A stretch of 64,000 nt of DNA from an uncultured virus (IMG/VR IMGVR_UViG_3300037247_000623) (Duplodnaviria > Heunggongvirae > Uroviricota > Caudoviricetes): the IMG/VR virus record IMGVR_UViG_3300037247_000623. One strand, 5' to 3'. Every line of letters starts with the position of its first letter. The first letter of the stretch is position 1. The position numbers and the translations under genes were made by a program. Below the pieces are notes generated by a model. It saw nothing but the letters and a program-made list of their open reading frames with translations, searched no databases and was not told the origin of the DNA. This document shows positions 1-64,000 of the stretch, one piece after another.

Positions 1-349
1 CAACGATGTTATGTTTAGCGGTCAACTCGGCTAGGTCAGAGATACGGACCAAAGATCCATACTGCTCTGCCGTGGCTTCGAATTGATTCAGCGTAATGCC
101 CACCGAATCCGGTGCAACACCTTCGGTTAACTGTGAGGGGGTCGAAGAGACTGTAAGCTTTTCCTCGCGGACGAAGCGAATAGTCTTCGAGTTGTTACTT
201 GGAAGCGGGTGCTTGTCCCCGAACTGATCCAAGATGGTGTTCAACTCTGCAACTTCGAGTAGCTTAGCACTCAAGTAAGTGATAAGCGATGCTACGACGT
301 TGCCTGCGTTCCCAACAGTCCCGGTAGTGACTGTAATTACATCTGCCAC
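1..349 (-). CDS. Major capsid protein, N4-gp56-like family (N-terminal part; runs off window edge)
   Basis: Translated by hand from GTG at 349 with AAGGAG RBS: MADVITVTTG...DKHPLPSNNSKTIRFVREEKL...LTEGVAPD...EQYGSLVRISDLAELT; lies directly downstream of scaffold and portal. Confidence 0.85.
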   Translation of the reverse strand, partial: MADVITVTTGTVGNAGNVVASLITYLSAKLLEVAELNTILDQFGDKHPLPSNNSKTIRFVREEKLTVSSTPSQLTEGVAPDSVGITLNQFEATAEQYGSLVRISDLAELTAKHNIV

Positions 350-384
350 TAGCGTTACTCCTTATTTGGGGTTTGCCTCAACTA

Positions 385-1287
385 CTACCACTGCAACTTG
401 TCTACACCCCTTCGTTCAGCTTCCGCGATGATGGCCTTTCGGCCCTCGCTGGAGCTAATTGAAGGTGTCGCCCCCGGAGTAGGAGGCGTCTGGGTGCTAG
501 ACGAGAGTGTTGGTCGTACAGTTTGAGGCGTTGATGCTGGAGCTTTATCGGCTTGCGCCTTTAGAAGCTCCGGGGTTCTCCGTCCTAACGAAGACCAATA
601 AGCGATACTGTAAAGCTCTGCGAGATCGTTCGGAGGCGTTCTTGGATCGGCCTCAGAGATCTCAATCGCTTGTTTCAGTTTAGGGCTGTCCTGTAGAACG
701 GTAGTATACTCCTCGCTCCCTACGAACTTACCAACTCCAACTGCTTTTTCTTCAGCAACTTGAAGAGCTTGCTGACGACCTAGCGATGAAAGTAGTGGGC
801 CGTAAGGCGCGAGTGTATCTTCAATAAGCTTTTGCTGGGTCTCCATGTACCCTTGTGCATTCTGCTCATTCACGTTCTTTACCAAGTCCTCAAAGTAGCG
901 TTGTGGCTTCTGGAGGTAGCTTTCGCCAACTTGGTCTTGCTGAGTTGGCACGCGTTCGTTGGTAACAGGATCAATCCCGTGCTCGCTAATGTAGCGCTGG
1001 CGGAGTTGATCGATTAGAGCGTCTTTCTTGTTAAGACCCTCTACTGCCGCTTCTGAAGTCTTGTAGACTGATTTTTCACCCTTTAAGAATATTTCATCTT
1101 TAGGGGTGGCTTGTGGCTCAGTTACAGGTGCAGCTGCGGGTTTTTCCGTTTGTGGCGTTGTCGCCGCATCAGTCCCATCGGTGGCAGGAAATAGCTCATC
1201 GAAGAGGAGGTCCCCACCTGGGGCTTCATCGAGGAAACCCTCGGTTTGGGCTCCAGCTTGGGGGACTTTTGGTTCATTGTCTGGCAT
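385..1287 (-). CDS. Capsid scaffolding protein (probable)
   Basis: Acidic, Pro/Thr-rich, helical 300 aa protein immediately upstream of the capsid gene. Confidence 0.65.
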   Translation of the reverse strand: MPDNEPKVPQAGAQTEGFLDEAPGGDLLFDELFPATDGTDAATTPQTEKPAAAPVTEPQATPKDEIFLKGEKSVYKTSEAAVEGLNKKDALIDQLRQRYISEHGIDPVTNERVPTQQDQVGESYLQKPQRYFEDLVKNVNEQNAQGYMETQQKLIEDTLAPYGPLLSSLGRQQALQVAEEKAVGVGKFVGSEEYTTVLQDSPKLKQAIEISEADPRTPPNDLAELYSIAYWSSLGRRTPELLKAQADKAPASTPQTVRPTLSSSTQTPPTPGATPSISSSEGRKAIIAEAERRGVDKLQW

Positions 1288-1314
1288 AATACTCCTTGTG
1301 TGAGTTATCCAGGA

Positions 1315-1554
1315 TTATAGAGGTTTTGTGGCCTCTAACTCGTATAGGCGCTCAACAATTATCTGCGCCTGCCCTCTGTCTTCTGTGATTGAAGCCCAAG
1401 AATTCGCTTGTCGGTTGGGCTTGCCCTCTGTTAATCTGTCTACTGTTCTTAGCATGCTATCCAGTAGAAGTCCTTTGTCAGCTATAGGACAAACACCCTC
1501 TAAGACAACGCTTGTCATCTGCTTCGGCTCAGGTAACATCTTATTCTCCCTCAA
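1315..1554 (-). CDS. Hypothetical protein
   Basis: ORF packed within the head operon. Confidence 0.55.
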   Translation of the reverse strand: MRENKMLPEPKQMTSVVLEGVCPIADKGLLLDSMLRTVDRLTEGKPNRQANSWASITEDRGQAQIIVERLYELEATKPL

Positions 1555-1927
1555 TCAATTCAAGTTGCTTCTGTACTTCTCTAAAGGCATTTTCTTCTGC
1601 CTCGAACGTTGGTTGTGCCTTGGGTGCCGATGCTTTATGCACGTTTTGGTTTACTTGCTCCTCTAACCATGAAAGCCAGAAGATTCCGCTCTGCAACATC
1701 TGGACATCTTCCATACTGGCGTGTCGAGACTTCTTTAGTGTCGTTTCAAGTAAGGAGCGCTGCAACCGCATCTTAGCAGTAAGGTATAGAAATCCGGGAT
1801 GTGCGCTCAGTGTCATCACAGCGCCCGCCGAGTCTTCGTTGACTTTTATGGGACGCGGCTTTTCGACCTCAACTATCTTAAACGATAGCTGAGCACCAAA
1901 TCCCAACCATCTTAGTAGCTTCTTCAT
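1541..1927 (-). CDS. Hypothetical protein downstream of portal
   Basis: Start overlaps the portal stop (ATGA coupling). Confidence 0.6.
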   Translation of the reverse strand: MKKLLRWLGFGAQLSFKIVEVEKPRPIKVNEDSAGAVMTLSAHPGFLYLTAKMRLQRSLLETTLKKSRHASMEDVQMLQSGIFWLSWLEEQVNQNVHKASAPKAQPTFEAEENAFREVQKQLELIEGE

Positions 1928-3939
1928 TTGCCCCCCTCTGTGTTACCTCCTAGCCCTAAAGCATTAGCTCCCATTGACTGCGCGAGTTCTCTAATCTCGC
2001 TAGAGAGCCCTGCTCCAGGAATCTTTCCTTCAAACTGTACGGTTCTAGGCCGACCCTGCTTGTCCTTAGAAGTGGTTGGCTTGGCTTGCGCTATCCGCGC
2101 CTTTGATTCCGTCCCCAGCATAGACTCAAGAATCATCATCTGAATCTGTTGCTGCTGCTGCGCTTGCTGCTCAGCTGCAACCTGTTCCTCCGACTTCAGC
2201 ATCTTGTGGAGATTTCGCAATTCAAAAGCCTTACCCATCTCTTCCAAGCCCCCACGCCAGTTCCAATAGGGGGATTGAGAGGCCCAGTTCGCCCATGCTA
2301 GCAAGTTCCGCTGTCGAATAACCTTGTTTTCAACGTAGTTGGCAGCGACCAACTCGAAGTTGAACGTCCCAATAAGCTCCTCCACCGGGACAAGAGGATA
2401 CTTCGGGAACCCTGGAGGGGCGTCAGTTATCTGTACTTCGATGTCGTCTGTAACGAACTGCATAACCATCGAAGCGCACATCTCCAAAACAGGCTGGAGG
2501 ATGTCCACTTCTAGGTTTCGAATGAACAACCTGAAACGGTGGTTCGATTCGCTGATAACTTGGTTTATGCCTGTTGCAGTTCGGTTGCCTGTTGGAGAAC
2601 CAACTCCCTTACCGTAGAAATCCGAGATGCCAGAACCCATCTCGATCATGCCCTTATAGAGGCCGATAATCTGGTAGTCTTGTGCCTGGGGCGTGAAGAA
2701 CGGCAGTTCCTTAAGAACGGTATTAGGATCTCCGCTAACTCCTACCTTCCCTCCAGGGACGTTGAAACTGTTCAGCGATTCGTGGTCAATATCTGCGTTG
2801 ATGTCGTATGCATACCGACGGTTAATGCCAAGATTCCAGTTGTCGGTAATCATGTTGACGAAGTTGTTAAGCGCGTTCGTCAGGTCGGAGATGATTTCAA
2901 CAGCCCCGAGCCCGTAGACCTCGTTTGGCAACTTGATGAAGCTGGTGTGGAGAATCGCTGAGTGCCGGTGGAGGAAGGGGTTATCTCCGTGTTGCAGCAG
3001 AATCGGCTGCCCCGCGTAGACCTTTCGCTTCCAAGCCGTGTAGTGGGCCGCTCGAAACGACGCTCGTAGGTCTTTCCAACTAACAGCCTCGGAGTCCTCT
3101 CCGAAGGTCATGATTGTTACGGTGTTCGTAAATTCGTTCCAAAGCTCTGCGATGCGTAGGACTACTGCATCGGGGTCTTTGTCGTCCCTCAACCTCGTTG
3201 CTAGAAGCTCAATGCCCTCTTGCATGTACAACTCTGGGTTTCCTGCTGCCTCACGCTTTAGCTCTCCGAAGGTCTTTTCGACGATGTGGGCAGTTAACCC
3301 TCCATCCGGATCGACCATCAGATCGTAAATGTCTATGGCCGTGAATCGCGGGCGCGCTCGCGGAATGTCTTTAACTGCGGGTTTCACGCCTTGAATTGCG
3401 GGCATCCCCGATTGCGGGTCTATTACTGGTTCCCCCGTATTTGGGTCAGTAACGAGAATCGGCTCTTGATAGTTTACCCGGTCCGTCCCCCAATCCCAAT
3501 CAGCCTTGAAACCGGAGTGTCCATAGATAGCGAGGTTCCTAACCAGATCCTCGAAAGCCGCCATGAAGTTTGACTTTCGAAGTAGATAGGCCAAGACCTG
3601 CTGCATCTTCTCGGCTTTCGGTTCGTCTGCAACTCCTCTCCCGCGCGCCTCGAACCAAGGAGTAAAACTAAAGAAAGCGTCCATCACCCGGCTGACGATA
3701 GTTTCTACGTTCGAGAGGGGATAGGGGATGAATGTGTTTGAACGTGGGGTTATGTTGTCCGGGTAGTGCTTCTGATCCTTCTGACCAAGGTACATCCGGT
3801 AGAAATGTGCGCGTCTCTGATCGTACTGTTTTCTGAAATAACGCATTCGCCGCAGGTGGCGAGCAGTGGTATCAATAATTTCCTGTTCAGGAGTTGTGGC
3901 AGTCGCACCACCCTCAGCTGTAGTGAAGAATTCAGGCAT
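1924..3939 (-). CDS. Portal protein (podovirus/P22-like)
   Basis: 671 aa; RSNTFIP, YGLGAVE, RTATGI and ILQPVLE segments; Gln-rich C-terminal coil; position between terminase and scaffold. Confidence 0.85.
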   Translation of the reverse strand: MPEFFTTAEGGATATTPEQEIIDTTARHLRRMRYFRKQYDQRRAHFYRMYLGQKDQKHYPDNITPRSNTFIPYPLSNVETIVSRVMDAFFSFTPWFEARGRGVADEPKAEKMQQVLAYLLRKSNFMAAFEDLVRNLAIYGHSGFKADWDWGTDRVNYQEPILVTDPNTGEPVIDPQSGMPAIQGVKPAVKDIPRARPRFTAIDIYDLMVDPDGGLTAHIVEKTFGELKREAAGNPELYMQEGIELLATRLRDDKDPDAVVLRIAELWNEFTNTVTIMTFGEDSEAVSWKDLRASFRAAHYTAWKRKVYAGQPILLQHGDNPFLHRHSAILHTSFIKLPNEVYGLGAVEIISDLTNALNNFVNMITDNWNLGINRRYAYDINADIDHESLNSFNVPGGKVGVSGDPNTVLKELPFFTPQAQDYQIIGLYKGMIEMGSGISDFYGKGVGSPTGNRTATGINQVISESNHRFRLFIRNLEVDILQPVLEMCASMVMQFVTDDIEVQITDAPPGFPKYPLVPVEELIGTFNFELVAANYVENKVIRQRNLLAWANWASQSPYWNWRGGLEEMGKAFELRNLHKMLKSEEQVAAEQQAQQQQQIQMMILESMLGTESKARIAQAKPTTSKDKQGRPRTVQFEGKIPGAGLSSEIRELAQSMGANALGLGGNTEGGK

Positions 3940-4151
3940 TAGAATCGCCTTTGTTGAGGCGCTACTCCGTGAACCCGATACATATGCTCAACCGCAGCCA
4001 TGTGCTCCTTAACAATATACTGACTTAGTACCTTAAGATCCTTTTTCTGCGTCTCTATCGTCCAACGTTGCCAAGTTGTCCCGGCGAGGAGGCACAGGAT
4101 AACTAACCCGTAGATGAAGTGCCAACGCTGCTTGCTAAACCAAGTTTTCAT
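3939..4151 (-). CDS. Small membrane protein
   Basis: ATG at 4151 (MKTWFSKQRWHFIYGLVILCLLAG), one hydrophobic helix. Confidence 0.5.
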   Translation of the reverse strand: MKTWFSKQRWHFIYGLVILCLLAGTTWQRWTIETQKKDLKVLSQYIVKEHMAAVEHMYRVHGVAPQQRRF

Positions 4152-4153
4152 GT

Positions 4154-4462
4154 TTACCATACAAACCTCAGTCCAAATCCAATTCCAACTCCGTGACCAG
4201 CAACAATAGCTGTCTGGGGAACCCACCAATACTTGAACCCATCCTTACGCCAGCGATGGCCCAAGTAACTGGCTCCAATAGCTAGGGGAATCTGGACGGC
4301 GTAGGCTCTCTTGCGGTCGGCTGACAACAATGGATTTCCTTCGTGACAGGTTCCCGCTCGAATGCAGTGCTGCGTCAGTTCTACATCGGCCACAGTAGTC
4401 GCTATGGTCGCTCCGGTCAGCAACCAAAAACCACTTGCGAGGATGAGGCAGAGTGTGGACAT
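4154..4462 (-). CDS. Membrane protein, DUF5658-like
   Basis: Hydrophobic helices with D...T and EGNPL motif. Confidence 0.45.
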   Translation of the reverse strand: MSTLCLILASGFWLLTGATIATTVADVELTQHCIRAGTCHEGNPLLSADRKRAYAVQIPLAIGASYLGHRWRKDGFKYWWVPQTAIVAGHGVGIGFGLRFVW

Positions 4463-5028
4463 TAGGGTTTGAAGACACAAACAAGAGGGTCGCGTGACGT
4501 ACTAGCAGTTATGGCTCCGAGAGTTGCTGGCAAAACTCCACTTGAACCACTATTTGCGGCTATGCCAGCGGGAGCATTTGTAGAACCTTCGTTTAGAATT
4601 AACTCGCCAAAGTTGTCCACAAAAAGCTTTCGGCCTATTACGCTTGCGCTGGTGCTAGTCTGAGCGAAGTAGTAAATCCCTGGCTCTATCGTGACTGCTG
4701 TAACGGCAGTATCTATAATCCCTTGGTCTGCTATTTCGGAAGCGAGTGCCCCGACATGGACAAGGCGAACACTGCCGTCAGCATTGTAGAGTCCAACCGA
4801 AGAAAACGACCCATTTACCCCGGTTGTCAATTCCCATGTGATTCTCCTCACTACTATACGAAATGGGAGAACGAACTGATAAGCACCGACATTATCGGCA
4901 ACGCCCACTAGCGCAGCGGCGTTGATAGTCAATGGTTGATGAATACCGACGGCAAAGAAATATCCCTCGTCAGCCGTTTCCACCGTCGCTACAGAACCAC
5001 GACCTCCCGCCGACATGAGAATAGACAT
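4462..5028 (-). CDS. Putative virion-associated beta-rich protein
   Basis: Likely start ATG 5028 (MSILMSAGGRG); Gly/Ala/Thr-rich. Confidence 0.5.
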   Translation of the reverse strand: MSILMSAGGRGSVATVETADEGYFFAVGIHQPLTINAAALVGVADNVGAYQFVLPFRIVVRRITWELTTGVNGSFSSVGLYNADGSVRLVHVGALASEIADQGIIDTAVTAVTIEPGIYYFAQTSTSASVIGRKLFVDNFGELILNEGSTNAPAGIAANSGSSGVLPATLGAITASTSRDPLVCVFKP

Positions 5029-5030
5029 TC

Positions 5031-5339
5031 TTAGAACCTCGAAAGGGGTTGAATGTAAACGTCGATTGCTGCGCCTGTGTTGTTGAATACGCGGATATGA
5101 GTAAACGCCTGTCCAGTATCGTAGACTACGACTGCGTCTTGTGGAAGTCGAAAATCCGTGGCTGAAGCTACACCCATACTTGTTACTCCGAACGCGATGT
5201 GACAATCATCAGTAGCGTTGATAGCGAATAATTGATTCTTCCCGAGCAATTGCTCTGTACTAGAGGCAGCAGCGCCGAGCGCTGTTAACTTTAGTACCGC
5301 TTCCTGACTTGGAACCAAAACCGCATCTTGAACTGCCAT
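5031..5339 (-). CDS. Putative virion decoration protein
   Basis: Small beta-rich ORF in the structural operon. Confidence 0.45.
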   Translation of the reverse strand: MAVQDAVLVPSQEAVLKLTALGAAASSTEQLLGKNQLFAINATDDCHIAFGVTSMGVASATDFRLPQDAVVVYDTGQAFTHIRVFNNTGAAIDVYIQPLSRF

Positions 5340-5341
5340 GA

Positions 5342-5518
5342 CTATTTATCCTTTGTTTCTTTCTTGTCTTTACCCTTCTCAGGGGTAAGTTGTTCTATTC
5401 GCCGGGACAAATCAACTATCTCTCGTAGAAGCCCGTCGCGCTGCAATTGCAGCCTTCCTAGCTTCACATTTGCTTCGTCTAACGCCCCTAGAATATCTTC
5501 AACTGTTATCTGTACCAT
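5342..5518 (-). CDS. Small coiled-coil protein (not in ORF track)
   Basis: MVQITVEDILGALDEANVKLGRLQLQRDGLLREIVDLSRRIEQL..., GGAGG RBS. Confidence 0.5.
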   Translation of the reverse strand: MVQITVEDILGALDEANVKLGRLQLQRDGLLREIVDLSRRIEQLTPEKGKDKKETKDK

Positions 5519-5663
5519 TGTCTAAATGCCTCCAATAAAAATCCGAATGCTACTACTAATTTACTGAGTCTACTGAGTCTCTGAAGTCTGTATATTCTCC
5601 CTCCTGATACTAGGGCCGGGATGGATGGTGCAACGGTAACATCCCCAAAACTCCACACGTGAA

Positions 5664-5963
5664 TTATGGGCGTAGGCATAGTTCAATTGCCAATCCCAAG
5701 TCACGATGACTTACTTCGGGCTCTAGGTTTAGCAGGACCCGAAAAGCCTGTGCTCGCTTTAACTCACCTGATGTGTTTGGGAACTTCTTTGCGACATGCT
5801 CTACTGCGAACTGTGTGTGCTCGAATAGGCCATCTGATAATCCGTGCTTCGAATCGACTACGATTTCTTCTGTTACATGCACGATTGCCGGAGGTTGGAC
5901 GACTGTTTTGTGTCCCAACCATTCTAGAAGCCGCAACAGAATATTGATTAGATAGTTTTTCAT
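5664..5963 (-). CDS. Hypothetical protein
   Basis: ORF in operon. Confidence 0.55.
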   Translation of the reverse strand: MKNYLINILLRLLEWLGHKTVVQPPAIVHVTEEIVVDSKHGLSDGLFEHTQFAVEHVAKKFPNTSGELKRAQAFRVLLNLEPEVSHRDLGLAIELCLRP

Positions 5964-5965
5964 TG

Positions 5966-8539
5966 TTATGCGGGGTTCAACTCAGTGATAGGATCGCCTG
6001 CTGTGGTGGTAATGGCGGCAGTAAAGTCAGAAGTTGTATCGTCCTCTTCGTACACGGTCATTGTGCCGCCTGAGATAGCCACGCGGTTTCGAGCCGTGCG
6101 AAGGGCCTGACGCCATGTGCGACTAGTGGTGGTGTTTCCGCCAGAGTCGGTACCGAGATCGAGGCGTCGATCTAGGCAGCCGTCTGCGATGTTGATGAGT
6201 TCGGCAGCCGCAATAACGCCTGAACCAATCCCGCCTGCGCCTATGGAAGCTACAGAACCATCCACATTCCCCGTGACGGTTGTGATGCTCTGGTCTTCTG
6301 CAAACCGGGCGGCGTCGGATAGCGTGACTGCACCGCCCGCATTGTCGGTCACAGTGAAGAGACCGCGAATTGCTACAGTGGAAGTCGCGGAGCAGTTTGC
6401 GTTAATGATAAGTTGCCCACGCCCCTCAAGGGACATATTATAACTGCCAGTGCCAGCACCCATGTTTTGAATCTCGATGCCGCCGCTGTAGTTCCTAAAG
6501 CTGACGTTGGAAGCATTTAGTGCTCCACCGAAGTCCCATGTTGGCGTGGCGGTTCCTGCTATTGCTGAGTAACAACGGTCTATAAAGAAGTCCCCTGCTT
6601 CGACAATGGTCAGCGTCCCCTCAATAGCGGACTCGATGAGGTAAGTTCCCTTGATGTGAGAGGTAGCCATCAGGTGACACTTCTCAAAGGCTTGAGTGGT
6701 ACCAGCGCCACTGGCAACACCACTTACAGTCGCGCCTATGATTGTGGTTCCAACGAGAGACTGACCCCCAAGCGCCAGAGTCCAAGCATCGCCGATGAAT
6801 ACTTGGTTACTTTGAGCGGCGACAAAGGTGATGGAGCTGCCCGGAGCGACACGAAACCGTTTAAGCCCAAGGTTGGTAGCCAGTGTGTTTGCGTCTCCGA
6901 TTGAGTTGGTGGGATTCCCGACAGTGCCATTCTCAAAGTCGGTAGTCCCTCCTACACCGTTCGCGGTGTCAATCCAAATTGCCCCGTCCTCGTAACCTTC
7001 AAATTCTTGTAGGTTGCGTAGCCTGCGTCCAGTGGACTCAGCGACATCGTGAGTGCCGATAGTGAGGACTTCATCCCAATTAGCATCAGCAGTTCCGGAG
7101 AGGGTAAATCGGGCATCGTCCGACAATGTAACTGCACCACCAGCGTTATCAGTGATAGTGAAGAGGCCACGAATCGCCACGGTAGAGGTCGCAGAACAGT
7201 TTGCGTTGATGATGAGCTGCCCCCTTCCTTCAAGCGACATAGTGTAGGAGCCAGCTCCGGCCCCCATGTTCTGGATTTCAATCCCTCCACTATAGTTTCG
7301 GAAACTAAGGTTGGACGCAGCTAATGCCCCACCGAAGTCCCATGTTGGTGTAGCTGTTCCCGCAATAGCGGAGTGGCAGCGGTCTGCGAAGTAGTCACCT
7401 GCTTCAACAATCGTTTGCGTTCCTGCAATACCACACTCAATAAGATGGGTTCCTTTAATGTGTGACATAGCGTTTAGGATACACTTGTCAAATATCTGAA
7501 GCGTACCAGTACCGGACGCAATACCAGAAACCGTCGCACCGAAGAACCCGCTGCCCGCAATGTCTCGTCCGCCTAGTGCGAGTGTCCAGTTGTGCCCACT
7601 GAATGTTTGATTGTTCTGTGAAGCCCCGAACGTTATGGAACTACCTGGGGCGATTTCAAACCGCTCGATTTTGAGTGAAGCGGCCAGTATATTCGCATCG
7701 GCGATACTATTTACAGGGTTTTCAACCGTTCCGTTCTCGAAATTGGTCGTCCCTGCCGTACCGTCAACTGTGTCAATCCAGACCGCACCATTCTCATAAC
7801 CTTGGAACTCCTGGATTCCTCGTAGGCGACGGCCAGCAGAGGTAGCGATGTTGTGGGTGGCTCCAGAGAGAACCCTGTCCCAAACAGCTTTGGCAATCTC
7901 AACCATGCCTGTTGCTGCTTGGCTTATCGCGTCAAGCCCAGTTGAGGCGAGGGAGAATCCAGTTTTATTGGTCAGGGTTGTAGTGGTGTCAGCGAGTTGG
8001 ATGTCTGTGGCCGACAGGTCAACCGCCGTTCCTTGACCCTCAACATTAGCCCAGTCAATGCCCGCCGCGCCGGTAGCTGTTACGTCAAGTGTATTAGCCG
8101 GAGTTGTTGATCGGACAAGCTGCGCAAGCCCGTAATCCGCGTGTGCTACTTCATCAAAGACATCTTTAACTGTATTGTCGGTAAGCTGGACTTCAAGGGT
8201 CAATTCGGCCATATTGGTGGCTCCCTTGAGCTGCATAACGACCCAACTAGCTCCCGTTGCTATTGCAGCGTTTGGAATACCAATTTCATAGAATCCTGGT
8301 AGATTTGTGGCGTCTTTCTCAATGAAACCCCCAGATGCAAAAGTACCTCGTGTAGCAGTAACAAGTGTAACCGCAGTGCCATCTGCATTTCCTTCATCTT
8401 CGCGCCAATAATACCAAGATAAACCTGAACTACTAAACAATAAACCCGTTAGGCCCTCACCTGTAGTTTGGGAACTATCTTGGATAAAGATAGCCAGTCG
8501 CTTTGAAGTAGTACCCTTTTTAAGAGCTTGTTTCGCCAT
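5966..8539 (-). CDS. Large fibre/appendage protein with tandem 260-aa duplication
   Basis: 857 aa, Gly/Ala/Thr-rich; two near-identical units at 6302-7081 and 7106-7885. Confidence 0.65.
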   Translation of the reverse strand: MAKQALKKGTTSKRLAIFIQDSSQTTGEGLTGLLFSSSGLSWYYWREDEGNADGTAVTLVTATRGTFASGGFIEKDATNLPGFYEIGIPNAAIATGASWVVMQLKGATNMAELTLEVQLTDNTVKDVFDEVAHADYGLAQLVRSTTPANTLDVTATGAAGIDWANVEGQGTAVDLSATDIQLADTTTTLTNKTGFSLASTGLDAISQAATGMVEIAKAVWDRVLSGATHNIATSAGRRLRGIQEFQGYENGAVWIDTVDGTAGTTNFENGTVENPVNSIADANILAASLKIERFEIAPGSSITFGASQNNQTFSGHNWTLALGGRDIAGSGFFGATVSGIASGTGTLQIFDKCILNAMSHIKGTHLIECGIAGTQTIVEAGDYFADRCHSAIAGTATPTWDFGGALAASNLSFRNYSGGIEIQNMGAGAGSYTMSLEGRGQLIINANCSATSTVAIRGLFTITDNAGGAVTLSDDARFTLSGTADANWDEVLTIGTHDVAESTGRRLRNLQEFEGYEDGAIWIDTANGVGGTTDFENGTVGNPTNSIGDANTLATNLGLKRFRVAPGSSITFVAAQSNQVFIGDAWTLALGGQSLVGTTIIGATVSGVASGAGTTQAFEKCHLMATSHIKGTYLIESAIEGTLTIVEAGDFFIDRCYSAIAGTATPTWDFGGALNASNVSFRNYSGGIEIQNMGAGTGSYNMSLEGRGQLIINANCSATSTVAIRGLFTVTDNAGGAVTLSDAARFAEDQSITTVTGNVDGSVASIGAGGIGSGVIAAAELINIADGCLDRRLDLGTDSGGNTTTSRTWRQALRTARNRVAISGGTMTVYEEDDTTSDFTAAITTTAGDPITELNPA

Positions 8540-9954
8540 TAGATTTCATCGCCTCCGGCTGCTTCATGCCAAGGCCAGGATGCACCATTTCCATTTCCCG
8601 CGCCTTGCAATGGGTGTGGATAGGTGTAGGGGGTGTAGTAGAGCGTCCATGTATCGGTAGCTGTGCATTTGTAGAGCCGCCCATCAGCACCCGCCTGTTC
8701 ACTGTTCCACTCTCCCTCGTCGGTTGCCCAATAACCAACTTCAGGCGTGCAGGTTGACGGTCGGCTTGCAATTGGCCCGACGCCGATGCCGCTAGTCCCA
8801 TCAAAACTCGGGTTCTCATTGTAGAAATCTCGATCCTCTATCAGATGCAGGAGCAGACGAGCACAGTCGAAAGGGGGTGCGTTTATAACAACAGCATCCT
8901 TGCGGGTCCCATCTACTGTATTATTCCAGAAGTAGGCGGGCACGGTCGAGAAGTTGGCTCCTTGACCACCATCAAGGAAACTTCCGACCTGATCTACGCA
9001 GCGCCAACCCTCACTGCCTCCTGTATTCTGATCCCAAGAATTAGTGCCGTCACATTGGCCTCCCCAGATGGCGTTTGAATTTACACAACTACGATAGGTA
9101 GCAACTACCAAGTTCCCATAGTTGCCCGTATATGCGTTGTTGAACATTGTTACTACACCCGAGCGGAGAATACCTGTGCGGAGAAAGCCTCCCGACGTAT
9201 TATCTCCGGTGTTCCCATATACTTCTATATTGATGGCACCGCGCGTTGCCGCAGAGTCAGCGCCGTGATTGTTATAGTCTATTCCATTCAACGTGTTAAA
9301 ACGGAACACGAGGCGCTGCCCGCCTTGGGTAGTGCCAGCATGGTCAAGTTGGGTGGTATAGTTGAAGGTGTTGTCCTCGATAAATACATTGTCGGCGGTG
9401 CCTTTTCCAATCGGGCGGCTGAAAGGTTTGTTGAAATTAGTGTCTGGGTCGGTCTCTTCTCCCGACCGCACCATCGGGCCGATTACCACATAGCTCTGGA
9501 CATTGTTCCCACTGTCGTTGAAGATATTGTGGTCAGCGAGGCCGCTGGTAGCTTCGCCCGTGCTCGTGTTGACGGTGAAAGCATGTGGTAGATAATTGAA
9601 GAACTTGTTGTTATCCATGCGGAAGCTGTTCAGCCCATCACCTTTGAACCTGACGACTCCAAGGTCGGATTTACTTATGTCGCTCCCGTCCCAACTGAAA
9701 CCAGTTACCCGTGAGAGTGAATTACCACCAGCTATGTTAATCCGTAAGACAGCGTCACCAGTAAAGTCATCGGTGATTGTTGTTACGTCAATGCCTGCGC
9801 CCTGGATAGTAATCCCTTTGGTATTGGGAACGCTCACTTGTGAACTCCAAGTGCAATTTCCTGCCGGTACTAACACACGGTCGCCATCCACAGCCGAGTT
9901 TATGGCTGACTGGACATCGGCTTGGGAGCAGGTAGAGGGATTAATATCACTCAT
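8539..9954 (-). CDS. Right-handed beta-helix (pectin-lyase-like) spike/depolymerase
   Basis: VQSAINSAVDGDRVLVPAG cap, Asn-ladder repeats (FIEDNTF, VFRFNTL, EVYGNT), C-terminal YTPYTYPHPL. Confidence 0.7.
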   Translation of the reverse strand: MSDINPSTCSQADVQSAINSAVDGDRVLVPAGNCTWSSQVSVPNTKGITIQGAGIDVTTITDDFTGDAVLRINIAGGNSLSRVTGFSWDGSDISKSDLGVVRFKGDGLNSFRMDNNKFFNYLPHAFTVNTSTGEATSGLADHNIFNDSGNNVQSYVVIGPMVRSGEETDPDTNFNKPFSRPIGKGTADNVFIEDNTFNYTTQLDHAGTTQGGQRLVFRFNTLNGIDYNNHGADSAATRGAINIEVYGNTGDNTSGGFLRTGILRSGVVTMFNNAYTGNYGNLVVATYRSCVNSNAIWGGQCDGTNSWDQNTGGSEGWRCVDQVGSFLDGGQGANFSTVPAYFWNNTVDGTRKDAVVINAPPFDCARLLLHLIEDRDFYNENPSFDGTSGIGVGPIASRPSTCTPEVGYWATDEGEWNSEQAGADGRLYKCTATDTWTLYYTPYTYPHPLQGAGNGNGASWPWHEAAGGDEI

Positions 9955-10252
9955 GGTCTATCTTCAGTTTAACGAACTGAAAATCTCCATTCTTTGTTAA
10001 CTTAGCTAAATGGAAGATACCCACTCTTGGTCTAATAAGGAGCGGCACAAAATATTCGCCATTCTTCTGTAAAAGTGTAGAGATTCCGAGAGCTGTAGCG
10101 GGATTATCGACTAGAACTTCCCTAAAAAGTTCGTCATTTTTAGTTAAAAGTTCCCTTGCAGCAACACAAGCAGGACACGCTGGTTTTGTGTAAAGAAAAC
10201 TAATTTGTTCTATAGGGAAGGTCTCCATAAGTCTAGCCCATCCTATCCCCAC
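9947..10252 (-). CDS. Glutaredoxin-like protein
   Basis: LYTKPACPACVAARELL (CxxC) and a cis-Pro-like FVPLL motif. Confidence 0.7.
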   Translation of the reverse strand: MGIGWARLMETFPIEQISFLYTKPACPACVAARELLTKNDELFREVLVDNPATALGISTLLQKNGEYFVPLLIRPRVGIFHLAKLTKNGDFQFVKLKIDHE

Positions 10253-10424
10253 CTAGATCATACATGCCACCCACCAAGACCTTACGCGATAGGAAGGGAA
10301 AAAGCCCGCCTGGAGCGGCTGCTGAAGTTATCGAAATTCGTTGGTGAAAGAGCGGCTGGCCTACCCAATAGAAGATGTGGTTGCCCGCGAAGGCAGCGAT
10401 ATTGTTCTGGTGGTAGATGGTCAT
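10233..10424 (-). CDS. Small hypothetical protein
   Basis: Start coupled to the upstream stop. Confidence 0.45.
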   Translation of the reverse strand: MTIYHQNNIAAFAGNHIFYWVGQPLFHQRISITSAAAPGGLFPFLSRKVLVGGMYDLGGDRMG

Positions 10425-11833
10425 TAGACGCCCGCACCCGTTACGATGGTTACAAAAGCGTCATCTGGCGCGCCCGGAGTCCCTCCAGTAGCAGAGAACC
10501 GGAAAGTAATAATTCCACCATTCATGTCAGCTTGGCTAGCATCGTACTGATAGATCCCGTTGCCCACCTCTGCCAACGTTCCTGTACCTGCACCGAACGC
10601 GCCACCGTCGATAGAGCGGTTCACAGATGTCGTGCTCGCCCCTGTCACAGGGGTAACGTGGTCGCTGGCAGCTACCCATAAGAACTCGATGTTGCTCAAC
10701 GCTACGTTCTGTACTGGCAGAATAGCATCTCTGATCTCCACAGCGACATCAGAGGCCAACTTAGCCGCAGTGATAGCATCGGTGGCAATCTGGGCAGCGG
10801 CAATCGTCCCAGAAGTGTTGTCGAGGTCAAGTCCAGCTTCTCCAGTGGCGTTGACATCCAACGTATTGGCCGGAGTGGTGGAACGGACAAGTTGGGCATT
10901 GCCGAATGTGCCGCTGTTGACGATTGCAAAGCTGTCTCCAGTTTGGGCCGTATGCCCTACAACCGAACCAACTGAACCGGACAAATCACCGTCGAACTTG
11001 TTACCAGAGACAACGGTAGTAAGAACCGCTGCGCCGGAGGTCGCGCCGCCTACCGCGCTGATCCCCGCGCCTGTCACCCCACCTGTCGATACCAAACCCG
11101 CGCCCGACGTATTTCCCGTCAATTTTACAGCAGGCTCAGTAGCCGTAGCCGAAGCGATAATGAGCCGCTCTAGCGTCAAGACAGCTGAGGTTCCACCCGA
11201 TGCACCATCCTCTAAGAGAGCAGTAAAGCCCACTTTGTCTGTGAGAGCGCGAGTTGCGGTGCCCCACACTTTGTCGGCAGCGGTTTGGGTAACATCCACC
11301 AACCCGGTTGTGACTGTAATGGACAAATCACCGAAGTTGGTTGGGGCAGATGCAGCCAACAAAGCTGAATCGGTGCCGACCATATCGGTATTAGTGGTTG
11401 TGGTGTCAACTAATTGAAAATCCGTGGCGGAAAGGTCAACTGCTGTGGCCTGGCTTTCCACATTGGCCCAGTCGATGCCTACCGCCCCTGTAGCAGTCAC
11501 ATCAATGCTATTGCCGCTAGAGGTTGGAAAGGCCAAGTCGTCCAGTTGGCGAGTGCTGGTATAAATAACCTGTGCAGCGGTCTTGGCATCAGCCGTAGAA
11601 GTTTTGCAAATCAGGGCTACAACATCAAAGTTCATTTCGCCCGTAGAGATAGGACAACTGTATAAACCCTCACCCTCATCCACTTCCGTACCTGCGACAT
11701 CGCCGAACGCTGCGCCATCGCCGGAAGATTCTACGTCGAGTGCTGTAGCGCCCGTTACGAGGTCTCCATCCGCGTCACGGATGAAGAAGTACCAAATGAA
11801 AGCGCCGCCTTTTTTTGGTGGAAAACCTGCCAT
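10424..11833 (-). CDS. Fibre/adaptor protein sharing segments with 5966..8539
   Basis: Shared AQLVRSTTPANTLDV and IDWANVE..AVDLSATD segments; related Ig-like domains at both ends (GxY...MN). Confidence 0.6.
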   Translation of the reverse strand: MAGFPPKKGGAFIWYFFIRDADGDLVTGATALDVESSGDGAAFGDVAGTEVDEGEGLYSCPISTGEMNFDVVALICKTSTADAKTAAQVIYTSTRQLDDLAFPTSSGNSIDVTATGAVGIDWANVESQATAVDLSATDFQLVDTTTTNTDMVGTDSALLAASAPTNFGDLSITVTTGLVDVTQTAADKVWGTATRALTDKVGFTALLEDGASGGTSAVLTLERLIIASATATEPAVKLTGNTSGAGLVSTGGVTGAGISAVGGATSGAAVLTTVVSGNKFDGDLSGSVGSVVGHTAQTGDSFAIVNSGTFGNAQLVRSTTPANTLDVNATGEAGLDLDNTSGTIAAAQIATDAITAAKLASDVAVEIRDAILPVQNVALSNIEFLWVAASDHVTPVTGASTTSVNRSIDGGAFGAGTGTLAEVGNGIYQYDASQADMNGGIITFRFSATGGTPGAPDDAFVTIVTGAGV

Positions 11834-11836
11834 TAT

Positions 11837-13036
11837 TTACCCTTGTTGATTCCCTAGAAAGTCCGGCATTGTGTAACTGTCTCGGATGTAGTAAGGCTGC
11901 CCGGCTGCAGCCGCCATTTCAATCCATTCTACATTCACCCACTGCGCGGTAATCCTGATTTCGTTGCTACCACCTATACTTCGACTGTAGCCCACGCGGA
12001 AAGAGTCGATATTCGCTTTGGTGCGGGAGCCGGCGTCAAAGACCAGATGTTCGTCGGTATCGCAAATCCGCCAGCCGTTGATGTCTGCTGATATACTCAT
12101 CTGGCTACTTTGGCTGTCTGCCTCATCCCAAAGCTCGAAGTCGATGACTCTTGTACCTGCTGTACCATCCGAGCCTTGCCGACCGTACACATCCACCAAG
12201 ATGATATCGGCGTCGGACGTTACCTCCGCGCCCAGATTGCTCAGGTCTAACTTGTCGGTTTGATTGGTGGTGGAGGAGTTATAGGTATCACCATCATCGG
12301 GTGCTCCAGGCAAATCGTCCACACCCTCCCACCGAGTCGCGGCAGGAGTGCCACCATCTATTGTCCAAGTGACGGTGTTATCGCCGCTCGGTTCTAGCAG
12401 GAAAACCTTGGCGGGGCCGGGCATAGTGTTCTGAAAGCTACCAGAGTCATCGTTGAACGCCACGTCATCGAAAAAGAAATCAGCGGTGCTCCCGGCACTA
12501 GGGCCCAAGAGGAAGCTTTTTATGCCCACATTGAGCGTGTCCACGCCTCCGTTAACTGTCAACGTCTCAAGGGCTGTCGTCGCATCTTCCAAAAAGATTT
12601 TCAGCTCAACCACGCCGACCGTGTCGCTCAGCAAGACTCGAAGTTGAAGCCGATACCAAGTATCAATGCTCAGAACGGTCGTACTGGTCGCGCTGCCACT
12701 ACTTACATCGTTCCATAATTGAAGCTTCCCGCTGGAAAGCTGGCGTACATGCTGTGTTACAGCAACACTACTGTTGAGAAGGCGGATTACGCGGTTGGTG
12801 TCGCTAGCCGGTATAGCACCCAAACGAAAGTAGGTACGGAGAAATGCAGACCCAGTAGTTATCTGGGTAGGTATATCCTTACGAACGTTGCCAGACGATG
12901 CAGTTGGATTGGTACGAAGCGCATAAGTTCCACTGTGAACAGGCGAGGTTACAAAACTAACCGCGCCATTGGCCTGGAACCACATCGTCTCAATGAAGTT
13001 GTTTTCCTCGAAGCCGCAGGTGAAGAGTCTAGCCAC
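11837..13036 (-). CDS. Lectin/concanavalin-A-like receptor-binding protein (probable)
   Basis: SPVHSGTYAL, DTWYRLQL and FFFDDVAFND beta-sandwich motifs. Confidence 0.55.
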   Translation of the reverse strand: MARLFTCGFEENNFIETMWFQANGAVSFVTSPVHSGTYALRTNPTASSGNVRKDIPTQITTGSAFLRTYFRLGAIPASDTNRVIRLLNSSVAVTQHVRQLSSGKLQLWNDVSSGSATSTTVLSIDTWYRLQLRVLLSDTVGVVELKIFLEDATTALETLTVNGGVDTLNVGIKSFLLGPSAGSTADFFFDDVAFNDDSGSFQNTMPGPAKVFLLEPSGDNTVTWTIDGGTPAATRWEGVDDLPGAPDDGDTYNSSTTNQTDKLDLSNLGAEVTSDADIILVDVYGRQGSDGTAGTRVIDFELWDEADSQSSQMSISADINGWRICDTDEHLVFDAGSRTKANIDSFRVGYSRSIGGSNEIRITAQWVNVEWIEMAAAAGQPYYIRDSYTMPDFLGNQQG

Positions 13037-13357
13037 TTATCCCTTCTCTGTCTTAATATGCGGGCGCGCGTAGGGCACGAAATCCCATTCCTTGCCACTC
13101 TCAATGTATTGAACCGCGTTCCTAATCGTTTCTTCCCACTCCCCAAGGCGTTGTTCCCTCAAGTGTGGAGGCGTTTGGGCCAACGAAGCCGTAAAATAGG
13201 CTTGCCAGCAGTTCTTGCATCCACTCGTAGTCGGTGGAATGGGCATGCCATTTGACCCAATAGGGGTATAGGCATGAATTCCACAGACGAGTGCGACCTT
13301 GTTCGGGTCGAGTACCTCTGCGGCGATTGCCGCCTTAGCTGCTTCACTATACGCCAT
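13037..13357 (-). CDS. Hypothetical metal-binding protein
   Basis: CGIH...CKNC. Confidence 0.5.
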   Translation of the reverse strand: MAYSEAAKAAIAAEVLDPNKVALVCGIHAYTPIGSNGMPIPPTTSGCKNCWQAYFTASLAQTPPHLREQRLGEWEETIRNAVQYIESGKEWDFVPYARPHIKTEKG

Positions 13358-13649
13358 TTATCTGTACAAGCTCATAAGAACACCCTTGGGGCAGTTTTAT
13401 TTCGCCGCCCGCTGCTATATACTCTTTCCAGTGGTTAAGACACTTGCTGTAGTAAGCAACTGAACCGTCCATCCGACACATTCTAATCGGCCTGTTGGGT
13501 TCGAGGGTTTCCCATATTGAGCAGGAAGTTGCGTCAGGTTGTCCCGGCGAACCGTGTATGTTGAGGTATTCGCACCACGCTTGTCCGTCTGCGGAAAAGC
13601 AGCAGGCACCACAGCAATTACAGCTGCCTTTTAAGAATTGAGCCTCCAC
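13347..13649 (-). CDS. YkgJ-like cysteine-cluster protein
   Basis: CNCCGACC...CEYL...CSIW..RP..C pattern. Confidence 0.55.
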   Translation of the reverse strand: MEAQFLKGSCNCCGACCFSADGQAWCEYLNIHGSPGQPDATSCSIWETLEPNRPIRMCRMDGSVAYYSKCLNHWKEYIAAGGEIKLPQGCSYELVQINGV

Positions 13650-13805
13650 TTAGTCCTACAAACCCGGAGGATCCGGGGAGGGCGGGCGACGGGAGGGCGT
13701 TGTCGCGTCGCAGAGGCTCAAAAGTCTTTGTTCCGACCTAAGAAGGCAGGGAGACATATTACTGTAACAAGCACAAAGATTGCTACGATAAGTGTTTCCA
13801 TGTCC

Positions 13806-14141
13806 TTAACTCAGCTGGAACCACATGAAAGTCCAGGTCAAGTCCGCGCCGTCGATTGTCCCGGCAGTCGGGTTGCCAATTCGCACTAAGAATGCATCTG
13901 CAGAGGCGACGCGGCAACCGTCATAGGTAAGCCCAGCTTCAAGGGAAGCAGGCGGAAAGCCAACCACGACATCGCCTACCTTAATTCCAGCTCGTGTTAC
14001 CGAAACATCTTCGTCGGTAACAGTAGTCAAGCTGGATGGATCAACGTTAGCCGTAAATACGTGGATTCCCTTAATGGTAGTCCGCAAGCTTGCGTCAAAG
14101 TCGTAGAAATCGAATTGGGGATCAGTGAATAGAAAGGCCAT
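13806..14141 (-). CDS. Putative virion protein
   Basis: Beta-rich (GIKVGDVVV, VRIGNPTAGTID). Confidence 0.5.
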   Translation of the reverse strand: MAFLFTDPQFDFYDFDASLRTTIKGIHVFTANVDPSSLTTVTDEDVSVTRAGIKVGDVVVGFPPASLEAGLTYDGCRVASADAFLVRIGNPTAGTIDGADLTWTFMWFQLS

Positions 14142-14152
14142 TTATGTACTCC

Positions 14153-14359
14153 TTATTTTTCTTTTAGTTTTAGTGGACTATTGCTGTTCGCTACAGAGAA
14201 CTTTTTGACAAAGCAGTCCCCGCAAGCAGTACAGACAACAACAATTCCGACGGCTCCCTCTCCCTCGACTCCGAATTCGGTTGCGACAAAATATCTGTGC
14301 GTTCCGGTGCAACTCTCATTAGGTGTAGCTGTTGAGTCTCGCAAACTTTCTTCTTTCAT
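14153..14359 (-). CDS. Small zinc-ribbon-like protein
   Basis: CTGTH...CTACG. Confidence 0.4.
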   Translation of the reverse strand: MKEESLRDSTATPNESCTGTHRYFVATEFGVEGEGAVGIVVVCTACGDCFVKKFSVANSNSPLKLKEK

Positions 14360-15833
14360 CGTCGCTTATTCCCTCCCTTGTACGTCTCCCCTTTGGCCGC
14401 ATAGCCGAAAGGTACTGGAAACTGTTCATAAGGTGATCATTCCGCTTCTTCGGCTTATCCTTTCCCAAGCCCTTCAATTCACCCTTCGCAAAAAAGTCCC
14501 ACGTGTAATGAGATATTTCGCTCTTGAAGTGCTCCAAATCCTGAAATACCCTCACCCAAGGATGCCGACTCCCAGGTGTAATCGTCGAATGCATATACTC
14601 TCGACTTGCGTTAAGCCCGAAATCCTCTCCAACCACCGCCAACCTCACTGGGATTCCCGCCTCTCGATAGAGTTGCATATTCGTCTTGTGGGTCTCTGCA
14701 TTCCTCTGCGAACCCCACTTCGGGTCTATCAACCAAATATCTACCGGCTCTCCAGCAGTAAAGATCTTGATGCTCTTTGCGTGCTCACTGATTACTTTGT
14801 CCCGTTCGTAATATTCCCGGTAGAGGTAGATATTTCCCTTATCGTCAACTGCCCCCCAAAGCGCTGCGGTAACTCCTGTAGAGGCAGGGTCAAGAGATAC
14901 GATTCTGGTCCAGTCTCGGGGAATCCGGAATGGCTTGACAAGGTGCTTAGCTGGGTCCCACATATTGTAGACAAGTCCCGAACGCTGAATAAACTCTCCA
15001 TAAAGCCTCGCTTTCTCCTCAAAGTGCCCCGACCACTTGATAAGTAACCTATCTTTCTCCTCCGCCGGGACATAGGGATTATCTAAAACCGACAACTGCA
15101 CAAACTCAACGTCGTCCTTCCCGGCCTTCATTTCCTCGTAGAGATCGAAAACCCACGGCGTCTTGACGCCTGAGCCCTTATCCGTCAACGGAGTGAGCGT
15201 CAGGAGCAGCTTTCCTGCACAATCTGCCGTGCGTTGGAAGCATTCATCGAAAATCTCTACCTCCGGCTCCTCGTCAATCCAAACAAGGTCAACCGAAGCC
15301 CCCTGAAACTTCTCTCTACCCGAGTCCGCCGACTTCCCAGTGATGACGCTTCCGTTCTTTAGGAAGAGTTGGAAGTCCCTATCTACCTGCCGGATGATCC
15401 ATCCAGGCTCGCTGGGGAGGAATCTAGGGTGATTTCTACCAAAAAGTAATTTTTCTCGCCAAATAACGTCACGTAGGACGCTAAAATCCAAGCCGACGAC
15501 CCAAATGTTATTGGGGGGCTCGGGGATCGGTAAGTCCTTGACATACTCCCAAGCAGGCTCATTCCGGAAATATTCTTTTCCAAGCGCCCACGCAGTTGCA
15601 ACAAATGCTCCAAACTCGGTTTTTCCACTCCGATTGCCCCCTAGTACCCCAAAAACCTTCTTATCCTTGGTAAATCTCTTGAAAAGTGGCTTCTGCTTCT
15701 CATACGGCTCCCAATACTTGACGTAATGCTCTTTGCGCCGTTTCTGGTCGAGCGCCTCCAGTAATACCAATGCCTCCTTATTGGACGGCAGTCGTGCCAG
15801 ATGTTCGAGCAACTGGTCCTTTTGCTTGCTCAT
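14319..15833 (-). CDS. terL: Terminase large subunit
   Basis: Walker A GGNRSGKT, FQGASVDLVWIDEEP Walker B, LTLTP coupling motif, nuclease SLDPA...NDHLMNSFQY. Confidence 0.93.
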   Translation of the reverse strand: MSKQKDQLLEHLARLPSNKEALVLLEALDQKRRKEHYVKYWEPYEKQKPLFKRFTKDKKVFGVLGGNRSGKTEFGAFVATAWALGKEYFRNEPAWEYVKDLPIPEPPNNIWVVGLDFSVLRDVIWREKLLFGRNHPRFLPSEPGWIIRQVDRDFQLFLKNGSVITGKSADSGREKFQGASVDLVWIDEEPEVEIFDECFQRTADCAGKLLLTLTPLTDKGSGVKTPWVFDLYEEMKAGKDDVEFVQLSVLDNPYVPAEEKDRLLIKWSGHFEEKARLYGEFIQRSGLVYNMWDPAKHLVKPFRIPRDWTRIVSLDPASTGVTAALWGAVDDKGNIYLYREYYERDKVISEHAKSIKIFTAGEPVDIWLIDPKWGSQRNAETHKTNMQLYREAGIPVRLAVVGEDFGLNASREYMHSTITPGSRHPWVRVFQDLEHFKSEISHYTWDFFAKGELKGLGKDKPKKRNDHLMNSFQYLSAMRPKGRRTREGISDDERRKFARLNSYT

Positions 15834-16245
15834 TTAGAAATTTCTTCGCCTCCTCGATGTCTTTGGCGCTCAATCCGGCGAAAATCGTCACCTGACTGTC
15901 CGCTCCGGTCCAGCCTTCCATCTGTGCAAGCTTCAAATTGGCTTGCGCCGCCTTGTCGTAGTCCCCAGATTCGATCAATTTCTGAATGAGGAACTCCTGC
16001 CGACCCAAAACGGCCTCTTTCGTCCGCATTGGGTCCCGCCCAATCTCTTGAAAGAATCTTTGCCGCTCCGTCCAAATCACACTTTGGAAGCTCTTCCGCC
16101 GCTGAATCTTCTCTGCGTCCGCCGAAGTGAGTGGAATCTCCAGCTCTAAGGCCGCCTGCCTCAGATTATGGCCCTTCTGTACCATCAGCCTTGCGGCTTC
16201 TTGGAACCAGGGCGCTTCGGGCTTAGGTCTTCCTTTCCGGGGCAT
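15778..16245 (-). CDS. Terminase small subunit (probable)
   Basis: N-terminal HTH-like region; directly upstream of and overlapping terL. Confidence 0.65.
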   Translation of the reverse strand: MPRKGRPKPEAPWFQEAARLMVQKGHNLRQAALELEIPLTSADAEKIQRRKSFQSVIWTERQRFFQEIGRDPMRTKEAVLGRQEFLIQKLIESGDYDKAAQANLKLAQMEGWTGADSQVTIFAGLSAKDIEEAKKFLNEQAKGPVARTSGTTAVQ

Positions 16246-16483
16246 TGGGTGTTTGGCCGTTCTTTTGTTCTACTAAAAGTGAAGTGAGCAACTTTGCCTG
16301 CTGCATAACTTGATCTGCTATAACCATTGTTGTGTTCATAACCGATTGGGAAAGGTGTAGTTCCCCGTCAACAAGGTTGCAAGGCTTTAATTGCGTAATT
16401 TGGGCCTCTAAAAGTATGTTCTGAGCCTTTGAGATAAGCTTAAAGCCTTCAAGTTCGATTTCTATTCTACGTTCTTTGGTCAT
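16223..16483 (-). CDS. Hypothetical protein, first gene of the late operon
   Basis: GGAGGAG RBS; directly downstream of the promoter motif at 16519-16555. Confidence 0.55.
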   Translation of the reverse strand: MTKERRIEIELEGFKLISKAQNILLEAQITQLKPCNLVDGELHLSQSVMNTTMVIADQVMQQAKLLTSLLVEQKNGQTPNAPERKT

Positions 16484-16518
16484 TTTTCTCCCTCCTCTGC
16501 TTTAGACACTCTTCCCCT

Positions 16519-16555
16519 CTACTATGTTAGACCCTGGAAAATCGAAAATTACGAC
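16519..16555 (-). promoter_or_regulatory. Phage ECF-type promoter copy 1 (late operon)
   Basis: GTCGTAAT-N13-GGGTCTAACATAGTAG on the minus strand. Confidence 0.8.
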
Positions 16556-16644
16556 AAAATCGTCGCAAAAGTTGCCCTAACCCCCATATTTCTCATATAT
16601 TTCCCCCCAAATCTCTCCCTCCCCTCTCACGTACACGCCTAGAG

Positions 16645-16868
16645 CTTTGTTTTCAACAAGTTACTAGAATTCCAAATTCCCCAAAGCTGGCTGAGTGGCC
16701 CCGTTTTATAGGTGATAGGGGGGTGGGGGGTGGCTGAAGCCTAAAGTATTGATCCTAAAGGCTTTACGTGCGCGTTACATTGATTTAGGCGTGAATTGGC
16801 ACGTCACGCGGCGTCCTTTGTTTTCAATGAGTTAGGATGGCCGATTGCGTAAGTCGTTGAAAACAAAA
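16645..16868. promoter_or_regulatory. Cluster of IHF-like sites TAAnnnnTTGAAAACAAA in the divergent control region
   Basis: Copies at 16645-16663, 16816-16834 and 16850-16868; also 35963-35982 and 42595-42613. Confidence 0.5.
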
Positions 16869-16871
16869 GAG

Positions 16872-16900
16872 TTGCACGCAGACGCGATGCATATATAAAT
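16872..16900 (+). promoter_or_regulatory. Possible host sigma70-type early promoter
   Basis: TTGCAC-N16-TATAAA upstream of the first plus-strand gene. Confidence 0.35.
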
Positions 16901-17014
16901 GAAACGCGTGAGGCGTGGCAGCTCGCAAGTGCTTTGGTTTCAGCGAGTTGTGAGGTCGAGACGCAAATTCGGCGAAAGTTTTTCGCAGTCGGATTTCGAG
17001 TACAGGAGAGTGCC

Positions 17015-17194
17015 ATGAAGGTCAAGATTGAGAACAAGAACCTGGTTATCACAATTCCCTTGCAGACACCATCGGAGAGTAAGTCGGGAAAGACTCTCCT
17101 GGTAGCCACGACTCACGGAGCTGTGGCAACTGCGGTCACGGTGAACGACAAGCCCGTGATCGTGAGTCTGAACGCCTACATCCGACCGGAGTAG
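17015..17194 (+). CDS. Small early protein (SKSGKTLLVATTHG motif)
   Basis: AGGAG RBS, ATG 17015; motif recurs in small phage proteins. Confidence 0.65.
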   Translation: MKVKIENKNLVITIPLQTPSESKSGKTLLVATTHGAVATAVTVNDKPVIVSLNAYIRPE

Positions 17195-17394
17195 GCAACT
17201 GGCGGTGGACGGGGGTTACTCCCCCGTTCGCTCGTCGCTTGATACTCGCCTCTTACGGGGGGCGATGGTGAGGCGATGGACGATGCGCTCACTGGCGGCC
17301 CAAACGTAAGATCAGGCCAGATGGAACGTGCTGCCAAAGAGCTTGCAAGTCAGGCGATAGTCCGTCGCCTCTGAGACTTAGTTGAGAGGTGGAC

Positions 17395-20300
17395 GATGAC
17401 AGTACGGTGGAAAACAGAGAGGCCGGACAGCGGCTACGAAGTGCTCAACTACGAGGGCCGGTGGGAGCCTATCAGCCGTGAGGCTATTGAGTGTGAGCTG
17501 AACGCTGGTGGGATGGTGACGTGGAAGCCCACGGGGAGTGGGCGATGAGCTACCGGACCACGATAGACAGCATCGAGCGCGAGTCGCAAGCTAACTCGCA
17601 AGCGATAGCTGATGGCACCCTGACGGGGCTGGCGTCGCTGGACATGGAAGACGCCCTGGAGTTGAGGCGCAAGCGAGCAGCAGCAAGGCGGGGCATGAGA
17701 GCACAGCAGAGCAAGGAAGAGCAAGTGGGCGAAGATTGTGGACATAGGAAGCATCACCAGCCGTGCTGGTGTGAGGGCTAAGGACATGAGGATTGAGCTA
17801 GATGAAGGGGCGTTCGCGGCTGTACTCGTCATCTGTCTGACCGTGATTTTTTGTGCGTGTATGTTAGTTGTCATTTGGGGTGGACGATGAGAGCAGCAAT
17901 GGTTATCAAGCAGTATTTCAGCACGCCGGACAAGCCTGTCGGCATCCGAGAGGTAGCTGACTTGTTCAAGGCAGTACCGCGTCAAGAGTATCTGAACATG
18001 GCAAAGGACGCCGCGAACCAGATGGGCGTCACGTTGGAGGTGGACGATGCAAAGACTCCAGTCGTATCCAGGTAAGGCGCTCTCGCTCATGTGCCTGAGC
18101 AACAAGGGACACGGAGTGCAGAGGGTGTACTACATCGTACACAACACAGAGCGCGTGAGGAAGAGCGCCCGCCACCCGTGGAAGACTGTGGACAACAGCA
18201 AGTACGTCTTGGGGTGTGCTTGTCAGAGGAAGGCGGGGGTATGAGAGTTAGGTATTTAACTCACCACCAGAAGAAGGCGTATGTTGACGCACACGGTGCG
18301 TGTTGTCCATTCTGCGGGGCAACAAACATCGCAGCTGGGGCCTTTCTGACCGAAGGGGTTGAAGCGTGGCGGATTGTACACTGTCTGGCCCCCCTCTGCG
18401 AGCAGGCGTGGCGAGAGGTATTCAGGCTAGAGTGGATAGAGGACGCAAGGGCGAGCAAGTGGTCATGAGCGCAACCGTAGTCATCGGCGGGCAGACGCTT
18501 CGCATCGGCAAGATTGACTTCGGGGAGTGCCCCAAGTGTGGCAGGGAGATGCTTGAGACAACACACACGCCCAAGTCTTGCATCGAGCGGTGCCACTGTT
18601 GCAATTATATTCAGGCGTGGAGCAAGAAGGGCAAGAAAGCGAAGAGGTGAGACAATGCAGAGAACATCACTGAAGAGAGTGGCGGCGAGAGTTCGCAACC
18701 TGAAGGCAGGGGGAGCAGATGTTTCCCTTGTCTCAATGGGGAGCGGGAAGCAGCAGATTCACAACAAAAGGCAGAACGCGGCGCTATCGCCCGTGCTTGG
18801 GACAGGGGAGCTTGCCAACTGGCTCGACGGGTTCGAGAACGGGCGCAAGCAACAGCCAGTCCTGGTCATTGGGGGAGGGGGAGAGTGATAACTAACACGA
18901 AGCGCTTAAGGAACCGCATCTGTAGGTTGCTTAATGACCCGTCTGCCTATCTGCTCTCTAACGCGCTCTTGCGCACTCTAGAACGAGCAGTTAAGCAGAT
19001 AGAAGCGGGCAAGCTCGCCATAGACCTCAAAGGCTATGGCCGGGGGAGGTGAGTGATGGACAAGTTTCCTAAGATGGAGACGATTGAGGCTACGCTCTTC
19101 GGGCAGCGGATGGACATAGGGCCAAGCGACAAGGAGATTGCTGAGGCGCTCTACCAAAGCTCACCAGAGTTCAAGCGGGTTGCTGACGCAGCAGCATCGG
19201 CATTCCACATCGCAAACCAGATTGCCCCCGTTAGCGGTGTGGGCATGGCACACGTTGTAGCCTACGCCCTCAGGGCAGGTGTCACAGCAGAGCGAGCGCG
19301 GGCAGAGTGCGAGCAACTCACATTAGCGATGATTCCAGAGAAAGGAGAGAGGCCATGCCACCGAGAGGATAGCTGCGACAGCATAACCTGACCACCACAA
19401 TAGACAACAACGCGGTTTTGTCCACCGCCAAGCAAAGCACAAAGTGCCTTGCCTCCTAGCGCTTGAGCGGCGCGAGCCGCGAGTAGCTAGGGGAGAGGGC
19501 ATACGGTAGAACCTATGCTAGTTCCGGTTCGTAAATGCGGCTGTAAGTCGCCCCTGTGCTCTCCATTGTTTGGCGGCTTAGTGTACTAACGACTATAGCC
19601 ACCCTACTGACCTAGCAGCGGTGGCAGCGAGTTAGGGAACGGCTACTTAGGGGTAACACCCGTAAAAAGTAGCCTAGCATCGGCACAATACTAGGTCAAT
19701 CCGGTGCGGGTCGCCAATTAACTTAGAGAGGTGAGACGGTGAGCAAGAACAGCACAAACCTTTCAGACAAGCACTTTGCTACTCACAACCTGAGCGATGC
19801 TACGCTAAAGATAGGGACGCTTGAGGGAGAGCAGCTTGGTATCCGGCTGAGCTGGCAGGAGGTTGAGCGTCTAGCTGCGTTCATAAGAGAGGAGCAAAGG
19901 AACTACGAAGGAGAAGGACAAGAGAGGTGAGACAATGACTTGTAGATTCAAGCCGGCCCCACAACCAAAGCGGGAGACGACGTTGGAGCGGCTAAGGCGG
20001 CAGGCTAAGGCGATTAACCGCATCATGGCCAACCACAACGGAGAAATAGGCAGAGAGCAGCGCAAAGCGCAACGCGCTCAGTATCGAGCGCAGAGAGTAG
20101 GCGCTCGGTATGAGGAGAAGATGAAGAAATTCTCAAAGCTCCACGACGACCTTCAGTACCTAGCAGTGGGCTACAACTAGGAGAACCCATGCTCTGCCCA
20201 GACTGTCTAAACTTCTGGATTGGCTTACGGAACATAGCTGTCCCGGCAATAGGCTTGTGGACGCTAATAATCTACGGAGCCGTCTGGCTCGCAACGGAGG

Positions 20301-22215
20301 CAAGGTATGTCGTACAGGAAGTACAAAGGACGTTGTTCGTCATGTGGTTCGGGTTGGATTAAGCGGCGCACAAAGCAGAGGAAGAATCGGTACTACTGCG
20401 GGAGTTGTGGGAGGCGGAGACAGTGGCGCTAACTGAGGAAAGGAATATCACAGGAGCATTTCTCCTGCTAGTCGTAGTTGGTAGTATCGCCTTTGGCTTT
20501 GCAATGGGTAGCTTCGCTTGGGGCATCGTGGCTTTCTGTGCAGTAATCATAGTTTCGTTCCTAACGCGCTTATGACCAAACGAGTCATCATCGAAATCAA
20601 GAGTGGGCTGATGCAGGAGTGCGTCGTGCCAGAGGGAGTAGAGGTGCTCCTAATTGACTACGACGCAGGAATAAAGGAGCTTGTAGAGCAAGGAGGGGTT
20701 ATCAAGTGGAGGGAGTGGATTGAGCCTCGCATCCGGGTAAAGGCCCTGAGATTGCGAGATGGGACAGTCATAGACCCAAGCAAGGTTGACGACCGCCCAC
20801 AAAACATCTAATGTCAGTTAAGCACGGCGGCTCCGCAATCGAGTGCAGCAACACGCAGCGGTGGAGAGACTACGTGATGGGCCTACTAGGGTTGGAAGGG
20901 TGTCAAAGGCTCGGTGCGCTTTACGGAAGTGGAACCGTGCCTCTCCGACCACCCAAGCAAAGAGTTAAGTACAAAGCCGGGACACATTGGACGCAACGGA
21001 GGAAGAAACCATGACTATCGAACAAGCAGTTAGTGGGATGTTGCAAGCGTCTTTCGTCTTGGGGATGGCTATGGGAATCCTCATGGGGCTTGGGCTTTCG
21101 GCGTTTATGAGGCTCTTTCGGGACTAACGATGCTGGGAGACATTCTACTGGTCATGCTGATAGCAGTTGGAGGAGGCGCGCTGTTCATCGTAGCGTTCTC
21201 GATTGCTGAGTGGATAATGAACTTCTTTAGTTGGACACGGAGGCTTTGATGGAAAAACAGGTAATTTGCCCTATCACATCACGCGAACTTACACCAGAGG
21301 AAGTAGCGGAGATAAAAGCGGGCTTGAGGCAGCTTGTATCTCTGACTCAAAGGTATCCCTGCTTCCGCGCCATCGTGACGACGCTACGTGGGCCTGATGG
21401 CAGCGAAAGGACTCAAGAGAGCTTAGACCAAATTTGCGAGCTGAAGCAGAGAACAGTGTCCCGCGTGCGTTGGGCGCTGGGTTTCCGCCCTAACGATGGA
21501 ACAGGCTTTGTAGTCCGTGGTGCGAAAGTGGATTTACTAAAGCTTAGGAACGAAGAGGGCTTCTCACACTTCGAGTCGCATGTAGAGGGCGCGGTGAAGT
21601 CCATCCGAGCGTTGTTTGGGGAGGACACGATATGAGGGTTGCACAACTAACAATCGAAGAGCAAGACACGATTCGGGACTTGCGGGATCAGCAGAAGCGC
21701 TACCGCGAAGCGGGTACGCGGCTCGGCGATCTTGTGCGGGCGATAGCCCGAAAGTGCTTCGGGATTCCAATTCGACCTCTCTACGACGATAAGATAACGG
21801 TCGATCAAGACGGTAAGTACATCATCTTGGAGTAAACTATGCGCGTTCTTGTTTGCGGGAGTAGGGAGGCCAGAGAGCTGAAGCTCTACCGTAGGGGTTT
21901 TATTGCACGCGCCCGCAAGGTCAGGGAAATGTCTGGATGCTCTCTATGCGGGTACAAGTGGCCGAAGAAGAATCGGAGCACGCCTGCCTATCACTGTGGG
22001 TGCGGCGAGATGCTCTGTGTAGGTTGTGTGTTTACTGGCAACCATGTAAAGCACTTGGGAGGGAGATAGAGGTGGAGAAACAGAAAACAATTCTAGTGAA
22101 CGGCCTTCGATGTAAGCTAGTCCCCCGACGGAAGGATGGGAGCCTAGACACTTCTAAGATGCAGTTCGCTCGCTTTACCCCCATGCCTAAACGTAAGAGG
22201 CGGGGCAAAAAGTGA
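17395..22215 (+). other. Early region of many short, tightly packed hypothetical ORFs (several Cys-rich)
   Basis: GAGGTGA/GGAG RBSs and ATGA overlaps, e.g. 18241..18468, 18655..18888, 19053..19391, 19739..19930, 19935..20180, 21231..21635, 21632..21835. Confidence 0.6.
19570..19717 (+). ncRNA. Predicted multi-helix RNA with an 8-bp kissing loop
   Basis: Five helices plus loop-loop TGACCTAG/CTAGGTCA in an ORF-free gap. Confidence 0.6.
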
Positions 22216-22649
22216 AAGAAATCAACGGCAACCTCTGGGACTACTACGGCAAGGACGGCTTTGTCGTGATGCTTACTACGAACGGCACCGTCAAGCGAAA
22301 TGGCTGTGCTGTGATGGGGAGAGGCTGCGCCCTCGAAGCTAAGAAGCGCATCCCAGGGATTGACAAGCAGCTTGGGCAACTCATGGCTAGGGGGACGAGA
22401 CGGTTCTGCTGGCCGCTCGACGACGGGAGGCTCATGGCCTTTCCTGTCAAGCACGAGTGGCATCGGAAGGCGGATTTAGCACTCATTAGGGAGTCAGCGC
22501 ATTTCCTAGAGGCGTTTGCGAAGGCACACAAGAAGGATACAACCTACATTCTTCCCCGTCCAGGGTGCGGGAATGGACATCGGACTTGGGAAGAGGTAAA
22601 GCCCTTACTTGATGGGTTGCCGGACAACGTGTGGGTGATTACGTGGTGA
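22212..22649 (+). CDS. Macro domain (ADP-ribose binding/hydrolase) protein
   Basis: GNLWD, TTNG...MGRGCA, AFPVK..W and LPRPGCGNG...WEEVKPLL motifs. Confidence 0.85.
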   Translation: MKEINGNLWDYYGKDGFVVMLTTNGTVKRNGCAVMGRGCALEAKKRIPGIDKQLGQLMARGTRRFCWPLDDGRLMAFPVKHEWHRKADLALIRESAHFLEAFAKAHKKDTTYILPRPGCGNGHRTWEEVKPLLDGLPDNVWVITW

Positions 22650-22726
22650 GGGAGCCGGGGTACTAACATGAACGAGCAACAAACCTGGGATTGGCTTGAG
22701 ATGCTTCACACTTTAGGAGGATAACT

Positions 22727-23086
22727 ATGAACGAAGAAGTGCAGAAGAAAGCGATGGAGATGCTGGAGGCGCTAGCTGAGAAGCTGGGAACGACGCTTGA
22801 GCATCTTTGGGAAGTGTTGCTGTTGCAGGCGAAGGTGGAGGCAGTTGAGGTGGGAATCTGGCTGCTGATAGGAACAGCAGCACTAACAATTGGAGGGCGT
22901 TTGTTCATCAAGAACATGACGTGCTGGGAGACGGGCGACGACCATGAGTTTGCCCGCTGGATGACGGGGATGGGATTATCCATAGTCGGCTATATAGCCA
23001 CCCTAACAAACCTTTTTCGACTTCCAACGCTCCTAATCAACCCAGAGTGGTGGGCGATTCGAGAGATTCTCCGACTCCTGGGATGA
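22727..23086 (+). CDS. Membrane protein
   Basis: LAEKLGTT.EHLW.VL..QA N-terminus, two hydrophobic helices, NPEWWAI. Confidence 0.6.
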   Translation: MNEEVQKKAMEMLEALAEKLGTTLEHLWEVLLLQAKVEAVEVGIWLLIGTAALTIGGRLFIKNMTCWETGDDHEFARWMTGMGLSIVGYIATLTNLFRLPTLLINPEWWAIREILRLLG

Positions 23087-23338
23087 TAAACCACAAGCAA
23101 AGCGTCGCGGAGCACGCCCTAGCGGTGGCGGAGAGGGAGAGGAAAGACAAAGCTAACTATGCACGATGGATGGGAAGAGCCATCTTAAAAGACTTCTCCA
23201 GAATGGTTGAAACAGATGGTTTAGATGCGGCTAATGCGTTCTTTACCCCAACACTTGTACAAACTAGAGCGAAGGTGCTGGGAGTTCAAAAGGAGTTCTT
23301 GTACTTGACGGAGGAGATAGTCGAGCAAGGGAGAAATC

Positions 23339-23953
23339 ATGATTAACATTGACCCGAAATCGTGGCACGCAAGACTGTACCTTTGGTATCTGAAGGAGAG
23401 CGGCAGTATGCGCGCTCGTCGGGCGTTGCAGGGGACTTACCTGTGTCCGTACATGAGGACGCTACTAATCTGGCTCCCACTCTTCATAGTTCTGGGGCTG
23501 CCCCTCAGATTCACCTTTTGGGCGTTGTACGTCACGTTTTGGGGAAAAGCGGATTGGCATTTCAGACCGCGTTGGGTCGGGTTGGGCCTGCTGATTGGAG
23601 CACCACTCTTGATTCCCCCCACTTGGCAATACCAGGACGGTTGGGCGTGGTGGTCGGATGTGGCTTGGGGGTTCGGAACCATGTACGTCCTTCTTCTACT
23701 AATTCTTTCCGTAGCTGGTATCCTTGTACTACTACTAATACCCATCATGCACCTAGTAGATATGTATGGGGGTAAGCAGGGCGTCTATAGAGACGCACGA
23801 GTGGTTAGGAGAGCAACTAAGATTCTTGCAAAGCCAGTTACCGTTCCAACAGTGGGTTTTGCGCGCCTCCTCTACAAATACTACCAGACGTTCCACACGA
23901 AGATTTGTCCCAGGGTGCAGTTTATGGAGCCGGAGGCTTGGGAGGAGGAATGA
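23339..23953 (+). CDS. Membrane protein
   Basis: SWHARLY, LCPY, several TM helices, C-terminal KICP. Confidence 0.6.
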   Translation: MINIDPKSWHARLYLWYLKESGSMRARRALQGTYLCPYMRTLLIWLPLFIVLGLPLRFTFWALYVTFWGKADWHFRPRWVGLGLLIGAPLLIPPTWQYQDGWAWWSDVAWGFGTMYVLLLLILSVAGILVLLLIPIMHLVDMYGGKQGVYRDARVVRRATKILAKPVTVPTVGFARLLYKYYQTFHTKICPRVQFMEPEAWEEE

Positions 23954-24299
23954 CACTAGCCGGAAGAGAGCAAAGAAAGCACGACAAGCGTGTGCGGGCG
24001 GAAGTGTTGGCGGCGTGTATCAAGGCCATCCAAGGAATGAAACGTGAGGACGAATCAGAATTACACGATGATAATTGGGATGCTACATATAATCGGGCGG
24101 TTAGAGATTGTGGTCGCATCGTCCAGAAACTCCAACCCGCCGCCGCTGACCTGGAAGAGTTGCTGCGGAAGAATCGGCTGGATGAAGCAAAGTGGTGGCA
24201 CAATGACGGCTATCCTTATCACGAGCTTTCCAAATGTCTGTGCCTAGCCTGTAGGCGCGTCAACGAGCTAGAGAAGGCCTGTGCCACTGAGGGGAAGGG

Positions 24300-24665
24300 A
24301 TGACCAAAACCAAAGTCTTTGTGTACGGAACGCTGAAGAAGGGTGGGCACTTCCATGAGGTCCTCCAAGACTCCCGCTTCATAGGCGAAGGAGCGGTAGA
24401 GGGACAACTTTACAACTTGGGAGCCTTTCCGGGATTGGTGCAGGGGGAGGGAGAAGTAAAAGGGGAACTCTACGAGCTAGCAGCGGGAGTTAGCTTAGAA
24501 TGCCTTGACCATCTTGAGGGATTCTTCACAGAGAGTCCACACAAGTCCCTCTTTGTGCGAAAGCAACGGAACATCGAAGTTGGCGGAGAGACGCACCTAA
24601 CTTGGGTGTACTACTTCAATATGGATGTATCAGACTGTGAGAAGATAGAGGTGTGGGATGTTTAG
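24300..24665 (+). CDS. Gamma-glutamylcyclotransferase (AIG2-like)
   Basis: VFVYGTLKKG, LGAFPGL, GELY, LDHLEG. Confidence 0.9.
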   Translation: MTKTKVFVYGTLKKGGHFHEVLQDSRFIGEGAVEGQLYNLGAFPGLVQGEGEVKGELYELAAGVSLECLDHLEGFFTESPHKSLFVRKQRNIEVGGETHLTWVYYFNMDVSDCEKIEVWDV

Positions 24666-25038
24666 AGGAGCGATAGTTAGCTTTCTTCTGCTGTTTGTAC
24701 TTTTACCTATAAACGCAGGGGATATACGCAAGAAGCTCCCAAGTATGCGCTGCTTAGTGCGCTACGGGTGCTCGGTTTCCGGCCCCGTGTTAAAAACAGA
24801 TTACAACAACCCACGCGGCAGGGAAACTCCAGTTTGGGTAGTGCGCTGTTGGGCAGAACACAAATGCCCCTTCGATAAAAAGGCCGTGCGCGACTGGAAA
24901 ATCTGGCTTTCGGATCGGGACAGCTTAGAGGAAGGAAACAAGGACTGCATGAAATGGATGAAGCGAATTAAGCGGGCTTCATACCGCTGGAAACTTGAGC
25001 AGAAAGTAAAGGTCGTGGAAACAAAGGACAAGGGATGA
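24658..25038 (+). CDS. Secreted/signal-anchored hypothetical protein
   Basis: Hydrophobic N-terminus. Confidence 0.5.
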   Translation: MFRGAIVSFLLLFVLLPINAGDIRKKLPSMRCLVRYGCSVSGPVLKTDYNNPRGRETPVWVVRCWAEHKCPFDKKAVRDWKIWLSDRDSLEEGNKDCMKWMKRIKRASYRWKLEQKVKVVETKDKG

Positions 25039-26015
25039 ACGGCATATCCATCGGGACTGACCCTGAAATCTTCGTCTTTGCGGGAAAGGAGCTTATCCCT
25101 GCCTTTGAGTTTCTACCGAGTAAGCAGGAAGAGAAGGTGTGCTTTTGGGATGGGTTCCAGGCGGAGTTCACAACCCGACCGGACATGAGGACATCTGCCT
25201 TGCTGAACAACATCAGATTGGGGTTGTTTGCTATCTCGCGGCGGGCGAAACAGCACTCTCTCAATGCGCGCCTTTCAATTCTCAATACCGTCAAGATAGC
25301 TCCACATCGCTTGAAGCACGCACGACCTGAGCACGTTATCTTGGGTTGCGATCCGAGTAAGAACCTCTATAAGATGCGGGGGCAAGAGACTGGAGAGGGG
25401 AGAGAGCTTGAATATCGGTTTGCAGGGGGACACCTGCACTTTGGGCTGCCCTCAACGGGGATTAGCTTTGCGTTGGAGCAGCGCATAGTTGAGATGCTCG
25501 ACAGAGTGTTAGGCATAGCCGGGACAGCTCTAGCGGGTGGGCTGGACACCCCGATGCGGCGACGATACTACGGGCTTGCAGGGGAGTACCGTAGGCCGAA
25601 GCATGGAATTGAATACCGTGTGCTTTCTAATTTCTGGCTCAGCCACCCCGCTATTGCGGCGCTAGTACTTGACTTGGGGCAAGCGACGGTGCAGCTGACG
25701 CTCAACTCCCTCGAAGCTATGTGGGACGCGCCGGGGATGGAAGCGGCTAGGATCATAAACACCGTTGACGTTGACGGGGCACGGAAGGTGATCGAGAAGA
25801 ACTTCAAGGCCCTTCGAGTGATGTTGGGGGAGCACTATGGGGACTACGTTGCAGCGAACAACGCAATCAAAACCATACTGGGGGGGATAGGCTCAGCAGT
25901 TGAGAAGCCCCTAGAGGTTGAGCACAACTGGAGAATCGGAACAAAAGAACCCTGGGAGAGAGACTACTCATGGCTAACGGCGTCCAAGAAACTGAGCTTG
26001 CGGCAACCCATATAA
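25035..26015 (+). CDS. phiEco32-like COOH-NH2 ligase type 2 (paralog 1)
   Basis: IGTDPEIF, DGFQAEF, GCDP, AGGHLHFG, YGLAGEYR..KHGIEYRVLSNFW. Confidence 0.88.
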   Translation: MNGISIGTDPEIFVFAGKELIPAFEFLPSKQEEKVCFWDGFQAEFTTRPDMRTSALLNNIRLGLFAISRRAKQHSLNARLSILNTVKIAPHRLKHARPEHVILGCDPSKNLYKMRGQETGEGRELEYRFAGGHLHFGLPSTGISFALEQRIVEMLDRVLGIAGTALAGGLDTPMRRRYYGLAGEYRRPKHGIEYRVLSNFWLSHPAIAALVLDLGQATVQLTLNSLEAMWDAPGMEAARIINTVDVDGARKVIEKNFKALRVMLGEHYGDYVAANNAIKTILGGIGSAVEKPLEVEHNWRIGTKEPWERDYSWLTASKKLSLRQPI

Positions 26016-26420
26016 CGATAGAGGAATGTCCTAAGTGTGAGGGGACGGGATTCGAGGTTAGACCGCATTTCCAGAAGATTGACCCGCCTTGCCAACTATG
26101 TTGGGGTGCGGGCAAGATTAGGACGGACGTTATGTGTAGGTGCGGGAGGCCGGTTCAAGCCCTGGAGGGGGACGTGCTCTACTGTGGGGTGAAGGATTGC
26201 CTGGATAGGAAGGGCAAATACTTTTAGGAGAAGGACATGAAAATCAGGTTGGAACGCGACGAGTTTTGGCCGTATATGTTTGAATCACATAGCGGCGTAC
26301 TTCTTGAAATCCCCAGGAAACTGTGGGAATCTTACGAAGCAGCGCGCAAGGCTTTCGAGGCGGAGCACAAGAAACTGATGACCTCTATTGAGGATCAGGG
26401 ACGGACGGCGGAATTCTAGG

Positions 26421-26668
26421 AGGTTTGCCGACGAGAGCGCAATAGAGCGACACGCAACTTGCTTAGGCTATCACTTGCTGCCATTGGCCTGACGGGCCTG
26501 TCCCGGCGAAAGAGGGAGTTTACCAGCTCCCTTTTGTAGCTAGCTGAGATCGGTGGGGGAGATATTCTTCTTCTTTGTTGTACTCGACTTTAGGAGAAGC
26601 CTAGTGCCTCTGTGGGCAACGTAGGATGGCTACTCGCTGGTGAGGTACGCGACGGCGCGTGCAAGCTG
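26421..26668 (+). ncRNA. Possible structured RNA
   Basis: Gap without a convincing ORF; several stems (AAAGAGGGAG/CTCCCTTTT, TAGGCT/AGCCTA, GGCCT/GGGCC). Confidence 0.35.
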
Positions 26669-27005
26669 GGGAGTATGTGGAGGCTTATAATTGGCCTCCC
26701 GCTATCCGGGCGTTCCATTCAAACAAGTGCTAGGGCTTTTAGAGAAGGCTATGCTAAGAAGAGCAGGTATTGGACACGCTTCTACGATGTGCTCTCGTTG
26801 GCAATATCATTTACATGAAACTGACAAAGAAAGAAGAGAAACTAATCCTAGCGCGCCGCAAGTATTGTGCGACCTACGCGTGGTACAAGCGGCTTTGTAA
26901 GCAACACCCCCGAGTTTTTGGGGCAGACCATGAGCGCCGACTAGACGCGCTAGAGCTTGTTGACAACGCGCGAGAGGACGTACTTGATAGTTCTGTGTAT
27001 CCGTG

Positions 27006-27276
27006 AATCTTCCCCGGCTCAGTCGGGGTCGTAGCTCCTGCCAAAGGAGCAAAAAAACGCCTGTCATACAGGCAAATGCTTCCTTGAGTCGTATGCGAGG
27101 CCCAAAGCTGAGCTGATGACTCACTTAAGGGAAGCTAGGGCAAACGCTAGACCTCCTTATGGGGGCTAAGCAAACGTAGCGCGGTCGAAGCTCATGACCT
27201 CGGCCCCGAACCCTAAGCGTGCTACACCAGCCATCGGAGGGTCACTGACGGAGTGGAAACCTGGGTGGCAGGGATT
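27006..27276 (+). ncRNA. Predicted roughly 270-nt pseudoknotted RNA
   Basis: Many perfect hairpins and three mutually crossing long-range pairings in an intergenic gap. Confidence 0.55.
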
Positions 27277-27308
27277 GAGTGAAAATTTGAGTGGAGGAGA
27301 AGTAAGTA

Positions 27309-27752
27309 ATGTGCGATGAGCGTTGGAATGTAATCGACACAGTTGAAAAGCTCTGTACGGAGCTGCTACCGGAAGGGTACACCTTGAAGGTCTACGACTG
27401 GAACGAAAAGAGATTCGATATTCACTACCAGGGTAGCAAGCTCTGGGTAGCGCAGTTCTTCCTACAGCCACTTGCGGGCTGTGTTTGTGCCGCCGTTCTG
27501 TCCTATGGGTCTTGGATAGCGGAAGAGCATAGAGGCAAGGGCCTTGGAACAGTTCTATTGAAAATCAGAACCGAGGCGGTCAAGCAAAGCAGGTACACCT
27601 TAGCTTTGGCTACTGTCAGGAGCGACAATCTGATCGAGAAGAAGCTCCTATACAGAGCCGGGTGGCGTAGAGGCACTACGTTCCCCTCAACGTATAGCAA
27701 AGAGCACCACACCCAACTGTGGATGTACCATCCACGGGGAAAGGCAGAATAG
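27309..27752 (+). CDS. GNAT-family acetyltransferase
   Basis: EEHRGKGLGT acetyl-CoA motif, ATVRSDN...LYRAGW. Confidence 0.85.
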   Translation: MCDERWNVIDTVEKLCTELLPEGYTLKVYDWNEKRFDIHYQGSKLWVAQFFLQPLAGCVCAAVLSYGSWIAEEHRGKGLGTVLLKIRTEAVKQSRYTLALATVRSDNLIEKKLLYRAGWRRGTTFPSTYSKEHHTQLWMYHPRGKAE

Positions 27753-28231
27753 ACCATGCGTCAAATCGAAATCATCTGGTACGTCCTGAAGTACATCCCT
27801 TGGGGCGAGAAGTGGGAGTGGTATAAGCGCCTTCAAGCGGATGAGTTTGTGTTTGCGGAATAGGAGGAGAGATGAAGATTACATTAAGTGGGATTGTAGG
27901 ATACACCTTTGCTGGATTCTTGGGTTGGGCGGTGCTAAGGGGAGTTTTCAGAGTCGTGGTTTGGGCACTGACTCCTACCTATGAACATATCCCTCCTATA
28001 GTGTTTGGGGGATGGGAGCTAGTAGGTACAGTCAGTCTATCCGCTGCGCTCGGCGCGCTTTTCTACGCGATTCGTAAAGGGGGAATCACACTGTAATGTC
28101 AGCCAAAGTCTGGATCATGAAGTACCTACCCTGCCTGTCTTGCGGGGTGATGCATTGGCACAATCCGTGCGCGGCGCAGAACATCGACTACCGCTGTACG
28201 AAGTGTGGGAACACTAGGAGAGAGTAGCTCT

Positions 28232-28306
28232 GGTAGCGGTCGCCTATTGGTAAGGCACGGGGTTGTGGCCCCCGATAAGAGGGTTCGATTCCCTCCCGTT
28301 ACCCCA
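28232..28306 (+). tRNA. tRNA-His (GTG)
   Basis: Cloverleaf with G-1:C73, anticodon loop TT-GTG-GC, GGTTCGATTCC T-arm, encoded CCA. Confidence 0.92.
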
Positions 28307-28323
28307 ACTTAGGAGGAAAGAGG

Positions 28324-28842
28324 ATGCAAACAAACGTAAAAGGACTGGGAATTGAGCATTATGGGCACTTCTACCCTCCGTATGACTACGACGGAGGGAC
28401 GGGATACAAGTATGAGGACTTGGAGAAGGCAGTTCTGGCGCACGAGCCTAAGAGCTGGCTTGCCATTGCTACAACAAACACCGCACAAGCGAAGGTGATG
28501 CCCTTCCTTAAGAAGGCGGGTTGGAAAACGATTGGCTCTACTAGGAGTAGCCACCTAGACGGATCGAGAGTCTGGCTTCACATCTACCGGAACAAGGATG
28601 TCGAACCAGGGAAGCCCGCCACAGGAGACGAAGATTACGGAATTGGCGGTTGCAGTATGCAGATGTATGTAAGGGCGGGGCCGGTGTTCGACCAAGCCCA
28701 ATTCACCTATCAACTCAAAGTTCAAGCTATCACACGCGAACTGAAGCTCACCGAAGTCAAGAAAATGCGAACGCACAAGTGGCGTAGAATAGCTAAGGCT
28801 AACGCTATCTCAGTATGGACGAACGCAAAGAAGGACGACTAA
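28324..28842 (+). CDS. Hypothetical protein, possibly degenerate GNAT-like
   Basis: FLKKAGWKTIG...SSH....VWLHIY resembles the C-terminus of 27309..27752. Confidence 0.45.
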   Translation: MQTNVKGLGIEHYGHFYPPYDYDGGTGYKYEDLEKAVLAHEPKSWLAIATTNTAQAKVMPFLKKAGWKTIGSTRSSHLDGSRVWLHIYRNKDVEPGKPATGDEDYGIGGCSMQMYVRAGPVFDQAQFTYQLKVQAITRELKLTEVKKMRTHKWRRIAKANAISVWTNAKKDD

Positions 28843-28843
28843 C

Positions 28844-29311
28844 ATGTGCGTACCCTTACACCTTCTTCTCCAACAAGCGCGGCCATACGGCGCTAGGATG
28901 TTCAAAGAACCTGAACCTGAAGCAGAGTACCCTGGGATCGGGTGGATGGAAGGACTTCCTGCTGAGGACAAAGTGACCTCTGACCTGAAGGAGAACGAGT
29001 ATCGCTTCTGGAAAGGGTCAGGTTTTATGTATGAGGGGCCAGGATGGGCACAGTGTCGGTCGTGTCAGGTGGTCTGTAGGACAGAGGAGTTAAGAAAGAA
29101 GCACCAGAAGGCTATGGAGTGTACCAAGCACTTAGTCCGAGCATACAAACTTCTCCTAGCTAAAGGGAACTGCGTTGTCTGTGATGGAACGACCGTAGGA
29201 ACAAAATGGGGAATTCCTATATGCATCGCGGGAGACTGTCGAGAGGATTTCAAGACCCGTCTTTTCTTACATGGTCTACAGGAGGCGTTGAACGGAAATG
29301 TTGCACTATAA
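28844..29311 (+). CDS. Cys-rich hypothetical protein
   Basis: CRSC, CVVC, C...C motifs. Confidence 0.5.
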   Translation: MCVPLHLLLQQARPYGARMFKEPEPEAEYPGIGWMEGLPAEDKVTSDLKENEYRFWKGSGFMYEGPGWAQCRSCQVVCRTEELRKKHQKAMECTKHLVRAYKLLLAKGNCVVCDGTTVGTKWGIPICIAGDCREDFKTRLFLHGLQEALNGNVAL

Positions 29312-29723
29312 ACAAGGCGCACCAGACTTCGTAAAAGGGGGGCATCGGCCCAAGCCCTTTCCAGGCAAGTTCCCGACTAGGATTTTCTACAAGTTGACTC
29401 TTCGTAGAGGCTCAACAGTCATCTACACGGGGAAACCCAATGTTGAAGTAATGCTGCGGCTGCGACGGCTAATAAGGGCGAACCAAGTACGACAGTATAC
29501 GCTAGCAGAATTTGATAGGTCGGGGGCTTTCGCGTTCTTCAAGTTAGATATGCGGTTCCTTACGCCGGATGTACACCATGTCTCAGAGAGGTTTTGGAGG
29601 ACATATCATCCATTTTACGGAGCCGACCCGACTTTGTCGTGCTTCGCTGCGCCATTTAAGATGTTGCAGGGGATGCGAGAAAACGTCAAGTGGACTTACT
29701 ACAATTTTAGGAAGAGGGAGTAA
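29298..29723 (+). CDS. Hypothetical protein
   Basis: ORF coupled to the ligase gene. Confidence 0.5.
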   Translation: MLHYKQGAPDFVKGGHRPKPFPGKFPTRIFYKLTLRRGSTVIYTGKPNVEVMLRLRRLIRANQVRQYTLAEFDRSGAFAFFKLDMRFLTPDVHHVSERFWRTYHPFYGADPTLSCFAAPFKMLQGMRENVKWTYYNFRKRE

Positions 29724-31177
29724 TGGGCGAGTACAAAGAAGTTAAGCAACGCCTCCTAGAGGATGCTGTAAAGTACGGCACTACCACACTCAGGAGTGAC
29801 CCTTATGGAGTAACGGCAGAAAGAGCGCAACGCTGGTTGGATAGGATGTACTCCCTCAATCCGATTCTTTCCGTTCCTACTGAAGCGCGTCTCCTAAATA
29901 GGTTCTCTATCGGAGCCGACCCTGAGTTCATGTTCTTAGGTGAGAGTAGTGGGGAAGTACAAGGAGTTCCCGCAACTACATTGGGATTTAAGACGGGATT
30001 GGCGTTCGGCGCAGATGTGAATGGCCGACTAGCTGAGCTTAGACCGAAGCCAAGTAAGTTTGGACTCAGAGTAGTAGCTAGTATGCTTTCCACTTTACGG
30101 TGGCTGGCGTACCTGAATCCTAAGACCACCTATCTAATCTGGAAGGCAGGCGCGTACTCTCAACGAGATGGCTTGGGAGGGCACATCCACTTTGGCCGGA
30201 AGGCGGCAAGCCGAGCTAAGGAGATCAGGGCGTTAGATAAACTGACCGCATCCCTATATCGCTCCAATGTGTTCTCCAAAGCGGAGGGAGATTACAGGAA
30301 GAGGCACACGGAGTACGGAAAGTTCGGGGACTTCCGACTCCAGACTCACGGATATGAATATCGCGTGCTCCCCAGCTGGCTGGACTCCCCTTGGATGGCT
30401 TACTTCACGATTGTAGTGTCTAAGCTGGCTGTATATGACCCGGAGTTAATACTCGCTTGGCGAGATGTTGGGAGCGGTGAGGGTAGATTGAGGGCGCTTC
30501 TTGCCTTCTTCAAGGGCAGGGACGACGATGCACACATCGCCTACCACGCACTAAAGAGATGGGGACTTCCGAGGTTTTTTGGTGGAGACTTCAAGGGACG
30601 TTGGGGAGTAGATTTCACCTATAATCAGGGAGAGCAAAACGTGTCCGTGTTACCACCCTACATAGTGCCGACGGACAAGGAAGTACAAGAGATGTTTACA
30701 CATCTCACCGAGGCCAAACCACTTCTACCTAATAGACCTACATTGTCTTGGACACCGAGCAAAGTCCCTCCTGGCTTCGAGTCTATGATTGCGGTTACAA
30801 AAACCGCCGGACAAATAGGGCTAGGTGAGTTGATATGGGACTTGTGCTCGTGGAAGAACATACCCATAACTGTTCAAGGGAGTACAGAACATATTTTCTA
30901 TGTCTCCTCTGAACTAGCGAAACTGCTTCCGCATAACTGGAAGAATAAACTTACAGAAAACGCAGGCGTGTTTGGTTCAGCCGGCTTACACATACGCGTA
31001 CCAAGAAGGATGCGGGAGTGGCGGCGCATATCGGAAACTAAGAAGCTTCTTACTGATTTGTTCCCAATTTGGAGGATGCAGGACGCTTCGAGAGAAAAGG
31101 CTGTAGATTGGTTCAACAAAGAAGCGAAGGTTCAGAAACGTGTACCTGAAGGTACAATCTTAGCGATGAAGGAGTAA
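29723..31177 (+). CDS. phiEco32-like COOH-NH2 ligase type 2 (paralog 2)
   Basis: IGADPEF, AELRP, LGGHIHFG, YGKFGDFR.QTHGYEYRVLPSWL. Confidence 0.88.
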   Translation: MGEYKEVKQRLLEDAVKYGTTTLRSDPYGVTAERAQRWLDRMYSLNPILSVPTEARLLNRFSIGADPEFMFLGESSGEVQGVPATTLGFKTGLAFGADVNGRLAELRPKPSKFGLRVVASMLSTLRWLAYLNPKTTYLIWKAGAYSQRDGLGGHIHFGRKAASRAKEIRALDKLTASLYRSNVFSKAEGDYRKRHTEYGKFGDFRLQTHGYEYRVLPSWLDSPWMAYFTIVVSKLAVYDPELILAWRDVGSGEGRLRALLAFFKGRDDDAHIAYHALKRWGLPRFFGGDFKGRWGVDFTYNQGEQNVSVLPPYIVPTDKEVQEMFTHLTEAKPLLPNRPTLSWTPSKVPPGFESMIAVTKTAGQIGLGELIWDLCSWKNIPITVQGSTEHIFYVSSELAKLLPHNWKNKLTENAGVFGSAGLHIRVPRRMREWRRISETKKLLTDLFPIWRMQDASREKAVDWFNKEAKVQKRVPEGTILAMKE

Positions 31178-31179
31178 CT

Positions 31180-32202
31180 ATGTGCGGTATTGGAGGAGTA
31201 AAGAGGTTCGGTAAGGATCCTATAACACCTTACCATATCACGTCGTTGGCGATAGGGTTGGCGACAAGGGGGTTGGACGCGACGGGGATAGCCCTAGCAG
31301 ACGACGAGAACATCCACATCCTTAAGAACGATGTTCCAGCGTGGAAGTTTGTAGGGTCGGCGGCGTTCAAGAAGTTCTTACGTGTGTACTTGACTAAGGA
31401 CACGCATACTGTGCTAGTTCATACTAGAGCAGCGAGTGCGGGGAAAGGGACGCCGAGAAAGGTTTACAACAACCATCCCATGTTTGATGGAGAAACAGCC
31501 ATCATACACAACGGACTCATCCACAACGACGATGAGATATTTACAGCGCTAAAGACAAAGCGGTATGCAGAGACGGACTCCGATGTGATTCGTGCTATAG
31601 TATCGGTTCACGGGATGAATAAGAAGGGGATTAGGGAGCTGAACAAGCTAAATGGGAGTGTTGCCTCCGCGATTATCTCAATGAGGGAGCCAAGAAAACT
31701 TCTTCTACTTAGGAGTGGAAATCCTCTTGTACTTGGGCACCTGGGAGAGTTATTATTCTTCGCTTCAGAGAAGAAAGCGATACACCAAGCAACGCGGCCC
31801 TACAGGAAGTGGAGGAACTTCGCCTTCCAGATGGGGACGAGTAGAGTTGAGTTCTCACCCTTTCCGGTGGACTCTGCGCAGTTGATAGGAGAAGAGGGTC
31901 TTGAGTGGCACGGGGTGTTTAATAGCTCGACTTCTAACTACACCAACAATATCAAAAGCCACTGGACACACGAGAATTATCCAAGTAGGCAGAGGATAAT
32001 AGAGGCAGGGGGGGCTGTCCACAACAAGGACATATCGCTGATTAACCCAAAGAAGATAGAGCTGGGGGGAGACTTCGTTGAGTGCTTGAATCCGCTTTGT
32101 GCAACACTAATGGAGTTGAAAGGCAAGCAAAAGACAATGAAGAGGGAGCATCTGAGTTGTCCACGGTGTAAGAGGAGCTTGGCTTCACAGTTGGTGATGT
32201 GA
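31180..32202 (+). CDS. Class II (Ntn) glutamine amidotransferase
   Basis: MCGIGG, RGLDATG, HTRAAS, NNHP, HNG, TDSD. Confidence 0.92.
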   Translation: MCGIGGVKRFGKDPITPYHITSLAIGLATRGLDATGIALADDENIHILKNDVPAWKFVGSAAFKKFLRVYLTKDTHTVLVHTRAASAGKGTPRKVYNNHPMFDGETAIIHNGLIHNDDEIFTALKTKRYAETDSDVIRAIVSVHGMNKKGIRELNKLNGSVASAIISMREPRKLLLLRSGNPLVLGHLGELLFFASEKKAIHQATRPYRKWRNFAFQMGTSRVEFSPFPVDSAQLIGEEGLEWHGVFNSSTSNYTNNIKSHWTHENYPSRQRIIEAGGAVHNKDISLINPKKIELGGDFVECLNPLCATLMELKGKQKTMKREHLSCPRCKRSLASQLVM

Positions 32203-32689
32203 GGAGGAGAGTATGAAGGGAAAGCTAGACCCAAAGTATTGGTTGAGATTCACGGAAACAGATGAGAGTGAAGGTCTGTACTCTATAAGGACAGATGGTA
32301 GGTATAGAAAGGATCTCAACGTAGTAGAGCGGGTTCTTGTTAAGGTATCAAAGGGAAAGGTAGAAGTTATCTTAGAAGGAGGCCCACTTCACCCCATTGT
32401 CCTGACGATCAAAGGGAATAATCTGAGGGTGGATGATTGGTGGGGTTGGGGGTGTGGATAAAATGGAGTGGCGCAGACGAAATCGAAACACCTTTGCTCG
32501 TGGCTTGGGTTCCAACACGAGGGGACGGCGGTACGCTGACCTCCTTCCGATAGTTGTAGATAAGGCTTTAGATGCAACAGTCGCTTACTACGAGGAGAGG
32601 AAGCGAGTTATCGAAGGCGGCAGCAGCGAGGCACGACTAGAACGACGAGAAAAAACCATGCGTGCTGCAATAGCACGATTGGAGGAGAA

Positions 32690-33475
32690 ATGATTCGATT
32701 GGTGGTTGCAAATGGGAGTAGAGTAACTGGAAACACGCTTGCTACACTCCTACGAGAGCGGGGAGTTGAGATCGGACACAGAGGTTGCACCGCGACTGTA
32801 AGCTACGGTGTTCGCCTTCCTGAGGCCAGATACCCTATTCTCAACCGTGACGCGGGCGGAATCACTAAGTTCGCCGAGCTAACAGCACTCAAAATAGCAA
32901 GGATTCGAGTTCCAGACTTCTGGCGGGCTACTCCAGGACAAATCAACGAGCTTCTACGGAACAGACCGCTTCTCGCACGCCGGGACAACCATAAGGGCGG
33001 GCGGGACATCCGGTACACAACGTCCGAGCGGTGGATCCGCAACCGTATCCGGATGGGATGGAACTTCTTTACCAAGTACATTCCAAGCCGAACAGAGTAC
33101 AGGGTGTGGGTGTATCGAAGGCGGCATCTAGGGACATACGAAAAGGTGAAGGCACACAACGTCCGGTGGAAGAGCGATACAACACACTTTGGGCGGGGAC
33201 ATAAGAACGGCTATGCCTTTCAGCTTGTTGCGCCGGTGCCTGATAGGGTTAGGCCCGCGATTGAGCTGGCGATACGCTCGATAGCGGCTCTGAAGCTGGA
33301 CTTCGGGGCGGTTGACGTGTTGGAGGGGAATGATGGTAGAATGTACGTCCTAGAGGTGAACACCGCGCCGGGAGTGGAGGGGCCGAGACAAGGAATCAAC
33401 AAGTTGGCTGATAGGATAGCCAACTGGGTTAAGAAGGGCTACCCGAAGAAGAAGGGGGAAGAAGATGCCGAGTAG
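32690..33475 (+). CDS. ATP-grasp (RimK-like) ligase
   Basis: EYRVWV, LDFGAVD, VLEVNTAPG. Confidence 0.9.
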   Translation: MIRLVVANGSRVTGNTLATLLRERGVEIGHRGCTATVSYGVRLPEARYPILNRDAGGITKFAELTALKIARIRVPDFWRATPGQINELLRNRPLLARRDNHKGGRDIRYTTSERWIRNRIRMGWNFFTKYIPSRTEYRVWVYRRRHLGTYEKVKAHNVRWKSDTTHFGRGHKNGYAFQLVAPVPDRVRPAIELAIRSIAALKLDFGAVDVLEGNDGRMYVLEVNTAPGVEGPRQGINKLADRIANWVKKGYPKKKGEEDAE

Positions 33476-33929
33476 AGTCAGGGTTGCGGGACTAATTGGA
33501 AATAAGGCATACTTCGGTAAGCATCTAATAAATTATCTCCGGAATGTCGGAGATAGCGTCGATGTCCTAATTACGGAGAGGAAAAAGGGCTTAACTTGGC
33601 AAGATGTCTTGAGAGCTTGGGAGCTACTGGGTAAGTTCATGGACGGCAACAAGCTCTACGTCATACGAGAGAGGCGGGGAGTACGTTCGAGTCGCTCTCT
33701 GTTCAATCAGAAGCTACTAGGGTACAGGAGAAATAAGAAGAAGAAAATGGCGAAGCTACTCGATTGGGGAATAAGGGCGAGAGAGGAGATTGCGGTAAAT
33801 CAGGTGGTAGACCGGGGTGCCCAAGCCGGTCAGCTTGAACAGCCGGTAGCAATGGACGCTCCTCCCCAAGAGCTACGTAGGGCGGTGGCGGTAAATCAGG
33901 CAGGTGAGATTGTTTACGTGAACGACTAA
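33465..33929 (+). CDS. Hypothetical protein
   Basis: ORF coupled to the ATP-grasp gene. Confidence 0.5.
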   Translation: MPSRVRVAGLIGNKAYFGKHLINYLRNVGDSVDVLITERKKGLTWQDVLRAWELLGKFMDGNKLYVIRERRGVRSSRSLFNQKLLGYRRNKKKKMAKLLDWGIRAREEIAVNQVVDRGAQAGQLEQPVAMDAPPQELRRAVAVNQAGEIVYVND

Positions 33930-34091
33930 TGGCAATCCGAACCTTCACGAGCGGCATCTCACTAAATTACTTCTGCACTACACATGAAGGTTACATAATC
34001 CCGGCAAAACTCCTAGCTCCAGGGAAGGCACCTAAATTAGTGTGCCCTCTCTGTACGCGAAAGGAGAACGAAATACGGGAGGCAATCATAG

Positions 34092-34643
34092 ATGAGAAAA
34101 GAGGACAAGGTATACGAGGAATATAGGGGAGCGAAGGGGGAGCAGAAAGTAGAGCTAGAGGAGAGACTCTATTCCCTCCTATCTCAACACGCTAAAGAGG
34201 TTAGTGCGGGCACGCTGAGGGAGATTGCGCCGGACGTTGTAGCTGAAATCGTCTCACGGGTTTTCACCAACTTCGATAAGTTCCGGGGGAAGTCACTCTT
34301 CTCTACCTGGGTACATCGGATAGCACTCAATGAGTGTTATAGGGAGTTGAAGAGAAGGGAGGACAACCAAGAGGTAGCCATCGAGGACTTGTCGGAGTCG
34401 GAGTACGCGGGGCTTACTACTACTTCTCCGGGTAAGGTCGAAGAAGTCTTGGAAGTGGCAATAAAGGGACTGAACCGGGAAGAGAAAAAGCTAGCCAATC
34501 TTATCAAGGAGGGATTGTCGTTCATTGAGATAGATGAGGAGATGGGGTACTCTCCGAAGACCGCACAGAAGAAGTGGGAGAGGATGATAAGAGGGAAGAT
34601 GAGAAGGAAGTTTGAGGAGCTGGGTATAGGGAGGGTAGGGTAG
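34092..34643 (+). CDS. ECF-type RNA polymerase sigma factor
   Basis: Region 2 FDKFRGKSLFSTWVHRIALNEC; region 4 GLSFIEIDEEMGYSPKTAQKKW. Confidence 0.9.
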   Translation: MRKEDKVYEEYRGAKGEQKVELEERLYSLLSQHAKEVSAGTLREIAPDVVAEIVSRVFTNFDKFRGKSLFSTWVHRIALNECYRELKRREDNQEVAIEDLSESEYAGLTTTSPGKVEEVLEVAIKGLNREEKKLANLIKEGLSFIEIDEEMGYSPKTAQKKWERMIRGKMRRKFEELGIGRVG

Positions 34644-35725
34644 TGCCAATTTGGGATGATCCTTTCGTAGTTCGCTTTGGGGGCACGCCAAGTGAGAGTA
34701 TAACTACCGAAGACGGTTTTCCTGCACAGGGAAACACGGTTACTTTCTTCGCAGCCTATCCTTACTGGGGGCGTGGCGGAGGCGGAGGCGGCCAGCAGTT
34801 AGCAAGCGACATAGATAACGCGAGGCATGTTCCTGGCGGCGCCATTGAAGTCAACAATCTACAAGGATTACAAAGGTATTACGATGCAGGGGCGATAGCA
34901 GCTTTGCAGAAGGCTATGTCTCCCCTAGAATCTAAGCCTAAGCCAATAGAGGAGGTAGAAGAAGTGCCCGGTAGAAAAGCAAGACTCGTCAACAAATTCC
35001 TAATAGGATGTGACCCGGAGTTCGTAACCATTCACAACGGGAGAAGGTGCGATGTAGGAACTCATCTTCCCCGTGAGGGGGTCGTGGGGTGGGATCACGG
35101 CGGTAGGATTGCAGAGATACGTCCTAACCCGTCTAGGGGAGTTTATAGGCTGATCAAGACGATACAGAAGGTGTTGCTGGAGGAGCCGACCTTACAGACT
35201 CTTGTTCATCGTAGGTGGCGGGCTGGGGCGCTCTATGCTGATGGCAACACTATCGAAACACTCGGCGGGCACATCCATATAGACGTACCTTGGGACAAGA
35301 AGACAGAGCCGGTAAAGGCGCTAGACCTCCTCACGAGGAAGCTGGAAGCGCTCGACATTCTCCCTAAGAATGAGTCTGCTCAGCGCAGAGGAAGGGGGGG
35401 TTATGGGATGTACGGAGATGCGCGGGCAGTGGCTACGATGGATGGGAACAGGATAGAGTACCGCACAATGGCAAGCTGGCTCTTCAGTCCAGCGATTGCC
35501 TTCGTGTGCCTAGCGGGGGCCAAGTTAGCAGCTCACTCCCCGGACTCTACCCTAGTTGCTCTGAAGGGGCCAGCTAGCTACAAGCAGCTCATCAAGTTCT
35601 TTGAGTTGTTCCAGGGGAAGGATGACAACGCAGACAGGGCGCTGGAGAGGGTACTGGACAAGGGGAATCTGAAGGCCGACCCGGACGCAGATGTCCGGAA
35701 GGCTTGGGAGAGGCTGGGATTTTAA
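34643..35725 (+). CDS. phiEco32-like COOH-NH2 ligase type 2 (paralog 3) with Gly-rich N-terminal extension
   Basis: IGCDPEF, AEIRP, LGGHIH, YGMYGD, IEYRTMASWL. Confidence 0.85.
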   Translation: MPIWDDPFVVRFGGTPSESITTEDGFPAQGNTVTFFAAYPYWGRGGGGGGQQLASDIDNARHVPGGAIEVNNLQGLQRYYDAGAIAALQKAMSPLESKPKPIEEVEEVPGRKARLVNKFLIGCDPEFVTIHNGRRCDVGTHLPREGVVGWDHGGRIAEIRPNPSRGVYRLIKTIQKVLLEEPTLQTLVHRRWRAGALYADGNTIETLGGHIHIDVPWDKKTEPVKALDLLTRKLEALDILPKNESAQRRGRGGYGMYGDARAVATMDGNRIEYRTMASWLFSPAIAFVCLAGAKLAAHSPDSTLVALKGPASYKQLIKFFELFQGKDDNADRALERVLDKGNLKADPDADVRKAWERLGF

Positions 35726-36009
35726 GGAGGAATATGATGGCACTCTCTGGAAAAGAGTTTCTACAGAAGGAGGCATTAAAAGAGCTGTATGATGCTGCTG
35801 AGTCCATCTGGCTTGGCTGGGAAGCTGCCAACATCCGAGTTAGGGACTGGGAAAGGCTAAAAGAGGCGGTTCTCAAGTTTCGGGAGGCTAGAGAAAGAAA
35901 ATAACCCTATCTCTTCTTCTTTTTATTTGTTTTTTCTTATAATAATAAGGGGGGAAATCGCCTAACTCCTTTGTTTTCAACAAAAGCCGAAAATCGACCT
36001 TTATTTGGT

Positions 36010-36046
36010 GTCGTAATTTTACCTGTTTTGGGGTCTAACATAGTAG
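36010..36046 (+). promoter_or_regulatory. Phage ECF-type promoter copy 2
   Basis: GTCGTAAT-N13-GGGTCTAACATAGTAG. Confidence 0.8.
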
Positions 36047-36116
36047 AGAAAGAACATAGAAACTAAGTAGGAAGTACGTTAGACCTATACTAGAAGCATA
36101 TAAGGAGTATGGAAAA

Positions 36117-36560
36117 ATGGCACACCTAATAAGTATAATTATCCCCGAAGATCTCAAGAAAATGGCACAAGAGTTAGCTCGCAAGCGGTATCTTTCGTTC
36201 TCGGCCCTAATTCGACAGTTGATTTTAGCTGAACTCAAGGCTGAGGAAGAATTAGCACCAAAGGTAGATCAATTAGTAGCGGTTAAACCCGTCGGACGCC
36301 CCCGACATAGCGGAGAACACAAGCAAATCACCCGCTGGATAGAGCGAGCAGAGAAGTTTCCCGCCTACTACAAGGAAGAGCTGACCGGGACAAATCTATT
36401 TGAGGCCATCTACGGGGAGATTCAGGCAAGGCTGGATAAGGCCATAGAGGAGCGGGACGGGCCTACCTTAGAGGCCCTGGCGCAAGGACAAGAGTGGCAG
36501 GAAGCGAGAGATGCTTACTGGAAGAAGGTAGAGGAGGAGGATAGAAATGTCAATTCGTAG
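36117..36560 (+). CDS. Ribbon-helix-helix DNA-binding protein with AT-hook-like GRPR
   Basis: ISIIIPEDLKKMAQELARKRYLSFSALIRQLI. Confidence 0.6.
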   Translation: MAHLISIIIPEDLKKMAQELARKRYLSFSALIRQLILAELKAEEELAPKVDQLVAVKPVGRPRHSGEHKQITRWIERAEKFPAYYKEELTGTNLFEAIYGEIQARLDKAIEERDGPTLEALAQGQEWQEARDAYWKKVEEEDRNVNS

Positions 36561-36787
36561 AATCTATGTTTGCGATAGGTGTGGAGCGGAGGCTCCCGCT
36601 TTAGACAGAGGGATAATCAACCAGAACGTACCCCGCGAGTGGACAAGAGTGGGAATAGGGTTTTCTGGCCCTGCGGTTAATCGAACTTACACTTACCACC
36701 TCTGCCCAGGTTGCTCCGGTATTCACACAGAATGGCTAAAACCAGATACAGTAACAAGACTTTACGAAGACTTTGGAGGAGCGTAAA

Positions 36788-37207
36788 ATGCTTAACAAAG
36801 CAATCGAATTCGCAACTATGGCCCACCTGGGACAGAGAGACAAGAAAGGGAGGCCCATGATACTCCACGCCATTAGCGTCATGCAGGGAGTGGCCGAAAA
36901 AACTAACTGGGATACTACTATGTGCGTAGCTGCGGTTCTGCATGATGTAGTGGAGGACACCCCCTACGACGTAGAAACTATCTCAGAGAGGTTCGGAAAG
37001 TGGGTCGCGGCCAGGGTAGATAGTCTGTCCCGGCGGGAAGGAGAGACGTATCGCCAGTACATTCAACGAGTTAAGAAGGATAAGTACGCAGTCGTAATCA
37101 AGCTCGCAGACCTTCGAGCTAATCTTGACCCGAAGCGGTACATACCGGGCCATGCGGCGCTTTACACGCGGTACGCAAAGGCACTTGACGTTCTTCTTGG
37201 GGGATAG
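36788..37207 (+). CDS. HD-domain hydrolase, SpoT/Mesh1-like (small alarmone hydrolase)
   Basis: AH.GQRDK.G.P.I.H, AVLHDVVEDT, IKLADL..N. Confidence 0.85.
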   Translation: MLNKAIEFATMAHLGQRDKKGRPMILHAISVMQGVAEKTNWDTTMCVAAVLHDVVEDTPYDVETISERFGKWVAARVDSLSRREGETYRQYIQRVKKDKYAVVIKLADLRANLDPKRYIPGHAALYTRYAKALDVLLGG

Positions 37208-37272
37208 TGTAATGGTAACACGCTTGACTTTGAATCAAGAGAGTCTAGGTTCGATCCCTAGTCCCCCAACCA
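37198..37272 (+). tRNA. tRNA-Gln (TTG)
   Basis: TGGGGGA/TCCCCCA acceptor, CT-TTG-AA loop, GGTTCGATCCC T-arm, encoded CCA. Confidence 0.92.
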
Positions 37273-37494
37273 TTTAGGAGGAGAGATGAAACGACTAAAG
37301 ACAGTAAAGGACTACCAGAAGGATAAGAAAGAGCGGTGGGAACGGGCACAGGTTTGGATGCTTTGTGGGTTAGAATGCCCGAATTGTAAAAAGGAGATAG
37401 AGAAGCACCTAACTAACATAGGCGTAGTATATGAAGTTTACCCCCAACTACATAACTTCCGCTGCATCGGCTGCGGGTGGATAGGAACCTTCTA

Positions 37495-37668
37495 ATGCCA
37501 CTATACGAATTCAAATGCCCAAACGAAAAGTGCCCGGATGTTGTTCCATCCATTGAGGTTATCCTTTCGAGCTTTGAGAGTGAGAACCCGCCTTGTCCAT
37601 ATTGCGGGAGGGAGTTGAAACGGAAGCCCTCCGCCGGGACATTCCAATGGGGAAGGGGGATGAAGTGA
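37495..37668 (+). CDS. FmdB-family zinc-ribbon protein
   Basis: MPLYEFKC...CPYCG..LKR..S. Confidence 0.75.
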   Translation: MPLYEFKCPNEKCPDVVPSIEVILSSFESENPPCPYCGRELKRKPSAGTFQWGRGMK

Positions 37669-38272
37669 GCGACGATTGGTTCTTGATTCTACAAGGGATA
37701 AAGCCATCAAAACTTTACAAGGCTATGCGAGAGCTAGCTACCGTAGCGGAGGAGTATCCGCACGGACTTGGGACACCTGAGTCTGATAAGCTGAAGCGGA
37801 AGGCACATAAGCTCTTACGTTTACTAAAGTTAGGTACGCACGAAGAGCTTGAAGCTGAGATGGAGATGAAATGATAATTACCTTAAAGGTACTCTTAATT
37901 ATCCAGATTCTTTTACTCCTATTCCTAGTAGTAAGCTGGTTGTACTACACGATCAGTATTGCTTTTCTCTATTGGAATGATTTCCCTACAATAAAAGCAG
38001 CTTGGGAAGCCTATAGAAAAGAAGGTAAAGAGAAGGGGTATAAAATGAAAAAGTGGGACGTATGGATGGAGGGATATTCCGCTACCGGAGAGCACGCCAG
38101 AGCAGAGCTATGCGGTAGATTCAAAGGCAAGACCTTTGCAGATGCCTGTAAAGAGTGGGCAAAGACTCTAGCTCAACCTGAGTTTTTCAACTTCGGGGAG
38201 TTGACCTATTGGGGTCGTAGACTCTTTAAGACCGAGCACGCTGCTAGGAAGTTTTGTGGATAAGGAGATGAA

Positions 38273-39028
38273 ATGCCAACCATCGCATTCGTAGGTGACA
38301 CCCACGGCGAAATCCAGAAGATGTACGACTGGCTCTGGAACTGGATGGAGCGCACCAAGCAAGGGATAGATGCCGTTGTGCAGGTGGGGGACTTCGGGAT
38401 ATTCCTGGAGAGGGATTTCGACGAGTTTCGTAGGTATTGGAGGGGAGAGCGCAAGATCCCCATTCGTACTTGGGTTTGTCCCGGCAATCACGAAGATCAC
38501 ACCGCAATCAAGGTGTGGCAGGACCAGCCCGACAGGATTCCCAACCTACACTTGATGCCGGATGGGGGAGTTACTGAAATCAAAGGACTTAAGGTTGCTT
38601 CGGTGTGGGGGAACTACTCTCCGAAGTCGTGGATGGATCCACGCAGGGTCAAGCAGGCTAGAGAGCAAGGTGCGGGAGGACGCGTTGCTATGCACATCTA
38701 CCGCCTAGCGGTGGAGAAGCTTTTTCTTGCCCCACCAGACGGTATAGACGTTTTAGTTACACATGACTCGCCCGCCCTGCCGAGCATGTTTCCTGACCTG
38801 ATGCAGCCGGATGAGGGGATTAAAGCTATCTTAGGGATGGATGCTGACGAGTGGGTATCCGGTTGTCCGGGCTTCTCCCTCCTCCGTGTACACTTTAAGC
38901 CTACACATCACTTCTTCGGTCATGTCCATGTCCCCAAAGAGGTTGAGGAGAATGGATGCCATATTCAGTGCCTCCAAGCCCTTCAGTATCAACGAGATAG
39001 CGAAAGTTTTCACTTTCTCTCATTTTAG
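38273..39028 (+). CDS. Calcineurin-like metallophosphoesterase
   Basis: GDTHG, VGDFG, GNHED, THDSP, FGHVH. Confidence 0.9.
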   Translation: MPTIAFVGDTHGEIQKMYDWLWNWMERTKQGIDAVVQVGDFGIFLERDFDEFRRYWRGERKIPIRTWVCPGNHEDHTAIKVWQDQPDRIPNLHLMPDGGVTEIKGLKVASVWGNYSPKSWMDPRRVKQAREQGAGGRVAMHIYRLAVEKLFLAPPDGIDVLVTHDSPALPSMFPDLMQPDEGIKAILGMDADEWVSGCPGFSLLRVHFKPTHHFFGHVHVPKEVEENGCHIQCLQALQYQRDSESFHFLSF

Positions 39029-39065
39029 GTCGTAATTCCTCTCATCTCAGGGTCTAACATAGTAG
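39029..39065 (+). promoter_or_regulatory. Phage ECF-type promoter copy 3
   Basis: GTCGTAAT-N13-GGGTCTAACATAGTAG. Confidence 0.8.
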
Positions 39066-39354
39066 GAGAGATGAGGATAGTTTGTCCATTTTGTGAGAGC
39101 GACCAGACTGTACCAGTCAAGAAGGGCTGGTACTGGTGCGAAGAGTGCGCGTTGATTTTTTATGGGGGATAGCCGATGAAAAAGGAAGAAACTTACTACG
39201 TTCTCCACGCACTAAGAGGGATGCAGTCCTCCGTAGGAGGGATTAAAAGACATTTTAGTAAGCTTCAGTTGCCTTTTCCGCATAGTTTGATATACCTGTC
39301 GGGTTACTTAAAGACGGTGATTAAGGTTGTTGAAAAAGCTGTAGAAGGGTACAA

Positions 39355-39621
39355 GTGAATATCAAATACTCCGAGATAGCTCCGGGCGACCGCATCCGTA
39401 TCAAGTGGATAGACTCGCAGAACAAGGCGGAGTGGCACACGCCAGAAGAGCTTGAGGCATTGGGCCTAAACTCCCATGTTATCACGGAGGGCCTTGTCTT
39501 TAAGAGGGTGAAGGATGGGTTGCTGCTCTATAGCTCGAAGTCCACGGATGGACAGCAGTATGGGAGTTGCAACTTTATACCGAAGGTTTGTATTGATAAG
39601 AAGGAGATTGAGAGGCTATAA
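39355..39621 (+). CDS. Small beta-barrel-like phage protein, related to 43790..44074
   Basis: Shared GD.(I/V)R(I/V).W.D...W...G...F(I/V)P pattern. Confidence 0.5.
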   Translation: MNIKYSEIAPGDRIRIKWIDSQNKAEWHTPEELEALGLNSHVITEGLVFKRVKDGLLLYSSKSTDGQQYGSCNFIPKVCIDKKEIERL

Positions 39622-40505
39622 TGCGAGGGGATAACAGCAGGGCGGGTAAATGGCATAAGTGCCCGATGGCCTATCAGGAGCGGTACATAAAGAACCGGGA
39701 GAAGGATTGGGAGAAGATCACAGGGAAGCCGCCTGCTCATCGCTTCGGGAAAAGGATGCACGAGCTTTTGGAGGAGCATTACAAGGGAGAGAAGGGAATA
39801 TACCTCCGTGAGCTTCCGGGTATCGAAGACGAAGCCCAGCTCATGTTCGAGATGTACAAGGCCCACTATCCTGTTGAGCCGTTTGAGGTTCTGGAGGTGG
39901 AGAGGGTATTTGAGGTTCCCCTACCTGTACCATGCGGTGAATGTCGGAAATTGACCGAGAGGACGAAAGATGGGTGGTTCACTTGTCACCACGAAGGGAA
40001 TATGTGGGGAAGAAATATTCCTAGCCACACCTACACAGGCAAGATAGACCTCATCGTCCGGGACAAGGCAAGCGGTCTGCTTCGCATCCTAGACCACAAG
40101 ACGCAGAAGCGCAACGCTAAGAGCAACTTACCAGGGGTGTGGACAGCGCGAGCGCAAGCGAGCTTGTATATGTGGGTCGCCGAGCGCCTCATGGGAGAGA
40201 AGATAGACTGCTTCATTCTAAACCTCCTAACGAGGCAGAGCGACGCAGGCAACTGCCCGCCTGAGTTTCCTGACAGGCAGCATATCCAGAGGACACCTGA
40301 GCAGCAAGAGGAGGCCATTAGGAACATCATCTGGACATTCGATCAGATTGAGCGGATGGAGAAGGAGTTTGGGGATAAGCCCTACCCTCAAGACCGAGAC
40401 CAATGTCAGGTGGGGAACTTCAAGTGCGACTACTACCCCCTGCATGTCTACGGGGAGACTGAGTTTACTCTGGCGGAGTTCAAGGAGGCTGAGGAATACT
40501 TATGA
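39621..40505 (+). CDS. PD-(D/E)XK (RecB/Cas4-like) exonuclease
   Basis: CP...FGKRMHELLE, GKIDL, ILDHKT, Q..LY, C-terminal Cys. Confidence 0.85.
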   Translation: MRGDNSRAGKWHKCPMAYQERYIKNREKDWEKITGKPPAHRFGKRMHELLEEHYKGEKGIYLRELPGIEDEAQLMFEMYKAHYPVEPFEVLEVERVFEVPLPVPCGECRKLTERTKDGWFTCHHEGNMWGRNIPSHTYTGKIDLIVRDKASGLLRILDHKTQKRNAKSNLPGVWTARAQASLYMWVAERLMGEKIDCFILNLLTRQSDAGNCPPEFPDRQHIQRTPEQQEEAIRNIIWTFDQIERMEKEFGDKPYPQDRDQCQVGNFKCDYYPLHVYGETEFTLAEFKEAEEYL

Positions 40506-40778
40506 TTTTAGTGGGAAAGAACGGAGAAGAGATAAAGTTTGAGTCGCCAGAAGATTTAGAGCGGAGAGAGGCGATGGGAAGCATAGACGATCTTAGGGCG
40601 GCAGTAGATGATCTGACGGCAGAGGGAGAAGAGACCCGCCTCGCCTATGCGGAGCAAGTTGAGGAACTCGAAGCAGAAGTAGAGTCTTGGAAGAACAGTT
40701 ATGAGAGGGAGAAGAAGGAGAAGGATGAACTAGCAGTACGGTTTGAAGTAGCCCTGCACATTCCGGAGGAATAGAACT

Positions 40779-40874
40779 ATGCAAATTCCAAGCTACCCTA
40801 AAGTATTCGCACTCGGCCACAAAGCCATCGGTGGCATCTTCAACAACGAAGTAGTGGTTCAGGAGAAGCTATGA
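40779..40874 (+). pseudogene. Truncated RNA ligase (Rnl2-like) remnant
   Basis: MQIPSYPKVFALGHKAIGGIFNNEVVVQEKL-stop, ending just before the DG of motif I (KxDG); GGAGG RBS. Confidence 0.55.
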
Positions 40875-41330
40875 GCGAACCGAGTCGTCTAGATGGGATA
40901 CCCGAAGAATACTATGACGAGTGTGCCGACCCAAGATGTGGTCATTATCGCTGTGAGCATGATATAAGACTTGGAAAGGCGGTATATATAAGACCTGGAT
41001 GTGAAGCACAAGCCAAAGAATTTGAGGATGTGCATTGGCCTGGATGCGCTAATGCAGATTGTCCATGCGAGAACTTTAAGGAGGGGAAGGATGAGAGACC
41101 AACTGAAACCCCCAACGGTAGCTAGTCAGGTTGTGTTCTATATAATGTTGTTTTTTGTTACTTCTGCGTTTGCTTACGGGTTGAATCATCTTTTAACTCA
41201 CATTAAATAAGGAGATGATATAAAACCTCATTACCGAAATGACTCGAATCTTCCACCCGTCCCGCTATCGTGGTGGGTAGGGGGCGGTATCATCCTAATT
41301 ATAATGTTGTTTTTCGTATAAAGGAGAAAT

Positions 41331-42137
41331 ATGTCGCTCGAAATAAAAAATACCAAGGAATTACTAAATCCCGAAAATATCCGACTGAAAATCCTGATAA
41401 TGGGCCTACCGGGGTCGGGCAAGACGGAGTGGATCAGTGAGGCCCCCAATCTTGGGGTAGCGGCTTGTGAAAGTGGGCACGGTAAGGGGCTTCTGACCGT
41501 TGCGGAGAAAGGCTTAGACTACGTTACACCTACATCTATGGCCGATTTCGATGCTGTGTGTAGCGGTCTGATATTCAAAGACAAAGATACTATCGTTTTA
41601 GATTCTTTATCTGAGATGACGAAGACCTTTGTCAAAGAGGATGCGCTTAGAGTTCCTAGAACCAAAGGGCAATCCGCCAAGCGAGCGCGGGGCGTACCAG
41701 AGTTAGATGATTATGGGACGATGGGTGAACTGACCCGGCGGCTACTCAATAAGCTAATCGGTCTGGACAAACATGTTATAGCTACCGCAACTTTGCGATT
41801 CATGCAGCCCGACGCAGAGACAGGGAGAGGTGCCTTCCTAATCGGGCCAGACCTGCCGGGGCAACTCTTCCTCGGCACGACTGCGATGTTCGACATCGTA
41901 ATATGCGTAAAGACCCGTCAGAAGCTTCGCAACCCAAAGGATGCCAAGTCCCGCTATACGGAGCGTTACCTACTGACGGAGGGCGACGGCACGCACGTCG
42001 TCAAGTGTCGGTGGGTGAGGAATGGGAAGAGCCTACTGGATGCCGAAGAGCTGTTCGAGAAGGGCGGGCGCGGGACGTTCAAGTACATCCTTGAGAAGAT
42101 TAAGAAGGGGTGTGCGGAGGGGGCGGAGAGAGTTTAG
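41331..42137 (+). CDS. Sak4-like AAA ATPase / recombinase
   Basis: GLPGSGKT, IVLDSLSE, DYG, HVIATA; lies between exonuclease and SSB. Confidence 0.8.
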   Translation: MSLEIKNTKELLNPENIRLKILIMGLPGSGKTEWISEAPNLGVAACESGHGKGLLTVAEKGLDYVTPTSMADFDAVCSGLIFKDKDTIVLDSLSEMTKTFVKEDALRVPRTKGQSAKRARGVPELDDYGTMGELTRRLLNKLIGLDKHVIATATLRFMQPDAETGRGAFLIGPDLPGQLFLGTTAMFDIVICVKTRQKLRNPKDAKSRYTERYLLTEGDGTHVVKCRWVRNGKSLLDAEELFEKGGRGTFKYILEKIKKGCAEGAERV

Positions 42138-42212
42138 CGGGGTGTAGGGCAGTCTGGCCAGCCCACCCGCCCTGGACGCGGGACGACGGTGGTTCGAATC
42201 CATCCACCCCGA
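42138..42212 (+). tRNA. tRNA-Pro (TGG) with atypical anticodon loop
   Basis: CGGGGTG/CACCCCG-A acceptor, GGTTCGAATCC T-arm, loop CC-TGG-AC; no encoded CCA. Confidence 0.8.
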
Positions 42213-42221
42213 TTTTTCTAT

Positions 42222-42283
42222 GCAGGCCCCCCGGGGATTTGACGTTAGATCGCAACTAGCGACCCGGTCAAGGGCCTGCTCCA
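42222..42283 (+). ncRNA. tRNA-Gly acceptor-mimic RNA 1
   Basis: GCAGGCCC...GGGCCTGC-T-CCA with internal GATCGCAAC T-loop-like hairpin. Confidence 0.6.
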
Positions 42284-42290
42284 TCTCAAA

Positions 42291-42359
42291 GCGGGCCTTC
42301 TATCTTGTGCTGTAACTCGGCGCGACGGATCGTAACCGGAGTAGTTAAGGCCCGCTCCA
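42291..42359 (+). ncRNA. tRNA-Gly acceptor-mimic RNA 2
   Basis: GCGGGCCTT...AAGGCCCGC-T-CCA with internal GATCGTAAC T-loop-like hairpin. Confidence 0.65.
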
Positions 42360-42363
42360 ATTT

Positions 42364-42511
42364 CTGTGCTGTGGCGGAATAGACGCGCCCCTAGCGGGCA
42401 TAGTAGACGCTAGGCTTGTTAGCAAGGGGAGTGATCCCCGTCCATCAGGCCGAGCCAATATTCGATGGAGAAAGGCATCCAGGGTGGCTACGGGAATCCC
42501 TGGCAGCGCAG
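42364..42511 (+). ncRNA. Expanded tRNA-Leu-like RNA
   Basis: CTGTGCTG/CAGCGCAG acceptor, TGGCGGAATAGACGC D-arm, CCAGGG...AATCCCTGG T-arm, four hairpins in place of the anticodon loop. Confidence 0.5.
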
Positions 42512-42634
42512 ATGATTTGCGGAGTATAGCTGGTATACCAGGAACGGCTGCTAGCACCGCAAGACGGGACGACCGTTCTAGATCCCGAGAATTCTAACTC
42601 GTTGAAAACAAAGCGAAAAAAGATTGAAAATAGT

Positions 42635-42671
42635 GTCGTAATTCACCGCTTTTCTGGGTCTAACATAGTAG
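42635..42671 (+). promoter_or_regulatory. Phage ECF-type promoter copy 4 (replication operon)
   Basis: GTCGTAAT-N13-GGGTCTAACATAGTAG. Confidence 0.8.
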
Positions 42672-42692
42672 AAGCAAGAGAGGAGATAAAAT

Positions 42693-43109
42693 ATGGGTTG
42701 GGTAAATTTGAAGGCTGATGAGGTTAGTCCATTCCAAGAGCCGATTGCTATTGGGGACTACGACTTTCAGCTTCTAGGGGCTACACTCGATAACGCATCC
42801 AACAGATTGAACATCAAGGCCGTTATCGCCAGCGATGGTGAGTATACAGGCCGGAGGGTTCGATTCAGTTTCCCAGACCCCGACCAGTACGATTGGGCAC
42901 CTAGAGTCTTTGCGCGCTTGCGTGAAGCACTAGGGGTTACGGCACTCCCAGGGGAGGAGCCGCTCACGTATCTGAATCGGGCTGCGGAAAATGGGGGAAG
43001 GTTCGGTGCTCAGATTACGCACCGTGAATACGTGCCGGAGGGCGGGGATCCAAACACTCCCCAAGTCTCCTCGGACGTAGACATTTTTAACTTTCGGGTA
43101 GCAGCCTAA
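42693..43109 (+). CDS. Single-stranded DNA-binding protein (DUF669-like)
   Basis: PIAIGDYDF...GEYTGRRV; follows the Sak4-like gene. Confidence 0.65.
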   Translation: MGWVNLKADEVSPFQEPIAIGDYDFQLLGATLDNASNRLNIKAVIASDGEYTGRRVRFSFPDPDQYDWAPRVFARLREALGVTALPGEEPLTYLNRAAENGGRFGAQITHREYVPEGGDPNTPQVSSDVDIFNFRVAA

Positions 43110-43207
43110 AGCAGTTAGGAAAAGAGGTTCGAGTCTTGATCACTAGCGACTCGCCGGGACAATAGTGACGAGGGTTGGGCCTCTATTCCTATATCTAATG
43201 GGGTAAT

Positions 43208-43513
43208 ATGGACTTCGAGCATATTCTAGCACGCGAGTTGTTACACTGGGGATGGGGAGGAACGCTCTATTTATACTCCTTGCTAGGATTCCACTACCTA
43301 CAACGGTTCACCAAGTTCAAGATAAATGACCTAGCCGGATTTGTTGTCCCGGCGGTAGTCCTAGTGTTCATCATATCTGTCGGAGAATTCGGCGAGCTGT
43401 CACGGGGCTCGTGGCTTGGGAAGTCTTACATCGATCTCGCAACATGGATAGGTTCAGTAGGGAGTATGGCTTGGCTAGTTAGGTGGTTGAAGAGGCACGC
43501 ATGGACGCGATAA
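43208..43513 (+). CDS. Membrane protein
   Basis: Three hydrophobic segments. Confidence 0.5.
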   Translation: MDFEHILARELLHWGWGGTLYLYSLLGFHYLQRFTKFKINDLAGFVVPAVVLVFIISVGEFGELSRGSWLGKSYIDLATWIGSVGSMAWLVRWLKRHAWTR

Positions 43514-43789
43514 GACATCTTGTAGAGTTGGTGAAGAGTGACCCCTTGATGGGAGCCTTTGTTCTTGCTTGGTTCTCAGGGGTGGGGTACATAGCTTGGA
43601 GCTTTATACGATAGGGGGTTGTGATGCATCCAGAGAATGCTGCGTTGTACGCGAAGATTGATCTCTATGAAAATGTCGTAAAGAAAGCGAGGGTTGTTAT
43701 AACCGAGTTCCTTGATATGGAGGGAGGTCGGATAGAGTCTACACCTGATAGTATTCAGGGGCTTAATACCGCGATTGAGGAGGCTGCCA

Positions 43790-44074
43790 ATGGCAAAAAG
43801 AAAGTTTAAGTTCGGGGACATAGTACGGGTTGATTGGAGGGATGCAGCGGGCTACGCGGGGTGGCTGTACCCTGACGATCTGAAAAAAGACGGTGCTATG
43901 ATAACTGCTACTATAGGCCACTTTATAGGGGAATCGAAGTATGGTATTTGGACCGCCGCGATGATGAATCAGAATCACCGCCTAAACGATGTAAGTTTCG
44001 TTCCCCGTGGAATGGTTCTTAAGACCACGTTCGTTTCTCGCCCTAAGTTGCCCCGGCCAAAGGGCGAGAAGTAG
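43790..44074 (+). CDS. Small phage protein, related to 39355..39621
   Basis: VRVDWRDAAGYAGW...TIGHF...FVPRGMV. Confidence 0.55.
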   Translation: MAKRKFKFGDIVRVDWRDAAGYAGWLYPDDLKKDGAMITATIGHFIGESKYGIWTAAMMNQNHRLNDVSFVPRGMVLKTTFVSRPKLPRPKGEK

Positions 44075-46522
44075 TTGGCACAGGTAAAAGATATAGAAGG
44101 GTGTAACAACTGCCACATGCAGCGGTTGTTCCCAAACTCAAATTTTGTTCCGCCGAAGCGGGGAACCGGCCTACGGCTCGTGATCTCGGAAGCGCCTGGA
44201 GAAGAGGAAGCTCTGAGAGGGGAGCCGCTTGTGGGGGGTTCGGGTCGATGGTACGACAGCATGGCTCGAAAGGCGCGAGTTCCCCGCGCTTCGGTGACAA
44301 TCACTAACTGCTTGAGTTGTCGTCCGCCTAAGAACGTCTTTCCAACTTCCTCAGACGCAAGGAGTTACATATCCCTGGCGGACGGGAAGAAGGCGGTCGA
44401 ACAATGCTATCAGAACCACGTCGTACCCGTCTTAAAGAGCCGTCCGTGGACGCGGATTGACCTCTTAGGGGAACGACCCCTCCGAATTGTCGCCAAGAAG
44501 AACGGGGGCATCTTCAAGCATCGCGGAAGTCCGATGCCGATTCCGGAGTTGGGAGACAAGAACATAGCTATCCCTACGCTGCACCCCGCATACGTCATGA
44601 GAGATCAAACGTATGTTCCCGTAGTCGTCAACGATTTCAAGAAGGGGCTGATTGAGCCGCCTGAGAACTACAACATAAAGCCGAGCTTGGATGATGTGAG
44701 GGCGTTTGATGCTAAAGAGTTTTGTTTTGACATTGAAACGAATAGGTTTACTTCTGAGATACTTATGGTGGGCCTATCGGACAAGCCGTTCCATGCCGTT
44801 TGTGTCCCATTTAGAGGGGCTTACATTGCGGAACTCAAACGAATTTTTCGCAATGCTACAAGTTTGGTTGGGCACAATAGTATCCAATTTGACCTGCCCA
44901 TCTTGCAGAAGTCGGGAATTCAACATAGAGCGGAAACCCTCTGGGATACTATGCTCATGCAACACCTGCTTCAACCCGATTTACCTCACGACCTGGAATT
45001 TGTCGGAAGTCTGTTTAGTAATAAACCAGCCTGGAAAGGTGAGAAAGAGTCCCTTGAGACGTACTGCTGTAGGGATGTAGACGTAACGCTCCAGTGTTTC
45101 AATCAGTTGCGGGCGATGCTGAAGGTAGAAAAGTTGGATGATCTCTACCATCTCGTACAGGTGCCGCTAGCTAAGATATGTCACCTGATGCAGACCACTG
45201 GGTTCAAGGTTGACTCCTCTCGTATCACTGAGGTACGGAAGCGCATCGAGAGGGAGATGTTGGTTGAGGAAGCGTATCTTGCTGTAGAATTAAGGACTTA
45301 CGACAAGCCTATCAACAAGCGGCAACTTGCTCCTCCCGGTACTAAGTCCGAAAAGACAGGTAGGCCGCTCAAGTACGTAATGGTTCCGAGCACGAAGAAG
45401 GTTGTTCCGTGGCGCTCGGCTAAGCCAGTTGAGAAATATCTGTACTACACGTTAGGCTTGCCCGTTCAGCATCATGTAAAGACAGAGCGAGTCACAACGG
45501 ACAAGATGGCGATAGATAAGCTCTATCGTTTGACTTGTCGAGATAGAAACAGACTAGCAGAAGAGTCACTATCAATCATGGCGATCAAGAAGCTCCGCCG
45601 GATGGACGAAATCCTGACGACCTTCTGCAAGGAGCAGATGACACATGTCAAGAGGATGCACCCACACCTTAATGTTCACGGGACAGCTAACGGACGGCTT
45701 AGTTCCAGTAAACCAAATCTCCAAAACATACCCCCCGCTGCGAGGGTAATATATGTACCTTCTCAGGAGGACTGGGTGATAATTGAGGCGGACTTCAGTG
45801 GAATAGAGAACAAGTTAGCGGCGCACTTCGCAGGAGATACAGAGCGCCTTACCCGCTTTCTTAAGGATAAAAATTTCTCCGAGCATAAGTACGCGGCTTC
45901 TTTATTTTTTGATATACCTATGTCAGAAGTGGAGAAAGACAATGCTAGTGATTCTCCCTACGGGAAAGCCAAACATATAGTTCACGGAGCAGATGGGGGA
46001 GTTGGGGCACAGAAAATCTCCCGAATGTACGACCTGGACTTCAAGGAAGTTAAGCAGCTTTTAGCACAGTGGAAGTCAGAGATTGCTCCTACTATTAGGT
46101 GGCAAGAAGTCTGTGCGAACGAAGCTAAGTATAAAGGATTCTTAACAAATCCTTTCTCAAGGAAGCGTTGGTTTTGGACGACAGCGGTGTATACAGAGTC
46201 CCTTCGGTTCCTTCCTCAGAGTTCGGGAGCAGATATTCTTTATCGTGCTCTTATTGCTATGATGTATGAAAGGATTGGGTGGCCGGTAGAGAAGGTATCT
46301 CAGATAGTACGAGTGTGGGAGCCTCTTCCGCAACCAGCGAGATTACTTCTAACTGTCCACGACTCTGCTACGTTCGAAGCACCGAGGAGCCAAGTAGATG
46401 ATGTGGTTGGAGTGATTCGAAGGGTCATGGAGCAGCCCTGGCCTGAGCTTGGGGGGATGAATATACCGATAGGCGTGGCTGTGGGGCCGAGTTGGGGGGA
46501 GGTAGAGAAGTATGAAGCTTAG
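44075..46522 (+). CDS. polA: Family A DNA polymerase with N-terminal family-4 uracil-DNA glycosylase-like domain and 3'-5' exonuclease
   Basis: CNNC...SEAPG...HPAY (UDG); FDIET, GHNSIQFD, YCCRDV (exo); GRLSSSKPNLQNIP, ADFSGIE, TVHDS (pol). Confidence 0.93.
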   Translation: MAQVKDIEGCNNCHMQRLFPNSNFVPPKRGTGLRLVISEAPGEEEALRGEPLVGGSGRWYDSMARKARVPRASVTITNCLSCRPPKNVFPTSSDARSYISLADGKKAVEQCYQNHVVPVLKSRPWTRIDLLGERPLRIVAKKNGGIFKHRGSPMPIPELGDKNIAIPTLHPAYVMRDQTYVPVVVNDFKKGLIEPPENYNIKPSLDDVRAFDAKEFCFDIETNRFTSEILMVGLSDKPFHAVCVPFRGAYIAELKRIFRNATSLVGHNSIQFDLPILQKSGIQHRAETLWDTMLMQHLLQPDLPHDLEFVGSLFSNKPAWKGEKESLETYCCRDVDVTLQCFNQLRAMLKVEKLDDLYHLVQVPLAKICHLMQTTGFKVDSSRITEVRKRIEREMLVEEAYLAVELRTYDKPINKRQLAPPGTKSEKTGRPLKYVMVPSTKKVVPWRSAKPVEKYLYYTLGLPVQHHVKTERVTTDKMAIDKLYRLTCRDRNRLAEESLSIMAIKKLRRMDEILTTFCKEQMTHVKRMHPHLNVHGTANGRLSSSKPNLQNIPPAARVIYVPSQEDWVIIEADFSGIENKLAAHFAGDTERLTRFLKDKNFSEHKYAASLFFDIPMSEVEKDNASDSPYGKAKHIVHGADGGVGAQKISRMYDLDFKEVKQLLAQWKSEIAPTIRWQEVCANEAKYKGFLTNPFSRKRWFWTTAVYTESLRFLPQSSGADILYRALIAMMYERIGWPVEKVSQIVRVWEPLPQPARLLLTVHDSATFEAPRSQVDDVVGVIRRVMEQPWPELGGMNIPIGVAVGPSWGEVEKYEA

Positions 46523-46696
46523 ACTCATATTCGAGATGGACGGATTTAGGCATAAGGTGCGACTGGAGGCGGAGTCATGGGACGGATTGGCCGATCTTGC
46601 TAAAAGAAGTACCTTCATTTTCGCGCTAGCCAAAGAGGATTTCCTAGAACACGAAGAGGAACTTGCAAAAGGTGTCCCGGCACAGGAGAGCAACAA

Positions 46697-47040
46697 TGAT
46701 TAAAGTCGGGGAAACCGCATTCTTAAAGACTACGGGAGAAGTGGTGTTTGTACTTCATATCTCCGGTATTTCTGACAACAACGAATACGAACGTTGTAAG
46801 TTTGCCAGTAAATTGTGGAATCAGGCGGGCCATTTTAGTGGACAAGCTGTGATGGTTCGACTTCCCATCTTGAGCGCAGGAGGGGGCATCGAACATAAGA
46901 CCGAGACTTTCCTAATCGAGGAACTCGAAACCGCTCAAGAGAAGTTTGACAGAGAGTTGAAGCAGTTCACGGAACTGCAGAAACGTCAACCGCTAAGGCC
47001 GTTAGAGAATGATGTTGACTCTAAGAAGAGAGTCAACTAA
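46697..47040 (+). CDS. Hypothetical protein
   Basis: MIKVGETAFLKTTGE...; start coordinate approximate. Confidence 0.45.
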
Positions 47041-47456
47041 TGGTTAAGCTCTTCGTTGATGGGGGGCCGAAAAAGGGCGCATGGGTCATGACCGATGACA
47101 TAGGTGGGTACATGGCCCACGATGAGATGACCCTAGAGGGTGTTCTCACGAGCAACGAGGGGGAGTATGAGGCTCTTTGGCTCGCGCTTAAGAAGCTCCT
47201 ACCCGGAGTTAAGGGGCCATTCTTAGTCTATCTAGACTCCAAGTTGGTGGTTAATCAACTCTCAGACGCATGGCGAATCAACAAGCCCACCCTGCGTCAG
47301 CGAGCAATTGAGATTTGGGCTCTGATTGTGAAGCATCCGGAGGCTATAGTACGGTTCAAATGGATAAGGAGAAACAAGAACTTCGCAGGGCTGTTGCTAG
47401 AGGGCAAAGGCTTGTCCAAACTCTTCCCAAAGATAGCTGGATTAGACGCTGGATAG
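47040..47456 (+). CDS. Ribonuclease HI
   Basis: FVDGG, TSNEGEYEAL, DSKLVVNQL, WIRRNKN. Confidence 0.88.
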   Translation: MVKLFVDGGPKKGAWVMTDDIGGYMAHDEMTLEGVLTSNEGEYEALWLALKKLLPGVKGPFLVYLDSKLVVNQLSDAWRINKPTLRQRAIEIWALIVKHPEAIVRFKWIRRNKNFAGLLLEGKGLSKLFPKIAGLDAG

Positions 47457-48553
47457 GGGCGTGGGAGGCAACTGAGACTCCTAAGAGTTTTATGCTCTTT
47501 ACAGCGTTGTCAGCCTTTGGTGCTGCGTTGGGGAGAAAGGTTTGGAATGACACCCGCGACCCGCATCGTTTGTGGCCGATGCTAAACTTGGTTCTAGTTT
47601 CTGGGAGTGGAAAGGGGAAAAGTTCTGCGATAGACCGGTTCCAGAACCTAATTGAGGGGTTTCCTAAGGGAAAGCGAATACCGATTTCGGAGCAAGCTAC
47701 ACCGGAGAGTTTCCATGACGTGCTCATGGTCAAGTCACAGACCATCCTAAAGGCGTCGGAGATGGCGCGTGCGTTTCCCAAGACGGACTACATGAAGGGC
47801 ATGATTCCGTATGTGACGGAACTTCTTGACTATAAAGACTCTATTAGCCGAAGCACACGGAAGGATGGAGAGCTAGTCGTTCGAAGGCCCTCAGTGACGG
47901 TCATAGCCGGGACAACGATAAACTGGTTGCAGACAGCCTTGCCGGATGAAGCCTTAACGGGGGGCTTCCTAGCACGCTTCTTGATTGTCCACGAGAAGTG
48001 GAAAGATCGAAAGGTAGCCTTTCCTGGCGAAGTAAGCAAGGAGAAGAGAGAAACAGTTAGTGCCTATAGAGAGAAGCTCGCACTGGAGTTCGCACAGCTG
48101 GTTAGGGATACTCCAACGGGTGAGGTTGATTGGGACAACTACAGTGCGAGAGATATTTACTCAGTTTGGTATCATAAGAACGAAGCGGAGACAGGCTACT
48201 TAGAGCCTATTGCAGCGCGTGCCGCAGAGTTTGTACTTCGACTTGCAATCTTGATAGTAGCCTCTTGCGGACGCACTACGATAACTGTGGCCGACATCAA
48301 CTGCGCGATAGGGCTGTATGCCTATGCAACTAAACAACTTATGGAAGTTCTAGTACCATTCACATCGGACGGGAAGTATCAGGGAATGGTGCTAGAAGTG
48401 TTGGGGGACAAGCCGATGGCGCAAGAGGAAATCTATCGGGCGATGCAGAACACACTCATCTCCCAAAAGACGCAGACGATTATTCAGAGCTTGGTGCTGT
48501 CGGGGAAGTTGAAGAGGTTGGAGAACAATAGGTTTGTGAGAGCGAGGGAATGA
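47315..48553 (+). CDS. DUF3987/YfjI-like P-loop helicase with C-terminal winged helix (start uncertain)
   Basis: GSGKGKSSA, TPES, SEM, GGFLARF. Confidence 0.75.
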   Translation: MGSDCEASGGYSTVQMDKEKQELRRAVARGQRLVQTLPKDSWIRRWIGAWEATETPKSFMLFTALSAFGAALGRKVWNDTRDPHRLWPMLNLVLVSGSGKGKSSAIDRFQNLIEGFPKGKRIPISEQATPESFHDVLMVKSQTILKASEMARAFPKTDYMKGMIPYVTELLDYKDSISRSTRKDGELVVRRPSVTVIAGTTINWLQTALPDEALTGGFLARFLIVHEKWKDRKVAFPGEVSKEKRETVSAYREKLALEFAQLVRDTPTGEVDWDNYSARDIYSVWYHKNEAETGYLEPIAARAAEFVLRLAILIVASCGRTTITVADINCAIGLYAYATKQLMEVLVPFTSDGKYQGMVLEVLGDKPMAQEEIYRAMQNTLISQKTQTIIQSLVLSGKLKRLENNRFVRARE

Positions 48554-48661
48554 AGGAGTTTCTAAAAGACGAGGTAAAGCGACAGGCCATTGCCACCGTG
48601 TTTCGTATCTTGGGTGGCTTGATAGTTGGTCTGCTCTTAATTTACTATTTCAAGGGGTAAC

Positions 48662-49483
48662 ATGGCTGAATACATACGCTTTAAGTTCGACACAAAGAAG
48701 CTTAAACTAAAGACGCCCGTAATCCGTATCTATCCATTGGTCTGTTTCCATATCGGCGCGGAGCAGTCAGACGGGAAGTTTATCAACCAGATGATCACGC
48801 GGTTGAAGAACGACCCCAACGGACGGGGTATCTATATGGGTGATGGTGGGGAGTGCGTCATCCGAAGTTCCGTGGGGAACATTTATGAGCAACTTCTCTC
48901 GCCCCAAGGACAACACGACAGGCTCGTGGAACTCTTCGAGCCCGTTAAAGAGAAGCTGCTTTTCGGTATACGAGGTAATCACGGCAATCGAATCTACAAG
49001 GAGACTGGCCTTGAGTTTGACAAAAATCTTTGCCACCGTATTGGAATTCCTTACATGGGTGTTGCTGCCTTTGTTAATCTTGTTGTCAATCGCAGTAGCT
49101 ATGATCTATACGTCCATCATGGTATTGACAGTGGGGTCAGCGCGACAACTAAGATAAGGAAAGCTGAACAGTTGGGAAACAATGCTGAGGTGGACGCGAC
49201 ACTTACGGCGCACTCGCACTATTGTATCGAATTGCCACCACTCTACAAACAGAACTGCGATAACACCAATGCGCGAATTGTAACCAGAGTACAGAGTCAG
49301 TATATTTGTGGCTCAGCCTATGACAGTCGAACAGGCTATGCCGAGGAAAAAGGGTACTCACCCCTACTCCCAAGCCACATCATCATCACGTTCGATGGCA
49401 GGATCATCTCAGGCAAGGCCGTCAAGCAGCAACGGAGTGAGATAGTCAGGTCAACAGCGGATTATGAGATTGTCCCGGCGTAG
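48662..49483 (+). CDS. Metallophosphoesterase
   Basis: FHIG, MGDG, GNHG, HHG, AHSH. Confidence 0.8.
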   Translation: MAEYIRFKFDTKKLKLKTPVIRIYPLVCFHIGAEQSDGKFINQMITRLKNDPNGRGIYMGDGGECVIRSSVGNIYEQLLSPQGQHDRLVELFEPVKEKLLFGIRGNHGNRIYKETGLEFDKNLCHRIGIPYMGVAAFVNLVVNRSSYDLYVHHGIDSGVSATTKIRKAEQLGNNAEVDATLTAHSHYCIELPPLYKQNCDNTNARIVTRVQSQYICGSAYDSRTGYAEEKGYSPLLPSHIIITFDGRIISGKAVKQQRSEIVRSTADYEIVPA

Positions 49484-49484
49484 G

Positions 49485-49865
49485 ATGGATACCCGCTTAC
49501 TATTCTCATCTGCCTCGAAGCATTATCAAACGCCCGGAGATCTAATGGCAGAACTGTACGCGGAGTTTGCCTTAGATTTCGATCCTTGTCCTATTGGAGG
49601 AAGTGAGGGTCTTAGCTGCTCGTGGGAGGGTAAACGGGTTTACTGCAATCCTCCCTATGGGCGTGGAGTTGGGGATTGGTTGAAAAAGGGAAGGGAGGCC
49701 GATGTTGCAGTGTACTTGCTGCCTTCTAGAACGGACACTAAGTGGTGGCATGAGTACGCTATGAAGGCCAATGAGATCAGGTTTCTTCGGGGGCGGTTGC
49801 GATTTCCCCCAGCCACGAACAGTGCCCCCTTTCCCTCGGTAGTGTTAATTTACTTGGAGGTCTAA
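49485..49865 (+). CDS. Phage DNA N6-adenine methyltransferase (Dam-like family)
   Basis: YQTP, FDPC, CNPPYG, LLPSRTDTKWWH, FLRGRLRF, APFPS. Confidence 0.88.
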   Translation: MDTRLLFSSASKHYQTPGDLMAELYAEFALDFDPCPIGGSEGLSCSWEGKRVYCNPPYGRGVGDWLKKGREADVAVYLLPSRTDTKWWHEYAMKANEIRFLRGRLRFPPATNSAPFPSVVLIYLEV

Positions 49866-50062
49866 TGAGCAGAAGAGGGCGACAACAACATACGTACTGC
49901 GTAAAATGCGGAGCACTCTACTTCGGCAGGCGCTTTCCTGAGTGTCCGCACTGCAAGAGTAGTATGGTAGAGTACCATAGTAACGATTGGGTAAACCTGC
50001 ACCAGCAGGTCTATAGGAAGAACCCGGACGCGCTGTTCGGGTATTTGTGGAGGGCTTGGTAG

Positions 50063-50560
50063 ATGAGGTTAGCATTGGATATTGATGATGTCGTCTGTGA
50101 CTTCACTGCAGGATTTTTCTATGCTGCAGGGGTGTCATTGGATAAAGTAAAACTTGTTCATAGCTATGACTATAACGAAGTTTTGGAATTCGAACCCGTA
50201 TGGGAAAAGATTAAAGACGACGACACCTTTTGGCTTACGTTGCCGGTGCTAGATTTGCATATACCATCTTGTTGTGAAGTGTTTCTTTCGGCTCGCCATT
50301 GTCCCCCTGAAATTACAGAAAGATGGCTAAGAAAGTACAATCTTCTTAAGCTGCCTCTTTATCAACGAAAAGATAAACTTAAAGCTCTCCATGAGCTTGA
50401 TCTGGATGGCTTGATCGACGATAAGGCTAAAACCTTTCTAAAGGTACGAAAGGATTTCCCTAAATCATTCTTGCTTTCCCGTCCCTGGAATCGGCACGTC
50501 TCAACTCCAAATAGAATTGGTTGTCTTAAGGAACTTGAGTGGAGAGTGTCGCATGAGTGA
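50063..50560 (+). CDS. HAD-family 5'(3')-deoxyribonucleotidase
   Basis: LDIDDVVCDF, LIDDK, RPWN. Confidence 0.8.
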   Translation: MRLALDIDDVVCDFTAGFFYAAGVSLDKVKLVHSYDYNEVLEFEPVWEKIKDDDTFWLTLPVLDLHIPSCCEVFLSARHCPPEITERWLRKYNLLKLPLYQRKDKLKALHELDLDGLIDDKAKTFLKVRKDFPKSFLLSRPWNRHVSTPNRIGCLKELEWRVSHE

Positions 50561-50864
50561 GGGTAGGAAAGACGACACCGGAAAGCTTCGGTTCGATCTA
50601 ATAGCACCTGACTGTGAAAAAGCTTTAGCAGAGATTCTGACCTTCGGAGCAAAGAAATACGACGACCGTAATTGGGAGAAGGGCCTGTCTTTTGGAAGGG
50701 TATATGGTGCTATGCGCCGACATCAAAACTCGTTCTGGTCGAGAGAAGATCTAGACGACGAAACGGGGTTGCTACATCTCGCGCACGCGTACACGTGTCT
50801 GCACTTTTTACTCCACTATCAACTAAACAAGGAAATATACGGAGGGTTTGATGATCGGCCTTAA
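50553..50864 (+). CDS. dATP/dGTP diphosphohydrolase-like (DUF5664)
   Basis: GRKDDTGK.RFDL, GAKKY..RNWEKG, RH, D.ETGL.HLAHA. Confidence 0.85.
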   Translation: MSEGRKDDTGKLRFDLIAPDCEKALAEILTFGAKKYDDRNWEKGLSFGRVYGAMRRHQNSFWSREDLDDETGLLHLAHAYTCLHFLLHYQLNKEIYGGFDDRP

Positions 50865-51171
50865 TGAATATCAAGACGCCGCGTTTTTCAATAACACGCA
50901 TTCAAGAGCCTTAGAACAGAAGCGAACTAACACGGTCTATTACGGCATACTCGCGTTGGGCGGTGAGGTTGGAGAACTACAAAATAAGTTGAAGAAGTTT
51001 ATTAGAGCAGGAGAAGATCCCAAGGAGCCTGAGAATAAGGCCGTTCTTTTAGACGAGTTAGGAGATTGTTTGTGGTATGTCGCTTGGGTAGCAAGACAAT
51101 TAGACACTTCCTTGGAAGAGATCGCGCGAGGTAACATTGAAAAGCTTAAGGAAAGAAGTAAGAAAGGGTAA
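50848..51171 (+). CDS. MazG-like nucleotide pyrophosphohydrolase
   Basis: GEVGEL..KLKK, ELGDCLWY, NIEKL..R. Confidence 0.88.
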   Translation: MMIGLNEYQDAAFFNNTHSRALEQKRTNTVYYGILALGGEVGELQNKLKKFIRAGEDPKEPENKAVLLDELGDCLWYVAWVARQLDTSLEEIARGNIEKLKERSKKG

Positions 51172-51176
51172 ACTCC

Positions 51177-51560
51177 GTGCTACGTTTTATCCTAATGACG
51201 GTGGTTCTGTTTGTTCCATTCGCTACTATAGGGATACTACCCCCGCCTCCGAAGAACCTCCCTATCCCGAGTTTCAAATCGGAAAAAGCGCGGGTCCTCA
51301 TGTCCACGCTGACGTGGAAAGTTGCCCTATCTGTAAGCCAGTGCTCGAAAGAACCCCTTATCACGGCAAGCCAAAACGGACGCCACCGCCAGAACAGCCA
51401 ACACTACCGAAAAAGGGCGCTTGACTTCCGAACCAAGCACCTGACAAAAAAAGAGCGCACCCAGTTTTCAGGGTGCGTTAAAACTGTCTTAGGGGACAGC
51501 TATTTTGTTAAGTTAGAGTCTAATCACCTTCACGTGGCGCTCCTGGCAGAGCCGCAATAA
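51177..51560 (+). CDS. Peptidase M15-like (probable endolysin) with N-terminal signal anchor
   Basis: SQHY..RALDFR and ESNHLHV zinc-binding motifs; hydrophobic N-terminus. Confidence 0.65.
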   Translation: MLRFILMTVVLFVPFATIGILPPPPKNLPIPSFKSEKARVLMSTLTWKVALSVSQCSKEPLITASQNGRHRQNSQHYRKRALDFRTKHLTKKERTQFSGCVKTVLGDSYFVKLESNHLHVALLAEPQ

Positions 51561-52392
51561 GTTCTCGGCAACGTTCGTTCCCAGCGGGGTTGATGTACAA
51601 GGCTGTTGTTTTCATGGACTTATGTCCCATCATTTCTTGTACAGTTCGGAGGTCTCCACCGGCTCTTAGAAGCATCGTACCGAATGTGTGTCGAAGTTGA
51701 TGGAGTGTAATCCCCTGCAGCCCCGCCCTTCGAACCAAGGAGTTCCATTTCTCCCGCAAGGTGCTCATCGCACCCGCGTAACCCTCAAATACCCTACCTT
51801 CCTTAGTCTCAAACTTCTCTAACAACTCAACCACGTCATCCCGCAGGGGGAGCACCTGTCCTCGGTTGGACTTGAGCTTCTCTGCGGGAATTTCTATTTG
51901 CTTTTCGGCTAGGTTGATGTCGCTCCACTCCAGGAGGAGCATCGTCTGCCCGCGCAGTCCCGTCGTTAAGCCCAGCCGCAAGAGTAGGGCCTCATGGTCA
52001 CACTCGCACGCCTCGAAAAGCGCTACGAGTGCCTCTTCCCTAATGGCCTTACGAACCTGTTCGGGTTCCTTAAGGTGCTTAATCTTGCTAGCTGGGTTAA
52101 AGATAGGAAGGTCGTGTATGTCTATGAGCCAGTTGAACATAGCCCGAAGGACGGCAAGTTCGAAGTTGACGGTTCGAGGAGCCTTGCCCTCTCTAAGACG
52201 GATGAGCTTGAAGTCCTCAACATCGGCTCTCATGACATCCTCTAGGTAGATTTTGTCCTGAAACCTATCGAGGAAGCTCTGCAGGCCCTTAGAGTACCTG
52301 ATCACCGTGGCCTTACTCGCCGTTAACCGCATATAATTCAGATACTTACCGGCGTAGTGTCGGAGTGTAATCCGCTTTTCTCTTCGCAACAT
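51520..52392 (-). CDS. Tyrosine recombinase (XerC/integrase family)
   Basis: TGLR, HQLRHTF, GHKS...TALY catalytic set; N-terminal SAM-like domain. Confidence 0.92.
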   Translation of the reverse strand: MLRREKRITLRHYAGKYLNYMRLTASKATVIRYSKGLQSFLDRFQDKIYLEDVMRADVEDFKLIRLREGKAPRTVNFELAVLRAMFNWLIDIHDLPIFNPASKIKHLKEPEQVRKAIREEALVALFEACECDHEALLLRLGLTTGLRGQTMLLLEWSDINLAEKQIEIPAEKLKSNRGQVLPLRDDVVELLEKFETKEGRVFEGYAGAMSTLREKWNSLVRRAGLQGITLHQLRHTFGTMLLRAGGDLRTVQEMMGHKSMKTTALYINPAGNERCRELIAALPGAPREGD

Positions 52393-52413
52393 TCCCTCCT
52401 ATCTCTTTGCCCT

Positions 52414-52449
52414 CACTATGTTAGACCCTAGAATCACCAAGATTACGAC
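52414..52449 (-). promoter_or_regulatory. Phage ECF-type promoter copy 5 (upstream of the recombinase)
   Basis: GTCGTAAT-N13-GGGTCTAACATAGTG on the minus strand, followed by AGGAGG RBS. Confidence 0.8.
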
Positions 52450-52673
52450 ACTTTCTTTGACTTATTTTCAAGGTGCGTGTCGAGGCGCTTGCCTACATTG
52501 TCAATGCCCGCTTGTAAGTGGGGGAGATCGTTCTTCTTCATGTAATCCACCTTTCCCTCAATGCGTCCGAAGCGGATACCTGCCCGCCACGCGAGGCCAA
52601 AGAGGGATAGAAGGGTTATAGCTGTCCCGGCGAGGGTCGTAAGAGTTTCTGGTTCTAGTAGAGGGTGAGTCAT
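52443..52673 (-). CDS. Holin-like small membrane protein
   Basis: One TM helix followed by a coiled coil (NDLPHL...RLDTHL). Confidence 0.45.
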   Translation of the reverse strand: MTHPLLEPETLTTLAGTAITLLSLFGLAWRAGIRFGRIEGKVDYMKKNDLPHLQAGIDNVGKRLDTHLENKSKKVS

Positions 52674-52674
52674 T

Positions 52675-55600
52675 TTATTGTCCTTGTCCGTCTAGCTTTA
52701 ACGTAAGAACTCTAATTGCATTGGTTAAGGTTCGAACGCGCTCCTTGTATAGCATTGAGAGAAGCCTTCGCTTGTGCTCGATGGACAATTTCTTGCTCAT
52801 AATTACTCGCTCTCGACGAGCCCGAATCTCCGACAACTCCACTCTAATCTCAGCGAGTTTGGGTTGCATACGGTAAAGAAGTCGCTTCTCAGGATCTTTT
52901 ATAGCGTAGTCGATAGCTACTTCCGGCGTCTCTGCATACTTTTTCTTCTTCCAGTCTGTAGTTTTCTTGACCTCGTTGGCCTTATCTGATACCTCGTAGA
53001 AGGCTCGCTCAAGGTCCTGTACAACCTCGTCCATTGTCGAGCCTACGAAGCGCTTGGCGATCCGGCCTACTACAGGAGTCCTAGCTATTGCTTCATCTCC
53101 CTCTAGGGGTAGTGGGGAGAAATCCCGGCCCATTGCCAAGTCAGCTACGTCGAGCCCCATCTGTCCCAAACCACCGAGGAAGCTTTCTATTGTGTACTGG
53201 ATTTTGACAGGAGACTTATTCGTAACGTTCCCTAGCCACTTTGCAAATTCGCTAGTTGTATAGGTGTAACGTTCCCTAGCCTCTATGCCTTCCATAGCAC
53301 GAGATTCGATAGGAGCGCCACCTCGGAAGCCGCTTATATTGCCACCTACTTCTATAATGGTCCGAGGGAGAGGATTCAGGCTGCTCAGTGCGCCGTAGCC
53401 TAATCCTGGTCCTATTCCGTGCTTCTCCAAATCAAACTGCCCTGGGATTAGGTCAGAGATAGCCCTTAGCGCGAGTTTTCCTTTCTGCATTTGCCCCTTG
53501 CTGTGTTGTACAAGTCCTTCTTGAATAGGGTTAACTAGCATTCGAACGACGTGGGGCTTAGGGATCTTAAAGTAGCGATTTCGAGTGGCTCCTGCGCTAG
53601 TTGGCTTTCTTGAGTTACGGAGGATAACCCAGTTGTGATCACGCTCTGTTTGAGAGACACGATATATCTCAGGGTTTCCCTCGTCGTCTAGGAATTGCAT
53701 GTTCCATTTGTGAAGGGTTAGGGCTAGAGCCGTTACGGTAGTCATCATGGTTCCCAAGAGTTTTGGGTTAGTAGCAAGGCGAGAGATATTCCCCACCGTT
53801 CCTTGAATATTAGCGTTGAAGAACATCCAGAGGAGGTTTAATTCTCGGGAGTAAGCACCTCCGCTTGCGAAGTCTGGAGAACCTCCAAACCGCCGTGTTT
53901 CGAAGGCGGCCTCTTTGACTCCTACACCCTTCGCTCGAAGTTCTCGGTAGGTTGTCATTTTAGTCGCCTCTTCAAAGGCGCTGTTGAGTTTTTCTATCTT
54001 ATCTATAGTGAAGGAGAGAGGACGGAATGGAGCACGAATTGCTCTACTAAAGGGATCTCGGGGAGCCACTTTCTCTATCCCTCCAAATAGAAACGTCTTT
54101 GGAGTAATGTTTCTTTGAAGTGTGGAGTAGGCTGCACGGCTTTCGAGGAACTCAAGGTACCGTTCATTCTTTATAACTACGCTAAAAAATGCTTCAGACC
54201 AGTCTTTAGCGAGGAGAGCTACATCTTTAGGGTTTCGGACTCGGGCTTCGGAGATCATCGCCATCCGCTGTACGTCTCGTGCTACGTTCGGGATAGCAAA
54301 CGCGAGGTTAGCTTGAGTTGCGCCCAGTTGAAACCAGCGCTTAGGAATTTTAAGAAGGGTGTCTGCGATGAACCCAACATCCGTCGCATTGAGTTCATTT
54401 AGTGCCTGTGCTAGACTCTTAGGAACCGCGAAGCTTCTGACCCTACCGTTCTCGAAGTAGGAGATTTGGCCCATATTGGGTGGGGGTTGTTCCCTGAATT
54501 TTAATTCACGGACATCTCGACCGAAACCTTCGGGATCAATATCTCGAAGTTGGATAAGACGTTTAGCTGCACGATTTCGACCCGCTTCTCGAATTGTCTC
54601 AATGTGCTGTAAGAGGGATGTCTCTAGTGGGTCAAGATTCTCCAATGCAGATCCTTTAAACGCCCGGAGGATCTTTTGCTGACGTAACTGTAAGTTGGTA
54701 TCGCCGAAGTGCCCTGCCTCCTTAGCCTTCTCTATGATTCGCCAAAGTGGAACGTACTCTTTACCAAGAGCGATACCCGTTGCGTGTGCCTCGTTACTGA
54801 TAATTCCTTCTCTGTGGGCCAAGTCCCACGCCTTTCGGTTTAGCGCCCAGACAGCGTCAGCTGCCTTCTTGACCTCTGCGAACTGCTGTTTACTTAGGTT
54901 GCCCTCAATATCCTTCAGCTCTTTCGAAATCGTCATGAGGTCGTACTTCTTGGGGACGACTTCGCGCTTCTTTAGCATGGTGCCGAATTCTTTGGCTTGA
55001 CGACGATACCTTGCTGCCTCCTTTCGGAATCTACCAAGTTTAGCTGCACCCTGTTTAACTGTAATCTCTCCCTCAGTAACTTGTCGCGCAACTTCGTCGT
55101 AGTTCCCCTTAGCTTCGGTTGCCAGACGAAGAGCTTCGGTACGCTTTCGCACGATGTTCGCAATCCCTCGGCGGTAGGCAAATAGATCAAGATATTGAGT
55201 GAAGTAGTCTCCGAGGCCCAACCGATTGACAACAGTTGCAGCGTTTCCATAACGAATTGCCGCCGCTTCCATAGGTCCGCCCTCTCCACCAAAGACGAGG
55301 CGGGCTTCGAGGTAGGCGGCTTCGGTCTCTGGATCGAGCTTGCGACCGATGGACTTCTCTATTGCCCTCTCTGCTATTCGTATGTTGATGAAACGGTCGT
55401 AGAATCGGCGGACGAACGCTCTAGGAAGCATCGCCAGCCGCTCTGAGAAGCGGGCGGTAGGCCCCTTAGCGTCCTTCCGGGCCTGGAGGATTTCTTGGTA
55501 GCGCTTGGAGACTACTGGGAGTTGCCGGTTTTGGAGTCTTGAGACGGCTTCCTTGATCTTCTCCCCGAGGTTCAGCTTACCACGGATGGTTGGCCCGAAC

Positions 55601-58600
55601 CCTCCCATGAGGCGTTGGCCCTTGAGAACAGAGCGCTTCATTTCGGGGGTGATGTCTATGGCATGGACGGGGCGGGTATCCGGAAAGTTTGGTTCAGGCG
55701 GGACAGGGATTCTGATAGTCCGAACTCTAGCTCCCCACTTCTTCCCATACTTGTTCAAGTAGTTCGGGATGATGTTGTCGTAGAGTGCTCGAAGAGACTT
55801 ACCTCCTACTTCGATGCCTTTTACGTCGAGTTCTCGCCAGCCGGAACTTGCAATAGGAAGACCTTCAGCTTCAAGACCGCGAATAGGCGCTCCCTTTTTC
55901 TGTGTGATCGCTTCTGCGATTTCCTTTCCGAAGGTAGGTGCGAGATCTTCTTTAGCAAACGTGTGGTCTAGATTGGGTATAGGATTCCCTTTCAAGTCCA
56001 TCGGAGTGATCTTGTATTGTCCCGGTTTGAGAGGATTCTCTTTGTACTCAATAGTGGACAGGACCTTAGCGAGATCGTACCTCGCTACTTGCTGCTTCCC
56101 AGTAGTCCAAGCCAACTTGTCGAAGCCCTTCTCTGCTGCGTAGCGGAGCATGCGCTTGAGGGAGAGTTCGTGCCAGTCTTTTAGGAAGGGGGTTGGAGGA
56201 GCATCTACAGCAATACCGGGCCGCCGTTCTGCTTGTGCCCAATCACTCTGCATCTCCTCAACAAACAACACCCGCTTTCCCTGAACGTCCACCCGCTCAT
56301 TGAAGCGGATGTGGGCTAGAATGTTGGACTCGCCCTCGAAGTGGCCTCCTCGGAAGTCGCCACCCATATCCACAAGATCTTCAGCCGTCTCGAAGCGTTC
56401 TATTAACCTCCCATAGGTAGTGAGATCCTCTGGAGAAAGGAGCCTTTTTATTGTAGGGTTGTCAAGAATTTCTAAATCTTGAGCCTGGAATATTCTACGT
56501 CCTTCGGGATATTTCTCTCTGAGAATGTGTTCGAACTGCGTAAGTTCCCTACCAGCCGCTCTTGCCGCTTCCGCAGCCACCGCTCCCTGTGGCTCTCTCT
56601 CAGGAAGCTTCAGCAACAGCTCCTTGTAGTTTTCGCCTCCGGGGAGTTGGTACTTGGAATACTCAGGGTCTCTTCCTACTTTGGCCGACTCAATAGTACG
56701 GGCCAGCTGTGCTTCAGCTGCTTTCTTAGCGAGTAATGCGGCATGCCCAAAGCTTTGTGCTTTCTTGCCGACCAAGCCTATTAACGCATCTCCCGGTCCA
56801 GTTCCCGCTTTATAGCTAAGCCCTTCTTCAACAATTTCAAAAGCCTCATCAGTAGGTTCTCCGCGTTCACGTAGTTCTTCTCTCACCGCGCGAATCAACT
56901 CGTTTGATATAGCACGATATTTGGTGGAAGTTTGGTCGGAATAGGTTGTTTGCTCCCGAATTACCGTACTAAATCTAGGCTCTAACTTTCGCTGCCCTAG
57001 TTCGACCTCCTCAATGGTAATCTGATTCTTCCTGAGCGTATCCAGAACCTCTTGCTTGGTAACAGGACGCTTCTCCTTCCTAGCTAGCGCTAGGAGGTCG
57101 TCTAAGCCACTCCACTTGGCCTCAGCGAGCGTAACTCCCGCCTTGCGGACCAAGGCCCCTATCTGCTCAGGAGCAGCCCTGTTGGGCATCCTAGCCTCTA
57201 CTACTCGCTCTAGGTGGCTATAGAAGGTCGGCCCCTTCGTAGCTAGCTCAGCTACGCGGTCCTGGAACGCCTTGAGCTTAGCCTTCTTCTCCTCTACAGC
57301 AGCAGCTCGCTTGTTGATGAACTCCTTGATGCGCTGAGGGAGCATCTCTCCGAGGGTGATAAATCCCCCCTCCCTACGTCGTTGTCCTGGCTTCTTAGCT
57401 GCGGCGAACTTCGCGTGCTCTAGCGCCCTCGGATCCTGCTGTGCCTTTAGTTCTACGTATCTGGCAAGCGCCGCTCGGAAATTGTCAGTCCAAAACTCAA
57501 CTGAGACATCCATGGGAAGGGCAGCTTGAATCTCCTTTACTGCCTTCCCGAAGCCGAGTCGCTCCATCTTCTTGACGAGAGCATCAATCCGCTTAGTACC
57601 CAGCTCCGCTCTTGAGGGCATTGGGAGCTTGATGTCAGTTACGGGCGCTTCCTCGGGCGGAATCTCTATTGGGGCTACGGCCTTCTTACGCTTAGCCTCA
57701 AGGATAGCGTTGCGGAGGTTCTGCTCGTGCTTGCCCAGGCGAGTCCCAATATCCTCTGCCTTATCAAATTGCTTCGCTACGCCACGAACCTGTTCAAGAG
57801 CTTCGGGGCCCGCCACTTCTGCCAACTCATCTTCCATTCCCTTGATGACTCGGAGGTACTCGTCTTGGATTTCCGCTCGACCCCGTACTGCAACCTTCTC
57901 TTCAGCAACCGTGCCTACTGTGAACTCTTCTTCGGGTCCACGGATACCTACCTCTCGCTTCTGTTGCCTCTCGGCCTTGCGTCGGGCGTTCGCTACTTCA
58001 TTCCTAACGAATCCCCAAAACCAAGTAGTCACCTTGCCCTTGCCCTTGAAAGTCTTGGCCTTTAGCATCGCCTTACTAACAGCGAGTTCTGCAATTCCCT
58101 CGTCGATCAGGTAGTCTGATACCTTCTTCGTATAGGACTTGCGGATGACTGCCTTTGCGTAGGATAGGAACTTCTTATGAAGCGGCCCTGCGATAGTCTC
58201 ATTCTTGACCTTCTCGGAAATAGCGGGGTTGCGCCACCTTGCGAAGTCTGCAGCGAGTGCTTCACTAAGCTTTCGAGTTTCCGCCTCCCTAGCCTGAGCT
58301 TGCTTACTCTTCGCCGGGACAACTTTCGCAGCTTTCCGTGGGACGAATTCATTGGGGCTTGGGATGTCGCTGACTTGGGTTACTTCTCCTGTAGTAGGAA
58401 GTCGGGCGGGCATGGCCCCGCGAGCCTCACGAACCTCTCGGGCGTTGATGTCTGGTGCAACGGTTCCGCGCCGGGAGACAAGTCCTAACGTCCCCGCTCT
58501 TCGCTGCTCCATCATCTCTTGGACTTCACTTATCCAACGGTCGATTACCTTACGCTCACCGGGCGTGGGTAGCCGCTTCTGTGCTGCCTTTAGGCGATGG

Positions 58601-59787
58601 AGTTCGGCCTGCATCTTTTGAATGGTAGGGGTAGTTGTAGGGAAGGAGGGAGGAGTAAGATCGATTTTAGGGGGAGTTAGATCGACGGCTGGCGGCTTCT
58701 CTTCTGGTGGTGCTTTCGGGACAGACACCTGACTAATGTCAATAGGGGTAGGTATCTTAACCCCCTCTCGGCTTGCCGCTTCCATAGCGCGAATCGCAGG
58801 AGCAGGCACGACTTGTGGAGGAGGAATTCCAGCTTGCTCGGCCTTAAGTTCTGCCTCAAGCTGCGCCTTGGTTCTCGGCACATCGGGCCGCTCTACCTTA
58901 TAACGCTCCCAAGCCGCTTTAATTCCCAACTCTCCTGCACGGGGATGAAACGCACCTCTACCGGCTAAGGTTGCAAAAGTGGCAGTAGTTGTCGCATTCG
59001 CTAATGACTGACCAAATTCTCTAGATGCTAAGGGGTTTCTACCAGCATCTATCTCCCGTCTGTAAATCTCATAAGAGTGTCCCAACTCTTTAGAGGTTGA
59101 ATCAATCATAGATGCGGAAAGTCCCGCTAGACCGAATTTTGTTATTGCAGCTGGAATCCCCAGCGTTGGAGCAACGATCAAGGCTCCGATTAGTCCTGCG
59201 TTCGTCAATGTTGTCAAACCCGCAAACACGTCCCCCCCGACTTGGGCGGTGTCGAAAACAGTGTTAAGAAACGCTTCTAAATGAGGATGTTGATTTCCGG
59301 GCAAGATAATCATATCCTCCTCTGCATTGTAGAAAGGCACCTTGGCCCGCATATCTCGAACGAACTTCCCTGCGGGGATGGCTGGAGTTTCAAATGCCTT
59401 CTGGAAACCTTTGCGTACTTTCTCAATCTCTCCTGGAGGTCCGAAGCGTGGCCCACCAACGGTAACAGGCACACGTCCAGCCTGCCTGATTTCAGGGAAG
59501 CCAGGGAGTCGGGTAGGTATAAGGGATGGTTTGGTTGTGGGTGCGCCCGGTTGGGCAGGTGGGCCGCTTGGGGGAGCGGGAGGGGGGATGGTAGTAGGTT
59601 GGGGGACGGGACGGAACTTCATATCCCAGAGATCCGCCTTACTCTCCTGTGGGATACCTAAATCTTTAAATGCTTTTTGAAAGTCTTCAGATGTCTTAGA
59701 CGCATTATATGCATCCCAAGCTTGCGCCTTCAGCTCACGAGGAATCGCGAGTTTTTCTAAGTAATCTTGTAGGGGCTCCTGGGGCAC
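52675..59787 (-). CDS. Giant polyvalent internal virion/ejection protein with embedded sigma-like domain and C-terminal LPD38
   Basis: 2370 aa; C-terminal FFNANIQG, YFKIPKP, SPVKIQYTIESFLGGLG (LPD38-like); central LPGGENYKE...LFVEEMQSDW domain; sigma-like segment at about aa 510-702. Confidence 0.8.
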   Translation of the reverse strand: MPQEPLQDYLEKLAIPRELKAQAWDAYNASKTSEDFQKAFKDLGIPQESKADLWDMKFRPVPQPTTIPPPAPPSGPPAQPGAPTTKPSLIPTRLPGFPEIRQAGRVPVTVGGPRFGPPGEIEKVRKGFQKAFETPAIPAGKFVRDMRAKVPFYNAEEDMIILPGNQHPHLEAFLNTVFDTAQVGGDVFAGLTTLTNAGLIGALIVAPTLGIPAAITKFGLAGLSASMIDSTSKELGHSYEIYRREIDAGRNPLASREFGQSLANATTTATFATLAGRGAFHPRAGELGIKAAWERYKVERPDVPRTKAQLEAELKAEQAGIPPPQVVPAPAIRAMEAASREGVKIPTPIDISQVSVPKAPPEEKPPAVDLTPPKIDLTPPSFPTTTPTIQKMQAELHRLKAAQKRLPTPGERKVIDRWISEVQEMMEQRRAGTLGLVSRRGTVAPDINAREVREARGAMPARLPTTGEVTQVSDIPSPNEFVPRKAAKVVPAKSKQAQAREAETRKLSEALAADFARWRNPAISEKVKNETIAGPLHKKFLSYAKAVIRKSYTKKVSDYLIDEGIAELAVSKAMLKAKTFKGKGKVTTWFWGFVRNEVANARRKAERQQKREVGIRGPEEEFTVGTVAEEKVAVRGRAEIQDEYLRVIKGMEDELAEVAGPEALEQVRGVAKQFDKAEDIGTRLGKHEQNLRNAILEAKRKKAVAPIEIPPEEAPVTDIKLPMPSRAELGTKRIDALVKKMERLGFGKAVKEIQAALPMDVSVEFWTDNFRAALARYVELKAQQDPRALEHAKFAAAKKPGQRRREGGFITLGEMLPQRIKEFINKRAAAVEEKKAKLKAFQDRVAELATKGPTFYSHLERVVEARMPNRAAPEQIGALVRKAGVTLAEAKWSGLDDLLALARKEKRPVTKQEVLDTLRKNQITIEEVELGQRKLEPRFSTVIREQTTYSDQTSTKYRAISNELIRAVREELRERGEPTDEAFEIVEEGLSYKAGTGPGDALIGLVGKKAQSFGHAALLAKKAAEAQLARTIESAKVGRDPEYSKYQLPGGENYKELLLKLPEREPQGAVAAEAARAAGRELTQFEHILREKYPEGRRIFQAQDLEILDNPTIKRLLSPEDLTTYGRLIERFETAEDLVDMGGDFRGGHFEGESNILAHIRFNERVDVQGKRVLFVEEMQSDWAQAERRPGIAVDAPPTPFLKDWHELSLKRMLRYAAEKGFDKLAWTTGKQQVARYDLAKVLSTIEYKENPLKPGQYKITPMDLKGNPIPNLDHTFAKEDLAPTFGKEIAEAITQKKGAPIRGLEAEGLPIASSGWRELDVKGIEVGGKSLRALYDNIIPNYLNKYGKKWGARVRTIRIPVPPEPNFPDTRPVHAIDITPEMKRSVLKGQRLMGGFGPTIRGKLNLGEKIKEAVSRLQNRQLPVVSKRYQEILQARKDAKGPTARFSERLAMLPRAFVRRFYDRFINIRIAERAIEKSIGRKLDPETEAAYLEARLVFGGEGGPMEAAAIRYGNAATVVNRLGLGDYFTQYLDLFAYRRGIANIVRKRTEALRLATEAKGNYDEVARQVTEGEITVKQGAAKLGRFRKEAARYRRQAKEFGTMLKKREVVPKKYDLMTISKELKDIEGNLSKQQFAEVKKAADAVWALNRKAWDLAHREGIISNEAHATGIALGKEYVPLWRIIEKAKEAGHFGDTNLQLRQQKILRAFKGSALENLDPLETSLLQHIETIREAGRNRAAKRLIQLRDIDPEGFGRDVRELKFREQPPPNMGQISYFENGRVRSFAVPKSLAQALNELNATDVGFIADTLLKIPKRWFQLGATQANLAFAIPNVARDVQRMAMISEARVRNPKDVALLAKDWSEAFFSVVIKNERYLEFLESRAAYSTLQRNITPKTFLFGGIEKVAPRDPFSRAIRAPFRPLSFTIDKIEKLNSAFEEATKMTTYRELRAKGVGVKEAAFETRRFGGSPDFASGGAYSRELNLLWMFFNANIQGTVGNISRLATNPKLLGTMMTTVTALALTLHKWNMQFLDDEGNPEIYRVSQTERDHNWVILRNSRKPTSAGATRNRYFKIPKPHVVRMLVNPIQEGLVQHSKGQMQKGKLALRAISDLIPGQFDLEKHGIGPGLGYGALSSLNPLPRTIIEVGGNISGFRGGAPIESRAMEGIEARERYTYTTSEFAKWLGNVTNKSPVKIQYTIESFLGGLGQMGLDVADLAMGRDFSPLPLEGDEAIARTPVVGRIAKRFVGSTMDEVVQDLERAFYEVSDKANEVKKTTDWKKKKYAETPEVAIDYAIKDPEKRLLYRMQPKLAEIRVELSEIRARRERVIMSKKLSIEHKRRLLSMLYKERVRTLTNAIRVLTLKLDGQGQ

Positions 59788-59795
59788 GGATAACC

Positions 59796-60737
59796 TTACC
59801 TCGGTTGATCGGGTCTAAACGGATTTCCTCCGCCACCTGTACTTGGTCGTTGGAACTTAAAGTCCTCCCACGACAGGGTTCCTCCCATCCTTAGATGGAC
59901 AAAATAATTCGCGCGGAGCTCTCTAAGCCGTTCAAGAGCCTCTGCCCGGTCCCCTTCATTTGCTTCGGGATTCTCCATCATATAGTCGAAGTCATCCATC
60001 TTTTCGAGAATTCCGACTTCCTTGTTGGCTAAACCCTGCTCAGTCCGAAGGAGTTCGTTACGGTCTCTGATTGGGCCTGTGATGATTTCTCGGCCTCGGG
60101 CACCCTCAAGTCCAGAGACATACGCACCTTGACCACGAAGCTGGGCTCGATAAGCTGCCTCTTCGGTCGTGTTCATAGGGCCGCGAGGAGGAGTCTCTGC
60201 CGCACGTTCCGCATTCCTTTTCGCTATGAAACGTTCTATGTCTGTCCCGGCGGATGTCGTAGGAGGTTTGCCAGGAATACCCGGAACTTGCTGTCCTTCA
60301 CCTTCTGGTGTTACCCCAAAAACACCACCGGGTCGCTCGAAGTATTTGACAAAGGGGTCTTCGTCCTCTGGAACGTCAGGGCGACCGAGTTTCTCAGCTC
60401 GCGCAATATCCAACCCTATTCCAGACTCTAGCTTCTGCATCTCCAATCCCTGCTTCATCATCCCCAGCGGGGCAAGAATCTTCTGCATCTGCTTGTTCTT
60501 CTTGAATCCAGGGATGCCGAGGACAGCTTGCGCGACGTTGGAGATAGCCTCTCCGGGGGTGGAACTGGGCTTAGTCAAGGCGGCACCAAGAACAGCTCCC
60601 TCGACCATCGAGGCGATTCGTGGGTGCTTCTTTGAGAAGCGTTTCGGGAAGAGCAGGTTATCTGAGCCTTCGATGTCATTCATCCTGGTTGCTTGATCGA
60701 AGAGGGGAGCGAGCATTTCCATTAGGTCTCTGGGCAT
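59796..60737 (-). CDS. Internal virion/ejection protein (probable)
   Basis: Helical, Gly/Pro-rich; upstream of the giant ejection protein. Confidence 0.55.
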   Translation of the reverse strand: MPRDLMEMLAPLFDQATRMNDIEGSDNLLFPKRFSKKHPRIASMVEGAVLGAALTKPSSTPGEAISNVAQAVLGIPGFKKNKQMQKILAPLGMMKQGLEMQKLESGIGLDIARAEKLGRPDVPEDEDPFVKYFERPGGVFGVTPEGEGQQVPGIPGKPPTTSAGTDIERFIAKRNAERAAETPPRGPMNTTEEAAYRAQLRGQGAYVSGLEGARGREIITGPIRDRNELLRTEQGLANKEVGILEKMDDFDYMMENPEANEGDRAEALERLRELRANYFVHLRMGGTLSWEDFKFQRPSTGGGGNPFRPDQPR

Positions 60738-60739
60738 TG

Positions 60740-61396
60740 TTATCCTCTAAAACCGGGGTAAGGTGGAGCGGGTTGTCCGCCGAAACCTCCGGGCCAACTT
60801 GCAGGGTTAGAGGTCATTTGACCGGTACCTGTGAATCCACCACCAACTGCGCCACTAGCACCGCCAGTAGCGTAATTGGCGGCTGCTCCGATAGCCGCCC
60901 CAGCGACCTGCGGTAGCCACGTTCCGAGGCCGGAAGTTGTAGTTGTTCCGCTTCCACTTTGCACGCTACTTGTCTTGGTGCCAGTCTGAAGTGGCCGGAA
61001 ACTTTGTGCGTCTCTGCGTGCGCGCTCACGGGCCTGCTGTGCGTAGAGCAAAGAATTGGTAAAGCTTCCTTGTTTGAACGCACTTACAGCACGTTGATTG
61101 GAAGCTAGTATGGATTGCTGCATGGCATTCTGAGCATTTCCAGAGAATCCACCTGCTAATTGATTCTGAAAGAGATTTTGGTTCATGCTCTGGCCGAGTC
61201 GTCCTGCTTGCTGGTTGCTTTGTTGGATAAGTTGATTGAAGTATGTCGCCTGTAAGGGATCCTTCATGTATTCCTTGAGAAGGTTGGCCACTAACGGCTG
61301 AAGACCTTTGTAAGCTTGAAAGGAGGCCGGATCGTACTGAATACTCTGTGAACCGCTAGTTAAGACATTAGTTTTTGTTTCTTGTTTAGTTGACAT
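60740..61396 (-). CDS. Internal virion/pilot protein (probable)
   Basis: Gln/Gly/Ala-rich with C-terminal GAAIGAAA glycine zipper. Confidence 0.6.
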   Translation of the reverse strand: MSTKQETKTNVLTSGSQSIQYDPASFQAYKGLQPLVANLLKEYMKDPLQATYFNQLIQQSNQQAGRLGQSMNQNLFQNQLAGGFSGNAQNAMQQSILASNQRAVSAFKQGSFTNSLLYAQQARERARRDAQSFRPLQTGTKTSSVQSGSGTTTTSGLGTWLPQVAGAAIGAAANYATGGASGAVGGGFTGTGQMTSNPASWPGGFGGQPAPPYPGFRG

Positions 61397-61744
61397 CTAT
61401 AGTACCTTCTTAAAGCGCCGCTCGGGGCCTTTGGATATTGTCTCCGCCCCCCACTTTTCTGCTGTCGTTCGCCACTCCGCATCCTCCTCAAGTATGTTGA
61501 AGTAATACTCTGGAACTCCCATCATTCGTAAGGCAGTTTCAATTCCAAATAGGAACATCATCTTCTTCTGCTTCGGGGTTTTTTCTTCAAAGATAACTGG
61601 GTCTACCTCAGTGACGGTCTTGATAACTGCGAACTCTGTAGTAGCGCCGGGGAAGGCAACTACGGTAGAGGCGTTGTTGAGATTCGCGCCGTCCTTGATA
61701 TTCTCAATCTCTTCTGGAGTTGCTAGTCGGATTGCTGGAATCAA
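61397..61744 (-). CDS. Hypothetical virion-assembly protein (possibly GNAT-like fold)
   Basis: IRLAT.EE start; position before the ejection genes. Confidence 0.4.
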   Translation of the reverse strand: MIPAIRLATPEEIENIKDGANLNNASTVVAFPGATTEFAVIKTVTEVDPVIFEEKTPKQKKMMFLFGIETALRMMGVPEYYFNILEEDAEWRTTAEKWGAETISKGPERRFKKVL

Positions 61745-61756
61745 ACAGTGCTCCCT

Positions 61757-62029
61757 TTAACTGACCTGTTTTAACGTTTCTTTTAATTCTTCTCGCCAAG
61801 CGGCTTCGTCTGCTACTTGTTGACGTGCGGTATCTAAATCCTGTTGTAATTGTGATAAAGTGATTGGAAGCCGCGATCCGTCAACCGCGCCGAAGGTCAC
61901 AGTCTTCTTAACTGACACGCTCCCGATAATTGCTTCTAGTAGCTTGAATGGCGGTGCGCTAGTTGTTATTCCATCTGTATCCGTAACTTGTACTGCTTTG
62001 CCGCGCACTGTGATTGTCATCGTCGGCAT
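61757..62029 (-). CDS. Hypothetical protein
   Basis: ATG 62029 coupled to the upstream stop. Confidence 0.45.
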   Translation of the reverse strand: MPTMTITVRGKAVQVTDTDGITTSAPPFKLLEAIIGSVSVKKTVTFGAVDGSRLPITLSQLQQDLDTARQQVADEAAWREELKETLKQVS

Positions 62030-63720
62030 TAACTTACTCCCTCTATCCAAACCTCATAAATTCTTCCGTCAAGACTCCCTGAAGTGGCGGTTGGGCCAAC
62101 ACGGAGCCTCAGCCGGACTGTGATTTGAGAAGTATTTGTGCTTAGTGGCAAAGTAACTGAATCGGTTTGTAAACTGCGAGTTGTTCCGGCACTAAGTGTA
62201 TATATATCGGTATCTGAGGTGCCGTCATTCCAAATCAACCGGGCGATGCCACCGCCGGTGTTGATCGAATTCGTTTGAACTTCATTTCTAACTTTTAATG
62301 TTAAAGATTTCCATGAAAGGAAGGCAGAGGGAAAATCTAAAACCTCGACAGTTGCCTCATTAGTCCCTGAGTCGCCGTTTAGCCCTTGGGTTGTACTCGT
62401 GGAGGTATCCCCGTCTCTGGCATTAGTCGAATTACTAACGGACCCATTCCCCACTGTGGTTGGGGTATCAGTTGCCGGACTCAGCCTAAGAGACTGCCCA
62501 AATTGTGCTCCTACTCCACCGTCATCATTCCCTATTGTGTCTCCGCCCCCATTTGGAGGAGTAAGAATGGAGCCGACAAAGAATCGATCATCGTCATTAA
62601 GCGCAGTTTCTTTGATGGTTGCGGCGTTAAAGGTTACAGATCCTCCTGCCAAAGTTGCATCGTCGTAGTAAATGTAGTGCAGAGTAGCAAATGATAGACT
62701 GGTAACACTACCAGAATTGATACTGACATCGGTAGCACCCACTCTCATTGTGAAAGCGGCTATGCTAACTGTTGCGGTAGCTCCAGCATCGGTCGCCGTC
62801 AGCGGGTTACTCGTTGGGCGGTAACTACCATGACCAGGACCTAGATTTTCTAGACTAGTAATGTCGGCATTATCTTCAGGTTTTGTAGCTCCATCTACAT
62901 CAGCGAAGTCTACGCCCGTCCCCGAATTACTCGCGGAGGAACTTTGTGTGCTCTCTTGATTCGCTGTGTTTAACGCCGTAACCCAGTAGAAAAAAGTTGT
63001 GCCACGTCCGGCTGTCTTATCAAAGTAGCCAGGATTGCCTGTTTTTGTCACGCCTACGTTGGCTATAGCACTAGAACTCCCAAAAATATCTGCCGTGTGG
63101 CGGTGTACGTTGTAACCAGCAAGGTTTGTTTCAGTGCCAAGGGTCCAACTGAGCTGCACTCCTAACTCTTCTTGATTTGCGCCGAGTCCACTCGGGGCGG
63201 TGGGGGCGCTAGCATTCCCGTCCAGAACACCTGTCTGATTTGGGGCCAAACTCCAATCTTCTCGCGTTCCTCCAAGTGTGTTCTTTGCAATGAAGTAGAA
63301 AGTAACCGTTTCTCCGGTTCGTTGAAGTTGAACATTAAAGCTAGCTGATCCTCCTGCCGCACCAGCAAAGTTATGTTCCGCTACTTTGACGAGTTCTGCT
63401 GACCCTCGATAATCTTCAGCGACTAAAAAAACTCCAGCAAAATTCCCGAGAGGACTTGGTGCGGTGTATGTAGCAGTAACCTCACTCCACACAACTCCGT
63501 CAACAGTGAATCCACTCTCCGAAATTGAAGGACTTGTTATCTCCGCCGGGACACCAACATCCGTAGCGCTTTCGTCTGCGGTAGTTTGGGCGGCGGCGGC
63601 AGCTTCTCGGCTTTGTTCTATTCTTTGCCGAAGCTCCTCTTCGTGATTTTCAATTCCATCTGCCCATTCGTTAAGTACGCCTACCTTTGTATCCTCGAAC
63701 TTCGACAGTCTTAAAGGCAT
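62029..63720 (-). CDS. Tail fibre/spike protein with fibronectin type III domain
   Basis: APTAPSGL...VQLSW...LAGYNVHR...FFYWVTALN...ES. Confidence 0.7.
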   Translation of the reverse strand: MPLRLSKFEDTKVGVLNEWADGIENHEEELRQRIEQSREAAAAAQTTADESATDVGVPAEITSPSISESGFTVDGVVWSEVTATYTAPSPLGNFAGVFLVAEDYRGSAELVKVAEHNFAGAAGGSASFNVQLQRTGETVTFYFIAKNTLGGTREDWSLAPNQTGVLDGNASAPTAPSGLGANQEELGVQLSWTLGTETNLAGYNVHRHTADIFGSSSAIANVGVTKTGNPGYFDKTAGRGTTFFYWVTALNTANQESTQSSSASNSGTGVDFADVDGATKPEDNADITSLENLGPGHGSYRPTSNPLTATDAGATATVSIAAFTMRVGATDVSINSGSVTSLSFATLHYIYYDDATLAGGSVTFNAATIKETALNDDDRFFVGSILTPPNGGGDTIGNDDGGVGAQFGQSLRLSPATDTPTTVGNGSVSNSTNARDGDTSTSTTQGLNGDSGTNEATVEVLDFPSAFLSWKSLTLKVRNEVQTNSINTGGGIARLIWNDGTSDTDIYTLSAGTTRSLQTDSVTLPLSTNTSQITVRLRLRVGPTATSGSLDGRIYEVWIEGVS

Positions 63721-64000
63721 CTAGAACCTGTGTAATGGAGTGAAATCTAACGCAAAGTAATTTAGGAGTGGGTCTCCAACGGCAGTTGATATAAAGGTGA
63801 ACCGATAGAACTTGTCTTTCGTGACCTTGCCTGCTAGATAGACCTTGAAATCACCAAGAGGGCTGGTAACTAAGCTCGCACCTGAGACTACCGTGGTCGG
63901 AGAAGCGAATTCCGCTTGAGTTGATGCACTTTCGACTGTTACGGTCATGGTGCTGTCCCCGGTTAAGACTTCCAGTTCATTAAGCAGCTTACGTGCTGTA
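63721..64000 (-). CDS. Tail protein, probably nozzle (C-terminal part; runs off window edge)
   Basis: Frame open to the window end (TARKLLNELEVLTGDSTM...). Confidence 0.45.
   Translation of the reverse strand, partial: TARKLLNELEVLTGDSTMTVTVESASTQAEFASPTTVVSGASLVTSPLGDFKVYLAGKVTKDKFYRFTFISTAVGDPLLNYFALDFTPLHRF

Follow-up and report, generated by a model that had tools for sequence, protein, structure and literature searches.

The 64,000-nt window analysed here is the record of an uncultured virus (IMGVR_UViG_3300037247_000623), a phage from marine sediment. It encodes a DUF3987 helicase (47315..48553, + strand), an Xer-like tyrosine recombinase (51520-52392), a Dam-like methyltransferase (49464-49865), a Sak4-like recombinase, two weak RHH-like ORFs and an amidoligase cluster made up of phiEco32-type COOH-NH2 ligases, a glutamine amidotransferase and an ATP-grasp enzyme. 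For the DUF3987 protein, a candidate partner for the reader of the word described below, the match to phage primase-helicase families is confined to their C-terminal helicase part. Searches of the window against Pfam and PHROGs recognised no primase domain of any kind, with E values of up to 5 admitted for 19 ORFs in and around the replication region. The phage genes likewise include no recognised RecBCD inhibitor and no recognised nuclease of the known nicking types. Dispersed through this genome are 22 copies of the nine-base word GCCGGGACA, 10 on the + strand and 12 on the - strand, against an expectation of 0.45. A previous sequence-only reading had reported such a dispersed 9-mer, and all 22 of its coordinates and strands are exact, as is the gap without copies between 5401 and 13540. 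Combining the window with an identical record (G001) yields a 70,844-bp circular map with 25 copies (12 + and 13 -); with 0 mismatches to the window over 37,196 bases, G001 represents the same phage and adds no independent support. The density of the word on the phage is 0.35 per kb, with an observed to expected ratio of about 50.

Within the window, nine copies lie in sense and nine in antisense orientation, and four lie outside called ORFs; on the circular map, 12 copies are sense and 13 antisense relative to transcription. Outside the ORFs of the gene call is the copy at 4077..4085 (-), and those at 20239..20247 (-), 26499..26507 (-) and 43153..43161 (+) are intergenic. Sense copies are read as AGT in ORFs 13806-14141 (13857..13865, -), 20811-21014 (20976..20984, +), 52443-52673 (52623..52631, -) and 59796-60737 (60243..60251, -), in the COOH-NH2 ligase gene 25035-26015 (25518..25526, +), where relatives have WSI or MSV, and in the DUF3987 helicase gene (47906..47914, +), where the relative G002 has GGS. 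The remaining sense copies are read as SPGQ in ORF 13347-13649 (13540..13548, -), as RRDI in ORF 37593-37874 (37633..37641, +) and as RRDN in the ATP-grasp gene 32690-33475 (32979..32987, +), with RKFH or REAK in relatives. Antisense copies correspond to LSRR in ORF 5342-5518 (5401..5409, +) and in the HD-domain gene 36773-37207 (37026..37034, -), to CPG in the metallophosphoesterase gene 38273-39028 (38477..38485, -), to VVPA in ORF 43208-43513 (43345..43353, -) and in the gene for a 2370-aa virion protein (58313..58321, +), to GVPA in ORF 62029-63720 (63545..63553, +) and to YVPA in the large terminase gene (15064..15072, +), where relatives have YVPE, FVPE or YIPP. Another antisense copy (49471..49479, -) occupies the last codons of an SbcD/Mre11-like gene (48662-49483) as IVPA, a reading that homologs with 87, 85 and 75% identity retain, and one more (46673..46681, -) falls where ORFs 46512-46703 and 46663-47040 overlap.

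The enrichment withstands every null model applied. Dinucleotide-preserving shuffles (n=100) give a mean of 0.45 copies and a maximum of 3, and an order-3 Markov model also predicts 0.45 (Poisson P ~1e-29). Shuffling synonymous codons, which keeps all proteins and the codon usage of each gene, leaves 5.1 +/- 1.0 copies over 200 runs (maximum 8), and four of these roughly five survivors are the intergenic copies, beyond the reach of the shuffle; on a second, independent gene call the figure is 4.1 (maximum 6 in 100 shuffles). Under the codon-preserving null that the sequence-only reading had proposed as a check, the excess holds, at 22 copies against about five. The word is also sharp, since its one-mismatch variants (15 against 12 expected) are not enriched. 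The four near-variants previously singled out are indeed present, at 2384, 36384, 40057 and 56018, and are the four CCGGGACA octamers without the first G.

The differing frames and senses noted earlier were likewise recovered (AGT six times, VPA six times, LSRR and RRD twice each, SPGQ and CPG), and GCCGGGACA is read in six frame and sense combinations overall. The word underlies 6 of the 22 AGT tripeptides and 6 of the 11 VPA tripeptides, where codon usage predicts 0.30 and 0.13, respectively. Orthologs could be aligned at four copies, and relatives carry different amino acids at all four. Taken together, the enrichment, the residue left after codon shuffling, the six reading combinations, the ortholog differences and the skewed encoding of AGT and VPA establish that selection acts on DNA. 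The core of the sequence-only reading, a recognition site under selection on DNA rather than protein, is hence supported. Copies in conserved genes arose by substitution, without indels, and the word came about through amino-acid changes at variable protein positions. This is one of three points that go beyond the earlier reading, the others being a pyrimidine tract 5' of the word and the even spacing of copies on each strand.

The tract is CT-rich and G-poor. Relative to orientation-matched random positions, pyrimidines are in excess at -5 to -1, where they make up 68% of the bases if the copy is sense-oriented (P = 0.0004) and 86% if it is antisense-oriented (P < 0.0002), and G occurs at -1, -2 and -3 in 0, 1 and 0 of the 25 copies. 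As had been observed before, the base at -1 is C in 15 of the 22 window copies and G in none. The geometry of this 5' tract would suit a template role. No conserved flank was found beyond it at the phage copies. Neither a hairpin nor a composition anomaly was found at the copies, and inverted partner half-sites (up to 2 mismatches, within 15 bp) accompany only two of them, against about one by our own chance estimate; the plain word is therefore the signal.

Per-strand spacing was analysed on the circular map. Gaps on the + strand have a coefficient of variation (CV) of 0.37 (P = 0.0004) and those on the - strand one of 0.57 (P = 0.03), the summed per-strand evenness statistic gives P = 0.0002, and permuting strand labels over unchanged positions gives P = 0.005. 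Each strand thus carries its own even series, with a spacing of about 5.5-6 kb, and from this it follows that the reader of the word distinguishes orientation. The pooled copies, on the other hand, are not even (gap CV 0.78, P = 0.19), so that the former description of a site tiled roughly every 3 kb is not supported for them; the accompanying claim of no strand bias is right as a count and misses the two separate series. An exact word running evenly through genes on both strands amounts to a DNA-level signal, of the form 5'-(G-poor pyrimidine run, ~5 nt)-GCCGGGACA-3', written by point substitutions into both strands of a genome of about 71 kb.

The word is private to this phage lineage. The sequence-only reading had suggested a search for the same word in related phages and candidate hosts, and seven near-complete relatives and 80 metagenome loci contain neither GCCGGGACA nor an equivalent. 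Relatives that share the polymerase, Sak4 and exonuclease (G002 also the helicase) are among those without the word or an equivalent, and it is therefore unlikely that the reader is encoded by the shared replication genes. On the bacterial side, a phage-like density was found in none of 401 Chloroflexota genomes, 401 Acidobacteriota genomes (10-mer search) or 15 other genomes, nor at 80 loci among the matches listed when 185,579 species genomes were scanned for pairs of the word; these genomes are samples, and the host may lie outside them. In one Acidobacteriota genome (G805) a repeated element has the 9-mer as its inverted end, with the two copies of a pair separated by 458 bp (349 copies against 57 for the control), and in an Actinomycetota MAG it forms REP-like hairpins (246 against 39).

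Our preferred reading, offered tentatively and with clearly less than an even chance of being right, is that GCCGGGACA marks fixed points at which the synthesis of a DNA strand starts, and is read on a single-stranded template. Where that template is exposed, a replication protein would identify the nine-base word and begin a purine-rich primer on the pyrimidine run directly 5' of it, in most cases by placing a G opposite the C at -1; the even series on each strand would make either strand usable as a lagging-strand template and keep fragments to about 10 kb or less. Also in favour of this reading, a relative from another study (run X3, loose end at 36285) has CTCGCCGGGACAAC in sequence that is non-alignable to the window. 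The single-strand reading, the start of synthesis at the word and the identity of the reader are what we infer. Well-studied primases read 3-5 bases, and a strict 9-mer would be unusual for such an enzyme. Known primase sites (the NrS-1 8-nt site plus GTG, the GTC-based site of T7 gp4) are, as here, asymmetric words read on one strand; GCCGGGACA is longer and stricter, and against priming stands also that the phage has no recognised primase, its DUF3987 protein being the helicase part only. The NrS-1 primase-polymerase offers a likeness, since according to the sections of PMC8718748 consulted it recognises 8 nt of template and starts synthesis at the first base 5' of this site, a position comparable to the pyrimidine-rich, G-poor five bases of this phage, which would suit a purine-started primer; the same sections record that the 8-mer later proved dispensable. 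Our literature search found no report of genome-wide, evenly spaced primase-site enrichment.

Among the candidates put forward by the sequence-only reading, a priming signal and a Chi-like site are kept as first and second readings, neither of them demonstrated, whereas per-strand evenness and the lack of inverted half-sites beyond chance speak against nucleoid or segregation proteins, the RHH protein and a duplex-binding recombinase. Chi is active in a single orientation, and known Chi sites are 5-8 nt long, against 9 nt plus a flank here. In such a role, GCCGGGACA would make a host RecBCD/AddAB-type helicase-nuclease that degrades phage DNA from a break stop destroying the DNA and turn to its repair; wherever in the genome the break occurred, copies in both orientations would keep the loss small, and one-orientation action would account for the separate even series. 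This unlikely explanation needs no phage gene, in keeping with a word confined to a single lineage whose relatives have similar gene sets. Chi and GCCGGGACA are both asymmetric, orientation-dependent words, at about 0.2-0.35 per kb between them. In the parts of Bobay, Touchon and Rocha 2013 (PMC3784561) used here, Chi is under selection in phages that leave the host nuclease uninhibited, and stands at 0.2 per kb in E. coli and in lambdoid phages lacking recombinases, near the 0.35 of this phage, whose Sak4-like recombinase without a recognised RecBCD inhibitor places it in the class that over-represents Chi. The same parts give an observed to expected ratio of 2.4-3.1 for lambdoid Chi, against about 50 here, and a concentration between ori and cos, against a spread across the whole genome. 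Moreover, the biased flank is the 5' one, which an enzyme arriving from 3' reaches only once recognition has taken place, the tract is rich in C and T and poor in G, and no sampled genome has the word at phage-like density. It is quite improbable that the copies are docking sites for a duplex-DNA-binding protein, be it a dispersed-operator repressor, a nucleoid or condensation protein, a partition protein or an Xer-like tyrosine recombinase. Nine bp is the size of one recombinase half-site or monomer operator, mycobacteriophage L5 and P1 have dispersed asymmetric operators, and the phage of the window encodes the Xer-like recombinase and the RHH-like ORFs. Duplex binding leaves unexplained, however, why evenness is per strand and not pooled; stoperators are oriented and intergenic, unlike 12 sense and 13 antisense copies with only 4 of 22 outside ORFs; inverted partners are near chance; and relatives have recombinase homologs without having the word.

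A host genome signature, acquired passively or by drive as an uptake-sequence-like word or as remnants of repeat elements, is very doubtful. Uptake sequences, the USS of Pasteurellaceae and DUS of Neisseriaceae, are asymmetric words of 9-12 nt with a core and weaker flanks, equal on both strands, unusually even, mostly within genes and in tolerant reading frames, traits that GCCGGGACA resembles, and the 9-mer does occur in the repeat elements of G805 and the Actinomycetota MAG. Yet those genomes carry it only within these elements, at about one per 19-20 kb, whereas the phage copies lack a partner or conserved flank beyond the tract and came from indel-free substitution in conserved genes. One-mismatch decay variants, common for uptake sequences, are not enriched in the phage, and USS and DUS are signatures of competent bacteria maintained by uptake bias, whereas the carrier here is a phage and no searched bacterial genome bears the word at its density. 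There is similarly little likelihood of a target for sequence-specific modification by the Dam-like methyltransferase or the amidoligase cluster; both are present and GCCGGGACA has two adenines, but such a role explains neither the 50-fold enrichment nor the per-strand spacing, and the amidoligase genes are common to relatives without the word. A likelier alternative than these, though still an unlikely one, is that a phage nickase cuts one strand at or beside the word in packaged or replicating DNA, with sites on both strands and nicks that could double as 3'-OH starts for strand-displacement synthesis. The available portions of PMC3517423 describe one-strand nick sites in phages tf, T5 and the phiKMV group; in tf the site is an exact 9-mer, TACTGTGAC (TACTRTGMC in tf/LUZ24-like phages), scattered across genes at many times its expected frequency. 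It has 14 copies in 46 kb and no more than 3 one-substitution variants, and related phages use a variant word; GCCGGGACA shares the sharpness (15 variants against 12 expected). In those portions, nevertheless, all sites occupy the same strand and are grouped in half of the genome, as opposed to 12 + and 13 - copies evenly round the genome; the 5' pyrimidine tract is a further difference, no nuclease of known nicking type was recognised, and opposite-strand nicks at the closest inverted copies (73 and 192 bp apart) would weaken the duplex. One-strand words of the tf type may still exist in this phage family, because the relative L021 has its own word, ACCTCTAC(C), in 9 copies on a single strand irrespective of gene direction.

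All 22 positions at which the sequence-only reading had placed the nonamer GCCGGGACA are exact matches in the window (10 on the + strand and 12 on the - strand), and the enrichment it had proposed stays in place under both dinucleotide-aware and codon-aware nulls. The observed count compares with a mean of 0.45 copies (maximum 3) in dinucleotide shuffles and with an identical expectation of 0.45 under an order-3 Markov model. Shuffling synonymous codons within genes, which keeps the proteins and the codon usage of each gene, leaves 5.1 ± 1.0 copies, and four of these roughly five survivors are intergenic and untouchable by that shuffle; with an independent gene call, 4.1 copies are left. The unit is the exact nine-base word. 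Its 27 one-mismatch words add up to 15 occurrences, against 12 expected, and GCCGGGAC and CCGGGACA are found 22 and 26 times, respectively. An IMG/VR record of the identical phage (G001), which shows no mismatches across 24,578 + 12,618 common bases, links both window ends through 6,844 extra bases into a 70,844-bp circular map, and this map holds 25 copies of the word, 12 on the + strand and 13 on the - strand.

Most copies in the window (18 of 22) lie inside ORFs, nine in sense and nine in antisense orientation, with the other four outside called ORFs; relative to the direction of transcription, the 25 copies of the circular map divide into 12 sense and 13 antisense. The word is read in protein in six ways, among which AGT and VPA are favoured with six copies each. 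The window proteins contain 22 AGT tripeptides, six of which carry the word (0.30 expected from codon usage), and 11 VPA tripeptides, of which again six carry it (0.13 expected), so that these cheap slots are well exploited without being saturated. All four copies with alignable orthologs correspond to different residues in relatives: YVPA in the terminase is replaced by YVPE, FVPE or YIPP, AGT in a ligase by WSI or MSV, RRDN in the ATP-grasp enzyme by RKFH or REAK, and AGT in the helicase by GGS. No indels were detected at these four copies. Substitutions at variable positions, some of them non-synonymous, gave rise to the copies. Selection acts on the DNA, and protein changes are the price.

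Along each strand of the circular map the word is evenly spaced. The gap CV is 0.37 on the + strand (P = 0.0004) and 0.57 on the - strand (P = 0.03), the summed per-strand evenness statistic yields P = 0.0002, and permuting strand labels over the same positions yields P = 0.005, all of these P values being indicative, as the per-strand statistic was chosen after inspection of the copy list. Gaps between same-strand copies reach about 10.5 kb at most. Spacing is not even when the strands are pooled (CV 0.78, P = 0.19), and inverted copies lie as near as 73 and 192 bp to each other. Evenness on each strand but not in the pooled set implies that the reader, meaning whatever recognises the word, distinguishes the two orientations, and this reader either reads one strand or moves one way. 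The same pattern disfavours a plain duplex-binding protein, which we regard as improbable. An RNA or transcription signal is disfavoured by the equal sense and antisense use; L5 stoperators and P1 C1 operators are intergenic or promoter-located and oriented with transcription, whereas the word sits mainly within ORFs and in both senses. Orientation alternates around the whole map, with 20 switches in 25 steps (indicative P = 0.006), which likewise disfavours a signal polarised relative to an origin, to a terminus or to the ends of the genome.

Just 5' of the word lies a short tract that is rich in pyrimidines and poor in G. Pyrimidines make up 68% of positions -5 to -1 at transcription-sense copies (P = 0.0004) and 86% at antisense copies (P < 0.0002), in both cases against orientation-matched random positions. 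Among the 25 copies, G is absent from positions -1 (C 17, T 4, A 4) and -3 and occurs once at -2, while the 3' flank favours A and then C no more than weakly. Beyond this pyrimidine bias, no conserved flank was found around the copies, nor was any hairpin or melting signal detected at them, predicted single-strand folding energy and GC matching those of random positions. An inverted partner (up to 2 mismatches, 0-15 bp) accompanies two of the 25 copies, against our own chance estimate of about one; tyrosine-recombinase core sites, by comparison, comprise two inverted half-sites with a 6-8-bp spacer.

Among relatives with 64-69% terminase identity, G002 (65.7 kb) and G004 (62.2 kb, with terminal repeats) contain no copy of the word and G003 (30.7 kb) contains one. 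The more distant G005 (9.6 kb, terminase identity 24%) has none, and five further records with an SbcD-like gene (G411-G415) have 0, 1, 2, 0 and 0 copies, respectively. Taken together, 80 metagenome loci with 56-70% terminase identity (455,389 bases) hold three copies against 3.5 expected. No counterpart word was found in the seven near-complete relatives (G002, G004, G411-G415). Their top words reach just 2-2.5 times the level of a synonymous shuffle and are randomly spaced (CV 0.8-2.1), those of G414 and G415 are mostly confined to one frame and sense, and the octamer CGTAGTAC of G412 has 10 of its 22 copies in intergenic positions. The palindrome GTACTACGTAGTAC also recurs in G412 (about 8-9 copies), as does AACCCGGGTTGACAC in G413 (about 8 copies); all three words are probably not counterparts of the nonamer but regulatory sites or terminators. 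In a metagenome relative with a 67% identical terminase (L021:1196-15046), ACCTCTAC(C) appears nine times in 15 kb, on one DNA strand throughout and with local genes on either strand, an arrangement reminiscent of phage tf, whose nick words keep to a single strand.

In the viral and metagenome collections scanned, no record with a terminase identity between 70% and 100% came up. Homologous proteins with 75-94% identity are on record, and two sequencing runs from other marine studies (X2 and X3) contain short contigs 80-95% identical to the window. One X3 contig end, among the 18 loose ends listed (with 364 further), reads CTCGCCGGGACAAC in a stretch that does not align to the window. The word does extend to close relatives. 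Homologous proteins agree weakly with its presence there: IVPA at the C-terminus persists in SbcD-like homologs of 87, 85 and 75% identity and a 62% homolog has ITSA, and VPA is kept in a 94%-identical terminase, a match that is little informative since 17 of 120 relatives, that one included, have VPA.

The search for a host covered samples of genomes, and its negative results hold for the genomes searched. When 185,579 species genomes were scanned with an alignment of the large terminase, no prophage emerged, and neither host taxa, via the protein atlas, nor a close cultured phage were found. Scanning species genomes for the close inverted pair GCCGGGACA-N0-30-TGTCCCGGC returned at least 121 hits, as scattered singles, and 59 of the 80 loci examined among the matches listed have nothing but the pair. 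The phage density of one copy per 2.8 kb is not approached by any of 401 Chloroflexota (9-mer counted), 401 Acidobacteriota (10-mer counted) or 15 other genomes, five from other phyla among them; the 802-genome phylum samples include G183, G282, G354, G048, G155, G237, G572, G444 and G469, which are flagged as unpublished and enter the result as members of that total alone. In the word-richest bacterial genomes the copies sit in the genomes' own repeat elements, at about one per 19-20 kb. An Actinomycetota MAG (G006) has 246 copies against 39 of a control, in REP-like hairpin pairs, and in an acidobacterial genome (G805; for example, loci L245-L250) the corresponding counts are 349 and 57, the copies being paired at a distance of exactly 458 bp as the inverted termini of a repeated element some 470 bp long. 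A Chloroflexi contig (L134:2861-3005) carries the word in a tandem hairpin repeat. We take these uses to be unrelated to that of the phage. The copies in G805 and G006 belong to longer paired units, whereas phage copies lack a partner and a conserved flank; the missing flank and the lack of indels at copies in conserved genes also argue against their origin in MITE/REP-type repeats.

Two kinds of process need a reachable site everywhere on each strand, namely the starting of strands and the halting of a nuclease that enters from a break. The leading reading, which we favour only tentatively, is that the word marks fixed start sites for DNA-strand synthesis, in which case a primer begun beside it would copy the tract side. 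A pyrimidine-rich, G-poor tract on the primer-copied side favours strand starts over a nuclease stop, and such a primer would start with a purine; what the tract contributes here is a bias in sequence. Primase template sites are alike in placing the word 3' of the start point and in having a start region suited to a purine-started primer, and the NrS-1 enzyme offers a precedent, with a long template word and synthesis that begins from the base immediately 5' of that word (PMC8718748). The phage is unlike these systems in that a recognisable primase is absent, searches of its 116 ORFs with Pfam and PHROGs primase families returning none, even at E-values of up to 5 for 19 ORFs. An ORF at 48662-49483 was considered as a primase and rejected, for its conserved motifs read as those of a calcineurin-like (SbcD/Mre11-type) phosphoesterase; by sequence, it has no match in the PDB. 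The start-site reading also has to contend with relatives that share the polymerase and, in G002, the helicase as well, without any such word. It is conceivable, if doubtful, that an initiator of DNA synthesis specific for nine bases, be it a novel kind of primase or a nicking initiator, has escaped recognition among the genes of the phage, and that the starts of discontinuous synthesis would be hard-wired on both strands.

A Chi-like site, read by a nuclease of the host, requires no phage gene, and the private distribution and density of the word fit such a site (PMC3784561). Nonetheless, we consider it unlikely, for no known Chi is as long or nearly as enriched as this word, and a host carrying it did not turn up among the genomes searched. 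The action of Chi depends on orientation; the per-strand evenness indicates that orientation matters for the word, without pointing to a particular enzyme. Chi is over-represented and strand-skewed in the host chromosome; in the genome samples searched, the word did not reach phage-like density. Nick sites on two strands, which would overlap with strand starts if nicks prime synthesis, are less likely still. The tf type is the nearest known in form, being an exact, sharp 9-mer that varies among related phages, and the nick motifs of tf/LUZ24-like, T5 and phiKMV-like phages resemble the word in being exact, strongly over-represented and poor in near-variants. However, all their sites lie on one strand (PMC3517423), whereas the word occupies both in nearly equal numbers. 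An inherited host signature is very improbable. USS/DUS number in the thousands in competent bacteria; among the genomes sampled, none of this kind was found. We assign an equally slight chance to a modification target, and the remaining probability to something else. In literature searched mostly without full text, we found no published account in which both strands of a phage genome each carry evenly spaced copies of one exact word.

Were the copies start sites, this virus would have the places of its replication fragments written into its sequence and pay for it with amino-acid changes, the initiator protein would be among its unannotated genes, and the unusually long sequence specificity of that protein would make it a potential tool. 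Hard-wired start points would represent a wider class of 'written priming maps' in phages, a class not found in the literature, again searched mostly without full text. If the word were Chi-like, it would be the longest Chi known and provide a direct handle on the host of an uncultured marine-sediment phage. Under either reading, a nine-base word at 50 times its expectation amounts to a coding constraint that is invisible to gene-centred annotation.

The window covers the greater part of an uncultured tailed phage genome whose gene set is of the phiEco32/SU10 type. The sole sequencing run with a good match to it, labelled as a marine sediment metagenome, may be its source, and the SbcD-like protein of the phage is also recorded on a 72,613-bp contig. 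Genes run leftward until about 16.5 kb, rightward until about 51.5 kb and leftward thereafter. They encode an SU10-like portal (1924-3939), a large terminase (14319-15833), a virion protein of 2370 aa, an ECF-like sigma factor (34092-34643) and a family A DNA polymerase (44075-46522) with an N-terminal uracil-DNA-glycosylase-like domain (Pfam UDG, residues 35-178), together with an RNase H-like ORF, a DUF3987 helicase, a Sak4-like annealing protein, a PD-(D/E)XK exonuclease, two metallophosphoesterases, a Dam-like methyltransferase, MazG-type pyrophosphatases, a Xer-like tyrosine recombinase and three tRNAs. An amidoligase cluster (24300-35725), partly common to G002 and G004, comprises GGACT, three phiEco32-type COOH-NH2 ligases, a glutamine amidotransferase, an ATP-grasp enzyme and a GNAT acetyltransferase.

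Other repeated words are present as well. The 16-base CTACTATGTTAGACCC occurs five times, at 16522(+), 36033(-), 39052(-), 42658(-) and 52416(+), and, read on its opposite strand, precedes a GGAG-type ribosome site and always points along the gene direction; since an ECF-like sigma factor is among the phage's own genes, these copies are probably phage-sigma promoters. Their counterpart in G004 is CCACCTnnAATGGGTCC, with eight copies. TTGTCCACA, the DnaA-box form of high-GC bacteria, has two copies, at 4613(+) and 18187(-), too few for interpretation. Finally, the regions at 50517-51171 and 36773-37207 encode a dATP/dGTP diphosphohydrolase N-terminal domain, a MazG pyrophosphatase and an HD_4 phosphohydrolase, which suggests phage interference with the pool of nucleotides or alarmones.
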